Virus record (IMG/VR): IMGVR_UViG_3300034065_000151
Coordinates: 32,001-96,000 of that record
Source of the DNA: a virus
Lineage: Duplodnaviria > Caudoviricetes
Length of the DNA: 64,000 nucleotides
Reading direction: 5' to 3' (one strand)
Shown here piece after piece: positions 1 through 64,000 of this stretch (positions within the stretch are counted from its first letter, which is position 1; every line of letters begins with the position of its first letter). The position numbers were made by a program, and so were the translations under genes. The notes under the pieces are model-generated. The model ran no database searches. It was not told where the DNA came from and saw only the letters and a program-made list of their open reading frames with translations.

Positions 1-224
1 TTCATACAGTTACTTGAGATAAAACTTTTACCGGCACCTGGCGGACCAGCAAATAAAGTAATCCTACCTAAAGGAATACCTTTTGTAAAATCACCACTCA
101 ATGATCTATTCAATGCATAGTTCCCTGTGGAAATCCATGTTTGTGGTTCACCTAACCCACTATTGATAGTGTCGATTTTCGCAATGCTTTTCTTAAAACC
201 ATCTAGAAATTTTAGACCTGTCAT
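1..224 (-). CDS. uvsX: RecA-like recombinase UvsX (N-terminal part, runs off window)
   Basis: Manual translation MTGLKFLDGFKK...WISTGNYALNRSLSGDFTKGIPLGRITLFAGPPGAGKS (RecA motif plus Walker A); GGAGGAG RBS; follows gp32. Confidence 0.9.
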   Translation of the reverse strand, partial: MTGLKFLDGFKKSIAKIDTINSGLGEPQTWISTGNYALNRSLSGDFTKGIPLGRITLFAGPPGAGKSFISSNCM

Positions 225-241
225 ATACTCCTCCAATTAAT

Positions 242-266
242 ATGGGCAGGGAAAATCCCCACCCAT
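242..266 (-). terminator. Hairpin between gp32 and uvsX
   Basis: Minus strand ATGGGTGGGG-ATTTT-CCCTGCCCAT, 10-bp stem with G-U pairs; weak U tract. Confidence 0.45.
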
Positions 267-274
267 TGTTTTAA

Positions 275-1165
275 TTACTCTGCATTTTTATCAGCAAGTT
301 TAGCTGCTGCAGCACGAGCACGGAGTTGTTCAAGAACAGAACCACCTTTTGATGGAGCAGCTTCTTCTTTAGGAGCTGATTCTTTAGCTTCTTCTTTAGG
401 AGCTGGAGCTGGAGCTTTTTGAGCAGGAGCTTCTGATTTAGCTGGTGCACCACTATCATCAGCTGGCAAGTTAAGAGTAGAACCTGTTTGGTCTGCTACT
501 AACAATGCTTCGATAGTTGCTACATCCAATTTTGCACCACGATAATCAGCAAGATTGAACAAGGTTAATTGTTCGATAACTTCATCTTCTAAATCTGATT
601 GTTTAGGTTGGAAATTTGATGTATCATAAGATGCATATTTACCATCTTGTGTTTTCTTGATACGGAAGTTGTAACCACCTTTTAATTCATATGGTGCTTC
701 TTCAAGATCACCAGACTGGAATGCAGCTTGGATTTGTTTGAAGATTTTTGGACCAAAGTCAATCAACTTAACCAATTGAGTTTGGTCATGTTCGATTGGT
801 GATTCAATAACAAGAACCTGACCAACATATGATTTCTTACGGTAATATTTCTTACCCATTTCTTCATTCTTGTCATCATAATATTTACGAGACAAATCAC
901 AGATTGGGCACTGTTCACCATGCATAGAAAGACATGGGACTTTTTTCTTCTGACCATTGACAAATAGTTCATGCTCAAGTTTTTCAACAAGGAAGCCCAA
1001 CTGATTATTTGCGTCTAAATCTGGTAAGAAACGGATGATTGAAGTTGTACCAACTTCAGCTTTCCAGAAACTAAAGAAAAGTTTCCAGGATTGGTCGCCA
1101 TCAGTAGTGGTGGCTTTTTTATTGAATGCTGCTTTGAGCCTATCGAGTTTGTTTTGTGCTGACAT
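275..1165 (-). CDS. gp32: Single-stranded DNA-binding protein, T4 gp32 family
   Basis: IIRFLPD, CLSMHGEQCPIC Zn site, FGPKIFK, GYNFRIKK..GKYASYDTSNF motifs; low-complexity C-tail. Confidence 0.92.
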   Translation of the reverse strand: MSAQNKLDRLKAAFNKKATTTDGDQSWKLFFSFWKAEVGTTSIIRFLPDLDANNQLGFLVEKLEHELFVNGQKKKVPCLSMHGEQCPICDLSRKYYDDKNEEMGKKYYRKKSYVGQVLVIESPIEHDQTQLVKLIDFGPKIFKQIQAAFQSGDLEEAPYELKGGYNFRIKKTQDGKYASYDTSNFQPKQSDLEDEVIEQLTLFNLADYRGAKLDVATIEALLVADQTGSTLNLPADDSGAPAKSEAPAQKAPAPAPKEEAKESAPKEEAAPSKGGSVLEQLRARAAAAKLADKNAE

Positions 1166-1232
1166 TTGAATCTCCTAAATTTAAAAATTAAAGTGTAAAA
1201 TAATAAAAGTGCACGAAATTAATCGTACATTC

Positions 1233-1240
1233 TATTTATA
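1233..1240 (-). promoter_or_regulatory. T4-type late promoter TATAAATA upstream of gp32
   Basis: Exact TATAAATA on minus strand; gp55 is encoded in the window. Confidence 0.6.
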
Positions 1241-1321
1241 AAAATTTTTCATCGGGAAGAAATTCGGAAGGCACTTCAGAATTACAGCATCATTAGAAGG
1301 CATTGCACCTCCATTACAAAC

Positions 1322-1350
1322 ATTATAACATGGATTTTATTTAATGTACA
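1322..1350 (-). promoter_or_regulatory. Sigma70-like promoter upstream of gp32
   Basis: TGTACA-N17-TATAAT with extended TG. Confidence 0.65.
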
Positions 1351-1353
1351 TCT

Positions 1354-1917
1354 TTATTCAATAAAATCCAAGTTAAATGATGGTTGTTTAGTACCATCAA
1401 CTATTATCAAAAAGTCAACTTCTTCCCCCAAAAGGACTTCAGTTTGACGCATGTACATATCACGGACCACAGATTCTGGTACAGATTTGTCAGTACGAGT
1501 CTTTTGACGATCGATAACAACCTGCAAAGGTGTTTGCATTTGTACAGCACAAACTTTGAAACCTTTAGCACGAGCTTCAGTTGTCCAACGAGCACGAGAC
1601 TTTTTAGACAAGTTAGTATTGTCAATAAACAATACATCATATGCCAAACACTTATTCCATTCCTGGGTAGTGAATTCTTTGAACTCTTTTTCATGTTCAG
1701 TAGCATAAGCAAAAACCATAGCATACTGAGCTTTCATAGAATCATTATCTGACCACCCCTGACCTGCATGTGAATGGTTCATAAATGAGAATCGGCAGTC
1801 ATCCAAAGAGAAGACTGCTTGAGTACAATCTTTCAACAGATCGGATATGGCTTTCTGAGCTGTAGATTTACCAGAGCCAGAAACACCAACCATCAAAAAT
1901 GCTATTTTATTTTTCAT
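1354..1917 (-). CDS. P-loop kinase (AAA_33 / polynucleotide kinase-like)
   Basis: LMVGVSGSGKST, IDNTNL, RQKTR..KSVPESVV; start taken at MKNKI (ATGA overlap). Confidence 0.8.
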   Translation of the reverse strand: MKNKIAFLMVGVSGSGKSTAQKAISDLLKDCTQAVFSLDDCRFSFMNHSHAGQGWSDNDSMKAQYAMVFAYATEHEKEFKEFTTQEWNKCLAYDVLFIDNTNLSKKSRARWTTEARAKGFKVCAVQMQTPLQVVIDRQKTRTDKSVPESVVRDMYMRQTEVLLGEEVDFLIIVDGTKQPSFNLDFIE

Positions 1918-2153
1918 ACAAATGCTTTCCATGATTCATTAGGATCGTAAATTGGATTACCTTCTGCATCAGTCTCAATACCAGATTGAAACCAAGTAAG
2001 GTCATACAAGCGGGCAAGATCAACTTCACTTACAGGTTTATCAGTTGCCCATACATAAATTTCATCATGATCGGCACCAATATTATAACCATTTGGGTTG
2101 TCTTTATACTTCATCAGGATACTAAGTCCTGTCATAAAATTTAATGTATTCAT
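1914..2153 (-). CDS. Hypothetical protein
   Basis: ORF in a tightly packed, translationally coupled operon. Confidence 0.6.
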   Translation of the reverse strand: MNTLNFMTGLSILMKYKDNPNGYNIGADHDEIYVWATDKPVSEVDLARLYDLTWFQSGIETDAEGNPIYDPNESWKAFV

Positions 2154-2389
2154 TCTTTACCATCCTCAATTTGATCTTGGCGAAGTCGTGCTAATAAAGC
2201 TACCACTTGTTCAAGACCAGTTAAGTGTTTATATTTTTCATTCATGAAAAAATCATCACCAAATAATCCCACACATGTATGATGAATAGTTATCCATGGA
2301 CTTGGTTGATCATTTAATGTGCATATCGTATATTCAAGATGAATTTCATCATCACGATATGGTATAACTATAACTTTTTTCTCAGCCAT
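2150..2389 (-). CDS. Hypothetical protein
   Basis: ORF in operon; start taken at MAEKK. Confidence 0.55.
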   Translation of the reverse strand: MAEKKVIVIPYRDDEIHLEYTICTLNDQPSPWITIHHTCVGLFGDDFFMNEKYKHLTGLEQVVALLARLRQDQIEDGKE

Positions 2390-2391
2390 AG

Positions 2392-3012
2392 TTATACATG
2401 CTCCCATTCTTTTATCCACACATCAACAGCTGCCAACTTCACAGCTTGATCGTCGGAGAAACGGCCATGTTGATCACTCAATAACAAATCCAACCATGCT
2501 CTATGACCAGGTTCACCCATACGAAGCATGAAAGCATCCTTCAAAGCTTTACGCTTTCTTTTATCTTTCAATCCGAATGGTACATGGTGTTCCAACATCA
2601 TAGCCACATTAGCTATATCTTCCAATGAGAAACCCAACAAAGTGGTAACCATATCCAAATTAGACATAGCATAGTCAACCCACATACGAGCAGACAACTG
2701 TTCATGACCATGATAAGCACGATACTCACCACGTTCTTCAGAATGTTTTATGATCTGTGCTGGTGGTTTACCCACATCATGGAAAGTACAAGCGATCAAA
2801 GACAACATCCGCTGCTTTTCATTTCTGTAAGTGTAAAAATTATCCATGTAGTATTCGATAAGCATACGAGTATGCTCCGCCACATTTGGCTCACGATGCC
2901 AAGGAGAATCTTCACGAGTATTTGCCATAGCACGATACAAATCAGTTTTACGGAATTGACCATAAAATTGATTAAATCGTTGTCCAGCTGTTGTTGGTTT
3001 AGGGTCTGCCAT
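2392..3012 (-). CDS. HD-domain phosphohydrolase
   Basis: WHREPNVAEHT...FHDVGKP...GHEQLSA...EHH...SDQHGR, like HD domains of CCA-adding and RNA repair enzymes; start MADPK with RBS. Confidence 0.8.
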   Translation of the reverse strand: MADPKPTTAGQRFNQFYGQFRKTDLYRAMANTREDSPWHREPNVAEHTRMLIEYYMDNFYTYRNEKQRMLSLIACTFHDVGKPPAQIIKHSEERGEYRAYHGHEQLSARMWVDYAMSNLDMVTTLLGFSLEDIANVAMMLEHHVPFGLKDKRKRKALKDAFMLRMGEPGHRAWLDLLLSDQHGRFSDDQAVKLAAVDVWIKEWEHV

Positions 3013-3610
3013 TTGGTTCCTTAATTGTTCTAATTCTATTTGCTCCGGCCCATTCATCACCGAATTGCTTTGGGTAATTATACCACACTCTGGCCGACCA
3101 TACATCTATTTTATGACAAAATGCAGCTAATTCATTCATTACTCTATGAGTACTTGAGTAATCTGAGATTTCACCTTCTACATATGTCAAACCATTCAAT
3201 TGGTAATCTGTTAAAACAATACCATATTCTTTTAATTTATCTTCACGGAATTGTTTAAATGCTTCTTTGGTATCTAATCCGGGTTTGTTTCTAACTGTAC
3301 CATCCTTAAGAACCTCAATTCTCCATGGCTTTTCTAAGTCATGAAGGAAGAAAATCAGTAAGGCATCCGAAATACTGAATGGTAATGGTCGTCCAAACAT
3401 CTCATCAAAGTGATAAAGGTGACAAGCATAATTCATGCCATCAGTAATGTGATCAATATAACCACCATCCCAAGCTTGATGATTATGAGTGGATCCTCTT
3501 GTTTGTTCAAAGAGTGCTCTGTTATCTTTTAAAATAGCAAGACAGCCCTCACTAAAGGGGCTGTCAATTAAAAACAATAATTGTTCAATTCGATAATATC
3601 GTGGTGTCAT
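2999..3610 (-). CDS. HD-domain phosphohydrolase
   Basis: HNHQAWDGGYIDH...FFLHDLEK...HKIDVWSAR. Confidence 0.75.
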   Translation of the reverse strand: MTPRYYRIEQLLFLIDSPFSEGCLAILKDNRALFEQTRGSTHNHQAWDGGYIDHITDGMNYACHLYHFDEMFGRPLPFSISDALLIFFLHDLEKPWRIEVLKDGTVRNKPGLDTKEAFKQFREDKLKEYGIVLTDYQLNGLTYVEGEISDYSSTHRVMNELAAFCHKIDVWSARVWYNYPKQFGDEWAGANRIRTIKEPNGRP

Positions 3611-3913
3611 TTATTTTGGGCGACCTTCTTGTAACCAAGTATGAATAGCTTCTTGGCATTCATTAATATAATCAAGCATACCTTGTGGCATACCTTCGTG
3701 TTCATCACGTCCACCAAAGTTTAAAACTAAGGCATCAAACATAGCATCTTCACAAAAACCACCAAGTTCATTTGCATCGATGTAATCATGCAGGTCACCA
3801 AAAGTTTTAACTGTTTTTGGAATCCGTTTTGTTTTCATCTCATCAAGAACTTCTTGTTTCATTCTTGCGACAGTTTGTTCGATTGTTGGAATTGTTGACA
3901 TTTGAATCTCCAA
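3611..3913 (-). CDS. Hypothetical early protein
   Basis: ORF directly downstream of a sigma70-like promoter, with RBS (true start may be MSTIP). Confidence 0.65.
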   Translation of the reverse strand: MEIQMSTIPTIEQTVARMKQEVLDEMKTKRIPKTVKTFGDLHDYIDANELGGFCEDAMFDALVLNFGGRDEHEGMPQGMLDYINECQEAIHTWLQEGRPK

Positions 3914-3932
3914 GTGGTTAGCGTATGTAAAG

Positions 3933-3961
3933 ATTATAACCAGCTTTCAGATAAAAGTAAA
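3933..3961 (-). promoter_or_regulatory. Sigma70-like early promoter
   Basis: TTTACT-N17-TATAAT. Confidence 0.65.
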
Positions 3962-3980
3962 CATTTAAATTGTAACGGAA

Positions 3981-4250
3981 TTAGTCCATTTCAAATAATT
4001 CTCTTAATACCTTGTTAAAAAATCGGTTGGTTTCAGCTGTAGCAATACCAAGTCGTTGAAGTTCATCTATCATGATATCCCCTTCAAACTGTATTTGTTT
4101 GATAAAATTACCACAGTTAAAACTAGCTTTAAGGAAATTGTTTAAATCCCTTGTGGCTCTTGTACTAGCAACTGTCAATGGCTTTATCAAGCCCCAATCA
4201 TTTGGTGTAAAGCTTGGATCGATAATAATTTTTTTATTAAGTTGTCCCAT
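3981..4250 (-). CDS. Hypothetical protein
   Basis: ORF in packed operon. Confidence 0.55.
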   Translation of the reverse strand: MGQLNKKIIIDPSFTPNDWGLIKPLTVASTRATRDLNNFLKASFNCGNFIKQIQFEGDIMIDELQRLGIATAETNRFFNKVLRELFEMD

Positions 4251-4251
4251 T

Positions 4252-4455
4252 TTAAATCACTTCTATAGTATGAGGGCATGAATTTTTAAATAGTCGAGTA
4301 TACTGGTGGCCACTATATGTATAGTAACATTCCCACATTACTTCATGTGTAACTGTGGTAACCATCTCTTGACGACCAGTAAAGTATGCAGTTATTGGGA
4401 ACGCATATACAGTCGTAACAAAAGTCAATAATATAATTGATAATAGTTTTTTCAT
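4252..4455 (-). CDS. Small exported protein with signal peptide
   Basis: MKKLLSIILLTFVTTVYA signal-like N-terminus; two Cys in mature part. Confidence 0.6.
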   Translation of the reverse strand: MKKLLSIILLTFVTTVYAFPITAYFTGRQEMVTTVTHEVMWECYYTYSGHQYTRLFKNSCPHTIEVI

Positions 4456-4674
4456 TATCGAGCCTTTTCAAATTGCATACAAAGGGATTCTGGAAGGGCA
4501 CTAAACATATAACAATGTTGAATATCATCACCATCAAATTTTGTATTGTTGGGATTGTGTTTACATTGAAGGCATGCTTCTGAATCAGGTGGTAAATCAG
4601 CTAATAGTGAACTAGACATACAGTCTAAGTCCATAATTGCAAACATAATATTCATTGCCTGAGCTTGATTCATA

Positions 4675-5001
4675 TTAGTCCTCAAACAGAAAAGCCAATT
4701 CTGTATTAATATCAATATATGTGGTTGCATCATCGGTCATATTGATTAGAATTATCAAACGTTGAAGTTCACCAACATAAAAACTTCCATGTAAACTAAT
4801 CATATACCATTCATTCCAAATATCTGCTGTCAAACGGTCAATAGCAATTTCACGGGTTTTAGCAGGAAAAAACCATTTTGACATTTGGTGTTTAATTAAT
4901 TCTTCACGTTCTTCAGAAATACGTAGATTATGATTTTCTAAATACTTTGTTGCTACGTCATGAACCATATGTTTATTTAATGGCACTTTATTGTTCATCA
5001 T
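4675..5001 (-). CDS. Hypothetical protein
   Basis: ORF in packed operon. Confidence 0.55.
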   Translation of the reverse strand: MMNNKVPLNKHMVHDVATKYLENHNLRISEEREELIKHQMSKWFFPAKTREIAIDRLTADIWNEWYMISLHGSFYVGELQRLIILINMTDDATTYIDINTELAFLFED

Positions 5002-5194
5002 TGACTCCAGGTCTAATTATTGCATCGGGAAAGAATTCAGCCACTAATTCTTCAGGTGTTCGTATTGTACCATCTAAATTGTATTCTGGGTATAATTCTT
5101 TTAACCGGATACACTGTTTACAAGTGGCTGGTGGACCAGAAAAGAAATTACAGAAAATATGATGCCGATCTAACTCGACTTTAATCTTTTTCAT
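4988..5194 (-). CDS. Hypothetical Cys-containing protein
   Basis: HHIFC...CKQC; ATGA coupling. Confidence 0.55.
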   Translation of the reverse strand: MKKIKVELDRHHIFCNFFSGPPATCKQCIRLKELYPEYNLDGTIRTPEELVAEFFPDAIIRPGVNDEQ

Positions 5195-5616
5195 AGATCG
5201 AATTGTTTAGCAATATGGTGGAAGATTGCTTCTTCTTTAGCATGAGCTTCAATTTCCCATGGACGTTTTGCATATGGTGTTTTCATTGAAATCTTTTTAC
5301 CCATCCAGATCATATCAAAATTGGAACCATGTGGAACCATTTTAAGTTGACCTTTAGCAATTTGTTTTACGTGGATCATTTCATGACCGAAGGTTCTAAC
5401 CAAATCCATAGGAGAAAGCCTACAGCTAAACTGTACATGGATATTTTTACCTTCATGAATACATGCACCTAATTTTTCTTTACTTGGTGCTGTCACAAAT
5501 GAAATTTGCAATGAATATTTGCTGTTCTGTAAAGCCAGAGACTTAATATAATATTCACATAAAACGGTCGCTAATTGTTTTTTTATTTCTGATCGAGTTG
5601 AAATACTATAAATCAT
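5191..5616 (-). CDS. Zincin-like metallopeptidase
   Basis: HEMIHVKQ (HExxH) and PWEIEA motifs. Confidence 0.75.
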   Translation of the reverse strand: MIYSISTRSEIKKQLATVLCEYYIKSLALQNSKYSLQISFVTAPSKEKLGACIHEGKNIHVQFSCRLSPMDLVRTFGHEMIHVKQIAKGQLKMVPHGSNFDMIWMGKKISMKTPYAKRPWEIEAHAKEEAIFHHIAKQFDL

Positions 5617-5619
5617 TTA

Positions 5620-5934
5620 TTAGAAGTCCTTGGTTATAACAACAGTGATATCTTTCAATCGTGGTTGTAATGCTAATGTCCATTCAGTTGGTACAAATAC
5701 CCAAGTAGTAATAACATCATCAGCATCTCTTATACAATCTTTCAATGTAAAGTATGCAACATTACCAGTTTTCTCAGAAAAGATACCGAAGCCAAGTTCC
5801 ATTTCATCGGCCGATAGTTGACGGAGAACTGCAGGACACCGAGAGATTGGGGCTGTAAAATACTTAAATGATTTGTTATAAGTAAAGCAGTTTGATAAAT
5901 AAGTTACACCAATTATATTTTCCATTAGAAGCAT
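5620..5934 (-). CDS. Hypothetical protein
   Basis: ORF in packed operon. Confidence 0.55.
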   Translation of the reverse strand: MLLMENIIGVTYLSNCFTYNKSFKYFTAPISRCPAVLRQLSADEMELGFGIFSEKTGNVAYFTLKDCIRDADDVITTWVFVPTEWTLALQPRLKDITVVITKDF

Positions 5935-6132
5935 CCTATAAGTATAGTTTCACAATGATCAACACAACACTCATAGGTATTGTTTTCTATATGTTTAATT
6001 GGTATAATCCCATAATTGCAAATCTTTTCAAAAATACAATGCTGGCCCATAAATGGATGAGCTGCCCCATCACATTTAATACTTCCAGATTCAGGAAGGG
6101 AAACACTATCACCCGGTTTTAAATCTTTGATG

Positions 6133-6525
6133 TCATTCATTAGGTTTATCTGTAAATTGACACCAGCAGGTTTCCCATGTTGCTGATCCACCATAGGTAT
6201 CAAGACCTTCCATTAAACCTGTGCCATTACAATGATGGCATACCTTTGGGGCTTCAGGTTCTTTTGGACGTTCATTATGGCGACGTTTGGTCCAACTGTA
6301 ATTAGAACCATCTGGAAGTTTGCCATCTTCAACAGCAGTACAACCATTACCACCGACTTGGCTACCAAGTTCAGAAGAGATAACAACATGTCGACATTTT
6401 GCTTTACGCAATTCTTCAGTAAATGATAAAGCTTTTCCGAGCTCATCATCATTAAATTCTTGGCATGATGAACCATCACCATACTCTATTTTATTTGGAT
6501 CTATCCAAAATACAACTATACTCAT
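6133..6525 (-). CDS. Hypothetical protein with C-terminal Zn-ribbon
   Basis: CHHCNGTG...CWC; RBS upstream. Confidence 0.6.
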   Translation of the reverse strand: MSIVVFWIDPNKIEYGDGSSCQEFNDDELGKALSFTEELRKAKCRHVVISSELGSQVGGNGCTAVEDGKLPDGSNYSWTKRRHNERPKEPEAPKVCHHCNGTGLMEGLDTYGGSATWETCWCQFTDKPNE

Positions 6526-6540
6526 ATCATCCTTTATAAA

Positions 6541-6834
6541 TTAACCGGGTCCACCATCATAAGATTTGGTAGTGTTACTTTTAATTTCTGTCAACAATTC
6601 TATTACGGCGGAACTATCCACGGCAGGTTTTGTACCATCCATGTATATTAAATCTTTTAAAAGTTGGGTTTGTTTTTTGGCTTCTTCCAAAATCGCAAAG
6701 AGGAGATTGGCTTCCATACTATTACTTGTCATAATAGTTTGATCATAAAGATTCATATTAACATATGAAGAATGAATCATAGTATGTAGTGCAAATGTTA
6801 ATTCTTTTTTTGGTGCAGTCTCTGACATAATCAA
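6541..6834 (-). CDS. Hypothetical early protein
   Basis: First ORF after a sigma70-like promoter. Confidence 0.55.
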   Translation of the reverse strand: MIMSETAPKKELTFALHTMIHSSYVNMNLYDQTIMTSNSMEANLLFAILEEAKKQTQLLKDLIYMDGTKPAVDSSAVIELLTEIKSNTTKSYDGGPG

Positions 6835-6856
6835 TATCCCTTTAAAAGTTAAATTG

Positions 6857-6885
6857 ATTATATCATGATTATAGTTGAATGTAAA
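6857..6885 (-). promoter_or_regulatory. Sigma70-like early promoter
   Basis: TTTACA-N17-TATAAT with extended TG. Confidence 0.7.
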
Positions 6886-6890
6886 TTACT

Positions 6891-8036
6891 TTATATGACA
6901 AATGGTAAGGCTTCACCTTCAAATTGATCCTTACCTTCTTCATCATCATTATGTGCATCAGCATCAGGTGCTACTGATTCATAAACTATTTTCCTAGCCT
7001 TCTCGTCATAAGATGATAACCGTGTTAATAATTTCATAATTAATGTCATAGCCATAACAGCATCATCAGTACAACCAGTTTTTGCTTTGTAAGTATTACC
7101 AACTGAGATAAAGTTCTGTAACTCAAATAATAATGTTTCTGATCTAATATGTAAACCATCCTTAGAACCTTTTTCTAAAAGATTCTTTAACTGCATACAA
7201 GTTAACATTTTAACTTTGTTTGTTGTATAAACACCAAGTCTATTATCCTTTTCACTATATAAATCAACACCATCTATATAGACACCACCATCGGGGGATT
7301 CATCATTTTGTATAAGAGCAACTAATGCTTCACCAACACCATTACGTTCAAAGGTCCAAAGAATTTCAGAACGACCACCCATTTTCCCAGGCTTCCTTAG
7401 GAATTTGAATAACCATTTTATCTTGGCATAAATTAATGGTACATTAACTTGATTCAATCGAAGTTCAATGACCTGTTCTAATGAAGGGAATTCTACCACC
7501 TGTATAACAGTGAAGTCATTACCTGTACCAGTAGCAGGATCAATACCAACCAAATAGGTTTTATCACGGCCACCAAAGTCTTCTTTCCAGAATTTGAATC
7601 CCATATCTTCACGGATTGGTTGTGCGGCTTTAAGATATGACAATTTTAATGAGTCAAGTAACATTGCCTCAGATGAAATAAATTGACAATTATGGGAAAT
7701 TACCCCAGTAGTCATATAAGCACTACCACCCTCTACATCTAATAAATCATATAAAAACTGAGGTTCTTTTAATATTTTAACTGATAATATAGGATCATCA
7801 CCACCATCTATAGTAGTAAGTGACATTCCTGGTTCAATATGCTCAGCATCACACCAACCACATTCTACTAAAAATTTATGATGTAACCCACAAATAATTT
7901 TATTTGAAGTAGATATAATTTCAACAACTTCTTCATGCCAAGTTTTAGACATTCCACTAAAAGATTTCATTCCAGTTGGAGTCTGAATCTTTAAACCTTT
8001 AGTATTCTTTATTATTGATTGAGCCAAATTTTGCAT
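6891..8036 (-). CDS. terL: Split-intein C-fragment (116 aa) fused to terminase large subunit nuclease half
   Basis: Intein blocks ICGLHHKF, LYDLLDV, GVISHN/C; then RNase H-like LVGIDPATGTGNDF, FERNGVG, TDDAVMA. Confidence 0.9.
   Translation of the reverse strand: MQNLAQSIIKNTKGLKIQTPTGMKSFSGMSKTWHEEVVEIISTSNKIICGLHHKFLVECGWCDAEHIEPGMSLTTIDGGDDPILSVKILKEPQFLYDLLDVEGGSAYMTTGVISHNCQFISSEAMLLDSLKLSYLKAAQPIREDMGFKFWKEDFGGRDKTYLVGIDPATGTGNDFTVIQVVEFPSLEQVIELRLNQVNVPLIYAKIKWLFKFLRKPGKMGGRSEILWTFERNGVGEALVALIQNDESPDGGVYIDGVDLYSEKDNRLGVYTTNKVKMLTCMQLKNLLEKGSKDGLHIRSETLLFELQNFISVGNTYKAKTGCTDDAVMAMTLIMKLLTRLSSYDEKARKIVYESVAPDADAHNDDEEGKDQFEGEALPFVI
7689..8036 (-). mobile_element. Intein C-fragment (IntC)
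   Basis: Ends His-Asn followed by Cys+1. Confidence 0.85.
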
Positions 8037-9034
8037 TCTTCTATTACCTTATTAGGATTTTTCTTATAATCAGATTCCCATACAACTTTAACTTGAAATC
8101 CAGCATCTTCTACTATTTTTTTCTTTAAAGCATCATGTTCCCATATTTTACAAGCCATTCTTTTTTTATTTCGACCAATTAAAAAATCAGCATTATATTT
8201 TTTGGGATTACCATGCCAATAATCACCATTAAATTCTATAATTTTCATATTATAATTAAAATCATATATTTTTCCATTTACTGATTTTTCTTTAGTCTTT
8301 GGTTTAAACATTGCTTGATTATTAATATCTAAGTAACTAAATAATATTGAAGCAATTTTAGAATATCCAGCAAATTTATGTTTATTAGCAGGACATTCCA
8401 TACCATATCTTTTAATATTAGTCTTTCTACGTTTTTCTATATTACCTTGCTTTTCTTCTTGAGATTTTAAATTCCAATTATCACTAATTTTCTTACCATG
8501 AATATTCAATTCTTCTTCAGATTTATTAGCCCAAGTTTCTTTTGTCTTGTCCCAATTAGCATAATCTTCTCTACCATACTTACCTAACATTGTCACTTTA
8601 CGCTTCTGAGCTGTTCTTTCATATCCAGTTAACCCATCTTTACCAATTTTATTATTAGCTTCATCACATCGTTTTATCATCTCTATTTTTATATCTGGAT
8701 TATCTTTTAATGTTTTAGCTCTCTTAATATTACCCTCTAACTTACATTCATCAGATTTATTTTTACCAGCTTAACTATAGGCCTTACTAGTACATTCTTT
8801 ACTACCACATACTTCATGAAATATCCAATTTATACCATCATTACTTTTTAATTTAGTAGTGTTATCACAATATATACATTTTGGTGCAATCTGTTCATAC
8901 TTAACCACATAATCATGTAATGTTAAATTTTGTTTAGCTAATGATAATGAAAACTTACCATTAGTTAAACAATACTCCTTATTATCAATTAATGAATTGA
9001 TGTATTTCGATTTCCCCCGATTCAAGATTGGCAT
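8012..9034 (-). pseudogene. Free-standing homing endonuclease (Zn-finger plus Vsr/DUF559-like PD-(D/E)xK), interrupted by in-frame TAA at 8771-8773
   Basis: ORFs 8771..9070 and 8012..8680 are one frame: KECTSKAYS*AGKNKSDECK...MIKRC; CIYC..CGSKEC; YDF...IIEFNGDYWHGNP...VVWESD. Confidence 0.75.
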
Positions 9035-9869
9035 AAAGTTCTCCCATTGTAATTTGTCCAATACATGCATTTATAGAAGTTGAAGCACTAAGGCATAAAA
9101 CTTCCTGGGCAAAACCAATTGGTCCTAATTCACCTTTCATATCACTAAGATACTTTTCACCACGACCTGGAACTAAGTGCCATGGGAAATATTTTGGTTT
9201 GAAGTTGTTACCACCTGAGTTTGCTTCTCTCCAAAGAGTTGCAAATAAATCAGTATCTCCATTTGGTGTGGATGTAATAATCATATCACCACCTGTTGAA
9301 AGGGTTGGTGCAATAGAACGCCACATTTCAGTTTGGATTTTTGGTGAGATGAAAGCTAATTCATCAAGGTATAGTTTTGAAATTGCATAACCACGACCTG
9401 TCTTTGAAGTGGTAGCTTGGGAGATAATACGGGAACCATTATCAAATTCAATTCTGTGTTTGTTATAATACTTACAACCAGCCTTAAGCCAGTTAGGAAG
9501 TTCTTCATAAGCAAAGCGAATACGGTCCAGAATTTCCTGGGCATGGGTATCATTTTTAGATGCGATAACAATAGTCTTATCTTCATGGAACATTGCGAAC
9601 CATAATAAGAACATGGAAATAGTTTGGGTTTTACCAGACTGACGGGAAATAAGACCAATCAAACGAGATTCAGTTAAACAAGCCTGAACTAATTCTTCCT
9701 GGAAAGGATATAGATCAAACAACATAGTACCCTTGGTAGCATGTTGAAGATAAACATAATTTTTAATGAAATAGACTGGATCAACTCTACAACGTTTTAA
9801 TTCTTCTATGAGTTCTGGTGTATATTCAGATTCCGAAAATGCCTTTTTAATAAGTTCATTTTTAGCCAT
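8985..9869 (-). CDS. terL: Terminase large subunit ATPase half ending in a 36-aa split-intein N-fragment
   Basis: DPVYFIKNY, LYPFQ, RQSGKT Walker A, LYLDE Walker B, ITSTPNG; ends QEVL/CLSASTSI...ITMGELY. Confidence 0.92.
   Translation of the reverse strand: MAKNELIKKAFSESEYTPELIEELKRCRVDPVYFIKNYVYLQHATKGTMLFDLYPFQEELVQACLTESRLIGLISRQSGKTQTISMFLLWFAMFHEDKTIVIASKNDTHAQEILDRIRFAYEELPNWLKAGCKYYNKHRIEFDNGSRIISQATTSKTGRGYAISKLYLDELAFISPKIQTEMWRSIAPTLSTGGDMIITSTPNGDTDLFATLWREANSGGNNFKPKYFPWHLVPGRGEKYLSDMKGELGPIGFAQEVLCLSASTSINACIGQITMGELYANLESGEIEIHQFIN
8988..9095 (-). mobile_element. Intein N-fragment (IntN)
   Basis: Block A CLSASTSI starts where terminase homology (FAQEVL) stops. Confidence 0.8.
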
Positions 9870-9940
9870 GGTCCTACCTTTTAATATTAATCAATATACT
9901 ATTTACTGATAGTATATTATTTTTTTATCAATAAGTAGTT

Positions 9941-10285
9941 TTAATCGGGATTACGGATCATTGATTGTCGAGTGGTATAATCTTTATTACGACCTCGATT
10001 ATCTACAAAGCCAAAGGACTTATAAAATTTTTTGAGGCGGGTAAGAGAAGATGCACCAAATTCAATGGTTGGAGAAAGGGCAACTCTTTGTTTTGTGTTG
10101 TCTGCGTAAGCACAGACAGATTTCATAAATTTGGTACCAAGACCAGTTCTTTGTTTATCTTTATCAACTTTTATTATAGAAATAGTAATAGTACCTTTAT
10201 CTTCCCAGACAAATGCATCAATGCCAGGAGCAATAAAATTTTTACTAATATCACCTTCAGTAATAAATTGTTTAAAGGTTTTCAT
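9941..10285 (-). CDS. GNAT-family acetyltransferase with capsid-targeting leader
   Basis: MKTFKQFITE leader; IKVDKDKQRTGLGTKFM (acetyl-CoA motif A); FYKSFGF. Confidence 0.8.
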   Translation of the reverse strand: MKTFKQFITEGDISKNFIAPGIDAFVWEDKGTITISIIKVDKDKQRTGLGTKFMKSVCAYADNTKQRVALSPTIEFGASSLTRLKKFYKSFGFVDNRGRNKDYTTRQSMIRNPD

Positions 10286-10827
10286 TCCAGTAAACCTTTT
10301 ACCTTAAGAATACTTGGATCCCAACAGATAAAGTGTACTGTATGACCATCTGACCCGGGAATTATAGTAAATCCTTGATAACCAAAAACTTGAAGTTTTT
10401 CTAAGTACTTTGCGGCTTCATGTCTATAAAAATCATACCATACCTGTTCTAATGCATTACGATAGATTGGATTATATTTACAAATAGAATCAGTAGCAAC
10501 ATCAATAGCTCTTGATTTATTCTGATCCCAATTATAAAGATCATCTGGATCAGGACATTTTGAAATAAGAATATGAATACCACGTCTAATAGTTTTTACT
10601 TTGTCTGTTAATATTTTAGATTTAACCATATTAACCTCCACTTCATGGATATACTTACCATAAATTTTTGCATCTTCTGGGTTATTAGTAAGATAAACAC
10701 CCGGACCACGAGTATCATGACCTTGACCTTTACCAAGATGATCTAATGAAAAACTTTCAATCTTAGTATTACTTCCATGGTACCAAATTTCTTTGGCTTC
10801 AATTAAATATTCTTTAAAAGTAATCAT
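10282..10827 (-). CDS. Putative ADP-ribosyltransferase-fold protein (H-Y type) with capsid-targeting leader
   Basis: MITFKEYLIE; WYHGS...GPGVYLTNNPEDAKIYG. Confidence 0.65.
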   Translation of the reverse strand: MITFKEYLIEAKEIWYHGSNTKIESFSLDHLGKGQGHDTRGPGVYLTNNPEDAKIYGKYIHEVEVNMVKSKILTDKVKTIRRGIHILISKCPDPDDLYNWDQNKSRAIDVATDSICKYNPIYRNALEQVWYDFYRHEAAKYLEKLQVFGYQGFTIIPGSDGHTVHFICWDPSILKVKGLLE

Positions 10828-11555
10828 GGCTTCCATGCCTTTGCATATTCAAAAAAGTTTGATCCATCATGTTTCATATGGATAACATCTGCTCTGTCAA
10901 ATCTATAACACTTACTTGGATGTAATTTACCAGCATGCCCTAAGTGGGCACCACAATCAACAATTTTTAAAAGAAATTCATCATCCATTTTTGAAATTAA
11001 TTTTTTACCACCCTTAGCCCAGTACTCAATATCACCATCTTTTATTTTTTCTAAGTCTCTAACAGAAAGCCAAGCTTTAGCCATGTTAACTAATTCTTTT
11101 CCAATTGGTTTTAGTTTTTCATTTCTAATAGCATATTTTTCGTCTGCTTGATGCCATTTACTATTTTGATTAAGTAAATAATATAAAAACTCACCAATAC
11201 TATCTTCATCTGGAACAATATCATTAAAAGCAGTTCCAGTAAATTCAAATACAAAACCATACTGACCATAGACTTTAATATCTCTAGTACAATCTGATCC
11301 GGCCATATCACCACCAATACCATAAATCATTGCATATGGTAAATCAGTAGTTATATAAACCCTATCTTGTTGTGGTTTAAAATTTGACTTGGTTCTTTTA
11401 CCAGAATATTTAATTTCAGTATGAACTGGATCAAGTCCCTGTTCCCAAATACCTCGAGCAGCTTTTTCATTATTAGTTCCATGATAATAAACTTTAGCTT
11501 TATCAGATTCTCTAGGAGTAGCCATTTCAGCCACATATTGTTTAAATGTAATCAT
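10824..11555 (-). CDS. Putative ADP-ribosyltransferase-fold protein (H-Y type) with capsid-targeting leader
   Basis: MITFKQYVAE; YYHGT..AARGIWEQGL...RVYITTDLPYAMIYG...PDED. Confidence 0.65.
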   Translation of the reverse strand: MITFKQYVAEMATPRESDKAKVYYHGTNNEKAARGIWEQGLDPVHTEIKYSGKRTKSNFKPQQDRVYITTDLPYAMIYGIGGDMAGSDCTRDIKVYGQYGFVFEFTGTAFNDIVPDEDSIGEFLYYLLNQNSKWHQADEKYAIRNEKLKPIGKELVNMAKAWLSVRDLEKIKDGDIEYWAKGGKKLISKMDDEFLLKIVDCGAHLGHAGKLHPSKCYRFDRADVIHMKHDGSNFFEYAKAWKP

Positions 11556-12133
11556 AGGTGGAATAATATCTTTTCAATTTCATTAACAGTTTGATGATGT
11601 TTAAGTATATCAAAATGGCCAGTAGCAATAGGGATTACTAATTCTGCACATCCTGCTTCTTGCGAATTTATGCTTATAATGCCATCATTTGAACCATTAA
11701 TGAATGGATTGAACCCTTTGGTGCTAATAAGTGAAGCAAATTTACCGGTTATACGCGGTTGTACAGTCATCTTCTTAATTGTCCCACTTTGTGGGGTTAT
11801 ATCATCTAACACACCATAATTAGGTAGGAAATACTTAGTCGAGAACAAACTATCACTTCCACCAAATGGTGCTGATATAGTTACTAAATCTTTAACTTTA
11901 ATATTAGGTTGTAATGTTATAAGGTGGCCTAAGATACCACCGAGACTATGACCAACAATTGATATCTCAGTATCTGTAGGAATCTGTGATAATACTTCTT
12001 CAAGAATATTATCAATATTTTTAGATCCACTATAACTAATAAAAGTAGATTTATGAACAGAAAGCATCTCATCAATTAAGTTGAAAACTTCGGGACCACT
12101 TGCCATTCCATGTATCCAAACTATATGGTTCAT
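11552..12133 (-). CDS. Alpha/beta hydrolase (lipase/esterase)
   Basis: WIHG, GHSLGG nucleophile elbow, SAPFGGS, NDGII, GH. Confidence 0.85.
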   Translation of the reverse strand: MNHIVWIHGMASGPEVFNLIDEMLSVHKSTFISYSGSKNIDNILEEVLSQIPTDTEISIVGHSLGGILGHLITLQPNIKVKDLVTISAPFGGSDSLFSTKYFLPNYGVLDDITPQSGTIKKMTVQPRITGKFASLISTKGFNPFINGSNDGIISINSQEAGCAELVIPIATGHFDILKHHQTVNEIEKILFHL

Positions 12134-12948
12134 TCGTCTATTTCTTCCTGGTCTATCTCTTTATAGTCTCGTATAGCATCACGTATAAAGTGCCATTGAT
12201 CTGCTTCAATCATTAATACAGGACCACCTACCCAAACCTCTTGTTCACCTAAATTATGATGAATATCTTTAGTTGTACAAACATCAAATTCTAAAGATTG
12301 TGGACTGTATGCCTTATAGATATCTGTTATAAATTGATTTGCAAATTCGTGAAGGGTACCCATATCATGAATTTCAAAAGCTTTTCTGAATACCTCAATT
12401 GCTTTTTCATCACCAGCTTCTAATTTACCAGCAAACTTTAAAAAACTTCTCCAACTTGATGGTTTAATTTCGGGAATATCTTCCCAATAGTCATTCATTC
12501 TGTTTATAGTGACAAATATACCAAATAAGGTTACTCTTGTTCTCCATAAATCATGACCACTACATACACCAATTTTTACACCATTATATGGAATAACAAC
12601 ATAAGGATCACCAAAACCTTGAGTATAATTAAGACGAGTTGAACAGACAAATGAGCGAGAACGTTTTGGGTATGCATTCATTAAAGGATTGTTATCCAAA
12701 ATGGTTGTATAGTAATTTGTTGTGTTTTCTGATTGACGACGAGTTAATGCTGGATTAACAGTATAGGCTTTATAGCCACCCAAACGTTGTGATTCACCAC
12801 GATACAATGGTTTATCTTTGATAGCCATCCATGTAGCATCAGAACATTTTGTTTTATAGATTTTAACAGCTTCATCAATGTCATATTTTTTATACATTGG
12901 GGTTTTTGTAATAGCTGCTTCGTCAAGGTATTCTTTAAATGTGATCAT
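12130..12948 (-). CDS. Putative R-S-E ADP-ribosyltransferase, subfamily A, capsid-targeting leader
   Basis: MITFKEYLDE; LYRG...PKRSRSFVCST...EQEVWV. Confidence 0.6.
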   Translation of the reverse strand: MITFKEYLDEAAITKTPMYKKYDIDEAVKIYKTKCSDATWMAIKDKPLYRGESQRLGGYKAYTVNPALTRRQSENTTNYYTTILDNNPLMNAYPKRSRSFVCSTRLNYTQGFGDPYVVIPYNGVKIGVCSGHDLWRTRVTLFGIFVTINRMNDYWEDIPEIKPSSWRSFLKFAGKLEAGDEKAIEVFRKAFEIHDMGTLHEFANQFITDIYKAYSPQSLEFDVCTTKDIHHNLGEQEVWVGGPVLMIEADQWHFIRDAIRDYKEIDQEEIDE

Positions 12949-13745
12949 GAAAGTTCTTCTTTAATATCTGCCCACATATTTAGCGAGATTAATAATACCG
13001 GACCACTTACCCACACTTCATTATTTCTGGCATCATGTGGAAAATCTTCAGTTGTGCAACATTCGAATCCTGTTTCTTCTGGACTATAAGCTGCCATGAC
13101 TGTTTCTAAGAAATCATTTCTGTGTTTATCTGCTTGTCCAAAACTGATAGCATGACCTAATCTGTTATAAGCAGCTTCACCACCAGCTTTAAGTAATTTA
13201 TCAAACTCAATCCATTTAGACCAGTCAGTTGAAGATAAATTTAAATCAGTGAATATAGTACGATTCATATTGGGTAAATTACGTTCTCTATTAAACAGAT
13301 TAATTTTAATATCCCAAATATCTTCTTCAGGTACTATCCCGATCTTAACTCCATTGTATGGAATCATTATCATAACATCATCAGTATTATGAGTGTACTG
13401 TTCAGCACGACCGAATGAGGTAGAAGCAATAAAACTTCTTGAACGTTTTGGATAGTCTTTCATACTAGGAATATTATCAAATATTAAAGTATAAAAGTTT
13501 GATGTATTTTGGCTAGCACGTTCTGTTTTAGATGGATCAACAGCTAAGCAACCAGTTTTATTTAATTTTTTAATTGTTGTTTCATTTCTTTCACCACGGT
13601 ACAACGGACGATCTTCACTGATCATCCACATTGCATCTCTGCAGTGACTCTTAATGGTTTTGATTGCGTCAGATAAATCAACGGGGCTATATTTCGGATC
13701 CCGTGTTTTGGCGCGCTCATTTAAAAAATCTTTAAAGGTTAGCAT
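12945..13745 (-). CDS. Putative R-S-E ADP-ribosyltransferase, subfamily A, capsid-targeting leader
   Basis: MLTFKDFLNE; LYRG...PKRSRSFIASTS...NNEVWV. Confidence 0.6.
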   Translation of the reverse strand: MLTFKDFLNERAKTRDPKYSPVDLSDAIKTIKSHCRDAMWMISEDRPLYRGERNETTIKKLNKTGCLAVDPSKTERASQNTSNFYTLIFDNIPSMKDYPKRSRSFIASTSFGRAEQYTHNTDDVMIMIPYNGVKIGIVPEEDIWDIKINLFNRERNLPNMNRTIFTDLNLSSTDWSKWIEFDKLLKAGGEAAYNRLGHAISFGQADKHRNDFLETVMAAYSPEETGFECCTTEDFPHDARNNEVWVSGPVLLISLNMWADIKEELS

Positions 13746-13746
13746 T

Positions 13747-14070
13747 TTATTGACGTGTCAATTCTTTCCAGTTTACTAAAGGCATAGTAAGACGGATACT
13801 ACCCTTGCTGTCAATAATACTAACTTGTTCATTGTCACCAAGTTGAACTTTATAGTCACCAGCTTTAGCGATTACTTTTGGTTCTTCTTTTGATGGTTCT
13901 GAATTTGGTGGAGGTGTTTCTTGTTCAGTGCCTTCAGGACCTTGTTGTGAAGTAGCAGAACCCTGTGGCATGCCACCTTGAGTCTGTTTATCTAAACTAC
14001 CATTACCACCTGGCATATCATCTTCAGCAAGCTGGGTTGTGATTGCAGTAAGTTCTTTTAAAAAATTCAT
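13747..14070 (-). CDS. Putative internal head protein
   Basis: MNFLKEL...QLAE leader; low-complexity middle. Confidence 0.55.
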   Translation of the reverse strand: MNFLKELTAITTQLAEDDMPGGNGSLDKQTQGGMPQGSATSQQGPEGTEQETPPPNSEPSKEEPKVIAKAGDYKVQLGDNEQVSIIDSKGSIRLTMPLVNWKELTRQ

Positions 14071-14081
14071 TGTATTTCCTT

Positions 14082-14387
14082 TTATTTTGGGGTCTCGAAA
14101 TCGAGCGGGTTTTCATCCTTAGGGATAAAATATAACTGCTTGGCATCAGCACCATTTGGTGGATCAACTCTTGCAAACTTCTTATTCAAAAACGTGAATA
14201 GACTTATAATCCATGCACCACCAACAGTATCAATGACCTTATGCTTTTCTTCATGAGCTTTCATTAAGATATCATCTTTAACATCAAGAATTGAAACCAC
14301 ATCAGGAACACCTAATAATTTTTTAGCCATGGCAGATGCCTGAGCTTGTACTGCAATTTCAACTAGATACTGTTTGAATGTAATCAT
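14082..14387 (-). CDS. Putative internal head protein
   Basis: MITFKQYLVE leader. Confidence 0.6.
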   Translation of the reverse strand: MITFKQYLVEIAVQAQASAMAKKLLGVPDVVSILDVKDDILMKAHEEKHKVIDTVGGAWIISLFTFLNKKFARVDPPNGADAKQLYFIPKDENPLDFETPK

Positions 14388-15190
14388 TTTCTTTCTCTAA
14401 CAACGCGTAAATTGGTAGCTTTAAGTTCAACTGTATCTGGATGATCTTCACCATCACGATCGAATTCAACAACAAAAGTCCTACCACCATCAATTGACTT
14501 ACCAACTTTAACAATAGTTGCTTCCCAACCCACTGCATCTTTTGGACCACTTTTAATCTTAACTCTTACACCCTTTTGGAATGGGGAAATATCATCAATA
14601 AATCCAGCAGATGCTTTTTTCTTTGCTACTGGCTTACCTTTGTTTTGTGATGACCAATGGCCTTTGTGAGCTTCATGTAATACTTTACCAGTACCTTCAT
14701 CAGCACCACCTTCTTCAGATGGGTCCCAAACACCAAAGCGACGATCGATACCAGGAACTTCTGCACTGACAGTCATCTTACCACCTTCCATACGGCCATT
14801 GAAACGCATCTTGGCAGCTTGGGTTGGATGGGATGTCTTAACAGCTTTCTTCCAATCATCAATATTCGTATATGTTACTTCTTCAGCAACTTTTAAAAGT
14901 TTTGCTTTAAAACCTTCAGCATATGAAGATACATCTTCTTTAACTTTTTTAGACTTGACTTTTTCACCAAGATCATCAATCTCTTGCTGCATCTTATTCA
15001 ATGTCTTTTCCAAATCTTTATAGGCTTTCTTCTCAGCAGTCAAATTCTTTAACTGACGCTGGAGCATGATAAACTTACGACGTTTATCAATAAGTGACTG
15101 GCGCATTAAGGCAATAGTATCCTCATTGGCTTTTGTAATAGCTGTTAGTTTGATAGCTTCATTAACTGGTTTGATATCACTGATTTTCAT
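14384..15190 (-). CDS. Putative internal head protein with C-terminal KOW/SH3-like domain
   Basis: Several (V/L)xE sites; coiled coil; FQKGVRVKIKSGP..VGWEATIVKV. Confidence 0.55.
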   Translation of the reverse strand: MKISDIKPVNEAIKLTAITKANEDTIALMRQSLIDKRRKFIMLQRQLKNLTAEKKAYKDLEKTLNKMQQEIDDLGEKVKSKKVKEDVSSYAEGFKAKLLKVAEEVTYTNIDDWKKAVKTSHPTQAAKMRFNGRMEGGKMTVSAEVPGIDRRFGVWDPSEEGGADEGTGKVLHEAHKGHWSSQNKGKPVAKKKASAGFIDDISPFQKGVRVKIKSGPKDAVGWEATIVKVGKSIDGGRTFVVEFDRDGEDHPDTVELKATNLRVVRERK

Positions 15191-15222
15191 AGTATCCTCA
15201 AGATTGGTTAATTATTTATTGA

Positions 15223-15921
15223 TTATGACAACAATTTAACCACATCTCGTGTGAAACCATCATTCCAATTGAGTGTGTAATATTCAGTACAATGGATCAT
15301 AATTTCCGGACCATCACCATCACCCATTGCTTTTTTCAAATCATGGTCGATATATGGGTTAACCTTTTCTAAATACTTTTTAATAATCTCGGCATACTCC
15401 TCGGAATCCACTGGTGGTAAGGAAGTACTTAATTGTAAAGCATGGGTGATATCACCATAGCCTTCACGATTTTCATCACTTCTGTTTTCTTTGCTTTTCT
15501 TATTATCAAAGAAACGGTAAGCATCAAGGATTTTTGGAGACCATACATATTTGTATTCTCCTATTGGGAATACTATAAAAGCATCTCCATATTCTTCGGC
15601 GACATGACGACGGCCAGTTGTAAATACGGCATTACTTCTAAATTTGATACCAAACTTACTTTTGAAATAATTATCCAATACTTCATGGATTTCTTCAGAT
15701 GAATCTGTTGGACCACGATTGGTTCTTACTTTTTGTGTTGAGAATGCAGGAAGTTGCATATGACCGGAAACCCCACGCCATAAAGTATGATCATCCATAT
15801 TATTATAAGAGAATCCACTTTCCTTTAGGAAAGGTTGACAGTTAGCCTTAATCAAATCAGCAACTTGTTGAGGAGTCTGCTTTTCTTCTTTTTCATTTAG
15901 GAATTGTTTAAATGTTATCAT
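15223..15921 (-). CDS. Putative ADP-ribosyltransferase, subfamily B, capsid-targeting leader
   Basis: MITFKQFLNE; LWRG...RSNAVFTTG..VAEEYG.AFIVFPIG...PEIMIHC. Confidence 0.6.
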   Translation of the reverse strand: MITFKQFLNEKEEKQTPQQVADLIKANCQPFLKESGFSYNNMDDHTLWRGVSGHMQLPAFSTQKVRTNRGPTDSSEEIHEVLDNYFKSKFGIKFRSNAVFTTGRRHVAEEYGDAFIVFPIGEYKYVWSPKILDAYRFFDNKKSKENRSDENREGYGDITHALQLSTSLPPVDSEEYAEIIKKYLEKVNPYIDHDLKKAMGDGDGPEIMIHCTEYYTLNWNDGFTRDVVKLLS

Positions 15922-16577
15922 AATAGTTCCAATACTCTTTCAGTAAATTTATCTGGTAGACGGCTATCATATCTCAATGCATAATAGCTATCACAGTGTA
16001 TCATTATTTCATGACGAGATACAATAGCTTTAGCTAATTCATTGCTTTTATATGGATTAACTTTTCTAAGGTACTCACCAATGTCATCAACATAATCATC
16101 ACTTTCTCTAGCAATATCTTTACCTAATACATCACACATATCAGGAATACCATCAGCTTTAGGTTGAGCAAAATATGAATAAGCATCTTCAATTTTAGGT
16201 GACCAAATAAATTTGAAATTACCAATAGGAAATACTAAAAATGCATGACCATAGTTCTCAGCAATTTTTTCACTGCCGGTGACAAAAAAGGCTTCTGATC
16301 TATATTCAACCCCAAACTTTTCATCAAAGTACTTATTGAGTTCATTATGAATATAGCGATTAGTATCAACCGGATCACGTTGCATCCAACGTGTTTGTTT
16401 TGAAAATATAGGAAGGTCTACATAATCACCAACTCCACGGAATAATGATGTATCATTAAGTTCTCGTGGATCAAAACCACTCTGTGCCAAAAATGAATGA
16501 CAGTGCTCAATTATTAATTCAGCAGCTACTTCTGGTGTTTGAGTTTCTTCATTTAAGAATTGGCGGAAGGTAATCAT
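15918..16577 (-). CDS. Putative ADP-ribosyltransferase, subfamily B, capsid-targeting leader
   Basis: MITFRQFLNE; LFRG...RSEAFFVTG..IAENYG...HEIMIHC. Confidence 0.6.
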   Translation of the reverse strand: MITFRQFLNEETQTPEVAAELIIEHCHSFLAQSGFDPRELNDTSLFRGVGDYVDLPIFSKQTRWMQRDPVDTNRYIHNELNKYFDEKFGVEYRSEAFFVTGSEKIAENYGHAFLVFPIGNFKFIWSPKIEDAYSYFAQPKADGIPDMCDVLGKDIARESDDYVDDIGEYLRKVNPYKSNELAKAIVSRHEIMIHCDSYYALRYDSRLPDKFTERVLELL

Positions 16578-17266
16578 AATAAGTCTAATACCTCTTTGGT
16601 AAAATCTATTTTTGCACGGTTACTCTTACCATAATATAAAGTATAGTAGTTTTCACAATGAATCATAATTTCAGAATCATGATCAATTGCTTTAGATAAA
16701 TTGGTATCTTTATAAGGATGTGTTTTTTCTAAATACTGTTTAATAGCTTTACAATAATTTCTGTTATTTGAATCTTCATCATGATCAATATATTCAATCT
16801 TATGACCAAATATTTCATGATAGTCATTCATAAATTCACGATTTTCAGCATCAAAGAATAGATAAGCATCCCTAATCTGTTCTGACCAAATATATTGATA
16901 ATTACCAATTGGGAATATTATATAAGCACACCCATAATCCCTGGCTAATGAACAGGAACTAGTAGCAAAGAATGCATTACTACGATAGTTAATTCCAAAT
17001 TGTTCCATAAAATATTCATTTAATGTTTCATGTTGAAGTTTACTTGTATCTTTTGGTTGACGATTCATTTCAACACGGTTTTTGTGGAATGCTGGAAGTT
17101 CTGCTTTGATCCCACGATATAATTCATGTTGTGGACCAAAACCTTTAAATCTACTTTCTTCAAGAAACTTGGCGCAGTCTTTTTTAATTTTTTCGGCTGC
17201 TTGCTCTGGTGTAAAGTCACCTAGTTCATTATCACCTTCATTTAGAAACTGTTTAAATGTAATCAT
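16574..17266 (-). CDS. Putative ADP-ribosyltransferase, subfamily B, capsid-targeting leader
   Basis: MITFKQFLNE; LYRG...RSNAFFATSS..LARDYG...SEIMIHC. Confidence 0.6.
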   Translation of the reverse strand: MITFKQFLNEGDNELGDFTPEQAAEKIKKDCAKFLEESRFKGFGPQHELYRGIKAELPAFHKNRVEMNRQPKDTSKLQHETLNEYFMEQFGINYRSNAFFATSSCSLARDYGCAYIIFPIGNYQYIWSEQIRDAYLFFDAENREFMNDYHEIFGHKIEYIDHDEDSNNRNYCKAIKQYLEKTHPYKDTNLSKAIDHDSEIMIHCENYYTLYYGKSNRAKIDFTKEVLDLL

Positions 17267-17907
17267 ACAGTCTCCATAAATGGTTTTACTAGTTCATTAT
17301 AAACAGAACCATTAAGATCAAAAATATAATATTCACCACACTTAAACATAATTTCATTTCCTGCACGCAGGCATTCTTTAATATCAGTATTATGATACCA
17401 TCTAAAGTGTTTTAATTTAGCTAACATTCTGTCCCAAGCAGATTCCATTCTTTTATCACCACTTGGATCATTTTTATTATCTATTGGGGTAGCATCTTTA
17501 GTATCCCAAAAAAAGCTTGTCATATCTTTAGATTCTTTATTAATACCACTTATCCATTCAAATTTTCCAATGGGAAATATTGCATATACTTTACCATATA
17601 CAGTTGCTACAGCATTATGTCCACTGGCAAATATCCAATTACGGATTGGCTCACCAAATTTTTCAGTAAAGAATTCATTTAGTTTTTTATGGATATAATC
17701 AGGAGTGCTCATTGGTGACCAACGGGCTTCCCATTTATTGATAGCCCAATTCTTAGTACCTTTGAAAGAAGCACCACGGTACATTACTAAATTACCTTGG
17801 GAACCCTTAAGTTCACCAAGGTAAAAAGCACAATCCTTTTTAAATTTATCTAAGTCAAAGTCATCAAAGGCTTTATCTTCAGATAAGAACTGTTTGAAAG
17901 AAATCAT
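17263..17907 (-). CDS. Putative ADP-ribosyltransferase, subfamily B, capsid-targeting leader
   Basis: MISFKQFLSE; MYRG...RNWIFASG..VATVYG...NEIMFKC. Confidence 0.58.
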   Translation of the reverse strand: MISFKQFLSEDKAFDDFDLDKFKKDCAFYLGELKGSQGNLVMYRGASFKGTKNWAINKWEARWSPMSTPDYIHKKLNEFFTEKFGEPIRNWIFASGHNAVATVYGKVYAIFPIGKFEWISGINKESKDMTSFFWDTKDATPIDNKNDPSGDKRMESAWDRMLAKLKHFRWYHNTDIKECLRAGNEIMFKCGEYYIFDLNGSVYNELVKPFMETV

Positions 17908-18611
17908 TCTTCGCCAAAGGAACCTATATGTTGATTCTTAAGACGAGTAATACCATTTCTTAAGTTGATTAGGAATTGTTCGATATCACCAATAGTTTGG
18001 GTCATATCTTTCCACTGAGTTTCAAATTCAGGAGTCCATGTCTTAGCTGACATCATCAAGTTACGACGATAACTAGTTACTTTATTTTTATTGTTTGGAT
18101 CTACTCTATTAAGTTCACTAACTAAATTATTATTTTCTTCTTCAAGTTTGTCAACCAAAGCAACAAGTTTTTCATCATTGACTTTAACTTTTTTTAACCA
18201 ATAGGTTAAAAGACCATGTGCATCTTGATGTTTAGCAACATCGATAACAGTATTCAAACCTTCAATCATTTTGTCTAAACGGAATTCTTTACGATCGACA
18301 CGTGGTAAGTACTTAGCCAAGATTGGTTTGATAAAGGATTCAAGATAGTCTTCAAGAGCTTTTTCATTTTCCTTACGATCACCCCATTTACCACTTAAGC
18401 CTTTAATAGCCAAAGCTTTAGGGAAATCACCATCATTGTAATAACGATAATAAGCACGGAAGATAGTATCTTTCTTTGCTTTTTCACCAGCCGTTAAAAT
18501 ACCCTTATCATACATCCATGACATAAGAGCATCAACCTTTTTAAGGCGACCTTCCCAAGCACGACCGGCAGAGGAGGCTTCATTTATTTGGTGCAATTCT
18601 TTAAGTAACAT
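17904..18611 (-). CDS. Putative internal head protein
   Basis: MLLKELHQINE leader; YYRYYNDGD motif. Confidence 0.55.
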   Translation of the reverse strand: MLLKELHQINEASSAGRAWEGRLKKVDALMSWMYDKGILTAGEKAKKDTIFRAYYRYYNDGDFPKALAIKGLSGKWGDRKENEKALEDYLESFIKPILAKYLPRVDRKEFRLDKMIEGLNTVIDVAKHQDAHGLLTYWLKKVKVNDEKLVALVDKLEEENNNLVSELNRVDPNNKNKVTSYRRNLMMSAKTWTPEFETQWKDMTQTIGDIEQFLINLRNGITRLKNQHIGSFGEE

Positions 18612-18698
18612 TTTGGTTTCCTTGTGTTAATTTACTTCTATGTGTAAGGTATTCATTATAATCTAATACCCAGTCTTTTATTCATTTATTTAAGCTTT

Positions 18699-19058
18699 TT
18701 ACTTGTTTCTGTCCATAAATTCTTTGTATTTCTTTTTATACCATTCATGGGTATCCATATTCCCCCTTTTACCATAATCCATCAATAGTTCAATATATTG
18801 ATCAGTGGCATGTTCATCCTTTGAAATAGCCTTCTCTCCTTTGGGAAAGGGACCATCAAGAACTGTTTGTGCATATAAAAGAGCAACCTCTGCATCTTTA
18901 GCAAGTATATTTTCATGTTTCTTTAATGCAGCAGGATCATTATGGTATTTTTGCCATACCAATCTTGGTACTGTTTCATGTGCTTTATCATATCCATGCA
19001 CAGACTCTGGCTTATCATGAAATTTATAAAGGCTTGAATATAGATTATTACTTGTCAT
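18699..19058 (-). CDS. Helical-repeat family protein (LYxxH-P-HG family)
   Basis: Paralog of 19055..19570 and 44622..44876; YAQTVLDGPFPKGEKAISK unit. Confidence 0.65.
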   Translation of the reverse strand: MTSNNLYSSLYKFHDKPESVHGYDKAHETVPRLVWQKYHNDPAALKKHENILAKDAEVALLYAQTVLDGPFPKGEKAISKDEHATDQYIELLMDYGKRGNMDTHEWYKKKYKEFMDRNK

Positions 19059-19570
19059 GTGTCTTCTTCTTCTTTATCTTTTAAAAATTCTTTATATCTA
19101 GCTTTGTATATTGAACTACTATAAATTGCTTTTTCACCAGGTTCCCATGAACCACCAACCACATCTCGGGCATACAAATATGAACACTGGGCAGACTTTG
19201 CAATAGCTGCTTCACCAGCTGGAAACTCACCATCCAATACATCAATAGCATATTCTAATGCATGTGATGCACTTTTGGCAATAGCCGGTTCACCTTCTTT
19301 AAATCTTCCATGAACTACTTGCATTGCATATAAAGTAGAATATTCCGGATTGGTTGCAATTGCTTCTTCTCCTGCCGGGAATTCCTGACCAATTTCTTTA
19401 CGAGCATATTCATAAGCTAACTTTGGACTCTTAGCTATGACATGTTCATATTTTTTTAATTCTCTCGGATTGTTTTTATACTTATCCCATACTACTTGTG
19501 GAACTGTGGTTTGAGCTTTCTTGTAACCATGAATAGATTCAGGATCATTGTGGTGAGCATATAAGTTCAT
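19055..19570 (-). CDS. Helical-repeat family protein with about four 23-aa repeats
   Basis: Repeats of YA..V..G.FP.GE.AIAKS. Confidence 0.7.
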   Translation of the reverse strand: MNLYAHHNDPESIHGYKKAQTTVPQVVWDKYKNNPRELKKYEHVIAKSPKLAYEYARKEIGQEFPAGEEAIATNPEYSTLYAMQVVHGRFKEGEPAIAKSASHALEYAIDVLDGEFPAGEAAIAKSAQCSYLYARDVVGGSWEPGEKAIYSSSIYKARYKEFLKDKEEEDT

Positions 19571-19965
19571 ATTTCAGATTCTATTTCTTTTGATAAGGAA
19601 ATTAATTTGTTTAACTTAGCACCAGTACAATTTTGTGCACTAACTTCAACTGGTAACCATTTTTTCTTAGTCTGTTTTGCTGCAGCTGTTCTATGATGAC
19701 CATCAGTTAATGTAACTTTAGCAGTATTATTTTTATTAGCTTTATCATAATGATACGCAGTTACTTCAACTGGTTTATCATACTTCATATTCTTGGCAAC
19801 CTCATCTGATACTGACATTACTTCAGGTCTAAAATCCATTTCCGTCCGTTCAATAGCAGATACTGGAAGATACTTAATCTCAGAAATTATCCCACGATAA
19901 CCCTTATCATCTTCATAAGGGCCATGTAAAATAGCTTCACTAATAAACTGCTTGAATGTTATCAT
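19567..19965 (-). CDS. ParB/sulfiredoxin-like domain protein with capsid-targeting leader
   Basis: MITFKQFISE; KPVEV...LTDGHHRTAAA...WLPVEV. Confidence 0.7.
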   Translation of the reverse strand: MITFKQFISEAILHGPYEDDKGYRGIISEIKYLPVSAIERTEMDFRPEVMSVSDEVAKNMKYDKPVEVTAYHYDKANKNNTAKVTLTDGHHRTAAAKQTKKKWLPVEVSAQNCTGAKLNKLISLSKEIESEI

Positions 19966-20684
19966 GATCTATACCAGGATGATATCTTTTTATCTAAAGC
20001 TTCTTTAGTGAATACATCAGGAACCAAATACTTGGCCTTCTTTTCCTGTAATTCTTCTAATGTTCTTTTACCAACTGGATTACTAATTGGTTCATTATAG
20101 AATCCCTGTACTGCTTTGAAAGCTTTCTGCATAACCGCATCATCTAAACCATCAGTCGTGTTATCAATCTGTTTAAAGAAGTTTACTTTAGCCTTAAGGT
20201 ATTCCGCATTTTCTAAGTTCTTTTTATCAACAGTATGGATGAAGTCTTCATCAACATCTCGACCGGTTCTTGACTTGGCACGGGCAATGGCCGTATCAAT
20301 ATCTGTGTGTACAAATATTACACCGATATCATAACCAATAGATTCAAGGATACCAATACGATTTAAAATGTTGGACACATCATTAGAGGTTCCATCAATA
20401 AATAATGGAAGCATACTATCTAAGTAGTTTAGAAGTGTATTGTTGGTAATACGATGAGCTGAGTCTTTAAACTCATTCCAGTTTTTAGAGGTTGAGGTCT
20501 TCTTATATTTCTTGGCAAGATACTCGGTTGCTCTATCAGTATTGACAACTTTTGGTGATATTGAACCACTAAGCTGTTTAACAGTATAACTCTTACCAGC
20601 TCCTGGTAAACCAATAATAAAGATTGCCTTCATAATCCCCTTATCATTAACAGACTCGGCGATGAATTGTTTAAACGAAATCAT
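19962..20684 (-). CDS. P-loop kinase (zeta-toxin/AAA_33-like) with capsid-targeting leader
   Basis: MISFKQFIAE; IIGLPGAGKS, FIDGT, GYDIGVIFVHTDIDTAIARAKSR. Confidence 0.75.
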   Translation of the reverse strand: MISFKQFIAESVNDKGIMKAIFIIGLPGAGKSYTVKQLSGSISPKVVNTDRATEYLAKKYKKTSTSKNWNEFKDSAHRITNNTLLNYLDSMLPLFIDGTSNDVSNILNRIGILESIGYDIGVIFVHTDIDTAIARAKSRTGRDVDEDFIHTVDKKNLENAEYLKAKVNFFKQIDNTTDGLDDAVMQKAFKAVQGFYNEPISNPVGKRTLEELQEKKAKYLVPDVFTKEALDKKISSWYRS

Positions 20685-21151
20685 TACTTAAGTACTTTCT
20701 TTTGTTCATCAATAGTAATTGCCCTTAAGACATCTTCACGGGAAGCAACTATAATATTGTTAGTTGTCTTACCCTGATTGGCATAAGGAATGAATGTTTG
20801 ATTAGCACGTTTACGATCGGTCTTTACACGGGAACGACTTGTAGCTGCGGCTAATGCTATATTTAAATAATTAGCTGCAACTTCCGCATTTCTGGCTGCA
20901 TATCTTGGTTCAATCACGTCCATGTAAGCTGTTTGGTTTTGGAAGGCTTCAATAGCCGCATCATAGACTTCATCAATACGATTTTCAATTAAGATATCAT
21001 CAGCATCCTTAACATCAGGTGGTGCTTCAGTATGGGCAACAGGAAGATTTGGAGATGTTTCTGTCATCCCATATTCTTGTTCAATATCGAGCTCACTTTC
21101 GCCTGGGCCCATATTAAAGGCGGCTTCTAAAGGATGTTGGATAGGTTTCAT
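20684..21151 (-). CDS. Putative terminase small subunit (gp16-like)
   Basis: Helical core plus C-terminal TTNNIIVASREDVL resembling T4-like gp16 tails. Confidence 0.5.
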   Translation of the reverse strand: MKPIQHPLEAAFNMGPGESELDIEQEYGMTETSPNLPVAHTEAPPDVKDADDILIENRIDEVYDAAIEAFQNQTAYMDVIEPRYAARNAEVAANYLNIALAAATSRSRVKTDRKRANQTFIPYANQGKTTNNIIVASREDVLRAITIDEQKKVLK

Positions 21152-21594
21152 TGTGTTCCCCTTGTTGTGCGTGTACTATTAGTTGATTTCTTTCTATACA
21201 ATTGCTGTTCAGTTACTACTCTAAACTTTGCACCAATCTTCTTTGCAAAAGCAGATGCTGCAGCCCACTTTGCTGAGTTAGTAATAAGGGAAAGTTTATC
21301 AAAGCGAGTCATTGCTTTTTCAGCAACTGATTGTGCCATTGGTTTTATTTCAACTATTTCGATATCACCATTTGTATATTGTATTAAAAAGTCTGGCCAG
21401 TAATTTTGTACTTTTTTAGTAACTGGGTCCAGGTATTTTATATTTAGTTGTTTTGGTTCTGACATCCACTTTAATACCATGTTTGAGCCATCTAAGGTTG
21501 ACATATACAATAGTTCCCATTTTGATCTGGCAAAAATAGAAGTTGAATCACCTGCATATTTAGCAGGATATTTACACTGGTATTGTACGTGCAT
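21148..21594 (-). CDS. gp4: Head completion protein gp4-like (TnsA-type nuclease), copy 2
   Basis: PAKYAGD..IFARSKWE..WMSE...YWPDF...EIKP. Confidence 0.8.
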   Translation of the reverse strand: MHVQYQCKYPAKYAGDSTSIFARSKWELLYMSTLDGSNMVLKWMSEPKQLNIKYLDPVTKKVQNYWPDFLIQYTNGDIEIVEIKPMAQSVAEKAMTRFDKLSLITNSAKWAAASAFAKKIGAKFRVVTEQQLYRKKSTNSTRTTRGTQ

Positions 21595-22048
21595 TTTTAG
21601 TTTTCTTTATTTTAGGTACTCGTTTAGGACCTTGATGAAATATACTTTTCTCTGTCAAGACATGAAAAATCATGCCATGTTCTTCACAGTATAAAGATGC
21701 AGCTTTCCACTTGGCTTCATTTATAACTAATGCATCTTTTGATCTATCAGATTTTGCAAAGGCAGCATCAGCTTCATGTAATGGTTTTACTTCAACCATT
21801 TCCTTAATAATATTTTTATTGATATCATAATAAGTAACTATGAAATCTGGAAAGTATCTATGTACTTTTAAATCGACTGGGCTAAAATAAGGAATTGAAT
21901 CTTCTTCACTTTCCCAACTTATTACATCAGCACGACTATCAAAGTATTCCATCACTTTAGCTTCCCATAAGGATCTAAAGAATATCTTTTCTGCATCACC
22001 AATATACTTCTCTGGGTTCTTGGGTATAAATCTGCCATGAATTGCCAT
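21572..22048 (-). CDS. gp4: Head completion protein gp4-like (TnsA-type nuclease), copy 1
   Basis: GRFIPKNPEKYIGD..FRSLWE..WESE..IPYFSPVD.KVHRYFPDF..EVKP..NEAKW. Confidence 0.88.
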   Translation of the reverse strand: MAIHGRFIPKNPEKYIGDAEKIFFRSLWEAKVMEYFDSRADVISWESEEDSIPYFSPVDLKVHRYFPDFIVTYYDINKNIIKEMVEVKPLHEADAAFAKSDRSKDALVINEAKWKAASLYCEEHGMIFHVLTEKSIFHQGPKRVPKIKKTKNARTIPV

Positions 22049-22050
22049 TA

Positions 22051-23343
22051 TTAATTACCTGTACTTATAAGAACTTCATTAGAACCTGTTTGTGTACTTA
22101 AATTGGCTTGTGAAGTTGTTGCACTATTATCAGAAAGAATTGGTACTGTTGGTAATGATATTGTTGAAGCAATACCCACAGTATTACTGGCTAATGTTCT
22201 GGCGGCATTTGTACCAAGAGGTCCTAATATTGCACTAGTACTTCTACCACCACCAGCTGACTTTGATAGTAATGCATTTGTTACCAAAGCAGAAGCAGCA
22301 GATGATATTGTGTTAGTTGCAAGGGATGCAAGAGAATTGAAGAATGGGTTACCATAACCACCACCACCAGCTTTTGTATTACTACGGTACTGGGAGAAGT
22401 TTGATGGACTACCGGTAAGCATATCCTGTGTGGCCATCAAACCAATTGATGGTTTATCTAATTGATCTGCTTGTTGACCGGTTACAATATAAAGGGAATC
22501 ATAATCAAATCCGACATTAACAAAACTTGCTTCAGATCCTTTTTCATGATCTAAATCTTCAATGTTGAAATGGGTAAGACGTGGATTTGTAAATTCATAA
22601 GTATTAACTTTGATAGCATCACGAGCACTTCCACCCAAGGTACCATCACGAGTAAGATAGTATTGTTCAATTACCATATTGCGCATTACATCAATTGTAT
22701 TATTACCGAGAACATCACGACCTGATGTATCAATACCATCAGCTGATGAGAATCCAAAGCCATGATCACCCATAACTGTACCAGTTGAAAATGGTTGGCG
22801 AGCACTTGGCATTAATAATTGGAGATAAGCATTGATGAAGTTGATAGAACGGTTACCAGTATCATCATAGAATGAGAAGGTAAGTTCTTCATGCTTAATC
22901 ATTTTTAAAACTTTAGTACGGAAGTTATACATATTAACTTCTTCATAGTCAAATGTATATTTCGGAAGATCAATATGTTTTACAAGATAAGTTAAGTCAC
23001 CATTGATATAACCAAGCATATTAATCCCAGACATAGAAGCTGCCTGATTAATAACATCTGGATCAAGGTTGAATGTAACTTTGAAAAGAAATTTAGTTTT
23101 AGGATCAAATCCACCTTTACCAGAAGCAAGAGCTGCTGCATAAGGGGTTGGTTGCCAAGATGATGGATGGGAATTTCTAATATCTTGTTTGGCTGTATCA
23201 ACATTGTAGGTGATACCAGTTCCAAACACACCACGTAATACATCAGTGGCTTGATTTTGTACGGCTGCGCCAAAGGTATTAACCGCTGTGTGTTCCAGCT
23301 GAATACCCATTTGACCAACAATATTGGAAACATCAGTTGCCAT
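22051..23343 (-). CDS. Tail tube-fold baseplate/tube initiator protein (gp54-like)
   Basis: KFLFKVTF..VKHIDLP..EVNMYN..ELTFSFYDD..VGFDYD parallels the gp19 fold. Confidence 0.6.
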   Translation of the reverse strand: MATDVSNIVGQMGIQLEHTAVNTFGAAVQNQATDVLRGVFGTGITYNVDTAKQDIRNSHPSSWQPTPYAAALASGKGGFDPKTKFLFKVTFNLDPDVINQAASMSGINMLGYINGDLTYLVKHIDLPKYTFDYEEVNMYNFRTKVLKMIKHEELTFSFYDDTGNRSINFINAYLQLLMPSARQPFSTGTVMGDHGFGFSSADGIDTSGRDVLGNNTIDVMRNMVIEQYYLTRDGTLGGSARDAIKVNTYEFTNPRLTHFNIEDLDHEKGSEASFVNVGFDYDSLYIVTGQQADQLDKPSIGLMATQDMLTGSPSNFSQYRSNTKAGGGGYGNPFFNSLASLATNTISSAASALVTNALLSKSAGGGRSTSAILGPLGTNAARTLASNTVGIASTISLPTVPILSDNSATTSQANLSTQTGSNEVLISTGN

Positions 23344-23370
23344 TTTTTTTCCTAAGAGAACTATACTATT

Positions 23371-23378
23371 TATTTATA
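23371..23378 (-). promoter_or_regulatory. Late promoter TATAAATA
   Basis: Exact motif about 28 nt upstream of the 23343 start. Confidence 0.7.
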
Positions 23379-23393
23379 AAATAACCATATATG

Positions 23394-23417
23394 AAAAAAG
23401 GCACCTAAGTGCCTTTT
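23394..23417 (-). terminator. Rho-independent terminator
   Basis: AAAAGGCAC-CTAA-GTGCCTTTT. Confidence 0.75.
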
Positions 23418-23438
23418 AGTATTACTTTATTATGTTGT

Positions 23439-23855
23439 TTAAGCAACAATTGCTGGAGCAGCTGCAACAGTAATTGAAACATCGCCTGATTCATTATGTG
23501 CTGTAACAATAGCACTGATGATATTACCTACATCGGTAGATTGGCAAAGGTATTCAGAAGCTGTTTGATCTGGGATGACACCAGTTGCTGAGCTTGACCA
23601 TGCATAAGTAAAGGTTGGAGCTGGAACACCAGTCCATGTACCATTACTAATAAACAATGGCATACCAACTTTAGCAGTACCTGTCATTCCAGGAGGAACT
23701 GTATTTACCGGGGCTGAACCAGGAGGAGTAACTGCTGGAGCACCATGGGCCCAATCAACTTTCCAGTCAGCTTTCGCATCTTCTTTCCAGTCAAGTTTAA
23801 AATCTTGCTTAACACCAGTAAGGCTTGTGTATAAGTTAGCAATGTTATTAGTCAT
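23439..23855 (-). CDS. Ig-like virion decoration protein
   Basis: APVNTVPP.MTGTAKVG..L..SNGTWTG.PAPTFTYAW...DVGNIISAIVTAHN. Confidence 0.65.
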   Translation of the reverse strand: MTNNIANLYTSLTGVKQDFKLDWKEDAKADWKVDWAHGAPAVTPPGSAPVNTVPPGMTGTAKVGMPLFISNGTWTGVPAPTFTYAWSSSATGVIPDQTASEYLCQSTDVGNIISAIVTAHNESGDVSITVAAAPAIVA

Positions 23856-23867
23856 GTAATTCCCCTA

Positions 23868-24461
23868 TTAAGAAAGGTTACCAGCAAGAGCAGTACCATA
23901 GCCTTGACCAGTTAATGTTTGTGAAGCCATATCGAAACGGATTGATAAATCAATAGTAACCGCTTCATTAGAATCATAGGACAATTCACCAAAGTTAGAT
24001 GAAGTAATCCAGCAACCTTCAATATTCCATTGTTCAACAATACCTTCATTACCATCTAGTTGTTGAAGAATCATACCGAATTTGTAATCGGAACCAGTTG
24101 CAGCAGTATTCAAGAATTGACCAGGAAGATCAGCACCAATCAAACGTTGTTGAGTTTGCAATTGACCTTGGATAGCAGATGATGCCAAACCAGTCATATC
24201 ATCTTCAACAGTTAATGTCAAAGGATCGAATACATATTTACCAGCAACATATGCTGTTGAGTTATAGCGATGAATAGCGATTTCATCAAATTTGATATTT
24301 GGACGAGTTACGTGTGTTAACTGTCTTGTAAGATCGCGAGAAGAACTACCAGGCACTAAGGAAGCTAAACCCGAGAAAATTACCTGCCAACGATATTTCT
24401 GCTTTGGTTGCAAAATACCAAATCCCGCAGCAGGAACTCCCATTTGGGATAGAGTAGCCAT
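23868..24461 (-). CDS. gp19: Tail tube protein
   Basis: QPKQKYRWQVIF, YVAGK..FDPLTLTVEDD, EQWNIEGCW, IDLSIRFD; follows sheath. Confidence 0.9.
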   Translation of the reverse strand: MATLSQMGVPAAGFGILQPKQKYRWQVIFSGLASLVPGSSSRDLTRQLTHVTRPNIKFDEIAIHRYNSTAYVAGKYVFDPLTLTVEDDMTGLASSAIQGQLQTQQRLIGADLPGQFLNTAATGSDYKFGMILQQLDGNEGIVEQWNIEGCWITSSNFGELSYDSNEAVTIDLSIRFDMASQTLTGQGYGTALAGNLS

Positions 24462-24519
24462 AATTAAATCTCCTTGTTTTTAATATATTAGTAATATATT
24501 ATTGTTTAATACGTGTACT

Positions 24520-24527
24520 TATTTATA
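24520..24527 (-). promoter_or_regulatory. Late promoter TATAAATA
   Basis: Exact motif upstream of tail tube gene. Confidence 0.7.
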
Positions 24528-24555
24528 TAAATTTACACAAAATTTTGAGTTTTTT

Positions 24556-24584
24556 AAAAGGCCAAGATCAAACTTGGCCCTTTT
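24556..24584 (-). terminator. Rho-independent terminator after sheath gene
   Basis: GGCCAAG...CTTGGCC stem flanked by A and T tracts. Confidence 0.7.
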
Positions 24585-24585
24585 C

Positions 24586-26448
24586 TTAACTTGGTAAGGC
24601 TGTAGTCAAGGCTAATACTCGGATTGGGATGTAGATGAATTCAGTTGAAGTAACTGCATGAATAGCAACATCCATAAACATTTCATTTGCTTGAACAACA
24701 CTTGGTGGGTTATTTGATGAATTACATAAAGTAACGAAGTCATACAAACCACGTAAAGCCATGATACCGTTCAAGAAGCCATCAGCAGATGCTTTAAGGT
24801 TACCTTGGGTAATAACATCATTTGGTTCAAATACGAATGGGAATGAACCCTTACGAAGTTGACGTTTGATGTACATAACAAGACGAACCACATTAATACG
24901 ATCTAATGCTGAAGCTGCACCTTGTGAAGTCTTATTACCCCAAACAATCATACCTTGTCCTGGGAAGAACACGATAGGATTAATATTTGTTGGATACTGA
25001 TAAAGATTATCACGTTGACCTTGATTCAAATATGACTGAGTGAATGTGGTTGCTGTACCAAGAGTACCGGATACATAACCCAAATCAGAAACACCAGTAA
25101 CTGTACCACGTGTCAAACCTGCTGGAGCAAACCAAACATATGATTGATTATCACTGAAAGCATAAGTTCTTAATGCAATACCAGATGGAGCGATCGCAAC
25201 TAATGTACCATCAAGATTTGCTGCAAGACCCCATGGGTAGTAATAACCAATATTTGAAGAAGCAGCACGAGCAGCAGTCAATGCCCAATTAGCAGCTTGA
25301 TCTGGTGTTAAGTTACATGGAACTTCAGAAATTGTAAAGGCTTCATCATTGATTTCATCTGAAAGAGCTAACATATCAGTTGCAACTTCTGGATAACCAG
25401 GACATACAATAAGATTGTACTCATACAATTCAGAACGGACCAATGTGTTGCTATTGATTTCTGCAGCTAATGCAGTAACAATTGAAACACGTTTAGCAGC
25501 ATCATTTGCACCCAATGGGTTAAACAAATTAACTTGTGATAAAGTGATCTGAAATTCTGCGTTCACACCAAATGGTACTGAACCTTCAGTAATAAGAAAA
25601 TCAATTTGACTGTTACTAAATGGTGAACCAGCTGTTGCTGTACCACTTGGACCAGATACTGAACCTGTTACTGAGAATGTTGCTGGAGTCGCACCAACAG
25701 TAATTGATGTACATACAACTGACCAGATTTCAGGAATAACAGCAGATGCTGGAGTAATACCAGTCATGTTGCCATTGCCAGTTCCAGTGAATGAACTTGG
25801 AGCATATACTAAATCAAACTGGAAATAGTCATCACCAGAATATGGTGTTGAACCAGCATTGATAGTAAAGTTAACAGTAGTAGAAGTAAATGGGGTACCA
25901 ACGATACCTGTACCGATAATACCAGCATTAACACCTTGAACAGTGAAAGCAGTTGAAGAATTCATTACAACTTGAATTGTATCTAATTGAACAAATGCTG
26001 AAGTTGCTGTAATACCAGTGATTGTACCATTACCTACACCAACAAAAGTAGGTGTGTCATATGTTGGAACACCAGCACTAATAAATGTTTTTGCTGCATC
26101 AGTAAGGTCAATGTTAGCACGGACAACATATGCAAGATTACCAACTCCTATGAATTGATTCAATGCAAACAATCCGTATTCATTACGTGCATCACCGTGG
26201 AATTGATTTCCAGATGAATCGGCCATGAAATGTGGATTACCGTATAATTGAACGCTCTGACCAAGTGAAGTAACTGTGCGGATTACACCGTTTTCAGTCG
26301 TACCTGCAGCTGATGAAACACCATCAGGCTGTAATTTATTTGCCTGAGTAGCTATGAAAAGTAATGGAACAGTAGGTGCACTGGCCGGAATATAAAAACT
26401 CTGATCCGTTACGGGTACTGAAACTCCAGGTGATACAAGTGTAGCCAT
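24586..26448 (-). CDS. gp18: Tail sheath protein
   Basis: LVSPGVSV, WFAPAGLTRG, INPIVFFPGQG.IVWGNKT, ALDRINVVRL, FVFEPND, EFIYIPI. Confidence 0.95.
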   Translation of the reverse strand: MATLVSPGVSVPVTDQSFYIPASAPTVPLLFIATQANKLQPDGVSSAAGTTENGVIRTVTSLGQSVQLYGNPHFMADSSGNQFHGDARNEYGLFALNQFIGVGNLAYVVRANIDLTDAAKTFISAGVPTYDTPTFVGVGNGTITGITATSAFVQLDTIQVVMNSSTAFTVQGVNAGIIGTGIVGTPFTSTTVNFTINAGSTPYSGDDYFQFDLVYAPSSFTGTGNGNMTGITPASAVIPEIWSVVCTSITVGATPATFSVTGSVSGPSGTATAGSPFSNSQIDFLITEGSVPFGVNAEFQITLSQVNLFNPLGANDAAKRVSIVTALAAEINSNTLVRSELYEYNLIVCPGYPEVATDMLALSDEINDEAFTISEVPCNLTPDQAANWALTAARAASSNIGYYYPWGLAANLDGTLVAIAPSGIALRTYAFSDNQSYVWFAPAGLTRGTVTGVSDLGYVSGTLGTATTFTQSYLNQGQRDNLYQYPTNINPIVFFPGQGMIVWGNKTSQGAASALDRINVVRLVMYIKRQLRKGSFPFVFEPNDVITQGNLKASADGFLNGIMALRGLYDFVTLCNSSNNPPSVVQANEMFMDVAIHAVTSTEFIYIPIRVLALTTALPS

Positions 26449-26574
26449 TTTAATAACTCCCTATGAATATGGTTATAATGCTAGAAAGAGCTGTAAATAG
26501 TTCAATTTCTATCATTCTTACTTATATTTAGAAAAAAAGACTAAAATTCTTCAAAAAACTTGAGGACTTTCAGC

Positions 26575-27321
26575 TTATCCGGTAATTGTGGTATTGCCAA
26601 AACTGAAACCTGGTGCAAACGGAATTGATTGTCCATTCTCATCAAACTCATTAAACTGTAATCCAGCTGTATCACCCATCCTGATTGTGATTGATCTGAC
26701 AATTTCATTTTTAATATCCATTGGGGCAGATATATAAATTGGTATCTCAAATGCTAAGGACCATAAAATAATTCTACGATCGCCACCAGGAGGATAGTTT
26801 TCTTCATTTGTCATCCCGGTTAATTCAACTGTAGTAATCTTTGTCCAATCAAAAGCCACATCATTAATCTGTATCTGTAATACTGGATCAAACATCATCA
26901 TCAATTGTTCTAATATCTGATGCATTTGCTGTTGATTAGAAGCATATATCGATAACTCACAATTCATAATATATGGAATCGGCATTACTCTTTCAGCAAC
27001 TCTTAAATCATCAGGGAATACTCCACCTTCAGGTAAGTAAGTTTTACGATCTATTACACCAATACCTTTTCTATGTGGAGCCATATTAAGACCTGTCATA
27101 GATAAAGCCATTTGTGGTAATGAGAAAGGTTTATTCTGGGTATTACCAGCACCAATAGCAGCAACCACTCGGTCACGACTACCAAGACTAATTGGTACGG
27201 TCATCATTTCTGCTTCACCACAAGTACCTTTACCTGTTTGAACTTGTAAACCTGCAAAGACATTTGCTACTTGTAATAAGTATTTTCTGATTTGACCATC
27301 ATAATAATAAAAATTAATCAT
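26575..27321 (-). CDS. gp15: Tail terminator / sheath stabiliser
   Basis: YYYDGQIRKY, VPISLG, MPIPY, QILEQLMMMFDP; start MINFY (ATGA overlap). Confidence 0.82.
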   Translation of the reverse strand: MINFYYYDGQIRKYLLQVANVFAGLQVQTGKGTCGEAEMMTVPISLGSRDRVVAAIGAGNTQNKPFSLPQMALSMTGLNMAPHRKGIGVIDRKTYLPEGGVFPDDLRVAERVMPIPYIMNCELSIYASNQQQMHQILEQLMMMFDPVLQIQINDVAFDWTKITTVELTGMTNEENYPPGGDRRIILWSLAFEIPIYISAPMDIKNEIVRSITIRMGDTAGLQFNEFDENGQSIPFAPGFSFGNTTITG

Positions 27322-29228
27322 ACTTTCCCTCCTAATGGGACTCGTGTTGCTGATTGCATAATACTTCTGATTGAAGGTTTTGCAGATGTGTATAAACCAC
27401 GTTTGTCTTGTTCTAAGAATAACCAAGCATTTTTAACTGTTGAGAAACGATATAAACGTGGTGCAATAACAGTTTCAGGTGGATAATATAAACGGAAATA
27501 AGCACCATCAGCAACACCTGCGATTGGTGGTAAAGTATAACCTTCAGTATATGGTTCTCCATTTTTTGGCAAACCATCTTCAATATACAAGTTAGGTGTG
27601 CTTCCAACTGGAGCAGATAGTGGTTGACCAGATGGATTTCTAGGAGGTGGAGCAATATACTCTACAATACCTGCAATTTCCTGTCTATCATCGGAACCAA
27701 CTTCTGGAACAGCATCAGCTGCATTCTTGATTATCTCTTCTGTATTGGTTAATGGTAATGTATCAATTTGCTGACCTACACCATTTGTAAACAATGCATC
27801 AGCAATTAAATATTTCTGAGTATCCATCGTACCAAAAATATCTCTGGTTTCCTGTGATGGTAATGCTTGCTGACCTGAAAAACGATAAGTGGTTGGGTTA
27901 TACAATGGACCAAATCCAGAACTCTGCCAAGCAGCATCAGTTACTTCCAAGAACTTACGGATAGGTAATAAGTTCTGATCATATTGCATCTCTGGTATAA
28001 CTTCAATAATATCTCCAACAACTATAGGACGACCTAAAGCTTTTACCATAGTTGCAAAGGAAACAACAAATGTATATTGTTCGAGAATATTAAGACCGAA
28101 GCGGGCAAGGTCACTAACAGAGTCTGCTGGTGAATATTGGGCTTTAAGTGGGATTGGAACCAATCCATATTCACGATCACGATTTTCATTAAAGAATAAA
28201 TCTTGAATATTATTAATTGTGGTTGGCATTTCATCAAGTACATCAAATGCAACTACTTCCCAGCTACCAGTTCCAGTGAACATGGTAGGGGTTACCATAA
28301 TAGCTTTAACTTTTAATAAAGTATTAAGATTAAGAGTTTGTGGTAATGGTGATTGAACCATATTATATAAACCAACACGTTTCCAATTATAATTAAGTGG
28401 AACCATAAACATATCACCAACAGCAAAGGGAGTCGATCCAGAAGCTATTGTTAAATTAAGGAAGGTACTATAAAATGGAATATCAGATGTCAAGGTTCCC
28501 AAATTAATAGTTGTACTATCAGGCAAGGTAGCATACACATTAAAGGTCATTGAAGAAATTGCAACTATATTAATAACACTTTGAGTTGCATCAGAACCAA
28601 TACCATTAGTAGTAAGTACACCATTACCGGTTCCAGAAAAGAAAGTAATGCCGGGAGATACATCTCCAGAAGTAATTTCAACTTTAACCTGTTGTGCAAA
28701 TTGACCAGGGTTATTTGATTGTGTTAAATTGATAGCACCAACACTTACCCATTTTTGAGCTTCTGGTTCATATTCAGTACGACCATTAGCAAGTAATTTA
28801 ATACCAAAGTCAACACCGACATAAGCAGTATTAGTAACTGCAGAACCTTGTTGGGAAGACCACCATGATTGTCCTGGTTGATTTAAACCAGTTAATGGAT
28901 AACCTGGATATGAGGTAGAACCAATTATGCGGCCTTGTGATAATACAGAACCATTTCCTTGTTGGTGAATACCAAGTAAAGGATAGATATTAAGGGGAGC
29001 ACCTGAAATATTAATAGTTTCAGCAACATAAGTCTGCTGATTGAGTGCTTCATTTTGTGCACATATATCTGGGTTAATACCTGTAATCTGCCAGTCACCA
29101 ATCGGTAAGGCAGGTGGAACATATGGTTTTAATGCAGTATTATTCAAACCAGTTTGAGCTGGAGGTGCATTGGGATTGTTTAAACTACCCCCACCATTTT
29201 CACAAGGTAATGTTGGTTGTTGTATCAT
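27318..29228 (-). CDS. gp14: Neck protein gp14-like with large insertions
   Basis: ETINISG, IQDLFFNENRDREY, DLARFGL, RPIVVGDIIE; position between gp13 and gp15. Confidence 0.7.
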   Translation of the reverse strand: MIQQPTLPCENGGGSLNNPNAPPAQTGLNNTALKPYVPPALPIGDWQITGINPDICAQNEALNQQTYVAETINISGAPLNIYPLLGIHQQGNGSVLSQGRIIGSTSYPGYPLTGLNQPGQSWWSSQQGSAVTNTAYVGVDFGIKLLANGRTEYEPEAQKWVSVGAINLTQSNNPGQFAQQVKVEITSGDVSPGITFFSGTGNGVLTTNGIGSDATQSVINIVAISSMTFNVYATLPDSTTINLGTLTSDIPFYSTFLNLTIASGSTPFAVGDMFMVPLNYNWKRVGLYNMVQSPLPQTLNLNTLLKVKAIMVTPTMFTGTGSWEVVAFDVLDEMPTTINNIQDLFFNENRDREYGLVPIPLKAQYSPADSVSDLARFGLNILEQYTFVVSFATMVKALGRPIVVGDIIEVIPEMQYDQNLLPIRKFLEVTDAAWQSSGFGPLYNPTTYRFSGQQALPSQETRDIFGTMDTQKYLIADALFTNGVGQQIDTLPLTNTEEIIKNAADAVPEVGSDDRQEIAGIVEYIAPPPRNPSGQPLSAPVGSTPNLYIEDGLPKNGEPYTEGYTLPPIAGVADGAYFRLYYPPETVIAPRLYRFSTVKNAWLFLEQDKRGLYTSAKPSIRSIMQSATRVPLGGKV

Positions 29229-30115
29229 TCGTCACTTTCTTCATAATCTTTCGGATCATGTTTTACATACCATTGCTTTGGGATATATTCTTTTACAAAT
29301 TCTTCTAGGGCATCATTTTGTGCCATACGACGAAGAAGTCCTTCAAATCTCAAAAAGGCACATTTACCTTGTACCCAGATTTCATTATCGTGACCACCAA
29401 ATGAAGCAGAACCTGAAACAACATGACTAAAACCGTTCTTGGTAGGATCCATTCCATTTTCAAAAAGATCATATAGTGTTCTAAACCCATGAGTTTTAAA
29501 TGCTTGAAGGTATTTTTTCCATTCTTCACGTTTACCGGTTTCAGTATTTAAATCATCTATTAATTCAAAGGTAACTCTTTTTAAACAGCTACATAAAGCT
29601 GCATAGTTTTTATGAGCCATATTATATTCAGACAAATGCTCACGCTTATTTGCGGCCATAATAAGGTCTTGAACATCAGACATAAAACCATCCATACTTC
29701 TACCGGTCATGCGATCGATATAATCAAAGCCATACCATAAATCATCACCAGCAATGATACCAATTTCTGAACCATCTGCTGGAATAATTAAATGGACATT
29801 ACCAAAACCACCTGCCATATCATTGTTAGTACTACAAATATAAGACTTAGAACGTTTCGGATAATCTTTCCATGCAGGATTGTTATCCATCCAAATTGTG
29901 TAATAGTTTACAGTATTGGCGGATTCCCGATTTAAACTGTTAGTATCAAAAACCCCCATTTTTATGCTCATTGGCATACCACGAAATATAGGACTCTTTT
30001 TAATCTGTGGTAGATATTTTGAGGCATTAGTTTCACACCACTTCACAAACAGATCGGGTTCCATCTCGGTGTGGGCAAACTGGTCTTCATTTAAAAATTG
30101 TTTGAATGTTATCAT
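29225..30115 (-). CDS. Putative R-S-E ADP-ribosyltransferase, subfamily A, capsid-targeting leader
   Basis: MITFKQFLNE; IFRG...PKRSKSYICST..AGGFG...DNEIWV. Confidence 0.6.
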   Translation of the reverse strand: MITFKQFLNEDQFAHTEMEPDLFVKWCETNASKYLPQIKKSPIFRGMPMSIKMGVFDTNSLNRESANTVNYYTIWMDNNPAWKDYPKRSKSYICSTNNDMAGGFGNVHLIIPADGSEIGIIAGDDLWYGFDYIDRMTGRSMDGFMSDVQDLIMAANKREHLSEYNMAHKNYAALCSCLKRVTFELIDDLNTETGKREEWKKYLQAFKTHGFRTLYDLFENGMDPTKNGFSHVVSGSASFGGHDNEIWVQGKCAFLRFEGLLRRMAQNDALEEFVKEYIPKQWYVKHDPKDYEESDE

Positions 30116-30957
30116 TATCTATCCAACATGTATTTAGTCATAAAATCTTCGAGTACTTCATTGTCACTTTCTTCAAGGCCATCTTCACTATATTTAAGGA
30201 TGCCACAAGTACCTTGAATCCATACTTCTTTGCTAGGACCTGGATTTTTATAGGTTGCTCCAGTTTCAACATCAAAGCCATTTTGTAATGGGTTGAAACC
30301 TAACTGCATTAAATCAAATAAGTTGTCACAGCCACTACGTTCAAAAGCAAGTAAGAAGTGTTCAAAATCTTTTTTTCTTGTTAGGTTTTTGGTAAGGTTT
30401 TTTAATGTTACTTTTTTCAAACACTTAACCAATGCTTTATAATCCATTTGAGCATTTTTAAATTCTTCTGTTTCTTCACTATCTAATTTCATTACCAGAT
30501 GAATCCAGCTATTAAAATTATCAAGGGTGGAATAGTTACCCATACCCATTTTCTTAAACAAGTATTTAAAGGACATCCACAAATCATATTCTGGACAGAT
30601 ACCAATCTTGGCATTATCAGCAGGGATAATTAAAAACGTATTATCATTACCATAGCTACTAGCAGTAGTTAAATTGGTAGAACAGATAAAAGACTTAGAA
30701 CGCTTCGGATACTCTTTCCAAGCTGGATTGTTATCAATCCAAATTGTGTAATAATTTAAAGAGTTAGCAGACTTACGGTTTAAACCATTAGTATCTGAAA
30801 TTCCCACTTTGGTTTCACCAGGCATACCACGATAGATATGTTTGTCCTTAGCACCATTTAAATAGGCACTAGCATTAGTTTCACACCACTTAACAAACTC
30901 TTCTGGTGAAACATCTCTAGTAATATCTCCATTAATAAACTGTTTAAATGATATCAT
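30115..30957 (-). CDS. Putative R-S-E ADP-ribosyltransferase, subfamily A
   Basis: MISFKQFING (E>G); IYRG...PKRSKSFICST..ASSYG...SKEVWI. Confidence 0.6.
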   Translation of the reverse strand: MISFKQFINGDITRDVSPEEFVKWCETNASAYLNGAKDKHIYRGMPGETKVGISDTNGLNRKSANSLNYYTIWIDNNPAWKEYPKRSKSFICSTNLTTASSYGNDNTFLIIPADNAKIGICPEYDLWMSFKYLFKKMGMGNYSTLDNFNSWIHLVMKLDSEETEEFKNAQMDYKALVKCLKKVTLKNLTKNLTRKKDFEHFLLAFERSGCDNLFDLMQLGFNPLQNGFDVETGATYKNPGPSKEVWIQGTCGILKYSEDGLEESDNEVLEDFMTKYMLDR

Positions 30958-31898
30958 TTAAAACTCACATGATCAAAGTGTTTCTTTAGGAATTCATTAA
31001 TAACATCATGTTGTTTAATTATCTTGCCACCCATTGGATTTTCTTCTTCATCTTCTTCAGTCTCATCATTTTCATCTTCACTCTCAATTTTAAGAATGGC
31101 ACAATTTCCCTGAATCCAAACCTCTTGATTTGTTGGGGGTGGACGATATCCATGACCAGTATAAACTTTAAACTTGTTTACTTTTGGATCAAAGCCTTTC
31201 TGGAATACTTCATACATACTTGTGTAGCCATATTTTTCAAAGACTTTAACAGCATCCATAAATCCGCCTTTTGTTTTTTGATTGGCTTCTTTAAGTGACT
31301 CTAAAGTAACTCGCTTTAAACAACTACATAAGGCGGCATAATCATTTTCTATGTTCTTATAATCTGGATCATTCTCACCTAATACTGCTTCAAACATTTT
31401 TTGAAAATCATTCATATATTCTTCTAATGTTCCACGATATTTTGGATCAGCATCAAATATTTTATCCAACTGTTTAAAGCCATACCATAAATCTATCTCA
31501 GGACATACACCCATTTTGGCATCATCTGCCGGGATAATTAAAAAAGTACTTCCATAACCCATCTCGGAAGCACTATTAAAAGAAGTAGCACAACATAAGG
31601 ATTTGGAACGCTTTGGATAATTTTTCCATTCAGGATTATTATCCATCCAAATAGTATAGTAGTTATAAGTGTTCAATGATTTACGGTTCAATTTGTTAGT
31701 ATCACAAAGACCAATCTTAATATCTTCTGGCATACCACGAAAAAGCATTTTATCTTTGGAACCCTTAAGATAATGAGTAGCATTGGTCTCGCACCATTTT
31801 ACAAAGGCTTCAGGGCTTATAGATTGTGTAACCCCTTTAGCTGGGCCATATCTACTTGCTGATATGTCTTCATTTAAGAACTGTTTAAATGTTATCAT
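30954..31898 (-). CDS. Putative R-S-E ADP-ribosyltransferase, subfamily A, capsid-targeting leader
   Basis: MITFKQFLNE; LFRG...PKRSKSLCCATS...NQEVWI. Confidence 0.6.
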   Translation of the reverse strand: MITFKQFLNEDISASRYGPAKGVTQSISPEAFVKWCETNATHYLKGSKDKMLFRGMPEDIKIGLCDTNKLNRKSLNTYNYYTIWMDNNPEWKNYPKRSKSLCCATSFNSASEMGYGSTFLIIPADDAKMGVCPEIDLWYGFKQLDKIFDADPKYRGTLEEYMNDFQKMFEAVLGENDPDYKNIENDYAALCSCLKRVTLESLKEANQKTKGGFMDAVKVFEKYGYTSMYEVFQKGFDPKVNKFKVYTGHGYRPPPTNQEVWIQGNCAILKIESEDENDETEEDEEENPMGGKIIKQHDVINEFLKKHFDHVSFK

Positions 31899-31900
31899 TA

Positions 31901-33826
31901 TTATCCAATAAAAATACTTGAATTACCAGCAGCTGTTCCATTACCAATTTCATAGTCAGTAATCTGGCGACGAAGTTCAGCTTTTTTCTCGGTTGCCATT
32001 GATAACAACACATCACCATTTAAAGTCATACCACCAGTAGCACTTGGAAGGGTTCCATATTTTGTACGGATCATACCAAGTTCTTCTAAGCAAGAAGCAT
32101 ATGCCCAATCTTGAATCCACATTCTAGTCCAGCGATCTGTGATAAGTTCTTGTTCTTCACGTTCCATAACAACTTCAAGAACAACACGTTCTTGTGGCTG
32201 CAATAAACGACGAAGAATAATTAATTCACGGCTTGCTTCATCCCAAGTAAACATAATATTACCAGCGAAGATTTTCTCATAGGATTTAGATAATTGATTC
32301 ATCAAGTGAATTGAGAGTGTATCAACATTAGAACCCTGGTATAGCTGGTTAAAGAATGCTTGTGCATACAATCCAGTTTCAGATGAAAGTGAACTGATAC
32401 CTAATTGGTTAATACGGTGAATCTTCACAACGTTAACAATCTTGTCTGTGCCATCACGTGGATCATTTAAGTAATAAACATTCTGACCACCAGTTGGTCC
32501 ACCTAATAAAGTGAAAGAAATATGACGATGTGAATATGCATTGTCGGCACTCTTACGAAGTTCAGCTAATGCATTATTGATACCAATATCAAATTGATTC
32601 TCACCAAGTTCCACGCATACTTGTGGATAACCCATTAAACCTTTTAATGTTTGTACTAATCCCAAGCGCGCGGCATTTGTACCATCAGCACCAATACCAA
32701 CTTTATCAGTAGTTGGTACACCAACTTCCTCAGTATCTGCACGTTGCCATCCAGCACCATCCCACACCATTAATTGTTTAACAGTTGTGTTATAGTAGAA
32801 GTCACCAATATTAGGAACTACCGGATTGAATGGACCAAGAATATTTGTATCTGAAGCAGTAGTAACTGCAGTCCAATGACCATTGATTAAAACACGAACT
32901 AATCCCGGAGTTACAGAGAACCAACTACCAAGAGTAAAGAATTTAACCTGGAAAGTTGGTGGTGCACTTAATGCAGCTTGGATAGTCAAGTATATAAAGT
33001 CACCAGTGTTTGGTGCTGTTGGATATGTTGACTGTGGAATAATAGAAGTGAATGGTGCCCAGACAGCTCCCATTTTAACTTGGAGGTTTGCAGGTGTAGC
33101 AACTTGCCAAACCGAACCATCAAAGAATTGTAGAGCTTGAGTTGAGGTGTTATAAAATAACTGAGCAGTTTCAATTAATGGATTGGCAGATACAGGAGTG
33201 GTTTGCATGTTTGCACGAATCCATGCAGACTGCTCATCATTCCAGATTAAAACTATTCTGGTTGATGTATCAAAATAGACCTGGCCATTAGTTGGATTTT
33301 GTGGTGCTGTTGATGTACTTGGAATTGAGCCAGCATAAGGGCTGCTTTTGTTTGTAGGTACATTTGATTCTAATGGGTATGACTGAACACCCATTGTGTA
33401 ATATTGAAGAATGTTAGAACAAGCATGGATCGATGCATAATAAATTTTATTTGGATCCAAATTAGAAACTGTTACTGACATGTTTAGTGCTGGTGGTACT
33501 GGTGCGATGTTATCACCAAAGAAGCCATAGAATGCAGAAACAACTTGGGCTTGACCAATAACCCCATTGACTGGGTTGGGAGTTCCCCAATTTGAGGATG
33601 CTATATAACGAGTTCCATCTACTGGAAAGTCATCAGCAATAAAAGGTGTTTCAGAAATTAAAACAACAGCACCATCATAAGTAGTCAGATTGTTTGGAAG
33701 TGTCCATGAAATCTGTAATAACGCAGTTGTACTAGGAGCAACAGGAGCAATTCTATTAGCTGTAATAGAGATACCGCGTCCATCAGTCCAAAGACCTGCA
33801 GTTGTTAATTGGGTAGAATCTGCCAT
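31901..33826 (-). CDS. gp13: Neck protein gp13-like with N-terminal FN3-like and fibre-like modules
   Basis: C-terminal LMGYPQVCVEL..QFD..I..AL, WIQDWAYA..LGMIRTKY..LP..GG.TLNG; repeats of P..G..Y..T..L..W.G..W. Confidence 0.8.
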   Translation of the reverse strand: MADSTQLTTAGLWTDGRGISITANRIAPVAPSTTALLQISWTLPNNLTTYDGAVVLISETPFIADDFPVDGTRYIASSNWGTPNPVNGVIGQAQVVSAFYGFFGDNIAPVPPALNMSVTVSNLDPNKIYYASIHACSNILQYYTMGVQSYPLESNVPTNKSSPYAGSIPSTSTAPQNPTNGQVYFDTSTRIVLIWNDEQSAWIRANMQTTPVSANPLIETAQLFYNTSTQALQFFDGSVWQVATPANLQVKMGAVWAPFTSIIPQSTYPTAPNTGDFIYLTIQAALSAPPTFQVKFFTLGSWFSVTPGLVRVLINGHWTAVTTASDTNILGPFNPVVPNIGDFYYNTTVKQLMVWDGAGWQRADTEEVGVPTTDKVGIGADGTNAARLGLVQTLKGLMGYPQVCVELGENQFDIGINNALAELRKSADNAYSHRHISFTLLGGPTGGQNVYYLNDPRDGTDKIVNVVKIHRINQLGISSLSSETGLYAQAFFNQLYQGSNVDTLSIHLMNQLSKSYEKIFAGNIMFTWDEASRELIILRRLLQPQERVVLEVVMEREEQELITDRWTRMWIQDWAYASCLEELGMIRTKYGTLPSATGGMTLNGDVLLSMATEKKAELRRQITDYEIGNGTAAGNSSIFIG

Positions 33827-33936
33827 AATTGTTAGAAACCTTACTAAAGATGAATTTTGTATTACTATTTATTCATAATTAGTAGATTATTATATTTTAG
33901 AATATAATAAATAGTAGGATAATCAGGAGGATTTAA

Positions 33937-34161
33937 ATGATAAAACCATATATTAAAGCAGTTCATCATATGTTTATGCCCGGGGAAACTGTCACTGCGA
34001 CAATTAAAAAGTATAACTTATACCAGGTAACTAGAGAAGAAATGCCAGGTTTACTTGAGATGTTTAAGGAAGTTAATACAGCTGAAAATCCAAAACCGGG
34101 AATGAATGTTCTCATCCCCATTCTTGAACGTCTTCAACCAGAAGTATTTAAATCAGTTTAA
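33937..34161 (+). CDS. Hypothetical protein (LysM-like pattern)
   Basis: Strong AGGAGG RBS; H.F.PGETV..I.K.YN...PKPGMNVLIP. Confidence 0.6.
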   Translation: MIKPYIKAVHHMFMPGETVTATIKKYNLYQVTREEMPGLLEMFKEVNTAENPKPGMNVLIPILERLQPEVFKSV

Positions 34162-34428
34162 ATAGTCAGATAAGATATCAATCTTAACTTCTAATTCAAC
34201 CTTCTTGGCACGCATACTAGCAATGGCATTAGCTATTGCTTGTGGTGGGTGATGTGGGGAATATTGAGCATACTTTGATTCAATATGAGCTATTGCTGTT
34301 GAAACCAATTTATGTTCATCAACCAAAGTATTACGGTATTCATTTGAAAAAAAGTCCATGGATTTTCCTTTGGAAGGTTTAGGCTTCCGATTAAATTTTG
34401 ATATGATGGATAGGATATGTTTTTGCAT
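34153..34428 (-). CDS. Hypothetical protein
   Basis: ORF; true start may be MDFFS. Confidence 0.5.
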   Translation of the reverse strand: MQKHILSIISKFNRKPKPSKGKSMDFFSNEYRNTLVDEHKLVSTAIAHIESKYAQYSPHHPPQAIANAIASMRAKKVELEVKIDILSDYLN

Positions 34429-34485
34429 ATATTTATTTATGGATATCGAGAACTGAATATATCCATAAATAGATTAAATTAGCAA

Positions 34486-35691
34486 TTAAGAATGAAACAC
34501 TTTGATGATTGCATTTGAGATAGCTGTATGACTTGCATCATTATATTGTTGTAACAACTTCATGTTAATCTGGTGACGACCATGAACAGAATCTTCTAAA
34601 GCCATTTCCATTTTTTCAATGATATCTTCTGGGCTATTTGGATTAGCATGATATCTTTTTGATACCCAGAATATTTCTTCAGATACAACTACTGGAACAC
34701 CTTGAGCTACTGCATCAGCTGATACAATATTAAATGTTTCACTGTAGCTAACTTGTAGGTTAATATCCATAGTTGCTATTAATTCAACGAAGTCATCATG
34801 ATCTAACCATTGGTGTTCTACCAAAGTTGCGATCGGTGAACCTGCAAAAATATTACGAATGTTGTGAAGAATTGGATTACCACCACTTTCAAGACGACTT
34901 GTGTTGATATGGAAATACAAATGTTTTCTATGACCTTCAGCATAACGTAATGCAGCAAAGGCTTGTTGAAGTTGGTTTTTCAATGGGCGGATAGCACCAA
35001 AGCAACCAACATGAATACATGATGGATCAACTTCACGATCTTGCCAAGTTGATTCTACTTCTGTACTATAGTAGTTGGGGAAGTAAACAACCTTATCAGT
35101 TGGAATACCTGTTTGTGATACTAATGCTTTTAAGTCATTAACAGAAGTATGTGTATTAGAAGCAATAAAAACTTTTTCAAATTTTGTATATTTCGGCAAC
35201 CATCCAAGAGCTTGACCTTCTTGGGCTAAGAATGGAATGTTACTATGGTTACGGATAATCCATTTTACATGAGGATGTAGTTTAGTTAATACTTCAAATT
35301 TTTCAGGTACTACCCAGATTGCTTCGATAATAACAATATCAGGTTTGAATTTAAATACTTCTTTGTCGATACAGTTGTTATCAATAACTTGTACAATTTT
35401 TGATTCACATTCATGACCATTGAGACCAAGGTCATTAAGCATATCGCTGACCATTGTTGCAGAATTAAGTAAGCCGGAAGAAAGTCCTGAACCTGCTCCG
35501 CCTGAACTATAGGAGCAATATGGATTATCACGATGTTTTAATATAAACAGTATTTTTTTCATTGAAGTTATGTCTTGTGGTGTGGTTGGTTGGTGAAAAA
35601 GTTTCATAAGGGTATCCTTTAAGTGTTGACCATCGAAATAATGGAATAGGTTTTCAAATACATCCATTATTGTTTGTATAAATTTGTTCAT
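34486..35691 (-). CDS. Glycosyltransferase (GT-B, GT4-like)
   Basis: GCFGAIRPLKNQ, VSYSETFNIVSADAVAQGVPVVVS. Confidence 0.85.
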   Translation of the reverse strand: MNKFIQTIMDVFENLFHYFDGQHLKDTLMKLFHQPTTPQDITSMKKILFILKHRDNPYCSYSSGGAGSGLSSGLLNSATMVSDMLNDLGLNGHECESKIVQVIDNNCIDKEVFKFKPDIVIIEAIWVVPEKFEVLTKLHPHVKWIIRNHSNIPFLAQEGQALGWLPKYTKFEKVFIASNTHTSVNDLKALVSQTGIPTDKVVYFPNYYSTEVESTWQDREVDPSCIHVGCFGAIRPLKNQLQQAFAALRYAEGHRKHLYFHINTSRLESGGNPILHNIRNIFAGSPIATLVEHQWLDHDDFVELIATMDINLQVSYSETFNIVSADAVAQGVPVVVSEEIFWVSKRYHANPNSPEDIIEKMEMALEDSVHGRHQINMKLLQQYNDASHTAISNAIIKVFHS

Positions 35692-35729
35692 GTAAATCCC
35701 CGAAATTGAATTGCTAGAATTGATACATC

Positions 35730-35737
35730 TATTTATA
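35730..35737 (-). promoter_or_regulatory. Late promoter TATAAATA for the glycosyltransferase
   Basis: Exact motif after a terminator, about 40 nt upstream of the start. Confidence 0.65.
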
Positions 35738-35742
35738 CAAAT

Positions 35743-35774
35743 AAAAAAGCTTACTAAAAATAGTAAGCTTTTTT
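35743..35774 (-). terminator. Rho-independent terminator
   Basis: AAAAAAGCTTACTA-AAAA-TAGTAAGCTTTTTT. Confidence 0.75.
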
Positions 35775-35794
35775 GGGGGAAGATATTTGAAATA

Positions 35795-36244
35795 TTATTC
35801 TTTTACAAGTAGATGATCTGCATCACCAACACCTCGAAGGGTTTTCTTATTAAACTTTAATACTTTATTACCATCTTTGTGATCAGTGATATGAAGTTGT
35901 GTTGGTGTAACTCTGAGAACATTGAATTTACCATAACTACCAGTATCAGTTCCTTTAGTATGAGTGTGTAATTTAACAACATCACCATCATTATATGAGG
36001 CAGTCATTGAGGTTGCACTTTCTTTTATACCTGCTAATGCAGCATAATACTTTGCATACATAGCTAAATCATTTAAATTGTAATAATCAATATCATTATC
36101 ATTTAAATAAGAAATTACTTCTTGATGATCAATCTTAAAATTAAGGGATTTTAAAAAAGACGCTTTTTCTTCATTAGACAATAAAGAAAACATATTTACT
36201 AATTCTGATGATTTTGACTCATTAAGTAATTGTGAGACTTTCAT
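35795..36244 (-). CDS. Putative internal head protein
   Basis: MKVSQLLNE leader, internal IKES site; downstream of major capsid gene. Confidence 0.55.
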   Translation of the reverse strand: MKVSQLLNESKSSELVNMFSLLSNEEKASFLKSLNFKIDHQEVISYLNDNDIDYYNLNDLAMYAKYYAALAGIKESATSMTASYNDGDVVKLHTHTKGTDTGSYGKFNVLRVTPTQLHITDHKDGNKVLKFNKKTLRGVGDADHLLVKE

Positions 36245-36355
36245 TTTTTTCCTTTAGTTATTAGTTTATTATTAATAAACTTCATTTTATAAGCTGTATC
36301 ATATTCTGATTTTAATATGGCTTTTTCTGCTTCAGGCCATCCCTTTTTTAACTTT
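36241..36355 (-). pseudogene. 3' remnant of a helical-repeat family gene
   Basis: Start-less frame LKKGWPEAEKAILKSEYDTAYKMKF...* ending in ATGA overlap with the next gene. Confidence 0.5.
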
Positions 36356-36380
36356 AAGGAAACTTATAATTTTTAGGTAT

Positions 36381-36408
36381 TAAAAAGGACTCTTCGGAGT
36401 CCTTTTTA
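36381..36408 (-). terminator. Rho-independent terminator after major capsid gene
   Basis: TAAAAAGGACTC-TTCG-GAGTCCTTTTTA. Confidence 0.85.
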
Positions 36409-36430
36409 ATTGCTTTACTACCTTTTTCGA

Positions 36431-37669
36431 TTAAACGAATGAAAGATTGGCAACACTTATGCGACCATAATAATCTGCCGAATTGCCTAAAGATGTGCTA
36501 GTTGAGGTAAATGTTGCTTTACCATATCTAGTCATCAATGAAACATGTGGATTGAATGTGTTAGGATCAACAACAACACCACTTGACATGATAGGGATAT
36601 ATGGGCAGTAGAAATAACCTGTATCCATTTCACCTGAACCGCCTTTGAAACCCATAAGGATTGGTTCTGTACCTTGATCAAAGTAGATATAGCTGTAAAC
36701 CTTGATACCACCATTTAATGTACCAACTAATTTGGTGTTGTTTGGACCATCGAATGAACCAGAAACAGCTGGAGCAAATACTGATTTAGATGCTGACTGC
36801 AATACTGATACAACAAGTGGTGAAACTACAATCCAATTACCTGGACCACGACGGGTTTTACGAGCGATTTCGTTAGCTACTTTGTTGATCAATACACCTA
36901 AAACAGCGTGACGATCACCAACATAGTTTGGAACACCAGTAAATGTACCTGACATATCGAATGATTCTGTAGTACCAGCTAAGGCGATAAGATCATTGAT
37001 AATTTCATTGTCGATTTCTGAAACAACAGCTGCTGAAAGTGATGCAGTGATTTCAGCTTCAAGGTCAAGACCGTGAGATGCTTTGATATCTTGCATTGCT
37101 TCAGGAGTCCAACGTGCTTGTAACTTACGTGAACCGGCTGTAACAGTTTGTTTTAATACTTCAAGAGTTAATGCACGACCACCGAATGCTTCATAGTCAG
37201 ATGTATTAGCTGCAATACCTGTTGAGGTACCTGCTGCTGGTCCACCTGCTGCTGCTGGAGCATCAGAAGTTGAGTAGAAACGCTTCATTTTTGAGTTGTT
37301 ACCGAATACTTCATCACCTGGGTTGATGTCTTCAGCTGTACCAGTATCGATAGTGCCTGGAAGGGCAGTAGTGGTTACGGCTTCTGAGAACAAGAAACGA
37401 AGTGAGTATACCAAACCAACAGGACCGGCCATAGGCTGAACACCAACAAGTTCAGTAGCGATGGTACCTGGGATGATACGTCGAATCATCGGGATAACGA
37501 TTTTCTGGAAGTTACCGATTGCGCCAGCTGATGAAGTTCCAGCAGGTGAGGTTTCTTGCAAATGTTGCATTTGATTATCTAGGACTGGTCCCAAGATACG
37601 TTTTTTACTTTCACTAAGACCATCGAGAAGGGTCTCTTTGGTTTCGTTCCAATTTTCATATAGTTCCAT
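36431..37669 (-). CDS. gp23: Major capsid protein
   Basis: IPMIRR..P..IATELVGVQPM.GP, A.SRKL.ARWT.E..QD, FYCPYIP, MTRYG; start MELYENW with AGGAG. Confidence 0.97.
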   Translation of the reverse strand: MELYENWNETKETLLDGLSESKKRILGPVLDNQMQHLQETSPAGTSSAGAIGNFQKIVIPMIRRIIPGTIATELVGVQPMAGPVGLVYSLRFLFSEAVTTTALPGTIDTGTAEDINPGDEVFGNNSKMKRFYSTSDAPAAAGGPAAGTSTGIAANTSDYEAFGGRALTLEVLKQTVTAGSRKLQARWTPEAMQDIKASHGLDLEAEITASLSAAVVSEIDNEIINDLIALAGTTESFDMSGTFTGVPNYVGDRHAVLGVLINKVANEIARKTRRGPGNWIVVSPLVVSVLQSASKSVFAPAVSGSFDGPNNTKLVGTLNGGIKVYSYIYFDQGTEPILMGFKGGSGEMDTGYFYCPYIPIMSSGVVVDPNTFNPHVSLMTRYGKATFTSTSTSLGNSADYYGRISVANLSFV

Positions 37670-37685
37670 TGAATTCTCCTGTGGA

Positions 37686-38558
37686 CTAGTTACTTGAAAT
37701 GCCCGCAAGCTTTCTTAATTCAGAATGCTTATCGCTTGAGGCTACTTTTGCTGGCTCTGTACTGTTAGGCACGTCACCGGTTACTACAACTGACTCGATG
37801 ATTTGAGCAGGCTTGTTATCTGTATTATCTTCACGGAGAACACGGGCGATAAAATGACCGTATGCTTCTTCAAGGCGGGAAGTTTCAACATTGGCTAATA
37901 CGAATGCCATTTGTTCTTTTTTCTTACCATTGAGTGATGAAAGAATTTTTTCCATCTTTGCTTCACGAACCATCTTAGACTGGGCTTCTTCAAGCTGTCC
38001 GATAGCTTTTTCTGCATCACTTAACTTAGCGAGTGTAGCGGATAATTTAGATTGAACTGAATTCTCGTCGACATAAGATGTAGCGAAGGTTGTTGCGTAT
38101 GCTTCAAAAATCTTACGACCGAATTCGTTTTGTTTAACGATTTCTAAATCTTCATGAAGTTCAGCCATTTCTTCGGTAAGACGGAGCTCAAAGAAAGCAT
38201 CCATTTTGTCGATTAATTGGTCAAGTTCTTCTGAAAGAGTATCAGCCATTGCGTGTTTTTCTTCTACAATCTTTTCTGCATATTCTGCTTCAAGATCACG
38301 GAAACGCTCAATGTCTGCTTTGAGTTCTGCAACTTCTTCATCTAATTTCTTTGCAACGAAAGCTTCAACATTTTCAATCAATGTATCACGTTCATTCGCC
38401 CACTGTTCAGCAATCTCAGCTCGCACTGTCATGGTAACTTCTTCACGAACAACAGATTTATATTGTTCTACTGATTCAGTCCATTGAGTGGAGATTTCCG
38501 CTTTTGCATCTTCGCTTAATAGCTCTGAGCTTAGCAACTTCTGAAGGATTTCATCCAT
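37686..38558 (-). CDS. gp22: Prohead core scaffold protein
   Basis: Acidic coiled coil, FGRKIFEAY; directly upstream of capsid gene. Confidence 0.85.
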   Translation of the reverse strand: MDEILQKLLSSELLSEDAKAEISTQWTESVEQYKSVVREEVTMTVRAEIAEQWANERDTLIENVEAFVAKKLDEEVAELKADIERFRDLEAEYAEKIVEEKHAMADTLSEELDQLIDKMDAFFELRLTEEMAELHEDLEIVKQNEFGRKIFEAYATTFATSYVDENSVQSKLSATLAKLSDAEKAIGQLEEAQSKMVREAKMEKILSSLNGKKKEQMAFVLANVETSRLEEAYGHFIARVLREDNTDNKPAQIIESVVVTGDVPNSTEPAKVASSDKHSELRKLAGISSN

Positions 38559-38728
38559 TAGCTTCTCCTTATATATGGTGGGGTTTTAGAGACATGGCTT
38601 AAGCTATATCTCTAATAGCAATAAACCTTTGTATTTGTTGGTGTAATAAATCACACCGTTTCATAACATACATTTTATTTATGGAAACAGTGAAAAATAT
38701 CAATATTTTTCACGTGTTTTCGTCAAAA

Positions 38729-39055
38729 TTATGCTTGTAATGCGTCCAATTCATCTTCAACGGCAGCTTTATCAGCACGTAATTCTTTAATTTTTTCTTT
38801 GTCTTTGTCTGCCTTAGCTTGAACTAAGTCAGCTTCGATTTTGTCGAGTTTCTTTTGAAGTTTTTTAGCAGGATCTTTCTTGCCTTCTTCAATAGCTTCG
38901 ATTTCTTCAGCTGTAAGTTCTTCAGTTGCAGGTGTTGCAAAACCAGTAACATCTTTCATCTTTGCAGACAAATAGTTATGTAGGTCAAGAGTTGCTTCTT
39001 CTTGCTTGTCGTTGATCAAATTGTTCAACATGTTCTTAAGTGCGTCACGATCCAT
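38729..39055 (-). CDS. Small prohead core protein (gp67/68-like)
   Basis: Highly charged, in head cluster, late promoter upstream. Confidence 0.55.
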   Translation of the reverse strand: MDRDALKNMLNNLINDKQEEATLDLHNYLSAKMKDVTGFATPATEELTAEEIEAIEEGKKDPAKKLQKKLDKIEADLVQAKADKDKEKIKELRADKAAVEDELDALQA

Positions 39056-39085
39056 TTTGGTTCTCCTTGATTAATGGGGGTACTG

Positions 39086-39093
39086 TATTTATA
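39086..39093 (-). promoter_or_regulatory. Late promoter TATAAATA
   Basis: Exact motif upstream of the 39055 start. Confidence 0.7.
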
Positions 39094-39097
39094 GTAA

Positions 39098-39382
39098 TTA
39101 TTTTGCTGCTCTTAGTAATGCTTCATAAACCATCGATAACACCTCCGACATTTCTTCGGCAATATAACCTTTGGCTGCTACTTCACATGCACTGACCAAA
39201 CTCTTCCTAAGAAGGTCCGGTCTGTTTTTATATGATTTAACAACAGACTGTAGCATTGGTTGTAACTCTTTACCACGTCCATCTTCAATAGCAATTTCAA
39301 TAGCATCAATAAATTCCTGATTCATTTCTGCATCAGATTCTTTTTATTCTGTTAAAGTATTGAGTAGCTCTTTAACTAACAT
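39098..39382 (-). pseudogene. Putative internal head protein with in-frame TAA after its leader
   Basis: ATG at 39382 (TAATG overlap): MLVKELLNTLTE*KESDAEMNQEFIDA... Confidence 0.55.
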
Positions 39383-40164
39383 TATTTAACTTCTTCAACT
39401 AATGTGAATGATAACTTTTCAGCACCGGATCCACGAACCCAACTACCTTCATGTAAATAAAACCATGCACCTGATGTACCATCTTCTAAATCCTTAACAA
39501 CCATATATACTGAATGACCATAAGGAAGACCTTCATCTAAATCTTCTAATGCTTTTAAAGTTTTTACTTTTTTAGCAGCAAATACTTCAGCGATAGATTT
39601 AAACTTAATTGCACCTTCACCATATTTCTTATCAGTATCTGACCAACCAAGAATTTGATAGATGTCAGCACCTTGGTTATATTTGTTATATGATGCAAGA
39701 ACTGTCATGCCAGCTTCTAATCTATTACTTAATACTCTTTTAACAGCTTTGAATTTACGACCATCTGTCAAATCAAAAGTTTTTTCACCTGCTTTAAATG
39801 CTTTTACTAATTCTTTAGCATCTTTACTTTTCATACAACCTGATGAGAATTCGTGTGCTGCCGCCATCTCAGTTATTTTTTTTTTGATAACCTCAGTTGA
39901 TTCAGTCACACCAGCGCGATCGCTAACACGTTTGATTTCAACTGCATCATGTGGACCGCCTGCATTGAAATGGTCACCAACTTCAAGGGCATCAAGTTCT
40001 TCAATTTCATAGTCACTAAGTCCACAATCATCAGATGTGAACCATGTAAATGGATGAGTTGCAGATTTACCATCATGCTCACCATAACCATGTACCCAAG
40101 TTATTTTAAATTTCTTTTCGGTTTTTTCTTCAGAAAGAACCATTAATTCTTTAAGCAGTTTCAT
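39382..40164 (-). CDS. Putative internal head protein
   Basis: MKLLKELMVLSE leader; internal VTES and ITEM sites. Confidence 0.6.
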   Translation of the reverse strand: MKLLKELMVLSEEKTEKKFKITWVHGYGEHDGKSATHPFTWFTSDDCGLSDYEIEELDALEVGDHFNAGGPHDAVEIKRVSDRAGVTESTEVIKKKITEMAAAHEFSSGCMKSKDAKELVKAFKAGEKTFDLTDGRKFKAVKRVLSNRLEAGMTVLASYNKYNQGADIYQILGWSDTDKKYGEGAIKFKSIAEVFAAKKVKTLKALEDLDEGLPYGHSVYMVVKDLEDGTSGAWFYLHEGSWVRGSGAEKLSFTLVEEVK

Positions 40165-40166
40165 GA

Positions 40167-41012
40167 TTACTTACCTTTGAAAACATCAGCACGGATACCA
40201 CGTTTTTTCATTTCAGCTTCTACTTTTTTCTTAGCATCACTAGTGCCTTGTGATGAAGTACTTGAAATTTTGCTAAACATTCTGTGGATTTCTGCATCTG
40301 ACAATAATGAATATTCGCCTTTGTAACCTTCTTCAACTGGTTCTTCTTTAGGTTCTTCTTTAGGTTCTTTTTCAGCTTTAGGTTCTTTACCTTCGCTGCC
40401 TTCTTCTTTTTGTTTCATACCGTCTTTAACACCGGCTTCATAAACTTTTAAAAGAAGTTCTTCGAGTTCTTCGACATCTTTACCTTCTTGCTTAGGATCA
40501 CCAATGCCAAATTTCTTAGCAACAGCTTTTGCAAGTTTTTTAACTACTTTAGGAAGATCGTCTTCTTCTTCTTCGTTATTTTTTTTCTTTTTACCATCTT
40601 TATCAGCATTATCGCCTTCGCCTTTATCGGCTGCGGCTTCTTGCTCTTCTGGTGTTGGATCACCATCAGCTGCATCTTCAGTAAGTGGTTTTGCTGGGAT
40701 ACCAGACATCTTACGAAGGGCTGCTAATGCAGATTCTTTAACTTCATAATGCTTCTTAAGCAATTCTTTTGCATTGTCTAAACGAGCTTTATCTTTTTCA
40801 TCCATATTTTTACCTTGACGGTTAATATAGAAGTTCAAACTTGATGAGGCAGCTTTGTGATCTTTGTGAGCAGCAACTAAACCTTTAACGATAGCAGCAG
40901 CAGGTTTTTCAAAAAACCCTTCTGGTGCTTCCCATTTTGTTTCAACTTTTGCAGACCATTTCTTAGCTTCAGTTAAACCAGCTAATTCTTTTAGGCGGAG
41001 ATTATCAGTCAT
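40167..41012 (-). CDS. Putative prohead core / internal protein
   Basis: LKELAGLTE, ALRKMSGI, many (L/V)xE sites; very charged. Confidence 0.6.
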   Translation of the reverse strand: MTDNLRLKELAGLTEAKKWSAKVETKWEAPEGFFEKPAAAIVKGLVAAHKDHKAASSSLNFYINRQGKNMDEKDKARLDNAKELLKKHYEVKESALAALRKMSGIPAKPLTEDAADGDPTPEEQEAAADKGEGDNADKDGKKKKNNEEEEDDLPKVVKKLAKAVAKKFGIGDPKQEGKDVEELEELLLKVYEAGVKDGMKQKEEGSEGKEPKAEKEPKEEPKEEPVEEGYKGEYSLLSDAEIHRMFSKISSTSSQGTSDAKKKVEAEMKKRGIRADVFKGK

Positions 41013-41022
41013 TTTTGTTTCC

Positions 41023-41508
41023 TTATTTGTGGGATTTAAAGTAATTTAATTTTTTAAGTATTTCATTAATAGAATTACTTATTTCCTGCGATACTACTTT
41101 TGCGCCATGAGTTTCAGATGTATTCATGAAACCTTTCCATGACGGATTTTCTAATACACGTTTTGTTGCTGTTAAGCCATCAATTGCTTCTTGACGAAGG
41201 GCTTGAAAGTCTGCATCACTATTTGATCCAACACCTTCAGTTGCTTCATTAACTTCTACTGATTCGGACATTTCCCATGATTCTTTAGAAGCAAGGAATT
41301 TCCAAGCTTGTTGGAAACTAATACCTTCTGGACGTTCACCATCAGATAAGTATTTTTTAACTAATCCTTGGGCTTTACCTTTTGTACCAACTCCACCAGA
41401 AAATTCTTTAAATTTAGCTATTAACACTTTTTTCTCTTTAGAAGAAAGCGGTCTTAAACCCATAGGATCGGGTTTTTTGCCAAAGCCAAAGATTTCATTT
41501 ATTAACAT
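41023..41508 (-). CDS. Putative internal head protein
   Basis: MLINE, MSES, VNEA sites; follows the protease. Confidence 0.55.
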   Translation of the reverse strand: MLINEIFGFGKKPDPMGLRPLSSKEKKVLIAKFKEFSGGVGTKGKAQGLVKKYLSDGERPEGISFQQAWKFLASKESWEMSESVEVNEATEGVGSNSDADFQALRQEAIDGLTATKRVLENPSWKGFMNTSETHGAKVVSQEISNSINEILKKLNYFKSHK

Positions 41509-41510
41509 AA

Positions 41511-42125
41511 TTATTTCTTAGTAATTGATTCGATAAATTTACGAACTTCAGCGGCGAAATACTTCTGTGCTTTTGGATCATTCTGAACTGCTTCTGCTAA
41601 TGTCAAAATACGAGTATGTTCTTTTGCTTCACGAACTGCATCTGGATAGCAACCAGGACCTGAAGGTTGTGATACAATATCCAAAGCGATAAAACTAAAG
41701 TCTTCAACGATACCATCATTGTTAACATTACCAGTACCACGTGATGAAACACCAAGCTTCATACCACCTTCGATTAATTGCTGAACAATCAAACCAGATG
41801 GTGTATTGAAGATTTTACATTTACCAACAGCATTATTACCATCCATCCAAGCTTCAGTAATAATGTGAGAAACGTTCTTAAGATCAACTGATAAATTGTC
41901 TGGGTGATTCAACTCACCAGGACATGAAATACCTTCTTTAATCTGTTGATTGATATGAGCAACCGCATTAGCGATTTCTTTTAAAGGGTACTTACGTTTA
42001 TTCAGATTTTCTTGTTCTGCCGCCATCATGCGACCAGAAAGATATAGGTTCTTACCTGAATCATGTGACTCTACAAGTTGAGCTTGTGCAGGAGTATAAT
42101 GTTCAATAAGCAATTGTGATTTCAT
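41511..42125 (-). CDS. gp21: Prohead protease
   Basis: NLNKRKYP, GELNHP, VSH, TPSG, LGVSSRGTG, LDIVSQPS. Confidence 0.95.
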   Translation of the reverse strand: MKSQLLIEHYTPAQAQLVESHDSGKNLYLSGRMMAAEQENLNKRKYPLKEIANAVAHINQQIKEGISCPGELNHPDNLSVDLKNVSHIITEAWMDGNNAVGKCKIFNTPSGLIVQQLIEGGMKLGVSSRGTGNVNNDGIVEDFSFIALDIVSQPSGPGCYPDAVREAKEHTRILTLAEAVQNDPKAQKYFAAEVRKFIESITKK

Positions 42126-42209
42126 AGGTATATATTCCCATTAGAGTTAATAGTTTTACAAAGCTGTAACTAACACTTTATTTATTGATCTAATAGGAAT
42201 TGAATGAAT

Positions 42210-42251
42210 AAAATCAGTTTATATCCCATTTCTGACATATAAACTGATTTT
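42210..42251. terminator. 15-bp perfect inverted repeat after portal gene
   Basis: AAAATCAGTTTATAT-N12-ATATAAACTGATTTT. Confidence 0.6.
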
Positions 42252-42270
42252 TATTAACCACTTTTAACTA

Positions 42271-43908
42271 TTAGGCTTCTTCCGGAGCTGGTGTTGCTGG
42301 TGCTTTTTCTTCAGGTGAGGCCTCTTCTGGCTCTTCTTCTGCTCCAGCTGCTTCTGGTGGTTCTTCACCACCAGCAGGTCCTACTGTTTCCTTCTTGGTT
42401 TCCACATTTGGATCATAGAACTGACGGATTTCGTCAACTGATAAACCATCTTGGATACCACGTTCTTGTTTCAATAAGGCTTCATTCATCTGGATATCAT
42501 CTTTAGTCAAACCTAAATAACGTTCCATCATGAATCGTTTAGACAAATATGGTGTATCTTCGACAGCTTTAAATGATGCAATAAGTTCAGTATCCAATGC
42601 AGCCTGACGATACAAGGCAAAGTTCTGTGGTTCAGCAAGTGTAAGTTTGAATAGATCAGGATCAATATTGATACCTGTCACTTTAAGATATGCCTTGAAG
42701 TGCTCATCAAAGACTTCCTGGATACATGATTGCAATCTGATAACAAAGTTAGCAAAAATACGTTCTTCCATATATGCCACACCAGTCTTACCATCGTTAT
42801 ATGCAGAACCTGGATTAGTTGCATCCTGTCCTTTCATGTATGATGAAGGAACACGTAAAGCACGGAAAACTTTGTTAAGGAAATAATCTAATTCTGGGAT
42901 TTCCCAGGTAGTACCACCAGGTAAAGTTTCAACACGCGAACTTCTACCTGCTGCAGTTACTGGAAGGAATATATCTTCACCGATCGATTCAGCATTGTAT
43001 TGAGAATCTGTTTGGTTTTGATTAGCAGTGTTTGGCATACGCTTTTGACGCAAGTCGTTACGGATGGTTTCCAAATGCTGTTTAACACGATGTGGTGCCA
43101 TATTACCAACATCGATATAAAATACACGACGTTCTGGGGCACGAACAATACGATAGATAATCGCAGAGTCTTCCAACATGGTTAACTTTTGGTAATCTTT
43201 AAAAGCTGACTGTAATATGGAAAGACCAAATGGTGCAGTATCACTCATATCATCAGATAGAGTAAAGTGTAGCATCGCAATAGCTGGGGTAATTTCAACT
43301 GAATCAGAAGCTGATGCAGTTGCTGAACCTGGTTTCATTGCCTTAACAGAATCCATGAAACTTGATGGACGGATATGGTAAGCAACCTTTTCACCTTGGG
43401 CATTAATTTCAACACCAATTACTCGGGTTGGATCTACATATTCCCATTGTTCAGTATCAGAAGTCTTGCGAAAAAAGCAATCACCATACTTAACCATTTG
43501 ACGGGCAGTATTGTAAACACGTTTGTTAAGTTTGTGGAATCTTGACCAGTGGCGAAGTGCTGCTCTTAAGGTAGTAACAGTGGTATCAGGAATTTCTTGA
43601 TTTTCTTCGGTTTGATAATCAATGATAAATGGTAGGCTTGTACGTTTATCAGGATTTGAAATTTCTTCAGCAATAATATCAAGGGCACGTGAGATATCAC
43701 CAATGTCCATGGCATCATATTGTTTATAGCGTTGAAGACGGGCAGTAGCACCTTTTAATAGATTTGAAAACCAAGCAACAGTAGAGAATGATGAATACCC
43801 TGCTGAGTTGATATTCATACCATCATCCATGTTAATGGTAGGTTGTGAATACGCTGTCTTACGAGATGCTGGAGTTATAATTTTCCAGTAATTTTCCCAT
43901 TGAGCCAT
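42271..43908 (-). CDS. gp20: Portal protein
   Basis: LEDSAIIYRIVRAPERRVFYIDVGNM, EDIFLP, VETLPGG, ALRVPSS. Confidence 0.97.
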   Translation of the reverse strand: MAQWENYWKIITPASRKTAYSQPTINMDDGMNINSAGYSSFSTVAWFSNLLKGATARLQRYKQYDAMDIGDISRALDIIAEEISNPDKRTSLPFIIDYQTEENQEIPDTTVTTLRAALRHWSRFHKLNKRVYNTARQMVKYGDCFFRKTSDTEQWEYVDPTRVIGVEINAQGEKVAYHIRPSSFMDSVKAMKPGSATASASDSVEITPAIAMLHFTLSDDMSDTAPFGLSILQSAFKDYQKLTMLEDSAIIYRIVRAPERRVFYIDVGNMAPHRVKQHLETIRNDLRQKRMPNTANQNQTDSQYNAESIGEDIFLPVTAAGRSSRVETLPGGTTWEIPELDYFLNKVFRALRVPSSYMKGQDATNPGSAYNDGKTGVAYMEERIFANFVIRLQSCIQEVFDEHFKAYLKVTGINIDPDLFKLTLAEPQNFALYRQAALDTELIASFKAVEDTPYLSKRFMMERYLGLTKDDIQMNEALLKQERGIQDGLSVDEIRQFYDPNVETKKETVGPAGGEEPPEAAGAEEEPEEASPEEKAPATPAPEEA

Positions 43909-43939
43909 TGTTTATATCTTTATAAAATATGTAATACTA

Positions 43940-43968
43940 TATTTATAAAACCCCAGAAGGGGTTTTAT
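43940..43968 (-). promoter_or_regulatory. Late promoter TATAAATA (43940-43947) overlapping a terminator hairpin
   Basis: ATAAAACCCC-AGAA-GGGGTTTTAT hairpin whose arm overlaps the motif. Confidence 0.65.
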
Positions 43969-43974
43969 CAGCAA

Positions 43975-44562
43975 TTAGCTTAACTGTTTCTTTAGGGAAG
44001 CTAAACGTTTGTCGTAGCCTTTACCCCAAGATTTGATATAGGATAGGAATTTTGCCCCAAGAGATTTAAGTGTATCAAGGACACCTTCTTCAACTTTAGA
44101 TTTGAAGGTTAACTTAGGAACTGTATCGGTAGGTGGAACAATAGTTGTATATTTCTTAGTGATTTCCTTGAGCTTTTCAGTAAGTTCAGGAACCATTTCT
44201 TCTAATTCTTTGACAATCTTTTCATAGTCAATAACAATCTTATCTGGTTTTCCTTCTTTCTTTTCAGATTTAGATAAGGTAAGTGTATAGGAAACTGTCT
44301 CAATAACACGAGTTAAGACTTGATCTTCAGCATCAAAAAGAGCAAGGATTTTATCTTTCATTTGAGCATTAACTTCTTCACGGCACTTTGCCAAGATCTT
44401 AGCCTGCTCATCAAGGATTTCATATTTTGTTGACAATTTGGTAAACATACCAGATTGGTTACCTTCTAATTCAATAGTAACTCTATCCAAAACGTTCTTT
44501 ACACGTTTTTCAGTATATTTTAAGTCTGGTGATCTTGCTTCAAATAGTTCTGCTACTTTCAT
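43975..44562 (-). CDS. Putative internal head protein
   Basis: MKVAELFE leader, VEEG site; late promoter at 44593-44600. Confidence 0.55.
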   Translation of the reverse strand: MKVAELFEARSPDLKYTEKRVKNVLDRVTIELEGNQSGMFTKLSTKYEILDEQAKILAKCREEVNAQMKDKILALFDAEDQVLTRVIETVSYTLTLSKSEKKEGKPDKIVIDYEKIVKELEEMVPELTEKLKEITKKYTTIVPPTDTVPKLTFKSKVEEGVLDTLKSLGAKFLSYIKSWGKGYDKRLASLKKQLS

Positions 44563-44605
44563 TATTACTCCGATAAAGGTATTAAGTTTACTTATTTATA
44601 GTTTT

Positions 44606-44876
44606 TAAGACTCTTGATCTTCTAAAAATCGTTTATATTCACTATTATAAAATGGTTTTTGGCAATAGTTGCTTCACCTTTTGGCCATGGTTTTTTAAGA
44701 ATATCCAATGCATACATGTAAGCATATTCTGGGTCTTTGGCAAGGGCATCTTCACGCTTCTTTAATTCTTTTGGGTCATGACTATATTTGTTCCAAACAA
44801 TATCCGGTACAACTTCATCAGCTTGTTTATGACCATGAATTAAATGGGGATTTTTATGAAACTGATATAGATTCAT
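44606..44876 (-). CDS. Helical-repeat family protein, apparently frameshifted near its 3' end
   Basis: MNLYQFHKNP..IHG; family-like tail FYNSEYKRFLEDQES* lies in another frame after about 44655. Confidence 0.6.
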
Positions 44877-47692
44877 TACTTACTTCCCCCTTTGATATAG
44901 TTATTCACTGTACCAGGAGCTGGAGGTGTTCTATTAGAAACCTGTTCGGTTCCTGTATTCACAACCACCTGTTGCATTAATGATACTAACTGGATCATAT
45001 TGTCATTAATATCTGAAAGGTATTCATGGGCTTTAATATCTGTGGTTGTAGTTTGCCCTGCTGCTGTAACTGTTGCTTCATCAGGACCACTTAAAGCCCC
45101 TGCAGCTGCTTCACCACTGACATTACCTAATGCACTACCGCCCCAAGCACCAAGGCCCGCACCAATCAATCCACCAATAACTGTTCCTACTATCGGAACA
45201 ACAGAACCAAGTGCTGCACCAGCAGCCATACCACCCCAAGCACCAAGACCACCACCTAAAGCACCACCAAGTGCTCCACCTTTTGCTTTGTTTGCTTGTC
45301 TATGTGTAATCTCGCCAGATGCTTCTTTATCAGCGGCGGTTGAATAACCTTCATAACCTTCATATAAGGATCCTACTATAGCTAATGGAACTGCTGCTCG
45401 ACCAAGAACCTTCCCAGCCATACTACCAGCACCTTTTAATAATCCCAATGCTCCGGCACCTTTACTAGCAACTTGTGATGCTTCAGCAGCAATAACAGAT
45501 TCACCTGCCCCAGCAACTGCCCCACCACCTTTACCAAATAATCCTTTAATACCATTAACAATTCCACCACCTTTACCACCGAGACTTAATCCGGCAGCAC
45601 TGGCTTGCACCGCTAAACCAAGTAAAGCAACTGAAGCAGCACTTAAGCCACCTAAGAAACTATTACTCATAAATGATGATACTTTGTTAATTGCATCAGC
45701 AGCATCAGCAACCATTGCATTTGGTTGTGCTGCTTTTGCGGCTGCGGCTGCTTGCTCTGGTGTGTATCCTAAATTAGCACGAGCAGCTTTTTCAGTAACT
45801 GAACCTTGATCTTCTTGTGCACCATATGCACCTATCCCATGAAGATTAGATGTAAGCATTTCCATCATCTGAGTACCGGCAACATTCTGTCCTTGTGCAC
45901 CAATACTCTTTTGTGCGGCTATACCAACTTCACCTAATGTCTTATTAAGCCATGCGGAATCCGCTTGACTAGCATTACGACCTAATTGCATAATTTGCAT
46001 TGCTCGCATTGAGTCAGCTGGACTCCGTCCCTGCATCTGCATTTGCATAGCAACTTTAGCAGCTGATTCATTACGGGATTTAACATCCATATGTTTAGCA
46101 GCTTCTTGGGTTTTGATCATTTCTTGAGCTTGCTCAATACTGATACCCTTCATGACTAAATCTTCACGTTGGGCTTTCAATCCCTCAAAATACATTCCGG
46201 CTTGTTCTTTACCCAAGCCCATCATTGTGTTTGTTATATCTTGATTGGATAATAAATCACCATTCAATTTAATAAATTCTGTTGCTGTAATTCCAAGGAT
46301 ACCTTGTAACTTCTGAAATCCGGTCATTGACTTACTTACATAATCATTTAACTTAGATTGGTTCTGTACATCAACACCTGCTGATGCTGCTTCTGCAATA
46401 GCAGGACCAATCATACTAGCTGACTGTGCAGCAGTAAATCCAAAATGTTTAAATGTAGAACCTAATTGATTTGTTAATTGTGAAAATCCTGCGGCACCAT
46501 ACAATGCCATTGTCTGTTGGTTTTCTTTTAAGAACTTTGTGGTTTCTTCAAAAGACATACCCATTGCAATAGCTTGGCTTTTAACCTGCATAAAGGAAGC
46601 AGGAATATGCTGGACATTAAAGTCACCAATTTCTTTAGCAGCAACTATAGCAACTTCTTTAACCTTACTAAGGGCGGCAAGGACGGCAGCAGTTTCACCA
46701 GCAGCCATTAATTTGTCTTGTAAAGAAGAACCAGTAATAGCACGACCAGCTTTATTAAATATAGAATCAGTCGCACCATGGGCCACCTTATCTAAACCAA
46801 GCGCTGCATTATCTGCATCTGTAGAAAGTTTACCTAAAGCTGTTCCTAATTGAATATCACTAATTCTGGCAAGTTTCTTTAAACCATCAGCAGTTACTTC
46901 ACCATTTTTAGTTATGCCTTCAAATGATTCACCAAGATCAAAACCAGCTGCTGATAATTGAAGTAAAGCATTACGTTGACCTTCAGGAGTTTTACCACTT
47001 TCGGAGATGATACCTTGAGCTTCACCTAATTTCATTCTTAATTTAGAGAAGTCTTCCGGAGATAGATTTCTACGAAGTTCACCAGTATATTTGTCCATCA
47101 ATCCAGTACTTGACAGGATACTCTTATTATTCTGTGTCAATCCTTTAACAGAATTACTAAGTTGACTGATATAATCTTTATAGTGAGCTGAACCCTTTTC
47201 AAAACCTTTATGAGTTTCTAAAAGAGATGCACTAAGTAATGAGGAGTTACGTTGTGTTTGTGTTAATGTATCTTGGAAATTACCGGTTGCTTTTGTTAAT
47301 TCTTTAAGGGCAACTGACTGGCCATGGAAGCCTAATCTGGATAATTTATTGATTTCTTCACCAAGAGAATCATAATATTCAGTAGATTTTTTGATAGTTT
47401 TATTATATTCTACTAATGTGTCTTGACCATCTTGTGTTTCTTTGATCTGCTTATCAGTCATATTACTAAGTTTTTTAGACTTTTCATTCAACTCTTTCAT
47501 GATCTTAGCATGAGCAGATACCTGAACAAATAGCTCATCTTGAGCTTTTGCCGAATCATTTCTGTTTCTGGCACCACCACCCCAAGCACTACTAGCACTA
47601 CTAGTATTACCACCCTTACCTGCCATAGCATCAGCAAAGGCTTTAGACATAGCCTTCGTTAGGTCATTAAAATCAGTCTTATCAAGTGCCAT
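44876..47692 (-). CDS. Putative tape measure protein
   Basis: 938 aa, Ala/Gln-rich helical body, Gly-rich hydrophobic C-region; divergent from baseplate hub genes. Confidence 0.65.
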   Translation of the reverse strand: MALDKTDFNDLTKAMSKAFADAMAGKGGNTSSASSAWGGGARNRNDSAKAQDELFVQVSAHAKIMKELNEKSKKLSNMTDKQIKETQDGQDTLVEYNKTIKKSTEYYDSLGEEINKLSRLGFHGQSVALKELTKATGNFQDTLTQTQRNSSLLSASLLETHKGFEKGSAHYKDYISQLSNSVKGLTQNNKSILSSTGLMDKYTGELRRNLSPEDFSKLRMKLGEAQGIISESGKTPEGQRNALLQLSAAGFDLGESFEGITKNGEVTADGLKKLARISDIQLGTALGKLSTDADNAALGLDKVAHGATDSIFNKAGRAITGSSLQDKLMAAGETAAVLAALSKVKEVAIVAAKEIGDFNVQHIPASFMQVKSQAIAMGMSFEETTKFLKENQQTMALYGAAGFSQLTNQLGSTFKHFGFTAAQSASMIGPAIAEAASAGVDVQNQSKLNDYVSKSMTGFQKLQGILGITATEFIKLNGDLLSNQDITNTMMGLGKEQAGMYFEGLKAQREDLVMKGISIEQAQEMIKTQEAAKHMDVKSRNESAAKVAMQMQMQGRSPADSMRAMQIMQLGRNASQADSAWLNKTLGEVGIAAQKSIGAQGQNVAGTQMMEMLTSNLHGIGAYGAQEDQGSVTEKAARANLGYTPEQAAAAAKAAQPNAMVADAADAINKVSSFMSNSFLGGLSAASVALLGLAVQASAAGLSLGGKGGGIVNGIKGLFGKGGGAVAGAGESVIAAEASQVASKGAGALGLLKGAGSMAGKVLGRAAVPLAIVGSLYEGYEGYSTAADKEASGEITHRQANKAKGGALGGALGGGLGAWGGMAAGAALGSVVPIVGTVIGGLIGAGLGAWGGSALGNVSGEAAAGALSGPDEATVTAAGQTTTTDIKAHEYLSDINDNMIQLVSLMQQVVVNTGTEQVSNRTPPAPGTVNNYIKGGSK

Positions 47693-47722
47693 AAAGGGTA
47701 ATTTCCTAAGTGTTTAGTTTGT

Positions 47723-47749
47723 TATAAATATAAGCATAATATATTTATT
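47723..47749. promoter_or_regulatory. Overlapping divergent late promoters
   Basis: TATAAATA on + (47723-47730) and AATAAATA on - (47742-47749). Confidence 0.6.
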
Positions 47750-47784
47750 GTTAAATCATATATCTAAAATATAGGAGTCTCCGC

Positions 47785-48570
47785 ATGTCAGAAACCAATC
47801 CCCTCATTGCCAATCTTAAACTTCCAGGTCGAATCTTTCAGCTTCCATCTCGTGGTGAATTCTATAAGAATGGTGAACTATCAGCTGATGTCAGAGATGG
47901 TGAAATTCATATTCACCCAATGGCCGCACTTGATGAAATTAACATGAAAAACCCTGATCAATTGTTCTCTGGTGCTGCAGTTAATACAGTATTCAAACAA
48001 TGTATCTCAGGTATTGAAAAGCCAGCAGAACTATTATCTAAAGATGTTGATGCCATTATGATGTACCTTCGGGTAGTTACCTATGGTCCAACCTATGAAT
48101 TCAATGCTCGTCACTTCTGTGAAGGCGGTAAAGAACACTCATATATCGCTGATATCGATACAATGATTAATACTATGACAATTATTGATCCGACAACTAT
48201 TGAAGATAATTATACTGTTACTTTACAGAATGGTCAAGTTGTAAAATTACAACCAAATAAGTATCAACAGGTTTTGGATTTGATTAAACTGAATAGTAAT
48301 AAAACAGAGATAACTGCAGAAGATCAGCAGAAGAATTTGATTATGATGATGATGGGTGTTATCAAGTCAGTTGACGATATTACTGATATCGTAAAGATTG
48401 AAGAATGGACAAAGAAAATACCTTCACCAATGGTGAATCGTATTGCTAAGAAAGTAGAGAATGTGAATAGTTGGGGTCCAACATTGAAATGGACCTGTAA
48501 CTGTAAAGATTGTGGTAAGGATTTTGAAGTTGAAATCCCTATCAACCCAATATCTTTCTTCACCGAATAA
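47785..48570 (+). CDS. gp26: Baseplate hub subunit gp26-like
   Basis: LPSRGEFY, DVDAIM..LR..TYG, C..C Zn ligands, ends INPISFF. Confidence 0.8.
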   Translation: MSETNPLIANLKLPGRIFQLPSRGEFYKNGELSADVRDGEIHIHPMAALDEINMKNPDQLFSGAAVNTVFKQCISGIEKPAELLSKDVDAIMMYLRVVTYGPTYEFNARHFCEGGKEHSYIADIDTMINTMTIIDPTTIEDNYTVTLQNGQVVKLQPNKYQQVLDLIKLNSNKTEITAEDQQKNLIMMMMGVIKSVDDITDIVKIEEWTKKIPSPMVNRIAKKVENVNSWGPTLKWTCNCKDCGKDFEVEIPINPISFFTE

Positions 48571-48584
48571 TAAACATTGGGGAT

Positions 48585-48791
48585 ATGCCAGCGGTTAATA
48601 AGTTGATTAAACGCTTAGGTAATGAAGTTAAGAATATAGTTAAGTCCGCCCTTGAAATTTCATACTTTTCAAGAGGAGCTTGGGGATATCATGAAGTGCT
48701 GATGATGTCTCAGGGGGAAAGGGAATTGGCAGTTGACTTTATTAACGAACGACTTAAAATAGCTTCTACCTCGCACTTCCCAGTTTATTGA
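48585..48791 (+). CDS. Baseplate hub assembly protein gp51-like
   Basis: Small ORF after gp26: YFSRG.W.Y.E...MS..ER. Confidence 0.6.
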   Translation: MPAVNKLIKRLGNEVKNIVKSALEISYFSRGAWGYHEVLMMSQGERELAVDFINERLKIASTSHFPVY

Positions 48792-48858
48792 TCCCAGGAA
48801 TTCAAGCCAACTTATAATGGGAAGTTTAGCGTGCTTAAGCTGTTTAAAATTAAGTTTT

Positions 48859-48888
48859 AAAAAAGGACCTTCAATAGGTCCTTTTTTT
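48859..48888. terminator. Bidirectional terminator
   Basis: AAAAAAGGACCT-TCAAT-AGGTCCTTTTTT between convergent genes. Confidence 0.8.
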
Positions 48889-50168
48889 TATGCTTCCATA
48901 TAACTCGGTGCTTGATCCACACTAACTCGCACACCTGTTATTAGTAATACATGATCCACCAGTTGCTGGGGTTCCATATCAGATTTGATTCCATCTAGCC
49001 CATCATGTAACATCAATCCGGTTTGACCGATCGCATTCCAAATGGCATACCGACTTACTCGTTCCCAATCAAAATACAATTTGAAAATCTGTTTCTGATT
49101 CTTGGCTGTTGGTGGTAACTTCAATAAATGAATACACAAATCCCTTTTGGCAGCTTTAAACTGTCTGGTAATAGAAGCAAGTCTCTTACCAATATTAAGA
49201 AGTTCAGATGGAAGTAATTGTGAATTAGCTTGTAATATAATATTGACAGCTTCAGAATATCCCGCACCACTCACCATCATTCTTGGTGATATAGTAGAAC
49301 CATTAGCTAATGCCATTACTAACTTCTTAACAACATTGATATTATCTGATGTTGGTTCAAGCTTGAGTAAATGACAGAGTTCCCAACGGAAGGCAACTTT
49401 TTCACGATCAGCTCTTAAAATATCTGGATATAACATTTCTAAAGATTTTTGATTATCCTTATACTTTTCTTCCAGATGAGTAATCAGGAATTGACAATAA
49501 GAATTCTCAATATCAATGACATCACCAAATAAAGCTGTACGTAACCAACCTGGCCAACATTCAATAGATTTAATTGGCCAAACTGATTTATCTCTTGCTT
49601 GGAGTATTCCACTCTTTTCAAAATAGAAATCAATAGGTCCATCATGTTTGAATAACCAATTGATAGCTGGAAGTAGATCCTCTCGATTAGTTCTTTTTAA
49701 TTCAGCCCTGACATGAGTCTGAGCCTTTTTATCTACTTGAACTTGGCTGATGGTATAGTCACCGAGTGGTTTGATACCAGGAGAAAATCGAACTTCATGG
49801 ATGATAGCTTCAATGGCTTCAATCATATCCATATTAAGTTTCTTAGGACTTATTAAGGTGGGACTTTTCAAACCATTATTGAAGTTGAAACCCAACCGAG
49901 TGATAGTAAAGAAGTGTTCAAGAATGACCTTAGCATCCTTTACTTGACGGGTTAGATTGGTGAGAAGGACTTCTTCGTTGATGAACCCAGGAGCTGCACT
50001 ATTTTGTTGGATACAATGATACCATGCAATGGCAATAGACAAGATGAGGTCTTGTCTTTGTTTACGTTTATTCCACCAAGTACCACTAATTCTAAAAAAA
50101 TTACCCACGTAAAGTGGGCAATCTCTCCGAAATATTTGATCTGTTTTTACTGCATGAAAAAGAAGCAT
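48888..50168 (-). CDS. Hypothetical protein with family-A polymerase-like motifs
   Basis: DIENSYCQFL (A-like), R...VKKLVMALANG (B-like), LMLHDGL (C-like). Confidence 0.45.
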   Translation of the reverse strand: MLLFHAVKTDQIFRRDCPLYVGNFFRISGTWWNKRKQRQDLILSIAIAWYHCIQQNSAAPGFINEEVLLTNLTRQVKDAKVILEHFFTITRLGFNFNNGLKSPTLISPKKLNMDMIEAIEAIIHEVRFSPGIKPLGDYTISQVQVDKKAQTHVRAELKRTNREDLLPAINWLFKHDGPIDFYFEKSGILQARDKSVWPIKSIECWPGWLRTALFGDVIDIENSYCQFLITHLEEKYKDNQKSLEMLYPDILRADREKVAFRWELCHLLKLEPTSDNINVVKKLVMALANGSTISPRMMVSGAGYSEAVNIILQANSQLLPSELLNIGKRLASITRQFKAAKRDLCIHLLKLPPTAKNQKQIFKLYFDWERVSRYAIWNAIGQTGLMLHDGLDGIKSDMEPQQLVDHVLLITGVRVSVDQAPSYMEA

Positions 50169-50170
50169 AG

Positions 50171-50656
50171 TTAGTCGTTAGGTTGAAAGGCTGCTAAGTA
50201 GTCAGTTAATGTAATGACTAATTCATCATAAGAATGAACTACAGGAATATCATATCTATGACAGACAATATCCACATTACCTTTACAATAAAATCCATGA
50301 GGACAACATACAATGACATTATCCCAATCCCGATTTGCTGATAGTCCCAACTCCATAAGAGTTATAGGAGATTTGGTATTAGGATCAAAATAGAATACGG
50401 TTATTTGAGCAGATTCCAATCCATTTAATTCCCAAGTAACTTGTTCATTAAATTGTGGATTTTCAAATTCTTGTACCCATGAGGCATCCCAATCAGTACG
50501 TCTTGGATTCAAAAAGAGAACAGAAAAGTCTCTAAAATCATTTACAAGACGTTCTTGCCATGGTTCAGCTAGCCCCATCTCAATTGATCCTGTCAAAAAT
50601 ACTTTTGGCAAGTGGGGATATACATTGATATTGTTTGGGGCTTTGACTTCAATCAT
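50171..50656 (-). CDS. Nucleoside 2-deoxyribosyltransferase-like protein
   Basis: VFLTGSIEMG..WQ, NPRR..W, QVTWEL, TKSPITLMELGL, KGNVDIVC. Confidence 0.85.
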   Translation of the reverse strand: MIEVKAPNNINVYPHLPKVFLTGSIEMGLAEPWQERLVNDFRDFSVLFLNPRRTDWDASWVQEFENPQFNEQVTWELNGLESAQITVFYFDPNTKSPITLMELGLSANRDWDNVIVCCPHGFYCKGNVDIVCHRYDIPVVHSYDELVITLTDYLAAFQPND

Positions 50657-50919
50657 TATGCATGACCAAGAACAGCTTCAATACCATCACGCTTCATACG
50701 ACGGTATACAGCTTTAGGACATTTTGGATCAAGAGTGACCGAATTGTGAATTTCAATTTGTGGCTGCATTTCTTTATGACCTTTGGCAGTTTTACCTTCT
50801 TTCATAACAGTCACTTTATGCTGGACATAACCGTAACGGGTATAAGCACCTTCAAGCACACCAGTTTTAACTAATTGGCGAACGATAATACGTAATGCTT
50901 TGGCTTTCTTTTGATTCAT
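50656..50919 (-). CDS. Hypothetical basic protein
   Basis: MNQKKAKALR...; coupled ORF. Confidence 0.6.
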   Translation of the reverse strand: MNQKKAKALRIIVRQLVKTGVLEGAYTRYGYVQHKVTVMKEGKTAKGHKEMQPQIEIHNSVTLDPKCPKAVYRRMKRDGIEAVLGHA

Positions 50920-51092
50920 TTTATTTCCTTGGTTGAATTGAGAACTTCTACAAAATTGATTGCTGCTTGTTTTACATCTTCTTCATATGCTCGTTGGGAT
51001 TTTACTGCTGGAACCAAATCACTAACAATTTCCTGAATTTTTTCTTCAGGCAAATTACCAACATCCACATAAAAAATTCTTCGATTACTCAT
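50916..51092 (-). CDS. 58-aa protein carrying the portal clip motif (not in ORF track)
   Basis: MSNRRIFYVDVGNLPEEKIQEIVSDL...; AAGGA RBS; ATGA overlap with next gene. Confidence 0.75.
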   Translation of the reverse strand: MSNRRIFYVDVGNLPEEKIQEIVSDLVPAVKSQRAYEEDVKQAAINFVEVLNSTKEIK

Positions 51093-51101
51093 CTTATTTC
51101 C

Positions 51102-51398
51102 TTAATAATTTAAAATACTATTGGTATTAAAGTACATATTATACAACTCAACTAATACATCACCATGACAAGCATCAGGTTTACACCAACAGCCTAATGT
51201 TAAACCTTTTAATTCTGGTAGAGAATTAAATAATTCAGGAGTATCTAAAATATATTGTCTATACTTTTCGATAACTTCTTTACGAGTTCCATGAACTCCT
51301 ATTATAAATGGATTTCCCCATTTACTTGGTCTCGTAATTATAAAATCGTAGTTGTCCCTTTTGCAGTGGACAACATTAATCTTCTTGTTTTTCTTCAT
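51102..51398 (-). CDS. DUF4326-like protein
   Basis: VVHCK, RPSKWGNPF, LGCWCKP.ACHGDVL. Confidence 0.85.
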   Translation of the reverse strand: MKKNKKINVVHCKRDNYDFIITRPSKWGNPFIIGVHGTRKEVIEKYRQYILDTPELFNSLPELKGLTLGCWCKPDACHGDVLVELYNMYFNTNSILNY

Positions 51399-51801
51399 GT
51401 TTTAAATGGGCACGGTCAATAGCTTCAGCCGCCGCTTGAGGTACATCATTTGGAATCTCTACATAAGCACCAAGTACATATGCACGACCACCTTCAGCCC
51501 ACTCGGGATTTACAATTTGTTTAGGTCCACCCAACCACGAGAATGCATGTGCATTCATGTTGTTATTTGTGGTGACAAACCAATTAATATCACCGAGGTC
51601 ATCACGACCTCGTTTGATAGTTTTTAGAATTTGATATGCTTCTTTTGAAACACCAAGATGTTTTCCCGTATTCATAATAACTTGACCAATACGAGTAGGA
51701 CCATCAAGTGAAGTTGCTACTTCATTTTCAATTGATTTTGTTGCTATTAGGTCTATAATTAAAGAACCTTTATAAGCAGTAATAGTTGCATGAATTGTCA
51801 T
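51376..51801 (-). CDS. Hypothetical protein
   Basis: ORF in packed operon. Confidence 0.6.
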   Translation of the reverse strand: MTIHATITAYKGSLIIDLIATKSIENEVATSLDGPTRIGQVIMNTGKHLGVSKEAYQILKTIKRGRDDLGDINWFVTTNNNMNAHAFSWLGGPKQIVNPEWAEGGRAYVLGAYVEIPNDVPQAAAEAIDRAHLKHEEKQED

Positions 51802-51804
51802 CTT

Positions 51805-52020
51805 TTAATCCTCAGTAAATTCAACAATAGTTTTCCAAGTAATAGGACCACAGCCTTCATATTGGCCCTCAAACTTAGTACCTTCTTTACATACATCAAA
51901 TCGCCATGCTTCATCTTCTTGACCTTCAGTAGCAATCTTACTACGGAAAGCATAAAGACCTGCTTTAGTTACTGTGAATTGACCAATTTCAGATTCACAA
52001 ATCATTGTTAGTTTTGACAT
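51805..52020 (-). CDS. Hypothetical protein
   Basis: First ORF after an extended -10 promoter. Confidence 0.55.
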   Translation of the reverse strand: MSKLTMICESEIGQFTVTKAGLYAFRSKIATEGQEDEAWRFDVCKEGTKFEGQYEGCGPITWKTIVEFTED

Positions 52021-52055
52021 AATTATGTCCCAATAAATTAATATTTCGAACTTTA

Positions 52056-52066
52056 ATTATAACACA
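52056..52066 (-). promoter_or_regulatory. Extended -10 sigma70-like promoter
   Basis: TGTGTTATAAT in intergenic gap. Confidence 0.55.
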
Positions 52067-52072
52067 AAATTG

Positions 52073-52681
52073 TCATAAAATACCAGAATATCTTGGATTT
52101 TTATCACTATCAACATGTTCAATAAGATAACCATTATTTTGTTTGAACAACAATACTTCCCATTTAGAAACACTTGCTGTTCCTAGCTTACCAAGCTTCG
52201 GCCGTAATATAATAAACTTAACTTGTTCCGGTGGAATCATTAGGTTTTCAATATATACTGAATCTGACGCATGTGCAAAATCAATTTTATATAATTTCTT
52301 AGGACTACCATTAGGTATCTGTGTTATTTCAAAGGTACCACTCGGAAATTGTGCAGAGTGATGTGTACTTGGGTTTGGATGAATTAATGCTTTTCTACCT
52401 TTTGTATCAGTAACAAATTTAACTAAGCAATCAATGAAAGCCGTTCGTGCTCTATAACTTATATTTGGGTTTTCCTTACCAAGGGCTGTTTTAATTGTTT
52501 CTTTATCAGGTGGGATGAACATCATCCCTGCTTGTTTGGAAATCCATGGGCCAAGATAATTACTTGCCCGCTGATACATTTCATAGTATCCGGTAATTAT
52601 TTTAAGTAAGTCAGAAAAGTCTGAAGTGTTTCGAGAGATATCATGTTTTGCATTCCATCTATTTTTATTGTCTGTATCCAT
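52073..52681 (-). CDS. Hypothetical protein
   Basis: 202-aa ORF, no motif recognised. Confidence 0.6.
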   Translation of the reverse strand: MDTDNKNRWNAKHDISRNTSDFSDLLKIITGYYEMYQRASNYLGPWISKQAGMMFIPPDKETIKTALGKENPNISYRARTAFIDCLVKFVTDTKGRKALIHPNPSTHHSAQFPSGTFEITQIPNGSPKKLYKIDFAHASDSVYIENLMIPPEQVKFIILRPKLGKLGTASVSKWEVLLFKQNNGYLIEHVDSDKNPRYSGIL

Positions 52682-52710
52682 TATATCATAAGGTTGGGGT
52701 TGGGGGATTA

Positions 52711-53361
52711 CTATTCATCATTTGAATAGTCATGAGGAGTGCACCAAAAGGTTGGGCACTTTAATAGGTCATCGAAATAATGTACCTGGAGAGTTTGTTC
52801 ACAACAACCATCTGATTCAAGATCATAAGTTGTAAGTTCAAATCGTGGAAGAGGAGTCTCTTGCTTTAGATCAGTATAAGCAGTATGACTTTTCTTAACA
52901 ATAACAAATACGGGAGTACGATTCCATTTGAAAATCAACATTGGAAATTTACTTGTTTTTAAAGCATCAACTTCAGATTCTTTAAACCATTTAAAAATGT
53001 TTGCAGTATTTGCAGCAAGAGAAGTAAAACTATCTGAGTCAGCATAACTCTTACATTCAATAGAATGTAAGAAAGTTAAACCGGCTTTTTTTTCATTGAT
53101 TGGTACAACGTCAGCGGTGAATATCTTCATAGCTTCAGCACCAAACATATCACCAAACTTTTCAAAGTTCTTACCACCAACTCGTGCACCAGAACCTGGA
53201 CTACGAATGAAATTCAATGGTGCTAATGCAGCTGATAGCTTTTTAGCAACTTGTCCTTCAAATGAGTTACCTTTGGCTTTACCGCCACCGGGTCTCATTT
53301 TACGTTTTTTAGGGGAAACTGAATCCATGTCAGCATCGCTAATGGTAGATTTTTTAGTCAT
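52711..53361 (-). CDS. Holliday junction resolvase-like PD-(D/E)xK nuclease
   Basis: KGNSFE..VAK.L, RSPGSGA, ADVV, SIECK, PMLIFKWNR; late promoter at 53397-53404. Confidence 0.75.
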   Translation of the reverse strand: MTKKSTISDADMDSVSPKKRKMRPGGGKAKGNSFEGQVAKKLSAALAPLNFIRSPGSGARVGGKNFEKFGDMFGAEAMKIFTADVVPINEKKAGLTFLHSIECKSYADSDSFTSLAANTANIFKWFKESEVDALKTSKFPMLIFKWNRTPVFVIVKKSHTAYTDLKQETPLPRFELTTYDLESDGCCEQTLQVHYFDDLLKCPTFWCTPHDYSNDE

Positions 53362-53404
53362 ATTTTATAGGGAGTAGTTAAAAAGGAATTACCTTTTATT
53401 TATA

Positions 53405-53692
53405 CTATTCCGGGTCCCATACTTTAAACCATGATGTTAAGGGCTTAGTATGATATAAAACAGTTCGTGAAAGGATGACCAATCTGAGTTGACATTTGCC
53501 CTTTTTGACCTCAAATGTCTTATGACAAACATATTTCTGTTTAACTTTAAATGGGAAATTGATGCAAATATACCAACCATTAAGGAATTCTGATTTATAC
53601 TTATCTAACTGGATATTGTCACCATACACAATAAATGCATCTTTACTGAAAGGTTTTCCTTCTAGTCTATCTTGTTCTAATATTAATTTCAT
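53405..53692 (-). CDS. Hypothetical protein
   Basis: Start taken at MKLILEQ (ATGA overlap). Confidence 0.5.
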   Translation of the reverse strand: MKLILEQDRLEGKPFSKDAFIVYGDNIQLDKYKSEFLNGWYICINFPFKVKQKYVCHKTFEVKKGKCQLRLVILSRTVLYHTKPLTSWFKVWDPE

Positions 53693-53949
53693 GGGTTGGA
53701 TAAGGTATAGATACACAAGTTTCTGGCCTGTGTAAGTCGGGTTAAACATTCAAATAATATGCCAGGAGTAACTAAATTGCCACTAGTCATATGACAAAGC
53801 TGTAAAATAGATGATTCAATTTCATTAATTGTTTTCTGATCAGGAATCACCGCTTTAAAATGAGTCTCAATAAAATATATTGGATCATGTATTAAACTAG
53901 CTTGTTGAGATAGGGTTAACTTTGGTGGTGGTATATTATTGTATGTCAT
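53689..53949 (-). CDS. Small protein resembling the terminase N-terminus
   Basis: HDPIYFIETH vs TerL VDPVYFIKNY. Confidence 0.5.
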   Translation of the reverse strand: MTYNNIPPPKLTLSQQASLIHDPIYFIETHFKAVIPDQKTINEIESSILQLCHMTSGNLVTPGILFECLTRLTQARNLCIYTLSNP

Positions 53950-54347
53950 TCAGCATCATCTTCCGGGATAACATTAACACCAAGCAAATTGATATCAGTA
54001 ATTTCTTTTGTACCATTATCTCGCATGTGTACATTACCTGTAGAATAAGAGCGATAAGAAACTGGAACATGACCATTTATTAAGGTTTCTAATATATGTC
54101 CCTGATGTGTATCAGCAACTTTAATTGTACCAATCATGTTACCTCCTTCTAGTTTCAAATCAGAAACAGTAAAGGCTACATCTTTTTGATCTATAGTACA
54201 ACCAATTGAACAACCAATAATTCCAGGCAATGGCTGGTTCTTAGCCTTCCATTCATCAATCGCTTTTTGTAAAGCTTCTGATGAGTAACAATTGCCATTC
54301 CGTGTTGGTACATCAGCTTTTAATATATCAACCTTAAATTCTTCCAT
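53946..54347 (-). CDS. Degenerate (likely inactive) prohead protease paralog
   Basis: Colinear with 41511..42125 over its whole length; His and Asp catalytic positions substituted. Confidence 0.75.
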   Translation of the reverse strand: MEEFKVDILKADVPTRNGNCYSSEALQKAIDEWKAKNQPLPGIIGCSIGCTIDQKDVAFTVSDLKLEGGNMIGTIKVADTHQGHILETLINGHVPVSYRSYSTGNVHMRDNGTKEITDINLLGVNVIPEDDAE

Positions 54348-54348
54348 C

Positions 54349-56319
54349 TCAGTCTCCTAAAATTCGGGAAAAGCCCGATTCCTTTCTAACTACGACCGTT
54401 TTATCAAATCGGCCGACAGCCTCAGGACGATGTGAAATAATCCACATACTCAAATTATCTTCCCGAGTCTTACCCTTCAACAACTTAAATATGTTATTAA
54501 CACCTAATGAATCCAAACCACCATCAATCTCATCAACAAACAAACAGTTCACATGAGAATGTAAATGATGCAATACATCCCTAAATGATAATGACAATGA
54601 AAGATTAACACGTTTCTTTTCACCACTGGAAAGGTTACCGAAATCCAATTCACGACCATACTGTACCACAGTACAGCTCATATCATCATCAAACTTAATA
54701 ACATGAGGTAAACCCAATTCTCTGGTGTAATAAAATAAACGCTTATTCAAGAATGGAATTGTACGGCTAATAATTGTACGACGGATAAATGAATTCTTAT
54801 CAGTTAACAGTTTCAATAGGAATTGCTGATGTTCTATCAGTTTCTTCAATCTATCAAGTTCTGTATAATCAACTATATTTATAGGACTTTTCAACAGTTC
54901 TTCATGGGCTTCAATATGAGGATTAACAAGAACTGGTTGGTTTTTAAGCTGTTCAAGCACCTCAATATATGGATTAACTGGAATAGGCTGATTTTTAAGT
55001 TGTTCAAATACCTCAGTATATGGATTACTTGAATCCTTTAACTCTTTTATTTTGTTTTCAGCAATAACAGCATTAGATTCAGCTTTAAGAACTTCTTCAA
55101 GACTGCCAAATTTCATTACTTCTAATGCTGATTTCTTATCATTCAATAATGTTGCTAGTTCTGCATTTCTAATATTAATTTCATGAATCCATGTATTAAC
55201 ACTTGTTTCTTTATCATGAATAGATTCTTTTAATCCACTTATTTTCTTAGCAGCACCTTCAAATTTCTGTAAACAGTATGGACACTTTTCATCTACTAAA
55301 TGCGATAATTCTTTAGTCAGTTTTTTAATATCTGTTTCTAAAATCAAATTATCTTTTTTTAATCCATTAATCTCATTAGTGAGTCTGGTTTCTTCTGTTT
55401 TAATTCCATTAACTAATACATGAAGTTCCTTTTCTACTTCACTATCAAATGTGGAAATTAAATCATAATCTTTTTGCAATTTAACAAGTTGGGATTGTTT
55501 TTCAGTATCCCATTTGGTGATACGATCTTCTGCTTCCTTAAGCTGTTTAACCGTTTGTTTTTCTGTATCAGTATCCCATTTTTCAATACGATCTTTTGCT
55601 TCTTGAAGCTGATTAGCATATTGATTTACTGTATCATTATCCCATTTAGTAACACGCTCCTCGGCATTTTTAACTTGCTTCTGGAATAAAGCTGATTGAG
55701 ATTCCTGCTCTTTGATAACAGCTTCTTGAATAGCCGCATTACTTTCAGTTGCTTTGATAATAGCTTTCAACTTGATTGCCTTCTCAGACAACAAAGTGAT
55801 ATTAAACAATTCTTCAATCTGTGCACGTTGTTGAGCAACTGGCATCAACAAGAATGGGGTTGAGTCACCGGAGAATACAATGATCTTAGTAAACAGTTCA
55901 TAACTGATACCAATAACTTCAAGGATTAACTTATTGGTTTCTGCAGCACTTGCACAAGTAATATCTTCACCATTCTTAGTGAATGTGATTTCAGTTGATT
56001 CACCACGACTGCGATATATCTCATATGTGTCAATACCCTTATCAAAGAATAAGCGTACTTCCAACATGGTTTTCTTCAGATTATTGGTTGCATTAATCAA
56101 TCGCTGAAGCGATATCTGGCTTAATGGTTTATCATAAACCGCATAGACCAATGTATTAAGAATGGTGGTTTTACCGGAACCATTAGCACCATCATTATCA
56201 AGATTCTCGCCTTGAAGATGGGTAGTACCAGGATCACTTAAATCGATGACTGTGGTTTGATTACCAAAGGATAATACATTGCGGATATGTAGTTCTTTAA
56301 AACGAATTGGAATACTCAT
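54349..56319 (-). CDS. gp46: Recombination ATPase gp46 (Rad50/SbcC-like)
   Basis: NVLSFGN, GANGSGKT, CPYC hook, LSSGEKKR, FVDEIDGGLD, IISH. Confidence 0.95.
   Translation of the reverse strand: MSIPIRFKELHIRNVLSFGNQTTVIDLSDPGTTHLQGENLDNDGANGSGKTTILNTLVYAVYDKPLSQISLQRLINATNNLKKTMLEVRLFFDKGIDTYEIYRSRGESTEITFTKNGEDITCASAAETNKLILEVIGISYELFTKIIVFSGDSTPFLLMPVAQQRAQIEELFNITLLSEKAIKLKAIIKATESNAAIQEAVIKEQESQSALFQKQVKNAEERVTKWDNDTVNQYANQLQEAKDRIEKWDTDTEKQTVKQLKEAEDRITKWDTEKQSQLVKLQKDYDLISTFDSEVEKELHVLVNGIKTEETRLTNEINGLKKDNLILETDIKKLTKELSHLVDEKCPYCLQKFEGAAKKISGLKESIHDKETSVNTWIHEINIRNAELATLLNDKKSALEVMKFGSLEEVLKAESNAVIAENKIKELKDSSNPYTEVFEQLKNQPIPVNPYIEVLEQLKNQPVLVNPHIEAHEELLKSPINIVDYTELDRLKKLIEHQQFLLKLLTDKNSFIRRTIISRTIPFLNKRLFYYTRELGLPHVIKFDDDMSCTVVQYGRELDFGNLSSGEKKRVNLSLSLSFRDVLHHLHSHVNCLFVDEIDGGLDSLGVNNIFKLLKGKTREDNLSMWIISHRPEAVGRFDKTVVVRKESGFSRILGD
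54895..55027 (-). repeat. About 3x 51-bp tandem repeat in gp46 coiled coil
   Basis: NPY.EV.EQLKNQP..V units; GGATTA at 54920, 54971, 55022. Confidence 0.8.
55500..55680 (-). repeat. About 3x 66-bp tandem repeat in gp46 coiled coil
   Basis: QL.EA.DRI.KWD.DT units; TCCCATTT at 55508, 55574, 55640. Confidence 0.8.
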
Positions 56320-56810
56320 AGGAAATAGATTAACTTTGCATTAGTACGGCTGAAATTTATACAGGGAATGAGTGTTTCACGCATCTCATCAAAGGCTTGT
56401 GGACTGAATTGTTTTGAAATAATAAGGTGGTCAACTGTTTTACCACGACCACCATGGGGACGGCTTATTAGAAAAATACGATTACCATTTTCAAATTCAA
56501 TTACATCCTTAGTAAATCTTTTAATTGGGATTCGATATAATTCGGGAATGCTATAAAAAATATCCCTTAACTGATATAAGATATAATCTTTTAAATTGGC
56601 ATTAGAAGAAGGAGTGGCAATGATAACATTTTTATTACTTTGATATAAACAAACCCATAAAGTAAACAACAAAACATCATCAACATCAGCACCATCTATC
56701 AGCTTATCTTCAAAGGTATTACTAAGATCCCTTCCACCATACATAGTTGAAAAGACTTCAAACTTTGTATGACTTTGTAGTTCAATAATTTGTTGTAAAG
56801 TATAGGTCAT
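56316..56810 (-). CDS. Degenerate terminase ATPase-domain paralog 1
   Basis: LLFTLWVCLYQSNKNVIIAT...IEFENGNRI...GGRGKTVDHLII aligns to TerL; no Walker A, no Walker B DE. Confidence 0.75.
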   Translation of the reverse strand: MTYTLQQIIELQSHTKFEVFSTMYGGRDLSNTFEDKLIDGADVDDVLLFTLWVCLYQSNKNVIIATPSSNANLKDYILYQLRDIFYSIPELYRIPIKRFTKDVIEFENGNRIFLISRPHGGRGKTVDHLIISKQFSPQAFDEMRETLIPCINFSRTNAKLIYFL

Positions 56811-57178
56811 GTGAAATATATTGCCCTTCCATTTTTTGGATCCATTGTTAACAAAAGCAATGCCAACTGATTCTTGTATCGTTCTAACTCATCAATAATA
56901 CCCATTGAACAAGCAATCACATTATGCTTTACATTAGCAAATGAATGCATGGTATTGATACCAACAAAACTGAAATTGCATTTGTTGTATAACTCGATAT
57001 TAGCAATTGGATGTGGGTTGTATTGAAAGGGAATACTATTCATGGTTGTTAAGATACCAGATAGTTCAACCGCTTTATCATAAGCAACTATACCCTCTTT
57101 ATAGATGACAAGATACTTTTCATCTGGACTGTTTTGACCAATCCGAATCATTTTATCAAAGAGATAGATTTCTTTCAT
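56807..57178 (-). CDS. Degenerate terminase ATPase-domain paralog 2
   Basis: PDEKYLVI..AVEL..NIELYNKCNFSFV..GIIDEL parallels EDKTIVI..AQEI..RIEFDNGSRII..LYLDEL. Confidence 0.5.
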   Translation of the reverse strand: MKEIYLFDKMIRIGQNSPDEKYLVIYKEGIVAYDKAVELSGILTTMNSIPFQYNPHPIANIELYNKCNFSFVGINTMHSFANVKHNVIACSMGIIDELERYKNQLALLLLTMDPKNGRAIYFT

Positions 57179-58215
57179 AGTGTTTCATAGATTTCTACAA
57201 GAATATCAGGTTCGATAGTTACAGTACGAGTTACACCAGTTTTTAACATAGTAATGACTGCATCATTTAATAAACTTAAATCAAGATCATCAATGGTTTC
57301 ATCACCATTAATTGAGTTCTTTTTCTCTTCAGAATTTTCTTCCAGTGAGAACTCACGGAATGTACCAGCCTTCAGCATTTCATCCTTAAAGGACTGGGCA
57401 TCTGAATAGCTAATATCTGTGTCAATAATACATTGTACCCGACATTTAGGTGGGAATGTTAAGGTTGGATCATTCAACACATCTGAAAGTTTTACCTTAC
57501 GGAATGTTGGACAGCCTTCCCAATTAATAAAATCCACATCTTCTGTTCTGGTATCTAATATTGACATACCACGATTTTCATCCCAAGCATCACCGAAGTT
57601 AGTTGGAAAGGTATTACCAATATAGATTACATTATCATTAGCTTGACGTTTGTGATAGTGACCAGAGAAGATATAAGTTGGGCCTTTAAAGACTTTATGA
57701 TCTGGACCATGTTCCATCATTCTATCGGAACCGGTTACTACAAAGTTCTTGAATTCAAAGTGACCGAATACATATTTAGGCTTATGCTTTTTAATAATAG
57801 CTGCAGCATTACCATATTCTGCATCAAATAAGTATGGGAAGAATATACACTTTTCATTATCAATGTGGTCATTAAGTGGTTCGTCCACTAATCGAACATT
57901 TAAGAATTGAGTGTAATGATAAGTAGAGAATTGGTACCGGTCATTGCGATGATAAAGATCATGATTACCAACCAGAAAATAGATTGGTAAGCCGAGTTTA
58001 TTTAATTTATCTAAGGCATCATAGGAAGCATTTAATGTAGCTACATTAATTGCATTCCTATTTTCAAACCAGTCACCCATGAAAACAATAGTATCACATT
58101 TATTCTTCTTGACCTGAGACATAAACCAGTCTACATATTCCGTGCAGTCTTGGTTATGTTGATCACTATTATTACGACATCCCCAATGGATGTCGGTAAA
58201 CATTGCTATTTTCAT
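57175..58215 (-). CDS. gp47: Recombination nuclease gp47 (Mre11/SbcD-like)
   Basis: FTDIHWG, MGDWFENR, VGNHD, FGHFE, SGHYH. Confidence 0.95.
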   Translation of the reverse strand: MKIAMFTDIHWGCRNNSDQHNQDCTEYVDWFMSQVKKNKCDTIVFMGDWFENRNAINVATLNASYDALDKLNKLGLPIYFLVGNHDLYHRNDRYQFSTYHYTQFLNVRLVDEPLNDHIDNEKCIFFPYLFDAEYGNAAAIIKKHKPKYVFGHFEFKNFVVTGSDRMMEHGPDHKVFKGPTYIFSGHYHKRQANDNVIYIGNTFPTNFGDAWDENRGMSILDTRTEDVDFINWEGCPTFRKVKLSDVLNDPTLTFPPKCRVQCIIDTDISYSDAQSFKDEMLKAGTFREFSLEENSEEKKNSINGDETIDDLDLSLLNDAVITMLKTGVTRTVTIEPDILVEIYETL

Positions 58216-58217
58216 TA

Positions 58218-58439
58218 TTAACCTTGAACTTTATTCATTGTCCATTTACCATCACGGAAATCACCACGAGGATCATATTGACCTTCGGTACCAAATCCAT
58301 CATTATTACCATGGATATCATTAATCATGAATTCTAAATCCTGTGCAAATTCTTTTGCAAAGTTATTATCTTCATTGGATAATTTAATAAGACGAGTCAA
58401 TACTAATTCAATATTTTTTTGAATTTTTGTTTGCTTCAT
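58218..58439 (-). CDS. Hypothetical protein
   Basis: DGFGTEGQYDPRGD motif; coupled ORF. Confidence 0.6.
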   Translation of the reverse strand: MKQTKIQKNIELVLTRLIKLSNEDNNFAKEFAQDLEFMINDIHGNNDGFGTEGQYDPRGDFRDGKWTMNKVQG

Positions 58440-59380
58440 TACTTTTCCTTTTTGGCTTTTGGCATTTTCAAAATTTTAAGTTCTTTAACAACTTTAGGAG
58501 CTTTGACAGGTTTCTCTTTTTTAACTTTAGGAACCTTTAGCTTTACTACTTTTTCTTTCTTAACCTTAACAGGTTTCTCCACTGCAACTTCACCTTCGGG
58601 CTTTGGTTTACGCTGGAACATAATCCGTTTAGGAGGTGGAGCTTTAACTGGTAATGCGGCGACTTCATCAACCTTACCAACAGCACCTTCTCGGATTGAA
58701 ATAGCACCAGTTTCTGGGTCTATAATTATATCTTCTGCTTTGTATGTGGTAATAGAGCTTGGTGATTTCCCCCGATTCCGTACTCGATCTTCAAATGGAG
58801 TAACTGGACATTGTGTTGGTGCTTTAGGAACATCGACAAGAACACCATCAACTAAGACTTTCTGTTGAAGTAGTTCTTCATCTTCGGCTTCTAAAAGGAA
58901 CTGATTATATACTTCTACATGCTCATCTGATTCTTTAATTTCAAAATGAGATTCATCTTTTTCACCTTGTAAGAAATTGTATGATGGATTTGATCCAGCA
59001 TCAATTAATAACATATCTCTAATATTTCGGTGTTTTTTCTCATCAGCAATACATTGTAAGAACGTATTGTGAATAGCAGATGTGTAGTATGAGAAGGGAT
59101 TTGGTTTATCACTTCTATCAAGATCAAAGTTTAAAGCGTTTTTACATAGATTTTCAACTGCAGTCGAAACCATATCAGCTCTAAAGGTATAATTTACAAA
59201 GTTACCTTTACGTGAATAGCGCTCTGCAATCATCCATATCATGGCGATAAGTTCACTTGTCACTTCATTCAGTTCTTTGGCTTTGATAACTTCTGGTAAT
59301 AATACACCATTCGTTACGTAATGCCCAACTTCACTTGTGGATTTCTCTCTTTTTACTCGTTTTGCTTTAGTTTGAATCAA
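58439..59380 (-). CDS. gp55: Late-transcription sigma factor with Lys-rich C-terminal extension
   Basis: HYVTN, IAERYSRKGNFVNYTFRADM, NFD...NPFSYYT...FLQ.I..EKK; TTG start. Confidence 0.9.
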   Translation of the reverse strand: MIQTKAKRVKREKSTSEVGHYVTNGVLLPEVIKAKELNEVTSELIAMIWMIAERYSRKGNFVNYTFRADMVSTAVENLCKNALNFDLDRSDKPNPFSYYTSAIHNTFLQCIADEKKHRNIRDMLLIDAGSNPSYNFLQGEKDESHFEIKESDEHVEVYNQFLLEAEDEELLQQKVLVDGVLVDVPKAPTQCPVTPFEDRVRNRGKSPSSITTYKAEDIIIDPETGAISIREGAVGKVDEVAALPVKAPPPKRIMFQRKPKPEGEVAVEKPVKVKKEKVVKLKVPKVKKEKPVKAPKVVKELKILKMPKAKKEK

Positions 59381-59425
59381 AATCTGCTTCCCCTTTGTTT
59401 AATGCTACAATAAGGGATTAGTTGT

Positions 59426-59454
59426 ATTATAACACGATTTTCAAAAGAAGGGAA
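59426..59454 (-). promoter_or_regulatory. Extended -10 sigma70-like promoter for the gp55-gp47-gp46 operon
   Basis: GTGTTATAAT, weak -35. Confidence 0.55.
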
Positions 59455-59491
59455 ACTAATAAATAAAAGAACGATATATCCAGGATAAAAT

Positions 59492-60187
59492 ATGCAAGAA
59501 TTTACTACCCTTTTCGAAGCAGCTTTGAGCCCAGAAGCAACCAAAAAAGTTGCTGTCTTTGTGGGTAGATTTCAACCACCAACCCAAGGCCATTACACTG
59601 TCATCGACTTCATCAAGAAATTCATCCGTGATCATAAAAACCTTGGACTAGAAGCTAATCCTGTTATCGTCATTATTGATAATGATAAGTCAAACCAAGA
59701 CAAATCCCGTAACCCTTTATCTGTTGCCGATAGGGAAACATTTATGAAGGCATCTGGTAAAGCTAATGGTTGTGTATTCTTTGATGCACACAATGCATTT
59801 GCTGCTTTTGCTGACCTACGAGACAAAGGATATGAACCAATTGCGATCGCGGCCGGTTCAGATAATGTTGACAATTATATACATATTTTAGACCAGTACT
59901 TTAAGACTGATGATGATAAGGATATCAAGCATTATAAAATTCAGTTAGGTCGTACTGGCAATTCAATAGAATCCAATAAAGAAGAAAAAATCAAAGGATT
60001 GGATTATGCACTCACCCACCTGGAAGATACTGGCGATATTAAAGTTAGTAACATTTCGGCATCATTAGCACGCTTTGCTGTTAAGAAAGATAAACTTGAA
60101 CTATTTGCTAAGATCGTTGGGTTAGAAAATAAATTACCTTTAGCTAAGACTATGTTCAATAAAATAGCTAAAACTGTTAAGGAATAA
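59492..60187 (+). CDS. Cytidylyl/nucleotidyltransferase-like protein (HxGH class)
   Basis: VGRFQPPTQGH, RNPLS..DR, AAGSD, ISASLAR; MQEFTTLFE leader. Confidence 0.75.
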   Translation: MQEFTTLFEAALSPEATKKVAVFVGRFQPPTQGHYTVIDFIKKFIRDHKNLGLEANPVIVIIDNDKSNQDKSRNPLSVADRETFMKASGKANGCVFFDAHNAFAAFADLRDKGYEPIAIAAGSDNVDNYIHILDQYFKTDDDKDIKHYKIQLGRTGNSIESNKEEKIKGLDYALTHLEDTGDIKVSNISASLARFAVKKDKLELFAKIVGLENKLPLAKTMFNKIAKTVKE

Positions 60188-60189
60188 CT

Positions 60190-61578
60190 ATGGCTACACT
60201 TTCCCAATTACAAGATAATGTAAATGCATATACTGAAAATGTAACTCAAGCAACTAATACATTACAAGTAGCTCAAACTAATCTTAATACTATTGTTGCT
60301 GATCCTAATAGTACAATAGCACAGAAAAGTACTGCACAAATAGCTGTTGGTGATGCTCAAACTGAATTAAATGATAATCAACATAATTTGAATATTGCTC
60401 AAGGGGAATTAGATGCTGCACAAGCCTCTAGTAATCAACCATTACCTGTTCAAACAACTGCACCACAATCTATCATCTCAGATAACTCAATCCCTACCCC
60501 TGCCCTCAAAGCTGCTGAAGGTAGAGATAAACAAGCTGAAACTGGTAATGGTGCCATCTTTACTAATTCTGATGCTAACTCAACTAATATAGTTAATACA
60601 CAAACAGGTACAGTTTCTGTTGTTGATACGACAACTGGAGTAGTTGTTGGTTCTGCTGGTACAACTCCAACTGGTACTCAGCCTGCTAATACAGTTCCTG
60701 TTTCATCTGTTCCATTATCAACCAATGAACGTAAAGTTATCATTACTGGTAACCCAACTACTGGTGGTGGTGATGTTGTTATCTTTGATGCAATGCCTCA
60801 GATTCAAGAACAAGGATCAGCAAATTATGAAAGCTTTACACCTATACAACATCCAGGTGAAATCTTAAAATACAAAGGATCATCAGCGAGAAGTTGGAAT
60901 ATCACCGCACATTTTATTTCCAGAACATCAGCTGAAGCTACTCGTAATATCTATATGCTTAATTTAATCAGAAGTTGGCGTATGCCATACTATGGACAAG
61001 GTACAGCTACTAATCCAGCAACACAACAATTTTTGGGTGCCCCTCCTCCAATCCTTACCTTAAGTGCATACGGAGATTCAATGGTAGGACCTGTTAAGTG
61101 TGTTCTTGAAAACTATGGTACTGACTTTCCAAATGATGTTGATTATATACCAGCGATTGATGGTACACCATTTCCGGTTATTATGAATATAACAGTAACC
61201 CTAAAAGAATCATGGTCTCCTGCAGAATATAGTGGATTCGATTTACAATCATATCGCCTCGGAGATATGAAAGCGGCTTTTACAAAGAGAGCTCCATCAC
61301 CACAGTTATTATCTAATCAGACACCTGCTCAAACAGCAATGACTTTACCGACTTTTTCAGCTGCAGAACCTGTTAACTTAAATCAATTCCAGGTTAATGC
61401 AGCAGGACCTATTACTATGCCTACTAGTTTAGCTGCTAAACAATCATTTGGCCAGGGTGATACTCAGTTACTAAATTCCAAAGCAATACAAAATTCATTA
61501 GCTGATGTTAGTTCATATGGTTCTAGTGCTCCTGAACCATCATTAACTGATCAACTTGGACCGTTACAAGGACCTTAA
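60190..61578 (+). CDS. Baseplate/tail-tube-fold structural protein (gp48-like)
   Basis: PQIQEQGSANY..HPGEILKYKGSSARSWNITAHF, GAPPPILTLSAYG, ITVTLKE. Confidence 0.55.
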   Translation: MATLSQLQDNVNAYTENVTQATNTLQVAQTNLNTIVADPNSTIAQKSTAQIAVGDAQTELNDNQHNLNIAQGELDAAQASSNQPLPVQTTAPQSIISDNSIPTPALKAAEGRDKQAETGNGAIFTNSDANSTNIVNTQTGTVSVVDTTTGVVVGSAGTTPTGTQPANTVPVSSVPLSTNERKVIITGNPTTGGGDVVIFDAMPQIQEQGSANYESFTPIQHPGEILKYKGSSARSWNITAHFISRTSAEATRNIYMLNLIRSWRMPYYGQGTATNPATQQFLGAPPPILTLSAYGDSMVGPVKCVLENYGTDFPNDVDYIPAIDGTPFPVIMNITVTLKESWSPAEYSGFDLQSYRLGDMKAAFTKRAPSPQLLSNQTPAQTAMTLPTFSAAEPVNLNQFQVNAAGPITMPTSLAAKQSFGQGDTQLLNSKAIQNSLADVSSYGSSAPEPSLTDQLGPLQGP

Positions 61579-61580
61579 TT

Positions 61581-61991
61581 ATGACAACTACAACTCCAAT
61601 TGGAACAAACCTTTCCACTAATAATACCAATAGTCTATACAATAAATACTCTCGCTATGAACGTGGCGGTTTATCTGAACAAGCTAATGGATTTATTGAA
61701 TGGTGGGAACGTACTGTATTCCCTAAAGATGCTACTGATATCACTTATGCAGTAGAAAACTTCTATGCTCAACGCCTTGATCTTATTGCTAGTGTCTTTT
61801 ATGATGAACCAAGATGGTGGTGGATCATTGCTCAATACAATAATATTTTAGATCCATTTACAGAAATAACTGCCGGCCGTGTTTTATTAATACCAACCAA
61901 AGCCAGACTCAATTTAATGTTGCCTACTAATCAAGGCGGTACAGGTTCTACAAGAGAATCAGTTAATCTTATATCTCCTATTATATCATAA
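61581..61991 (+). CDS. gp53: Baseplate wedge gp53-like (LysM-type)
   Basis: YAQRLDLIASVFYDEPRWWWIIAQYNNILDP...GRVLLIP. Confidence 0.8.
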   Translation: MTTTTPIGTNLSTNNTNSLYNKYSRYERGGLSEQANGFIEWWERTVFPKDATDITYAVENFYAQRLDLIASVFYDEPRWWWIIAQYNNILDPFTEITAGRVLLIPTKARLNLMLPTNQGGTGSTRESVNLISPIIS

Positions 61992-64000
61992 TGACTCAAA
62001 CCAATACAAATTATCCTAATCCTTTAGATAACTTTAGATCATATTCCTATCAATTTGTTATGACAGTTGCTGGAACTACTGAAGCTTTCAGGAAAATGGT
62101 AGGCGGTGGTGGCGCAGCTGGTTCAACTCAACCTGCTCCATTACTCCAAGCAGTCAACACTTCTAAAATTGGTGATCAAATCAACATTGAAGGTGAACGT
62201 GCCTACCTTCTTGTAGATACTCGCCGATTTTCACAGTTCTCTATTACTAATATGTCTCTTGGACATATCTATGGTACTGGTAATCCCAACAACCCATCGA
62301 TGCCATCCACAACCCATACAATGACTCTGATTGATACAACTGGTCTCTCATTCATTAATATGCTTATGGATATCATGAGAAACAAATTGCAGTCATCCAA
62401 GTCTTCTATATTCTTTTTACTGGCAGTTCTTTTCATTGGTCATGATGATGATGGTAATACTGAAACTATCTCCACCACTTATATTCCATTCAGTATCATG
62501 AAACTCGGTATGAAATTTGATAGCTCTGGTGCTATCTTTGATATGGAATTTATTGAACTTCAAGGTGGTAACTTTAGTCAAGGATCAGGTACTCATAATA
62601 ACTACCTTGGTACTATTAACTCTGTGACAACACAAGGTCGTGCCAATACTCTTGGTGGACTTATTAGTTCCCTTGAACAACAATTAAATGTTAACTCATT
62701 TGATATGTTTCAAAAATATAATAATGCTGTTCAAGCAGCTGGTGCTACTAATACCAATCCTACTTCAAACAGATTTGGTAAACTTGTACAGTATATGATT
62801 ACTCTTCCGGATGGTTGGAGTGATTTTGAATTATCTGCTGCTGCTCAATCTGCTAATCTTGAGAAGACATTCCTTGCAAATGGAGCAACACAAAAAGTTG
62901 CTGATGATCAACTAGCTGCGGCTCAAGTAGCTTTATTTAATCTTACCCAAGGTCAAGGTTCTGCTAATGCAACTCCTGCTGATATTGCTGCAGCTAAAGC
63001 TGCTGTAACCTCTGCTTTGAATGCACAAAATAAAACTGCTGCTTCTAATACTGCTGCATATAAAGCCTCACAAGAAAACTTAAGACCATTACAACAACAG
63101 ACTAAGAATAATATTCCTTATAGCCAAATGTCATTCTCATCTAATACAGAAATCACCGATGCGATCCGTGATATCTTGGAATGCTGTGAAGCTGTATTAA
63201 ATTTAGCTAGTGAAGATAAACGCAAAGCTGGAACTGCTGTACTCTGGAAAGTGGTTCCTAATATTACTTGTGATGATATTTCATTCACTTTACACTTTGA
63301 TGTATTTGCTTATCCTATTGAAAAGCCGGTTTCTAATACAACCTCAACTCTTTCTGCTGGTTCAACTAATACCCAAATCATTGGTGGTCCTGCTGGAACT
63401 ATTAGAAATCTATTAACTTATGACTACTTATTCTCCGGATTCAATAGCCATATCAAAGATTTAAATATTAACTTCGATCCAACTGCTGGTGCCTTAATCA
63501 TTGATACTAATGTCAGCCTTGGTAAACCACGTATGGCTATCCTATCTGCTGCAGGTCAAACCACTCAAGCAGTTAATGGTGCATCTGATGGACAAAAGAG
63601 TACCACCAAGTCAGCACCTGATGTTAGAGCTTCTGATCCAATCTTTTTCCCTATCCGTACCACTGACCAACAAACAAATGGTTCTGGTATGAATCTTGAT
63701 GACTTACCAACAACTAATGCAGTTAAGGTTGCACAAGCCAAAGCAGAATATCAACAGACTCTTGCAACAGTTCACTTCATGAGTTCTATGGCTTTAGAAA
63801 TGACAGTTCGTGGTAATCCTAATATCATTAAAAAGTTTGCTGATGCTTCTCAAAAGGGTGGACTGGCACCACATACTGTATTTGTTACTGGTCAAGAACT
63901 AAGTGCCATTCCATTAAACATTACCGTTAGTAATGCACAACAAGATTACTTAAACCTAGAAGCTAAAGTACAAGGTGCTAAAGCAAAATATATCAAGGAT
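61991..64000 (+). CDS. Large baseplate hub-like structural protein (runs off window; not in ORF track)
   Basis: MTQTNTNYPNPLDNFRSYSYQFVM...YDYLFSG.N..I...MTVRGNP; appears open to window end; follows gp53. Confidence 0.65.
   Translation, partial: MTQTNTNYPNPLDNFRSYSYQFVMTVAGTTEAFRKMVGGGGAAGSTQPAPLLQAVNTSKIGDQINIEGERAYLLVDTRRFSQFSITNMSLGHIYGTGNPNNPSMPSTTHTMTLIDTTGLSFINMLMDIMRNKLQSSKSSIFFLLAVLFIGHDDDGNTETISTTYIPFSIMKLGMKFDSSGAIFDMEFIELQGGNFSQGSGTHNNYLGTINSVTTQGRANTLGGLISSLEQQLNVNSFDMFQKYNNAVQAAGATNTNPTSNRFGKLVQYMITLPDGWSDFELSAAAQSANLEKTFLANGATQKVADDQLAAAQVALFNLTQGQGSANATPADIAAAKAAVTSALNAQNKTAASNTAAYKASQENLRPLQQQTKNNIPYSQMSFSSNTEITDAIRDILECCEAVLNLASEDKRKAGTAVLWKVVPNITCDDISFTLHFDVFAYPIEKPVSNTTSTLSAGSTNTQIIGGPAGTIRNLLTYDYLFSGFNSHIKDLNINFDPTAGALIIDTNVSLGKPRMAILSAAGQTTQAVNGASDGQKSTTKSAPDVRASDPIFFPIRTTDQQTNGSGMNLDDLPTTNAVKVAQAKAEYQQTLATVHFMSSMALEMTVRGNPNIIKKFADASQKGGLAPHTVFVTGQELSAIPLNITVSNAQQDYLNLEAKVQGAKAKYIKD

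Follow-up and report, generated by a model that had tools for sequence, protein, structure and literature searches.

A T4-like capsid-targeting tag on at least 15 genes of a jumbo phage probably marks a large set of virion-packaged proteins

Background

The closest described system is that of the internal proteins (IPs) of phage T4. The T4 record gives MKTYQEFIAE as the leader of ipII and ipIII, as had been stated in the preliminary description of the DNA analysed here, and a leader beginning with MKTFKEF in ipI and gp61.1. Mutagenesis of the capsid-targeting sequence (CTS) of T4 IPIII showed residues 4 and 7 to act in targeting, and residues 8 and 10 in processing (PMC9026906). The tag described here is likewise N-terminal and ten residues long, with an aromatic residue at positions 4 and 7 and [LI]-x-E at positions 8-10. 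Its first seven residues are nearly identical to those of IPI, and in the ORF starting at 10285 eight of the ten residues are identical to the gp61.1 leader. As in T4, the tag is borne by otherwise unrelated proteins, and a gp21-family protease, a gp20 portal and a gp23 capsid protein are encoded. Unlike T4, which has 3 carriers (about 10 kinds are found over all T-even phages), this phage has at least 15 carriers in 40% of its genome, and these are arranged as long tandem arrays within operons of late structural genes. The T4 IPs are small, basic nuclease inhibitors, whereas the cargo here is of 10-35 kDa, mostly acidic to neutral (pI 4.9-9.8) and enzyme-like. There is also a predicted likeness to T4 Alt, the head-packaged ADP-ribosyltransferase (ART) that is processed by gp21, in the ART-type cargo and in the short N-terminal propeptide ending in E. 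However, Alt has 682 aa and one packaged copy, whereas the family A and B proteins described below have 210-310 aa and nine paralogues, and a profile comparison of family A with Alt gave no sequence similarity. A second leader type, which resembles the Alt leader, is present in this window and in relatives.

Two other systems are comparable. The polyvalent proteins (Iyer et al. 2017, PMC5512222; PMC9503650) have the same repertoire of ART-PolyVal, GNAT, ParB_N and P-loop kinase domains, but there the domains form one giant polypeptide fused to MuF, portal or other structural parts, whereas here each domain is its own gene with its own tag and loading would use a CTS and the scaffold core. PHROG profiles place the cargo domains inside proteins of 788 to 3925 residues, and among relatives there is a 2645-aa protein in which family A occurs five times. 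The inner-body and ejection paralogues of phiKZ, 201phi2-1 and SPN3US (PMC5694885) are similar in that they belong to jumbo phages with a gp21-related protease and comprise many paralogous proteins with a short cleavage motif ending in Glu, the head-internal site being predicted here. They differ in having long variable propeptides, an S/A/G-x-E motif, no common 10-residue tag and unrelated families. The phage analysed here belongs to the T4-head Rak2/XacN1/RsoM2USA group and is not phiKZ-like. We did not find this tag described for jumbo phages in the literature.

Results and discussion

A ten-residue tag begins 15 genes

The window is a stretch of 64,000 nucleotides, positions 32,001 to 96,000 of the record IMGVR_UViG_3300034065_000151, from an uncultured phage. 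It had been proposed that M-[IKL]-[TS]-F-[KR]-[QED]-[FY]-[LIV]-x-E begins 15 ORFs in this window, with E replaced by G in one of them, and that a regex scan of the whole genome and its relatives would be informative. When all six frames of the 140,766-bp record were scanned, the motif was found at all 15 starts, with the coordinates right; the G at position 10 of ORF 30957 is the sole departure. The core, F-[KR]-x-[FYW]-[LIVM]-x-[EG], has 15 matches in the record, every one of them residues 4-10 of a minus-strand ORF, with zero elsewhere, and because all 15 are residues 4-10 of tagged ORFs chance is excluded. Since the scanned 140.8 kb is about 40% of the genome, 15 tagged genes is a lower bound. 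The tag is also kept in relatives.

All 15 tagged ORFs start with ATG and encode 101-314 aa. Position 4 is F and position 7 is F or Y in every one, position 8 is L, I or V in every one, and position 10 is E in 14. Conservation ends sharply at residue 10, and the 25 nt on the 5' side of the starts have no common sequence. A codon tally of the 15 tags bore out the claim of synonymous-site variation: Phe4 is TTT or TTC (10:5), Gln6 is CAA or CAG (6:6), Leu8 is TTA, CTA or CTT, and Lys5 AAA is swapped for Arg CGC with the charge kept. Selection on the tag acts at the level of the peptide. Most of the tagged starts overlap the preceding stop codon (ATGA), and because of these overlaps the start at 10827 is favoured over the upstream ATG at 10836. 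The tagged genes are the following.

9941..10285, minus strand: 114 aa, GNAT acetyltransferase, tag at residues 1-10
10282..10827, minus strand: 181 aa, ART-PolyVal-like, tagged
10824..11555, minus strand: 243 aa, tagged, DarT/PARP-like lead only
12130..12948 and 12945..13745, minus strand: family A paralogues, tagged, phrog_12810
14082..14387, minus strand: 101 aa, tagged, no family assigned
15223..15921, 15918..16577, 16574..17266 and 17263..17907, minus strand: family B paralogues, tagged, phrog_11975
19567..19965, minus strand: 132 aa, tagged, ParB_N-like lead only
19962..20684, minus strand: 240 aa, P-loop kinase, tagged
29225..30115, 30115..30957 and 30954..31898, minus strand: family A paralogues, tagged, between neck and tail genes

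The cargo proteins

The 15 proteins fall into about seven families. Five are family A paralogues (starts at 12948, 13745, 30115, 30957 and 31898) and four are family B paralogues (15921, 16577, 17266 and 17907); the two families join into one large unnamed superfamily, which thus holds nine of the 15. The other six are singletons: two further ART-like proteins, a GNAT, a zeta-toxin/AAA_33 kinase, a ParB_N-like protein and one without an assigned family. The earlier statement that the tag is fused to unrelated domains therefore holds in part. GNAT, ART-PolyVal, P-loop kinase and ParB_N-like proteins do carry it, but with nine of 15 in one superfamily and about 11 of 15 looking ART-like the cargo is less diverse than was supposed.

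Among the singletons, the GNAT protein matches Pfam Acetyltransf_10 at 1.3e-7 (32.1 bits, above the cut-off of 23.6). The match covers only the C-terminal half of the fold, and the predicted mature protein has 104 aa. It also matches positions 2709-2796 of the giant phrog_10691 and is homologous to the N-terminal part of gp63, a virion protein of Agrobacterium phage Atu_ph07. The product of 10282-10827 matches phrog_25279 at 8e-22 and Pfam ART-PolyVal (PF18760) at E 2.9e-6 with 28.5 bits, just under the cut-off of 31.2, and is likely a diverged ART-PolyVal relative rather than a certified member. For 10824-11555 there is neither a Pfam nor a PHROG match, and its structural neighbours in the Atlas are DarT/PARP, DUF4433 and DUF3990 proteins at a TM of about 0.5. 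No Pfam or PHROG family matches 14082-14387, which has one tagged relative, in genome G001. The product of 19567-19965 has no Pfam match and has Atlas structural neighbours carrying ParB_N (TM 0.49-0.55). The kinase matches AAA_33 at 1.9e-9 (38.4 bits, cut-off 27) and Zeta_toxin at 1.5e-8 (34.7 bits, cut-off 22.3) and has a Walker A motif, G-x-x-G-x-G-K-S, at residues 25-32; it has 316 homologues, and the tag core is kept in 112 of the best 120.

Structure models were considered for families A and B. In both, the tag is of low confidence and the remainder folds well: the model of 30954-31898 (family A) has a pLDDT of 84 and that of family B a pLDDT of 76, and both have ART-fold neighbours. The neighbour lists of these two independent models are dominated by ARTs (Arr, diphtheria toxin, tankyrase/PARPs, KptA, DarT, cholix and TreX), at weak scores (Z of 6.5 or lower for family A and 5.3 or lower for family B). 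Foldseek and a PDB profile search gave no match. In sequence, family A conserves an invariant Arg in x-R-G, a [CA]-[ST]-[ST] stretch and the Glu of E-[VI]-W; family B has the same R-S-E-type pattern except for one member without the R-G Arg. From the weak structural scores and this motif pattern, the predicted fold of families A and B looks like that of ADP-ribosyltransferases, and a corresponding activity would follow by inference. The superfamily has 7,657 cluster representatives at E 1e-3 or better. It is conceivable, at somewhat short of even odds, that A and B form a huge unnamed ART-like branch, almost all of it with a cleavable head-loading leader, which would be the main injected class of T4-head jumbo phages; its cargo would come either from separately tagged genes or from polyproteins with [LV]-x-E joints at which they are cut, and the injectome could be read by a leader scan.

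The head module and expression

The genes of the T4-type head module, among them the presumed tag-removing protease, and a late promoter box lie in the same window.

36431..37669, minus strand: gp23-type major capsid protein, Pfam Gp23 8.9e-95
37686..38558, minus strand: presumed scaffold/core protein, placed as T4 gene 22 just upstream of the capsid gene, phrog_10922
41511..42125, minus strand: gp21-type prohead protease, presumed to remove the tag, Pfam Peptidase_S77 4.4e-25
42271..43908, minus strand: gp20-type portal protein, Pfam Portal_T4 2.7e-83
23371..23378, minus strand: T4-type late promoter box TATAAATA, upstream of a tube-like gene

The protease aligns with T4 gp21 (5JBL) at 3e-13, has the His, Ser and Asp motifs, and has L-I-E at residues 6-8 of its own N-terminus. 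Its gene adjoins the gp20 and gp23 homologues. With this neighbourhood and the fit of the tag to the mapped positions of the T4 CTS, the earlier reading of the tag as T4-like and capsid-targeting is supported. The presumed scaffold and the protease show the strongest enrichment of [LI]-x-E sites, and the scaffold candidate has the highest density of them in the window (13 sites, 6.6 expected).

The tagged genes are located within late structural operons. There are nine late boxes on the minus strand. Eight of them lie between genes, at a distance of 35-75 nt on the upstream side of a gene start, and several of the genes concerned are structural. The array from 22048 to 9941 runs co-directionally after the box at 23371..23378 and is without a late box of its own; it has no excess of terminators or sigma-70 sites.

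Relatives and virion proteomics

Across four related genomes the tag is retained on about 20 sequence clusters; a complete genome of 343 kb has about 18 tagged genes, and RsoM2USA, the nearest cultured relative, has about 10. The peptide is kept with different codons over genomes of 36-54% GC, including a 50%-GC relative. In RsoM2USA, ORF403-405 are syntenic with the trio at 29225..31898, and ORF89, which begins with the tag, encodes a 28.56-kDa protein found by LC-MS/MS among the ten most abundant virion bands (PMC6102473, PMC8504454). In Atu_ph07, gp54-gp65 were all found in virions with 3-15 unique peptides (PMC6102473, PMC8504454), and we placed them on the genome array by exact molecular mass. 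Of these, gp54-gp63 are homologues of three cargo families, A, B and GNAT (the family A trio corresponding to gp54-56, 58 and 59, and family B to gp57 and gp60-63), and carry their own, different tag of eight residues ending in L-x-E. Both papers list the proteins as hypothetical and are silent on the tag, the logic of the array and the ART-like fold (PMC6102473, PMC8504454). These proteomes are of whole virions, head and tail together, with N-termini not reported, and by our analysis of them they support packaging.

The proposed role of the tag

We propose that the tag is a T4-type capsid-targeting sequence that loads the cargo, followed by a gp21-type cut and probable ejection, and we put the probability of this whole reading at about 0.8. 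Late in infection, the tagged proteins would be produced together with the structural proteins, and the aromatic residues 4 and 7 would bind the cargo to the scaffolding core during prohead assembly. The protease encoded at 41511-42125 would then cleave after [LIV]-x-E, at residue 10, and the mature proteins would remain in the head alongside the DNA and would probably be ejected with the genome into the next host, to act before phage transcription. The 30957 copy, with its G at position 10, would be targeted and left uncut. Since at least 15 genes, most of them enzyme-like, have a tag that is nearly that of T4, it is probable that the virion carries a large set of proteins, predictable from sequence, which would be delivered along with the phage DNA. 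Location in the head rather than the tail, cleavage, ejection and enzyme activity are what we infer for this phage. That the cargo departs in charge and size from the small basic IPs counts against this reading. The system amounts to a variant of the T4 internal-protein system on a larger scale, loaded with enzyme-like proteins.

An unlikely alternative, and the one that survives best, is that the tag-loaded proteins are not effectors but serve inside the particle, as core or scaffold, as filler that condenses DNA or tunes pressure, or as proteins degraded and expelled at maturation. The T4 core proteins gp67, gp68 and gp22 are indeed cut by gp21 and largely expelled (PMC9026906), and the heads of phiKZ and SPN3US contain many paralogous internal proteins with unassigned roles. 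However, the cargo here appears, from sequence and models, to resemble host-acting enzymes (ART-like folds, GNAT, kinase, ParB_N-like) and shares domains with polyvalent proteins predicted to be injected (PMC5512222, PMC9503650), the tagged IPs and Alt of T4 are ejected (PMC9026906), and the Atu_ph07 homologues are still present in mature virions.

It is very improbable that the shared N-terminus is mere common ancestry, copied along the array as genes duplicated or converted one another, with no role in sorting. That nine of 15 are in one superfamily and that the genes are mostly in tandem would suit this explanation, but six carriers have other folds, conservation stops exactly at residue 10, and the tag fits the T4 CTS at its functional positions. 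In addition, the same peptide is retained in genomes of 36-54% GC, and recent gene conversion is excluded because the synonymous codons differ among the tags. Slighter still is the chance that the tag is a leader for some other machine, either a RiPP-type modifying enzyme or sorting to neck, whiskers or tail. Three tagged genes do sit between neck and tail-sheath genes, and the proteomics of the relatives covers whole virions without localising the proteins. Against a RiPP-type leader, a radical-SAM domain is absent from the 140 kb (40% of the genome); against neck or tail sorting, enzyme-like globular folds are improbable as parts of fibres; and against both, the tag has the gp21 cleavage motif at its end and is almost identical to the leaders of T4 head proteins. 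That the conserved start is an mRNA element (an A/T-rich unstructured initiation region) or a recombination cassette is the least probable of all, because although the tag codons are A/T-rich and the ATGA overlaps couple the genes translationally, the amino acids are fixed while third positions vary freely, AAA to CGC keeps the charge, and in the 50%-GC relative the peptide is encoded by other codons.

Conclusions

Little has been described of what giant phages bring into the cell besides DNA, and dozens of the proteins in their virion proteomes are annotated as 'hypothetical'. With the T4-type capsid-targeting reading, a 10-residue tag shared with T4 would make the packaged set readable from sequence. 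This set would comprise 15 or more proteins here and about 18 in the complete relative, and the tag also points to the protease that would release the cargo. The predicted cargo of ART-like enzymes, an acetyltransferase, a kinase and a ParB-like NTPase fold suggests a chemistry directed at early takeover of the host or at its defences, and far larger in scale than that of T4 with Alt and three IPs. The cultured phages RsoM2USA and Atu_ph07 make this idea testable at once, and the tag could, like the T4 CTS, be used to bring foreign proteins into the heads of jumbo phages. If the broader proposal for families A and B is true, leader scanning would give a sequence-only readout of the 'injectome' across thousands of uncultured phages.

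The tag and the phage that carries it

The preliminary description named fifteen start positions, and all fifteen are ATG-started minus-strand ORFs of 101 to 314 aa with the N-terminus M-[IKL]-[TS]-F-[KR]-[QED]-[FY]-[LIV]-x-E (the tag; G at position 10 in the ORF at 30957). A regex scan of the whole 140,766-bp record in six frames for the core F-[KR]-x-[FYW]-[LIVM]-x-[EG] gave 15 matches, all of them covering residues 4-10 of a tagged ORF, with no match elsewhere; therefore, the tag is not a chance motif. Conservation ends sharply after residue 10, and the DNA upstream of the tagged starts has nothing in common. Because the tag is encoded with varying synonymous codons (TTT/TTC 10:5, CAA/CAG 6:6, three codons for Leu, AAA replaced by CGC), selection acts on the peptide, as had been claimed, and a tag that works as an mRNA-level element is a weaker explanation. 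Most tagged starts form an ATGA overlap with the preceding stop, which points to translationally coupled gene chains.

CheckV gives a completeness of 40% for the 140,766-bp record, of which the window is positions 32,001-96,000; this implies a jumbo-phage genome of some 350 kb. In a megablast comparison of the array and the tail region with 50,697 phage records, no match was obtained. The virus is known from metagenomes only. By capsid protein the closest cultured phage is Ralstonia phage RsoM2USA (63% identity), followed by Stenotrophomonas CM1/RAS14, XacN1 and then Rak2-like phages; many uncultured relatives in IMG/VR are closer than RsoM2USA.

Cargo of the tagged genes

BLASTP with the tag removed placed nine of the tagged proteins in two paralogue groups, family A (n=5; ORFs starting at 12948, 13745, 30115, 30957 and 31898) and family B (n=4; 15921, 16577, 17266 and 17907). 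Profile comparison joined the two: they have an N-terminal domain in common, some 130 residues long, with a probability of 99.35%. The six remaining proteins are singletons.

Singleton tagged genes
9941-10285, minus strand: GNAT protein (Pfam, 1.3e-7)
10282-10827, minus strand: ART-PolyVal-like protein (2.9e-6, slightly below the Pfam cut-off)
10824-11555, minus strand: DarT/PARP-like protein, a lead from structural neighbours only
14082-14387, minus strand: 101-aa tagged protein without an assigned family
19567-19965, minus strand: ParB_N-like protein (structural neighbours only, TM about 0.5)
19962-20684, minus strand: P-loop kinase of the AAA_33/zeta-toxin type (Pfam)

The claim that the tag is fused to unrelated domains holds only in part: at least four clearly different folds have the same tag, but nine of the 15 proteins belong to one superfamily and about 11 of the 15 appear ART-like. 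That the tag is a mere remnant shared by paralogues would suit these nine, and it is a weaker reading across the four folds. Merging ORFs 10827 and 11555 into one family was rejected because their BLASTP link consists of the tag plus the following Y-H-G motif only.

The ART-like (ADP-ribosyltransferase-like) assignment of families A and B comes from structure and from a pattern of conserved residues. AlphaFold models of one member each had a pLDDT of 84 (A) and 76 (B), with the tag at low confidence in both. Foldseek with these models gave no match, and profile searches of both families against PDB sequences gave chance-level matches only. In an exhaustive structural search ARTs dominated both lists independently, at low Z (up to 6.5 for A and 5.3 for B), and included Arr, diphtheria toxin, tankyrase and other PARPs, KptA, DarT, cholix toxin and TreX. 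Family A conserves an invariant Arg in x-R-G, the sequence [CA]-[ST]-[ST] and the Glu of E-[VI]-W; family B has the same pattern, with one member lacking the Arg. These conserved residues resemble an R-S-E triad. The ART assignment is likely, though not established.

An untagged alpha/beta-hydrolase or lipase-like gene (11552-12133, minus strand; PGAP1 1.3e-6, Lipase_3) lies within the tagged array, and the head-gene region of XacN1 has a lipase gene too. Three small paralogues (18699-19058, 19055-19570 and 44622-44876, minus strand) have a common N-terminal H-x-x-P-E-S-[IV]-H-G-Y-like motif; two are within the array and one adjoins a tape-measure-like gene. A second type of short leader at the N-terminus has the approximate form M-x-L-L-[KR]-E-L-x-x-[LI]-x-E or M-K-V-x-x-L-x-E and is like that of T4 Alt, the head-packaged ART of T4.

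ORFs with the second leader
13747-14070, minus strand
14384-15190, minus strand
17904-18611, minus strand
35795-36244, minus strand
39382-40164, minus strand
40167-41012, minus strand
43975-44562, minus strand

Relatives have two to six such leaders per genome, and the family A protein ORF405 of RsoM2USA has this type in place of the F-K-x-F tag. Judged by these leaders, the head-targeted proteins probably number above 15.

Head genes and expression

A T4-type head module lies upstream of the tagged genes on the same strand.

Head module
Minus strand: portal (Portal_T4, 2.7e-83)
Minus strand: prohead protease (Peptidase_S77, 4.4e-25)
Minus strand: several small core proteins
Minus strand: presumed scaffold
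Minus strand: major capsid protein (Gp23, 8.9e-95)

In an alignment with gp21, the T4 prohead protease (PDB 5JBL; 3e-13), the phage protease keeps the His, Ser and Asp motifs. Enrichment of the motif [LI]-x-E is highest in two proteins, the presumed scaffold (13 sites vs 6.6 expected) and the protease (8 vs 2.3), as gp21-like specificity predicts. A weak second Peptidase_S77 match (53988-54323, minus strand; 23 bits, under the cut-off) is a diverged protease paralogue; a cryptic protease paralogue is also present in SPN3US-type phages (PMC5694885).

The T4-type late promoter box TATAAATA occurs nine times on the minus strand, and eight of the nine are intergenic, at a distance of 35-75 nt before a gene start; several of these genes are structural. 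No late box belongs to the tagged arrays themselves, which come after structural genes with no terminators between; scans of the array for sigma-70 promoters and terminators were at or below shuffle expectation. Late co-expression of the arrays with the structural genes is therefore plausible.

Comparison with T4

The capsid-targeting sequence (CTS) of T4 is MKTYQEFIAE (PMC8442874). Suppressor mutagenesis in T4 linked residues 4 and 7 to targeting and residues 8 and 10 to processing, and Asp at position 10 blocked cleavage but not targeting (PMC9026906). Positions 4, 7, 8 and 10 are exactly those that are invariant in class across the 15 tags. If T4 is a guide here, the variant with G10 at 30957 would still be loaded but would escape cleavage. 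In the T4 record the internal proteins (IPs) ipII and ipIII begin with MKTYQEFIAE, and ipI begins MKTFKEF followed by a longer propeptide. A T4 match at 19,130 taken for ipI was rejected; it is gene 61.1 (NC_000866.4, 18,966-19,130, minus strand, 54 aa), which starts MKTFKEFIKE, and the ipI leader was read from the T4 record. The leader of gene 61.1 and that of the ORF at 10285 are the same at 8 of 10 residues. Gene 61.1 encodes a hypothetical protein, adjoins the primase gene and has a perfect CTS-type decapeptide ending I-K-E.

The T4 IPs are smaller, whereas the cargo here is larger, mostly acidic to neutral and enzyme-like. In spirit it is closer to Alt, yet profile comparison of family A with Alt found no similarity.

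Tag and cargo in relatives

Virion proteomes have been published for RsoM2USA and Agrobacterium phage Atu_ph07 (PMC8504454 / PMC6102473), and both papers give the proteins concerned as hypothetical only. ORF89 of RsoM2USA (66,030-66,791) begins with the tag, and its computed mass of 28.56 kDa identifies it with the 28.57-kDa 'ORF89' that LC-MS/MS found in a virion band ranking among the ten most abundant. Tagged ORFs of this phage include ORF61, 81, 89, 254, 255, 385, 403 and 404, and its protease is the product of ORF379. Twelve tandem genes of Atu_ph07 correspond to gp54-gp65 of the published proteome, with masses matching to 0.01 kDa, and all twelve were detected in virions with 3-15 unique peptides. 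Family A homologues are gp54, 55, 56, 58 and 59, and family B homologues gp57, 60, 61 and 62; gp63 is a GNAT-family B fusion matching ORF 9941-10285. The tag on gp54-gp62 is a different one of 8 residues, M-[RK]-W-x-Q-L-x-E, with a close variant on gp63, and the gp21 homologue of Atu_ph07 is gp204. Among the tagged genes ORF254-258 of RsoM2USA, the MS-confirmed virion protein ORF257 (MG752970.1, 166,235-166,771) has a different N-terminus that ends I-T-E at residue 15, possibly another propeptide.

The scan of relatives that had been proposed found about 18 tagged ORFs in a complete 343-kb genome (mostly M-R-F-K-x-[YF]-[LI]-x-E, one long array included), some 10 in a fragment of 239 kb, some 5 in another complete genome (358 kb) and about 10 in RsoM2USA; the controls had 1-3. 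These are protein-level counts; a strict DNA pattern gave 1-3 per relative genome, an undercount due to shifted or variant leaders and GTG/TTG starts. In XacN1, GAP32 and a Vibrio jumbo phage the F-K-x-F core was at background counts only, and the single XacN1 core match was rejected because it is antisense to an annotated gene.

Clustering by sequence divides the 47 tagged ORFs of four genomes into about 20 groups. For the kinase there are 316 homologues, and the tag core is kept in 112 of the 120 best. Family A is very large: its cluster representatives number 7,657 at an E-value of 1e-3 or lower and 1,415 when the limit is 1e-30; among the best 150, 86 have the strict core and most others variant short leaders ending in Glu. 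One cargo family with different leaders and one leader on different cargo are what a modular tag predicts. In two related proteins, P0260 and P0264, an F-K-Q-F tag is internal at residue 64, behind a 60-residue N-terminal extension.

PHROG profiles place the cargo domains within proteins of 788 to 3,925 residues, and one related protein, P0126 (2,645 aa), holds five family A copies, four of them preceded by [LV]-x-E (L-N-E, V-N-E, L-K-E, L-E-E), as if this polyprotein were to be cut apart by the prohead protease. Such giant and multi-copy proteins link the cargo to the 'polyvalent proteins' that are predicted to be injected (PMC5512222, PMC9503650). Tandem family A copies in single long proteins occur in P0126, P0151 and P0162.

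Proposed role of the tagged proteins

The best-supported explanation of the tag is that it would bind the cargo to the scaffolding core, that a gp21-type protease would then cut after residue 10, and that the cargo would be retained in the filled head and ejected with the DNA. The analysis demonstrates the tag, its position, selection on the peptide, the T4-type machinery and homologues in virions, and location in the head rather than the tail, the cut, ejection and catalytic activity of the cargo are inferred. That the cargo is internal structural filler and is never ejected is a weaker reading of these enzyme-like proteins. Weaker too is a tag that is recognised by some other enzyme or that sorts proteins to the tail; for the former, a radical-SAM domain was not found in the 140 kb of the record (about 40% of the genome).

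T4 and the IP loci of T-even phages already provide this kind of system, about 10 IP types having been recognised there through their leader, and our literature search found no paper linking a CTS to this jumbo-phage group. What is new is the scale of the tagged set within one genome and the enzyme-like cargo, whose repertoire overlaps that of polyvalent proteins but here comes as separate genes, each with a tag. New as well is the link between virion packaging and a huge unnamed superfamily that is likely to be ART-like.

Follow-up and report, generated by a model that had tools for sequence, protein, structure and literature searches.

Why would a phage keep small look-alikes of its own packaging motor, head protease and portal among genes of DNA metabolism? 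The question is raised by an uncultured T4-like giant phage from peat, of which a stretch of 64,000 nucleotides (the window) was analyzed; coordinates are those of the window, and every feature given below lies on its minus strand. A gp55-like late sigma factor (58439..59380; phrog_234, 8e-26) stands at the head of a gene cluster in which gp47, a Mre11/SbcD-like phosphoesterase (57175..58215; Pfam Metallophos, 2.8e-12), and gp46, a Rad50/SbcC-like ATPase (54349..56319; Pfam SMC_N, 5e-16, and AAA_23), form the context. The first-pass annotation read five small ORFs in and near this cluster as truncated or catalytically dead copies of terminase, prohead protease and portal, and proposed that they are decoys for bacterial immune sensors. 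The intactness of the ORFs, their ATGA overlaps and the gp55/gp47/gp46 context were all confirmed. Judged from their sequences, the look-alikes appear to be enzymatically dead. Three of them (164, 133 and 58 aa) are very diverged true homologues of head or packaging proteins, the 123-aa ORF resembles one at the level of the predicted fold only, and the 86-aa ORF could not be upheld as a copy; the premise of truncated or catalytically inert look-alikes that keep their fold is borne out for four of the five.

The 164-aa ORF, mini-TerL (56316..56810), corresponds to the N-terminal helices and ATPase subdomain I of the large terminase, and has ATGA coupling to both neighbors, the 123-aa ORF on its upstream side and gp46 on its downstream side. 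Its score against Pfam Terminase_6N (16.3 bits) is below the curated cut-off of 22; homology is nevertheless upheld by matches to the PHROG TerL (6.5e-8), to the phage's own TerL (pairwise E 1e-11) and, for the family profile, to T4 gp17 (2O0H; E 4e-5). The N-terminal (ATPase) piece of the own TerL, the parent type, lies at 8985..9869 (Terminase_6N, 2.6e-15). The AF2 model of mini-TerL (pLDDT 92.3) was found to match the gp17 ATPase domain with a TM-score of 0.83; T4 gp17 occupied Foldseek ranks 1-4 (TM 0.80-0.83), and other TerLs came next. An ATPase-domain fold is thereby predicted. A Walker A P-loop (G/SxxxxGKT/S) was found in none of the 16 family members searched; it is deleted in mini-TerL, in the model of which a one-residue turn joins strand 1 to helix 1 at this site. 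The Walker B site of mini-TerLs reads LIISKQ, LFVSSG, LLIHRC or similar, with the DE missing, whereas the own TerL keeps Walker A (SRQSGKT) and Walker B (LYLDE), the latter followed by TSTPNG. Mini-TerLs stop just ahead of this C (coupling) motif position; the 164-aa ORF ends at the equivalent of about gp17 residue 284 and contains neither subdomain II nor the RNase-H-like nuclease domain. Without P-loop, Walker B DE, C-motif, subdomain II and nuclease domain, mini-TerL cannot be a packaging ATPase.

Between gp47 and mini-TerL lies the 123-aa ORF (56807..57178), which showed no sequence similarity when compared with TerL and with the 164-aa ORF. The 30 nearest neighbors of its ESM-Atlas model were condensed to one entry per family set; all 10 of the neighbors so listed had TM-scores by query of 0.72-0.82, and nine of these listed matches carry terminase family labels, the other being an unnamed cluster. 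The predicted structure, then, resembles a TerL ATPase at the fold level only. A Walker-B-like GIIDE is kept and there is no P-loop. The ORF was found in the window and in the close relative L007 only.

The 133-aa ORF, mini-protease (53946..54347), starts 1 nt past the gp46 stop and spans the full fold of the prohead protease (S77, gp21). It scored slightly below the cut-off of 27 against Peptidase_S77 (25.4 bits, E 1.1e-5), and matched the PHROG head maturation protease (5e-11) and the phage's own protease (41511..42125; Peptidase_S77, 3e-26) in a pairwise comparison (E 2e-9); an identical database protein carries PF03420 in precomputed annotation. The genome has two Peptidase_S77 matches, the 204-aa full protease and the 133-aa copy. 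The AF2 model (pLDDT 90.8) was superposed on T4 gp21 (5JBL) with a TM-score of 0.84, an rmsd of 1.9 Å and an E of 5e-8, and the next matches were herpesvirus proteases, pointing to a herpesvirus-assemblin-like fold. Structure comparison, which the first-pass annotation had called for, supported both the 164-aa ORF as TerL-like and the 133-aa ORF as gp21-like, and gave no support for the 86-aa ORF. The catalytic His and Ser were sought throughout the mini-protease family and are absent in 9/9 members: the His column reads C, C, P, M, D, F, G, T and A, and the Ser positions are unconserved, compared with GELNHP and VSSRG in the own protease. The own protease also runs about 55 residues past the end of mini-protease, which has no C-terminal tail, the region with a role in prohead targeting (PMC5694885).

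The smallest homologue, the 58-aa mini-portal (50916..51092), is preceded by an RBS of its own and overlaps the following ORF by ATGA. Residues 3-38 represent the tip and helix of the portal clip: they match positions 205-240 of Pfam Portal_T4 (36 of 433 positions; E 4.5e-6, 26.1 bits, above the cut-off of 22.9), match the PHROG portal (2e-7), and align to residues 281-316 of T4 gp20, the clip domain of which is 279-358 (PMC4493910). The last 26 aa show no relation to portal, and the ORF has none of wing, stem and crown and only part of the clip, all of which a dodecameric portal would need; the own, parent-type portal protein is encoded at 42271..43908 (Portal_T4, 4e-85). The span includes the gp20 contact residues N291, M292, R295 and K296 as well as the 288-311 peptide; in synthetic form, this peptide reportedly binds gp17 and has an inhibitory effect on DNA packaging (PMC4493910).

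The 86-aa ORF (53689..53949), ATGA-coupled to mini-protease, had been described as a terminase N-terminus. This identity was not confirmed: there was no family match and no structural support, and its sole likeness to TerL is a 9-residue motif, DPIYFIETH against DPVYFIKNY in the own TerL (pairwise E 0.024).

Are these ORFs genes under selection? The dN/dS check proposed earlier was run against L007, with gp46 and gp47 (0.06-0.07) as the yardstick, and purifying selection was found in three of the five ORFs: 0.063 for the 123-aa ORF, 0.24 for mini-TerL and 0.20 for mini-protease. The 86-aa ORF evolves fast, with 41% identity to its L007 orthologue and a dN/dS of 0.64. The overall value of mini-portal is near 1, and its changes are concentrated in codons 9-32, with 13 nonsynonymous substitutions to 1 synonymous, compared with 0 to 1 in the flanks; the exposed clip helix is a substitution hot spot. 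Synteny was likewise examined, and mini-TerL and mini-protease keep their positions in relatives whose gp46 and gp47 are only about 50-60% identical, in which the reading frames of the 123-, 164- and 133-aa types are intact. In L012, L015, L021, L031, L032 and L033 the gp47 and gp46 genes flank a mini-TerL homologue of about 160 aa, and relatives of mini-protease lie directly after gp46 in L007, L012, L018, L019, L020, L031 and L032; in L033 a 104-aa ORF separates the two. Members of either family share as little as 22-30% identity, with position unchanged, and each has been lost independently in several lineages that retain gp46/gp47. Mini-portal and mini-capsid ORFs lie away from gp46/gp47, beside nrd or other genes. 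A complete 358-kb relative, G001, has mini-portal (63 aa), mini-protease and mini-capsid ORFs, and a second genome, G002, also holds the same kinds of mini-copies. The mini-copies are real, conserved genes, passed on vertically and in unchanged positions within a deep clade of phages that includes genomes as different as 35% and 54% in GC content.

The timing of expression is suggested by the neighborhood. The extended -10 promoter-like sequence TGTTATAAT (TGnTATAAT) was present at 52056..52064 as the first-pass annotation had it, in a 52-nt gap ahead of the mini-portal unit, and the whole intergenic region around it is identical in L007. From this gene context we infer non-late expression of the mini-copies. 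A T4-type late-promoter-like TATAAATA was also found at 53397..53404, upstream of a PDDEXK gene and at the same place in L007, and a second conserved TATAAATA inside gp46; because of these conserved motifs, the 133-, 86- and 58-aa ORFs may also be transcribed late.

When the 140-kb contig was compared with itself, every pair of a fragment and a large protein belonged to the head or packaging module (TerL, protease, portal, capsid). This "head proteins only" pattern may be partly an artefact, since detection favors the most conserved proteins and motifs. The same genome also has a DNA_pol3_alpha fragment ORF, fractured genes and endonucleases, and an Acb1 anti-CBASS homologue; a PADLOC search gave 0 hits.

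What, then, do the mini-copies do? They probably act by binding rather than by catalysis, and they lack the regions (protease tail, TerL subdomain II, nuclease domain) through which they would join the prohead or the packaging motor. We tentatively favor the reading that they are domesticated inert paralogues, that is pseudo-enzymes and one peptide mimic, which as inert binding mimics, directed most likely at packaging or assembly partners, would interfere with packaging and head maturation (probability about 0.35). Made from the gp55-gp47-gp46 and neighboring units, they would be competitors of the genuine late proteins for binding partners. Mini-portal, showing the TerL-binding clip tip, would bind TerL; mini-TerLs would bind a TerL partner, for example TerS, or TerL itself, this partner being a guess because mini-TerL is without subdomain II, the portal contact in T4; and mini-protease would bind protease substrates or subunits with neither cleavage nor entry into the prohead. 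Packaging and head maturation would be disturbed as a result. This could serve either to hold back the phage's own packaging while recombination-dependent replication is still building concatemers, or to sabotage the machinery of relatives that infect the same cell. Phage-encoded blockers of other phages' virion assembly do exist (PMC10884400). As a counterpoint, the hot spot in mini-portal would be explained no less well by a rapidly evolving foreign target than by the phage's own TerL. A dominant-negative or packaging-regulator role, offered by the first-pass annotation as its alternative, is supported at least as well as its decoy proposal.

That decoy proposal, in which inert mimics occupy sensors of TerL, portal, capsid and protease (Avs families, CBASS CD-NTase loops) but leave them inactive, or protect the CD-NTase activation loop from being cleaved, seems to us possible, if somewhat doubtful. 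Slightly less likely is its extended form, a coordinated trigger-mimic kit of the phage clade in which TerL, portal clip, capsid and protease look-alikes, made ahead of the real late proteins, would pre-occupy or shield Avs families and protease-sensing CBASS; if true, this would make the kit a general strategy against host immunity, known until now from a single protein only, DSAD1. The patchy presence of the mini-copies among relatives, the 13-to-1 clip helix and the Acb1 homologue all suit a decoy, whereas vertical inheritance at fixed sites in genomes of 35% and 54% GC is unlike host-specific anti-defence cargo, PADLOC found nothing, and the known anti-Avs proteins are no trigger mimics. 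In work by Gao and colleagues from 2022, Avs3 reportedly contacts ATPase and nuclease active-site residues of TerL and the bound nucleotide, and these features are missing from mini-TerL. The parent proteins are the best-established immune triggers (PMC13581612, PMC12991175), DSAD1, a tail tube mimic that traps DSR2, is a precedent (PMC10973363), and Avs sensors bind monomeric core folds with no need of catalysis, which would make a dead fold bindable (PMC13581612). However, binding of the core fold itself activates Avs, and core-carrying fragments sufficed for cell death (PMC13581612), so that an early mimic would by default fire the sensor sooner; in CBASS, proteolysis and not the fold is what is sensed (PMC12991175).

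There are two further explanations. The TerL-like and protease-like folds might have been neofunctionalised, for a task independent of the head, as accessories to the gp46/gp47 (Rad50/Mre11) recombination nuclease or to the handling of DNA ends. In favor of this, positions do not change even where family members share only 22-30% identity: mini-TerL, with its ATGA overlaps, is invariably found between gp47 and gp46, and mini-protease right behind gp46. The constraint on the 123-aa ORF equals that on gp46/gp47. A single ancestral insertion followed by vertical inheritance would nevertheless explain the fixed position with no functional link, and the independent losses beside retained gp46/gp47 and the location of mini-portal and mini-capsid away from this cluster also make this role unlikely. 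Quite improbable is that the ORFs are neutral or decaying fragments from illegitimate recombination, open merely through the ORF density of phage genomes. Such decay is most plausible for the 86-aa ORF (dN/dS 0.64, 41% identity) and the 58-aa ORF (overall near 1), in keeping with the many turnover ORFs between core genes in T4-like genomes and with the fractured genes and endonucleases of this one. Against it stand the dN/dS of 0.06-0.24 for the 123-, 164- and 133-aa ORFs, frames intact at about 50-60% gp46/gp47 identity, and AF2 models of pLDDT 91-92 (mini-TerL, mini-protease) built from 9-16 sequences; even mini-portal recurs in G001, and its changes are clustered, not uniform.

How do the mini-copies, which we favor as binding mimics directed at packaging or assembly partners, compare with known systems? 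Truncated protease paralogues have already been published for SPN3US-like phages: SPN3US gp117, PhiPA3 gp143 and 201phi2-1 gp206 are "cryptic" prohead protease paralogues of phiKZ-like giant phages (PMC5694885). Mini-protease, as a truncated, diverged second copy, is of this cryptic type, the likeness to gp117 being drawn by description (PMC5694885). Both are very diverged, of about 135-145 aa in the gp117 type, without the C-terminal prohead-targeting region, presumed inactive and located outside the head module. However, the gp117 type belongs to the S80/phiKZ lineage, whereas mini-protease has the T4-type S77 fold; gp117 still aligns the catalytic Ser and Asp, whereas the mini-protease family has lost His and Ser throughout; and, unlike gp117, mini-protease is fixed directly after gp46 and occurs together with mini-copies of TerL, portal and capsid. 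Compared with T4 gp21 (PDB 5JBL, Pfam Peptidase_S77), the fold is alike over 132 columns and the N-terminal NG-x-Y motif is conserved, but other residues stand in place of the catalytic His and Ser, and the C-terminal extension is missing. The ATPase domain of T4 gp17 (PDB 2O0H, 2O0J, 3CPE) is the best profile and fold match of the 164-aa family, which shares its N-terminal helices and subdomain I but has no catalytic Glu. Mini-portal corresponds to the exposed tip of the gp20 clip that contacts gp17, here encoded by a separate natural gene and followed by 26 unrelated residues; at the contact positions it reads NLPEEK where gp20 has NMPARK, these positions vary between close relatives, and its binding to TerL is putative. 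DSAD1 of SPbeta-like phages, a small protein that sits in the tail-tube trigger pocket of DSR2 with no activation (PMC10973363), is by analogy the only mechanistic precedent found for a decoy. DSAD1 is not a recognizable homologue of its trigger and has one known sensor, whereas the mini-copies are true homologues of four head proteins.

Five small ORFs of the gp55-gp47-gp46 region had been read in the first-pass annotation as degenerate copies of the phage's own packaging proteins and as candidate decoys against host immune sensors. The underlying observation is real for three of them (mini-TerL, mini-protease and mini-portal) and plausible for a fourth (a 123-aa ORF), but is unsupported for the fifth (an 86-aa ORF). 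The ORFs are intact and their gene context is as described, with the minis located in the gp55-gp47-gp46 cluster and ATGA overlaps at gp47/123, 123/164, 164/gp46, 133/86 and 58/87.

The window covers bases 32001-96000 of an IMG/VR contig (140,766 bp; GC ~35%; completeness ~40% according to CheckV). The contig belongs to a T4-like phage encoding a portal, prohead protease, capsid, sheath, gp55-like late sigma factor, gp47 (Mre11-like) and gp46 (Rad50-like). Near-identical DNA was found only in peat metagenome DNA runs, which are possibly the source of the contig, with no RNA run listed among the matches, and no cultured phage matched the region by megablast or blastn. One relative (G001; gp47 ~56% identical) is represented by a complete genome of 358 kb that bears terminal repeats, which places the phage in a giant-phage clade. 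The GC content of this relative is 54%, versus ~35% here, and such a gap between phages sharing the cassette implies that the hosts of this one clade differ widely. When the minis were used in word-based searches of loci and proteins, a single close relative was recovered, L007, a 101-kb ENA scaffold in which all five ORFs are present in the same order; the loci of further relatives were obtained via gp47 and an exhaustive protein search. When the minis or their family members were compared by tblastn with 50,697 phage records, only genuine terminases and proteases were found, and the minis occur in no cultured phage there. Among these matches, gp87 of Sphingomonas phage PAU proved to be that phage's genuine TerL, and the Listeria LPJP1 match is probably a genuine protease.

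The mini-TerL (164 aa; 56316..56810) was confirmed as a copy of the TerL ATPase domain. It matches a PHROG TerL family (6.5e-8), pairwise comparison with the own TerL gives E 1e-11, and T4 gp17 ranks first among PDB sequences for its family profile (4e-5). Its AF2 model (pLDDT 92.3) superposes on the gp17 ATPase domain with a TM score of 0.83, other terminases coming next. In the own TerL, Walker A reads SRQSGKT, Walker B LYLDE and the coupling motif TSTPNG, whereas neither the P-loop nor the DE pair is present in any of the 16 mini-TerL family members, which end just ahead of the coupling motif, without subdomain II or the nuclease domain. The own TerL itself (window 6891..9869, minus strand) resembles a fractured gene in three pieces: a 294-aa ATPase piece (8985..9869, minus) whose end resembles the start of an intein (CLSA...), a separate 222-aa endonuclease-like ORF (8012..8680, minus) with weak DUF7487 and REase_MTES_1575 matches, and a 381-aa C-terminal piece (6891..8036, minus) with a weak Intein_splicing C-terminal match followed by Terminase_6C. 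This arrangement suggests a split intein and trans-splicing. The 123-aa ORF (56807..57178), also proposed as a terminase ATPase copy, showed no sequence similarity to TerL or to the 164-aa ORF by BLASTP or hhalign. At the level of fold, however, nine of the ten listed structural neighbours of its ESM-Atlas model were labelled terminase (the other being an unnamed cluster), with TM scores by query of 0.72-0.82, and a TerL origin is plausible from this model.

The 133-aa mini-protease (53946..54347) is likewise a bona fide copy, as judged from matches to Peptidase_S77 (E 1.1e-5), the PHROG head maturation protease (5e-11) and the own protease (pairwise E 2e-9). AF2 modelling with nine family sequences (pLDDT 90.8) gave a structure that fits T4 gp21 (5JBL) with a TM score of 0.84 and an rmsd of 1.9 Å, and herpesvirus proteases rank next in the structure search. 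The own protease contains the motifs GELNHP and VSSRG; none of the nine mini-proteases has a His in the catalytic His column, and the Ser positions are not conserved. The reported loss of catalytic residues was borne out for both the mini-TerL and the mini-protease. The mini-proteases also lack ~55 C-terminal residues of the real protease, and the C-terminal tail of giant-phage prohead proteases is thought to direct the enzyme into the prohead (PMC5694885).

The mini-portal (58 aa; 50916..51092, minus) scores above threshold for Pfam Portal_T4 (26.1 bits, E 4.5e-6) and also matches the PHROG portal family (2e-7). The aligned span corresponds to T4 gp20 residues 281-316, within the clip domain (279-358), so that its description as a portal-clip copy holds. 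The T4 clip domain is the docking site for the packaging ATPase, with contact residues N291, M292, R295 and K296, and a gp20 288-311 peptide was reported to bind gp17 and to inhibit DNA packaging (PMC4493910); the alignment takes in all four residues and this peptide. For the 86-aa ORF (53689..53949), in contrast, resemblance to the TerL N-terminus is confined to one nine-residue motif, and neither family searches nor structure gave support. Its identification as a terminase copy was rejected.

The minis are real, old genes. In pairwise comparison with L007, dN/dS was 0.063 for the 123-aa ORF, 0.20 for the mini-protease and 0.24 for the mini-TerL, and 0.06-0.07 for gp46 and gp47; the 86-aa ORF gave 0.64 and the mini-portal ~1. 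The changes in the mini-portal are concentrated in codons 9-32 (13 nonsynonymous, 1 synonymous), whereas the other 34 codons show 0 nonsynonymous and 1 synonymous change and the surrounding tract is otherwise low in divergence; this is not uniform decay. Codons 9-32 correspond to gp20 287-310, the tip and helix of the clip, with three of the four T4 contact positions among them; either diversifying selection on an exposed surface or a small replacement patch would account for the changes. The mini-TerL lies between gp47 and gp46 in six relatives' loci (L012, L015, L021, L031, L032 and L033), and the mini-protease directly follows gp46 in L012, L018, L019, L020, L031 and L032, with a 104-aa ORF between them in L033. 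In other relatives, gp47 and gp46 are adjacent or separated by unrelated inserts. Identity among mini family members is ~22-30%, versus ~50-65% for gp46/gp47. On the gp47 tree, each of the two ingroup subclades contains both the mini-TerL and the mini-protease, and the three outgroup loci have neither; a single gain in the ancestor, with repeated losses afterwards that were independent of one another, fits this distribution. Recent intragenomic duplication was rejected as their origin because the minis are only 25-27% identical to their own parents. The apparent truncation of the 123-aa ORF in variant L011 was rejected as a natural knockout, being a scaffold gap of N.

Further mini-copies were found beyond this region. 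Self-comparison of the whole contig yielded only four small-ORF/large-protein pairs outside ordinary paralogue families, with TerL, protease, portal and major capsid protein as the parents. Large paralogue expansions were noted at window 12130..31898 and contig 102112..106407, one with about nine proteins of 214-314 aa in two tandem sets with common N-terminal regions, another a ten-member family of 84-207 aa proteins. Outside the window, one of several small coupled ORFs in a row, of 70 aa (contig 3641..3853, minus), scores above the Pfam threshold for Gp23, the major capsid protein (E 2.3e-9, profile 290-325), and matches the own capsid protein (window 36431..37708); it is a fourth kind of mini-copy. 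G001 has three mini ORFs, namely a mini-protease, a 63-aa portal-clip ORF and a 94-aa gp23-type ORF, and the further relative G002 has a mini-protease and a gp23-type ORF. The portal-clip ORF (L058:1411-1602, minus) shares 35% identity with the portal of G001 itself over 57 aa (E 6e-8) and is ATGA-coupled just downstream of a ribonucleotide-reductase-beta-like gene, with a glutaredoxin-like ORF next (placement by eye); it is therefore the same kind of mimic in a different neighbourhood. The gp23-type ORFs of G001 (L051:1462-1746, minus; E 2.5e-11) and G002 (L050, ~97-aa frame; E 1.2e-12) match the Gp23 profile over its first 45-60 positions in these distant relatives, which we take to be the highly conserved N-terminal region around the T4 gp23 Gol peptide. 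Screening 112 small ORFs of the contig against Pfam, where fragment detection is biased toward highly conserved motifs, again recovered Gp23, Portal_T4 and Peptidase_S77 fragments, and also a DNA_pol3_alpha fragment (L039:11872-12414, minus; NTPase domain E 5e-17, stop codons within the match), so that head proteins are not the sole source of fragments. A neighbouring small ORF matches DNA_pol3_finger, and full-length DnaE is absent from the contig; either a polymerase gene that is broken or fractured, or one more fragment ORF, may account for these matches.

As to timing, we infer that the minis are made before the late proteins. The mini-portal lies behind an extended -10-like TGTTATAAT, in an intergenic region entirely identical in L007. 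T4-type TATAAATA motifs occur upstream of structural genes in the window, and conserved copies lie inside gp46 and, at window 53397..53404 (minus) and L007 13390..13397, immediately upstream of a PDDEXK_15 (PHROG 'RusA-like resolvase') gene; late transcription of the 133-, 86- and 58-aa ORFs is therefore possible. The PDDEXK_15 gene is suggested to encode a late-expressed junction-resolving nuclease, as T4 gene 49 does. Sigma-70-like promoter and terminator scans gave results at or below shuffled expectation.

What do these proteins bind? The safest statement is that the minis derive from proteins of the head and of packaging, and that they are inert proteins acting by binding. Tentatively, at a probability of about 0.35, their target is the packaging/assembly machinery, whether of the phage itself or of a relative infecting the same cell, with which they would interfere. 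This reading has the only direct experimental precedent in the gp20 288-311 peptide, a gp17 binder that blocks packaging (PMC4493910), and the loss of parts for incorporation into proheads or motors fits it. The proposed action as decoys for host sensors seems somewhat less likely, even though the parent proteins are known immune triggers and DSAD1, a phage protein mimicking a virion protein, can trap a sensor (DSR2) without activation (PMC10973363). The genome also encodes a homologue of the anti-CBASS protein Acb1 (152 aa in a 157-aa open frame; contig 18375..18803, L039:18369-18827, minus; PF23474 E 9e-28), hence a known counter-defence gene, ~64 kb from the mini-protease; the minis and their neighbours had no matches in PADLOC or NCBIfam. 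However, binding of conserved core folds activates the Avs families with no requirement for catalysis, core fragments being enough for death (PMC13581612), and CBASS senses prohead-protease activity through cleavage (PMC12991175). A mimic would therefore need an extra activation-blocking property, and on this analysis the decoy role does not appear favoured over interference with packaging or assembly.

A recruited role with gp46/gp47 is improbable: the fixed positions of the minis would agree with it, but ancestry explains these equally well, and each gene has been lost independently. Least probable is that the ORFs are neutral relics, an explanation that would apply mainly to the 86-aa ORF. 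Should the minis regulate or poison packaging, they would reveal a new layer of control or a weapon of one phage against another; should they blind Avs- or CBASS-type sensors, they would illustrate a general counter-defence principle and provide tools for probing how sensors separate binding from activation. Clean and testable reagents are at hand: a P-loop-less TerL domain family of at least 16 members; a mini-protease with a complete fold and a dead active site; and, in the 58-aa mini-portal, a natural form of the peptide from the portal that is already known to block packaging of T4 in vitro.

Overall, dead virion-assembly paralogues appear to be recurrent and selected in giant T4-like phages, rather than debris. 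In the literature on terminase pseudoenzymes and on decoy or anti-Avs mimics, P-loop-less TerL domains and free-standing portal-clip genes were not found described. New here are the deeply conserved gp47/mini-TerL/gp46/mini-protease cassette, the defined mini-TerL family, the high-confidence models and the clip-mimic hot spot, whereas inactive paralogues or mimics of virion proteins are of an already known kind. SPN3US gp117, PhiPA3 gp143 and 201phi2-1 gp206 are truncated, presumably inactive prohead-protease paralogues of unknown function (PMC5694885), and the mini-protease is their T4-type counterpart.

Follow-up and report, generated by a model that had tools for sequence, protein, structure and literature searches.

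Positions 50916-51092 (minus strand) of the phage genome fragment analysed here hold an ATG-initiated gene of 58 codons. Judged from its sequence, its product is a homolog of one small part of the T4-type portal protein: the outer β-strand, the exposed tip and helix α6 of the clip, the surface on which terminase docks. This clip-like N-terminal half is followed by a unique C-terminal helix. What is new in the mini-gene is the combination of a clip of foreign type with a hypervariable patch lying exactly at the terminase-contact element. Full-text literature searches returned no description of natural free-standing portal-clip genes. Our preferred, still tentative reading is that the mini-protein acts as a soluble competitive mimic of the clip, occupying the clip-binding site of a terminase.

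The window, meaning the whole 64,000-nt stretch that was analysed, is part of a 140,766-bp IMG/VR record with an estimated completeness of ~40%. The source phage is a jumbo myovirus distantly related to T4. Its resident portal protein (545 aa; 42271-43908, minus strand) matched the Pfam profile Portal_T4 with 280 bits over profile positions 3-433 and was closest to that of Ralstonia phage RsoM2USA (47.7%), followed by XacN1, PA5oct and similar phages. A sister phage was recovered from ENA metagenomes. The portals of the two phages are 98% identical overall, and the strand-tip-helix segment of the clip (portal residues 259-294; 43027-43134, minus strand) is the same in both. The sister phage carries, in the same synteny, an ortholog of the mini-gene (P0003, 58 aa, 78% identity). 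The two versions are referred to below as allele 1 (the mini-protein of the window) and allele 2 (P0003).

Similarity of the mini-protein to portal proteins was found at several levels. The Pfam profile PF07230 (Portal_T4) matched it with 26.1 bits (E = 4.5e-6), above the curated gathering cut-off of 22.9 bits, with residues 3-38 placed on profile positions 205-240. Allele 2 scored 22.7 bits, slightly below this cut-off, and was aligned over residues 3-38 again despite 13 differences. The PHROG portal family phrog_213 was matched with an E-value of 2e-7. In BLASTP against the resident portal (E = 7e-6), RRIFYVDVGNLP of the mini-protein was aligned with RRVFYIDVGNMA, and a phmmer search of the 841 ORFs of the 140-kb record gave the resident portal as the sole significant match. 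Portal genes in 2169 phage records were matched by tblastn, and the exact 12-mer RRIFYVDVGNLP was found in most of the 80 IMG/VR T4-like portals that were fetched. A chance likeness is ruled out by the Pfam, PHROG and BLASTP results together with the portal being the only intragenomic match. An earlier note, made from the sequence without database searches, had proposed that the motif matches both the resident portal and the T4-family gp20 signature, and these searches confirm it.

The homologous segment could be placed precisely on the T4 portal structure. In a PDB sequence search, residues 3-38 (50979-51086, minus strand) aligned without gaps to T4 gp20 residues 281-316 (3JA7, 6UZC), inside the clip domain defined as residues 279-358 (PMC4493910). 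The assignment of the motif to the terminase-docking surface, also made in the earlier note, thus holds. The parts represented are the outer strand RRIFYVDV, the tip GNLP and helix α6. In T4, four tip residues of gp20 (N291, M292, R295 and K296) project outward from the capsid to touch gp17, and packaging is lost when they are mutated (PMC4493910). A synthetic 24-residue peptide, gp20 288-311, is reported in work cited there to bind gp17 and to inhibit packaging; in our alignment it corresponds to mini-protein residues 10-33. At the four gp17-contact positions, the residues are N, L, E and K in allele 1 and D, I, D and K in allele 2. K296 is kept in both alleles and N291 in one, M292 is conservatively replaced by L or I, and R295 has an acidic counterpart in both, E17 in allele 1 and D17 in allele 2, which reverses the charge.

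Compared with the gp20 clip, the mini-protein shares the strand, the tip of the form GN[ML]P and α6, and its RRIFYVDVGNLP segment is identical in many T4-like portals. In contrast, its helix has diverged and is followed by a 26-residue helix of its own. The full portal architecture is absent: only 36 of the 433 profile positions are covered, and the wing, stem, crown, tunnel loop and clip hairpin are missing. By sequence, the product is a homolog of a portal fragment and cannot be a portal. An AlphaFold2 model, weak and built from two sequences only (pLDDT 69), placed the beginning of a helix at residue 16, where α6 begins, and predicted the N-terminal strand to be unstructured alone. As weak evidence, an unstructured strand may be expected if the strand needs a pairing partner.

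The sequence context points to a functional gene. A Shine-Dalgarno-like AAGGA (51099-51103, minus strand) is positioned 6 nt 5' of the ATG, overlapping the TAA that ends an upstream DUF4326 gene. The stop codon of the mini-gene and the ATG of the next, 87-aa ORF share an ATGA overlap, and by sequence reading this downstream gene is preceded by AAGGAAATAA-N-ATG, as is the mini-gene. Both the ribosome-binding site and the ATGA overlap had been described in the earlier note and are present as stated. Its term "unannotated" applies to the ORF track, in which the gene fell below the cut-off, but not to public data: six ENA and two Logan assemblies already have it as a predicted gene. The minus-strand gene string that holds the mini-gene is tightly packed and runs from Mre11/Rad50-like genes to a 12-bp hairpin with T runs on both sides (48859-48887), found in a terminator scan between convergent genes; this hairpin is the likely end of the string. 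Because of the Shine-Dalgarno site, the ATGA coupling, the tight packing, the eight assemblies, the syntenic ortholog and conservative replacements that occur in the annotated frame only (see below), we take the mini-gene to be a true accessory gene carried by an uncultured jumbo phage related to T4. Its translation in vivo is inferred from these features.

The mini-gene and the upstream DUF4326 gene share a reading frame, with the TAA and three codons between them (51093-51104, minus strand), and the Portal_T4 alignment extends weakly over the stop of the DUF4326 gene. The shared frame is probably due to chance, for which the expectation is one in three.

The nearest T4-type late-promoter-like TATAAATA upstream of the mini-gene on its strand is located 2.3 kb away at 53397-53404 (minus strand), 36 nt upstream of a PDDEXK gene, where it may serve as a promoter; it is kept in the sister phage. 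Of the ten TATAAATA sites in the window, nine (1233, 23371, 24520, 35730, 39086, 43940, 44593, 47723 and 53397) precede a gene start on the correct strand by 28-68 nt, the portal gene included, while the overall number of such sites in the window is no higher than expected by chance. The phage appears to use T4-type late promoters. A TGnTATAAT-like element is also present in the gap at 52021-52072.

Comparison of the two alleles revealed a strongly localized variability. All 13 replacements fall within codons 9-32 (50997-51068, minus strand), the equivalent of gp20 288-311 shifted by one residue; 13 of the 24 residues of this patch differ between sister phages whose portal clips are identical. 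Within an ungapped block of 301 nt (50900-51200), 20 of the 24 nucleotide differences are in the 72-nt patch (binomial P = 1.4e-9, with the block chosen post hoc). Outside the patch the block is ~99% identical between the sister phages, and the genes around the block are only 79-85% identical in DNA, with dS of 0.4-0.8. The patch is an island of divergence inside a recently shared segment.

Within the patch dN was 0.38 and dS 0.24; codons 1-8 and 33-58 contain no replacements and one synonymous change. The resulting dN/dS of ~1.6 was not significantly greater than 1 and comes from two alleles only, and diversifying selection, recombination over a short patch or a loosening of constraint could each account for the pattern. 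The replacements themselves were conservative (I/V, E/D, L/I, S/T), with a mean BLOSUM score of +0.77 versus -0.66 ± 0.49 in simulations (P ~ 0.002), and the BLOSUM sum was positive in the annotated frame alone. The 20 substitutions introduced no stop codon in this frame, and each of the other five frames contains 1-6 stops. These results support the view that the frame is translated and that its helix is under constraint. The variable positions showed no significant agreement with the variable positions of portals (Mann-Whitney P = 0.36). Hypermutation by a diversity-generating retroelement is unlikely, since neither an RVT_1 match nor another DNA copy of the patch was found in the 140-kb record (~40% complete). 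The predicted C-terminal helix (codons 33-58; 50919-50996, minus strand) is identical in both alleles and has no relative that we could find. None of the other ORFs among the 841 of the record shares this half, and a shared C-terminal address tag was rejected accordingly.

The clip-like part of the mini-protein resembles the portals of other phages more than that of its own. Against a canonical T4-like set (KVP40, AS-zj, cyanophage-type IMG/VR portals and RSP15), both alleles had 12-18 of 36 residues identical and BLOSUM scores of 56-95. Against the resident portal and its clade (RsoM2USA, XacN1, PA5oct, RAS14 and Xoo-sp13), the corresponding values were 7-13 of 36 and 38-65. The mini-protein itself has 14-18 of 36 residues in common with canonical T4-like clips and 9 of 36 with the resident clip. 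In the helix part, BLOSUM scores with canonical clips were 21-34, whereas the resident clip scored 3. In DNA, the mini-gene matches the resident portal gene over 24 nt only, and blastn likeness to portal genes in general is confined to a 45-nt motif at 80-84%. A recent duplication of the resident portal was rejected on the unrelated helix part and the 24-nt match, and a recent transfer from a T4-like portal gene found no support in the blastn result. With likeness limited to the 45-nt motif and a helix unlike the resident one, the origin is therefore old or foreign and not a recent duplication. A separate or older origin had been suggested from the tip residues in the earlier note; the present scores make a stronger case for it than was claimed.

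The distribution of the gene is very narrow. An exhaustive phmmer search of 1.84 billion protein representatives, in which further alleles were sought, yielded only the mini-protein and P0003, with no significant stand-alone homolog beyond the latter. A word-indexed search likewise found only these two, and the ESM Atlas yielded no additional family member. When IMG/VR and JGI metagenomes were scanned with degenerate DNA patterns of the conserved C-terminal half, no match was obtained, and the IMG/VR loci with the motif were full-length portals in 80 of 80 cases. A PF07230 scan detected the portal and the mini-gene in the phage's own record; in each of five cultured jumbo relatives, and likewise in four large T4-like IMG/VR contigs, the portal was its sole match. 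The search for stand-alone homologs called for in the earlier note thus produced one syntenic ortholog and, in the databases and relatives covered, nothing more. On these data the mini-gene is confined to one phage lineage, as judged from sequence. Its absence from the five cultured relatives means that it is not a general packaging component.

Several more distant candidates were considered. Both alleles matched the clip-like segment of two small PHROG families without assigned function, phrog_12349 (97 positions) and phrog_23805 (72 positions), with E-values of 1.2e-4 and 0.008. The mini-protein scored higher against phrog_12349 (23-25 bits) than full portals did (13-21 bits). The likeness to these families covers ~33 positions only, and a match over most of phrog_12349 was not reached (profile positions 57-89 only, 23 bits). 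An 80-aa hypothetical ORF of the nearest cultured relative, RsoM2USA_233 (L121:1495-1782, minus strand), contains a looser clip-like RRMFLIDVRNVP...L motif and gave a pairwise BLASTP E-value of 1e-5 with the mini-protein. Unlike the mini-gene, it occupies another locus, downstream of a UvsW-like helicase gene, and its motif is C-terminal, lacks the conserved Y and G and has no Portal_T4 match. Homology between the two is uncertain. A 2332-aa match (P0004) was dismissed as a repeat artefact, and no ribbon-helix-helix (RHH) or other small-fold family was matched among Pfam or PDB sequences even at E = 10.

The gene string also encodes small paralogs of two other head proteins. A 133-aa mini-paralog of the prohead protease (53946-54347, minus strand) matched the resident protease (41511-42125) by BLASTP with an E-value of 2e-9, with 25% identity to residues 69-153, and was further identified by phrog_207 (E = 5e-11) and by within-genome phmmer (4.7e-8). 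A 164-aa mini-paralog of the TerL ATPase domain (56316-56810, minus strand) lies between the Mre11-like and Rad50-like genes. It matched the N-terminal piece of the resident TerL (8985-9869) with an E-value of 1e-11 and 27% identity to residues 84-191, with additional matches to phrog_5989 (E = 6.5e-8) and in phmmer (5.9e-10); it is of the phage's own TerL type, both belonging to phrog_5989. The adjacent 123-aa ORF (56807-57178) gave no BLAST match to TerL, and an 86-aa ORF was rejected as a TerL paralog, having only a 9-residue match with TerL.

The resident large terminase is itself split (6891-9869, minus strand) into an N-terminal ATPase piece (8985-9869) and a C-terminal nuclease piece (6891-8036). 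The nuclease piece carries a weak intein-splicing signal, and a 222-aa ORF between the two pieces (8012-8680) has weak DUF7487 and restriction-endonuclease-like matches.

The 87-aa protein that is translationally coupled to the mini-gene through the ATGA overlap (50656-50919, minus strand) is basic. Its ends are conserved between the two orthologs and its centre (residues 37-59) is hypervariable, a patchiness like that of the mini-gene. Searches of Pfam, PHROG and the phage's own record assigned it to no family and found no intragenomic paralog.

In the reading that we tentatively prefer, the mini-gene product would be a free-standing outer β-strand, exposed tip and helix α6 fused to a 26-residue helix of its own. 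As a small soluble protein that displays the docking tip, it would fill the clip-binding site of a terminase, and docking of the occupied terminase on the portal would be disturbed or timed. The partner is more likely to be the terminase of co-infecting T4-like phages, whose packaging would be disturbed, than the phage's own TerL. We look for the partner outside the phage's own machinery because the clip copy is of the canonical T4-like kind and its patch varies while the phages' own clips are identical, and we rank a terminase first because the homologous gp20 peptide has a direct biochemical precedent. A host portal sensor is ranked second as the partner, with a role in the phage's own assembly, co-option for an unrelated task and a non-gene considered less likely. 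The coincidence of the variable patch with the equivalent of the gp17-binding peptide and the presence of TerL and prohead protease mini-paralogs in the same gene string favor the mimic; the loss of conservation at two of the four gp17-contact positions counts against it. A broader scenario, which we consider doubtful, is that jumbo phages make natural peptides that copy the packaging interface of other phages and act as dominant negatives. The mini-protein would then display a canonical T4-type portal tip with a rapidly diversifying interface, jamming the terminase of co-infecting T4-like competitors while the phage's own diverged portal-terminase pair is immune. Together with a dead mini-TerL and the mini-protease, such peptides would form a kit for inter-phage warfare directed at head assembly. 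A mini-TerL of the phage's own type does not fit a kit aimed purely at competitors.

Other readings of the same data must be weighed. The clip element might instead be a decoy that fills the portal-binding pocket of a host sensor (Avs4- or Avs11-type STAND NTPases or similar) without triggering it. Avs4 responds to the monomeric form of the portal, whose clip strand would lack its pairing partner (10.1101/2025.11.14.688446), and core virion proteins are sensed by many Avs families (10.64898/2026.01.04.697583). A hypervariable interface beside invariant structural genes would also suit an arms race with the host, and mini-paralogs of TerL, another Avs trigger, are encoded nearby. A precedent for such substitution is DSAD1, a small phage protein that occupies the tail-tube-binding pocket of DSR2 and traps it through mimicry of the tail tube protein (PMC10973363); unlike DSAD1, the mini-protein is a sequence homolog of a virion-protein fragment, and of a foreign-type portal rather than that of its own phage. 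However, a decoy should look like the protein it hides, and the mini-protein is a poor candidate for a decoy of the phage's own portal, being unlike the phage's own clip (9 of 36 matches, helix BLOSUM 3). Avs sensors are moreover described as enveloping whole folds via large interfaces (10.64898/2026.01.04.697583), and a 36-residue element may not bind. We regard this explanation as unlikely. A factor acting on the phage's own head, either binding its own TerL to delay docking or pairing its RRIFY strand with the clip strands of its own portal monomers to control ring assembly, appears more improbable still. The strand and G-N-[LM] tip shared with the resident portal, the conserved late-promoter-like TATAAATA upstream on the same strand and the strictly conserved C-terminal half are compatible with such a role, but the helix part is unlike the resident clip (BLOSUM 3), 13 of the 24 patch residues differ between two phages that have the same resident clip, and five cultured relatives with the same portal type do without the gene, which places it outside the conserved assembly pathway.

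The likeness to the clip might also be purely historical. An old fragment of a portal gene may have been co-opted for an unrelated job, for instance as a small β-α-α nucleic-acid-binding or adaptor protein working with the 87-aa protein, an account that we find possible, if rather unlikely. Only 36 residues are clip-like and the remaining 26 C-terminal residues are unique, the DNA likeness confined to 45 nt indicates an old origin, key contact positions are altered, and the gene is coupled to a basic partner with a hypervariable centre of its own. Against co-option, the Portal_T4 match is kept over identical residues in both alleles despite the 13 replacements, the searches at E = 10 provided no RHH or other family to which the product could belong, and the variable patch falls on the known terminase-binding peptide. 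That the frame is a chance ORF or a decaying pseudogene remnant is highly improbable. It is very short, only two alleles are known, and conservation is largely uninformative given flanks ~99% identical in DNA; yet a Shine-Dalgarno site and start-stop coupling are found on both sides in a tightly packed string, the 20 substitutions left the frame without a stop, and conservative replacement was significant in the mini-gene frame only.

Should the mini-protein prove to bind a terminase or a portal sensor, nature would have its own version of the synthetic gp20 packaging-blocking peptide. Both are free clip elements outside the dodecamer and cover the same region in which the alleles differ; gp20 288-311 is a laboratory reagent, whereas the mini-protein is encoded by a natural gene and has an N-terminal strand and a C-terminal helix in addition. 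Such binding would also make the mini-gene a first worked example of a phage gene copying only the docking tip of the portal, and would provide a testable route to how giant phages compete with other phages or blind portal-sensing immunity. An inhibitor scaffold for the portal-terminase interface that is both compact and evolvable would be a further gain, and the localized hypervariability pinpoints the residues worth swapping.

A further difference between the sister phages was noted downstream of the gene for the major capsid protein, where the sister phage (L114) has genes of 639, 175, 180 and 155 aa. The corresponding part of the window (34000-36400) contains a 149-aa ORF and a glycosyltransferase-like 401-aa ORF instead. 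As far as the gene order indicates, this is a local swap of gene content between head modules that are otherwise collinear.
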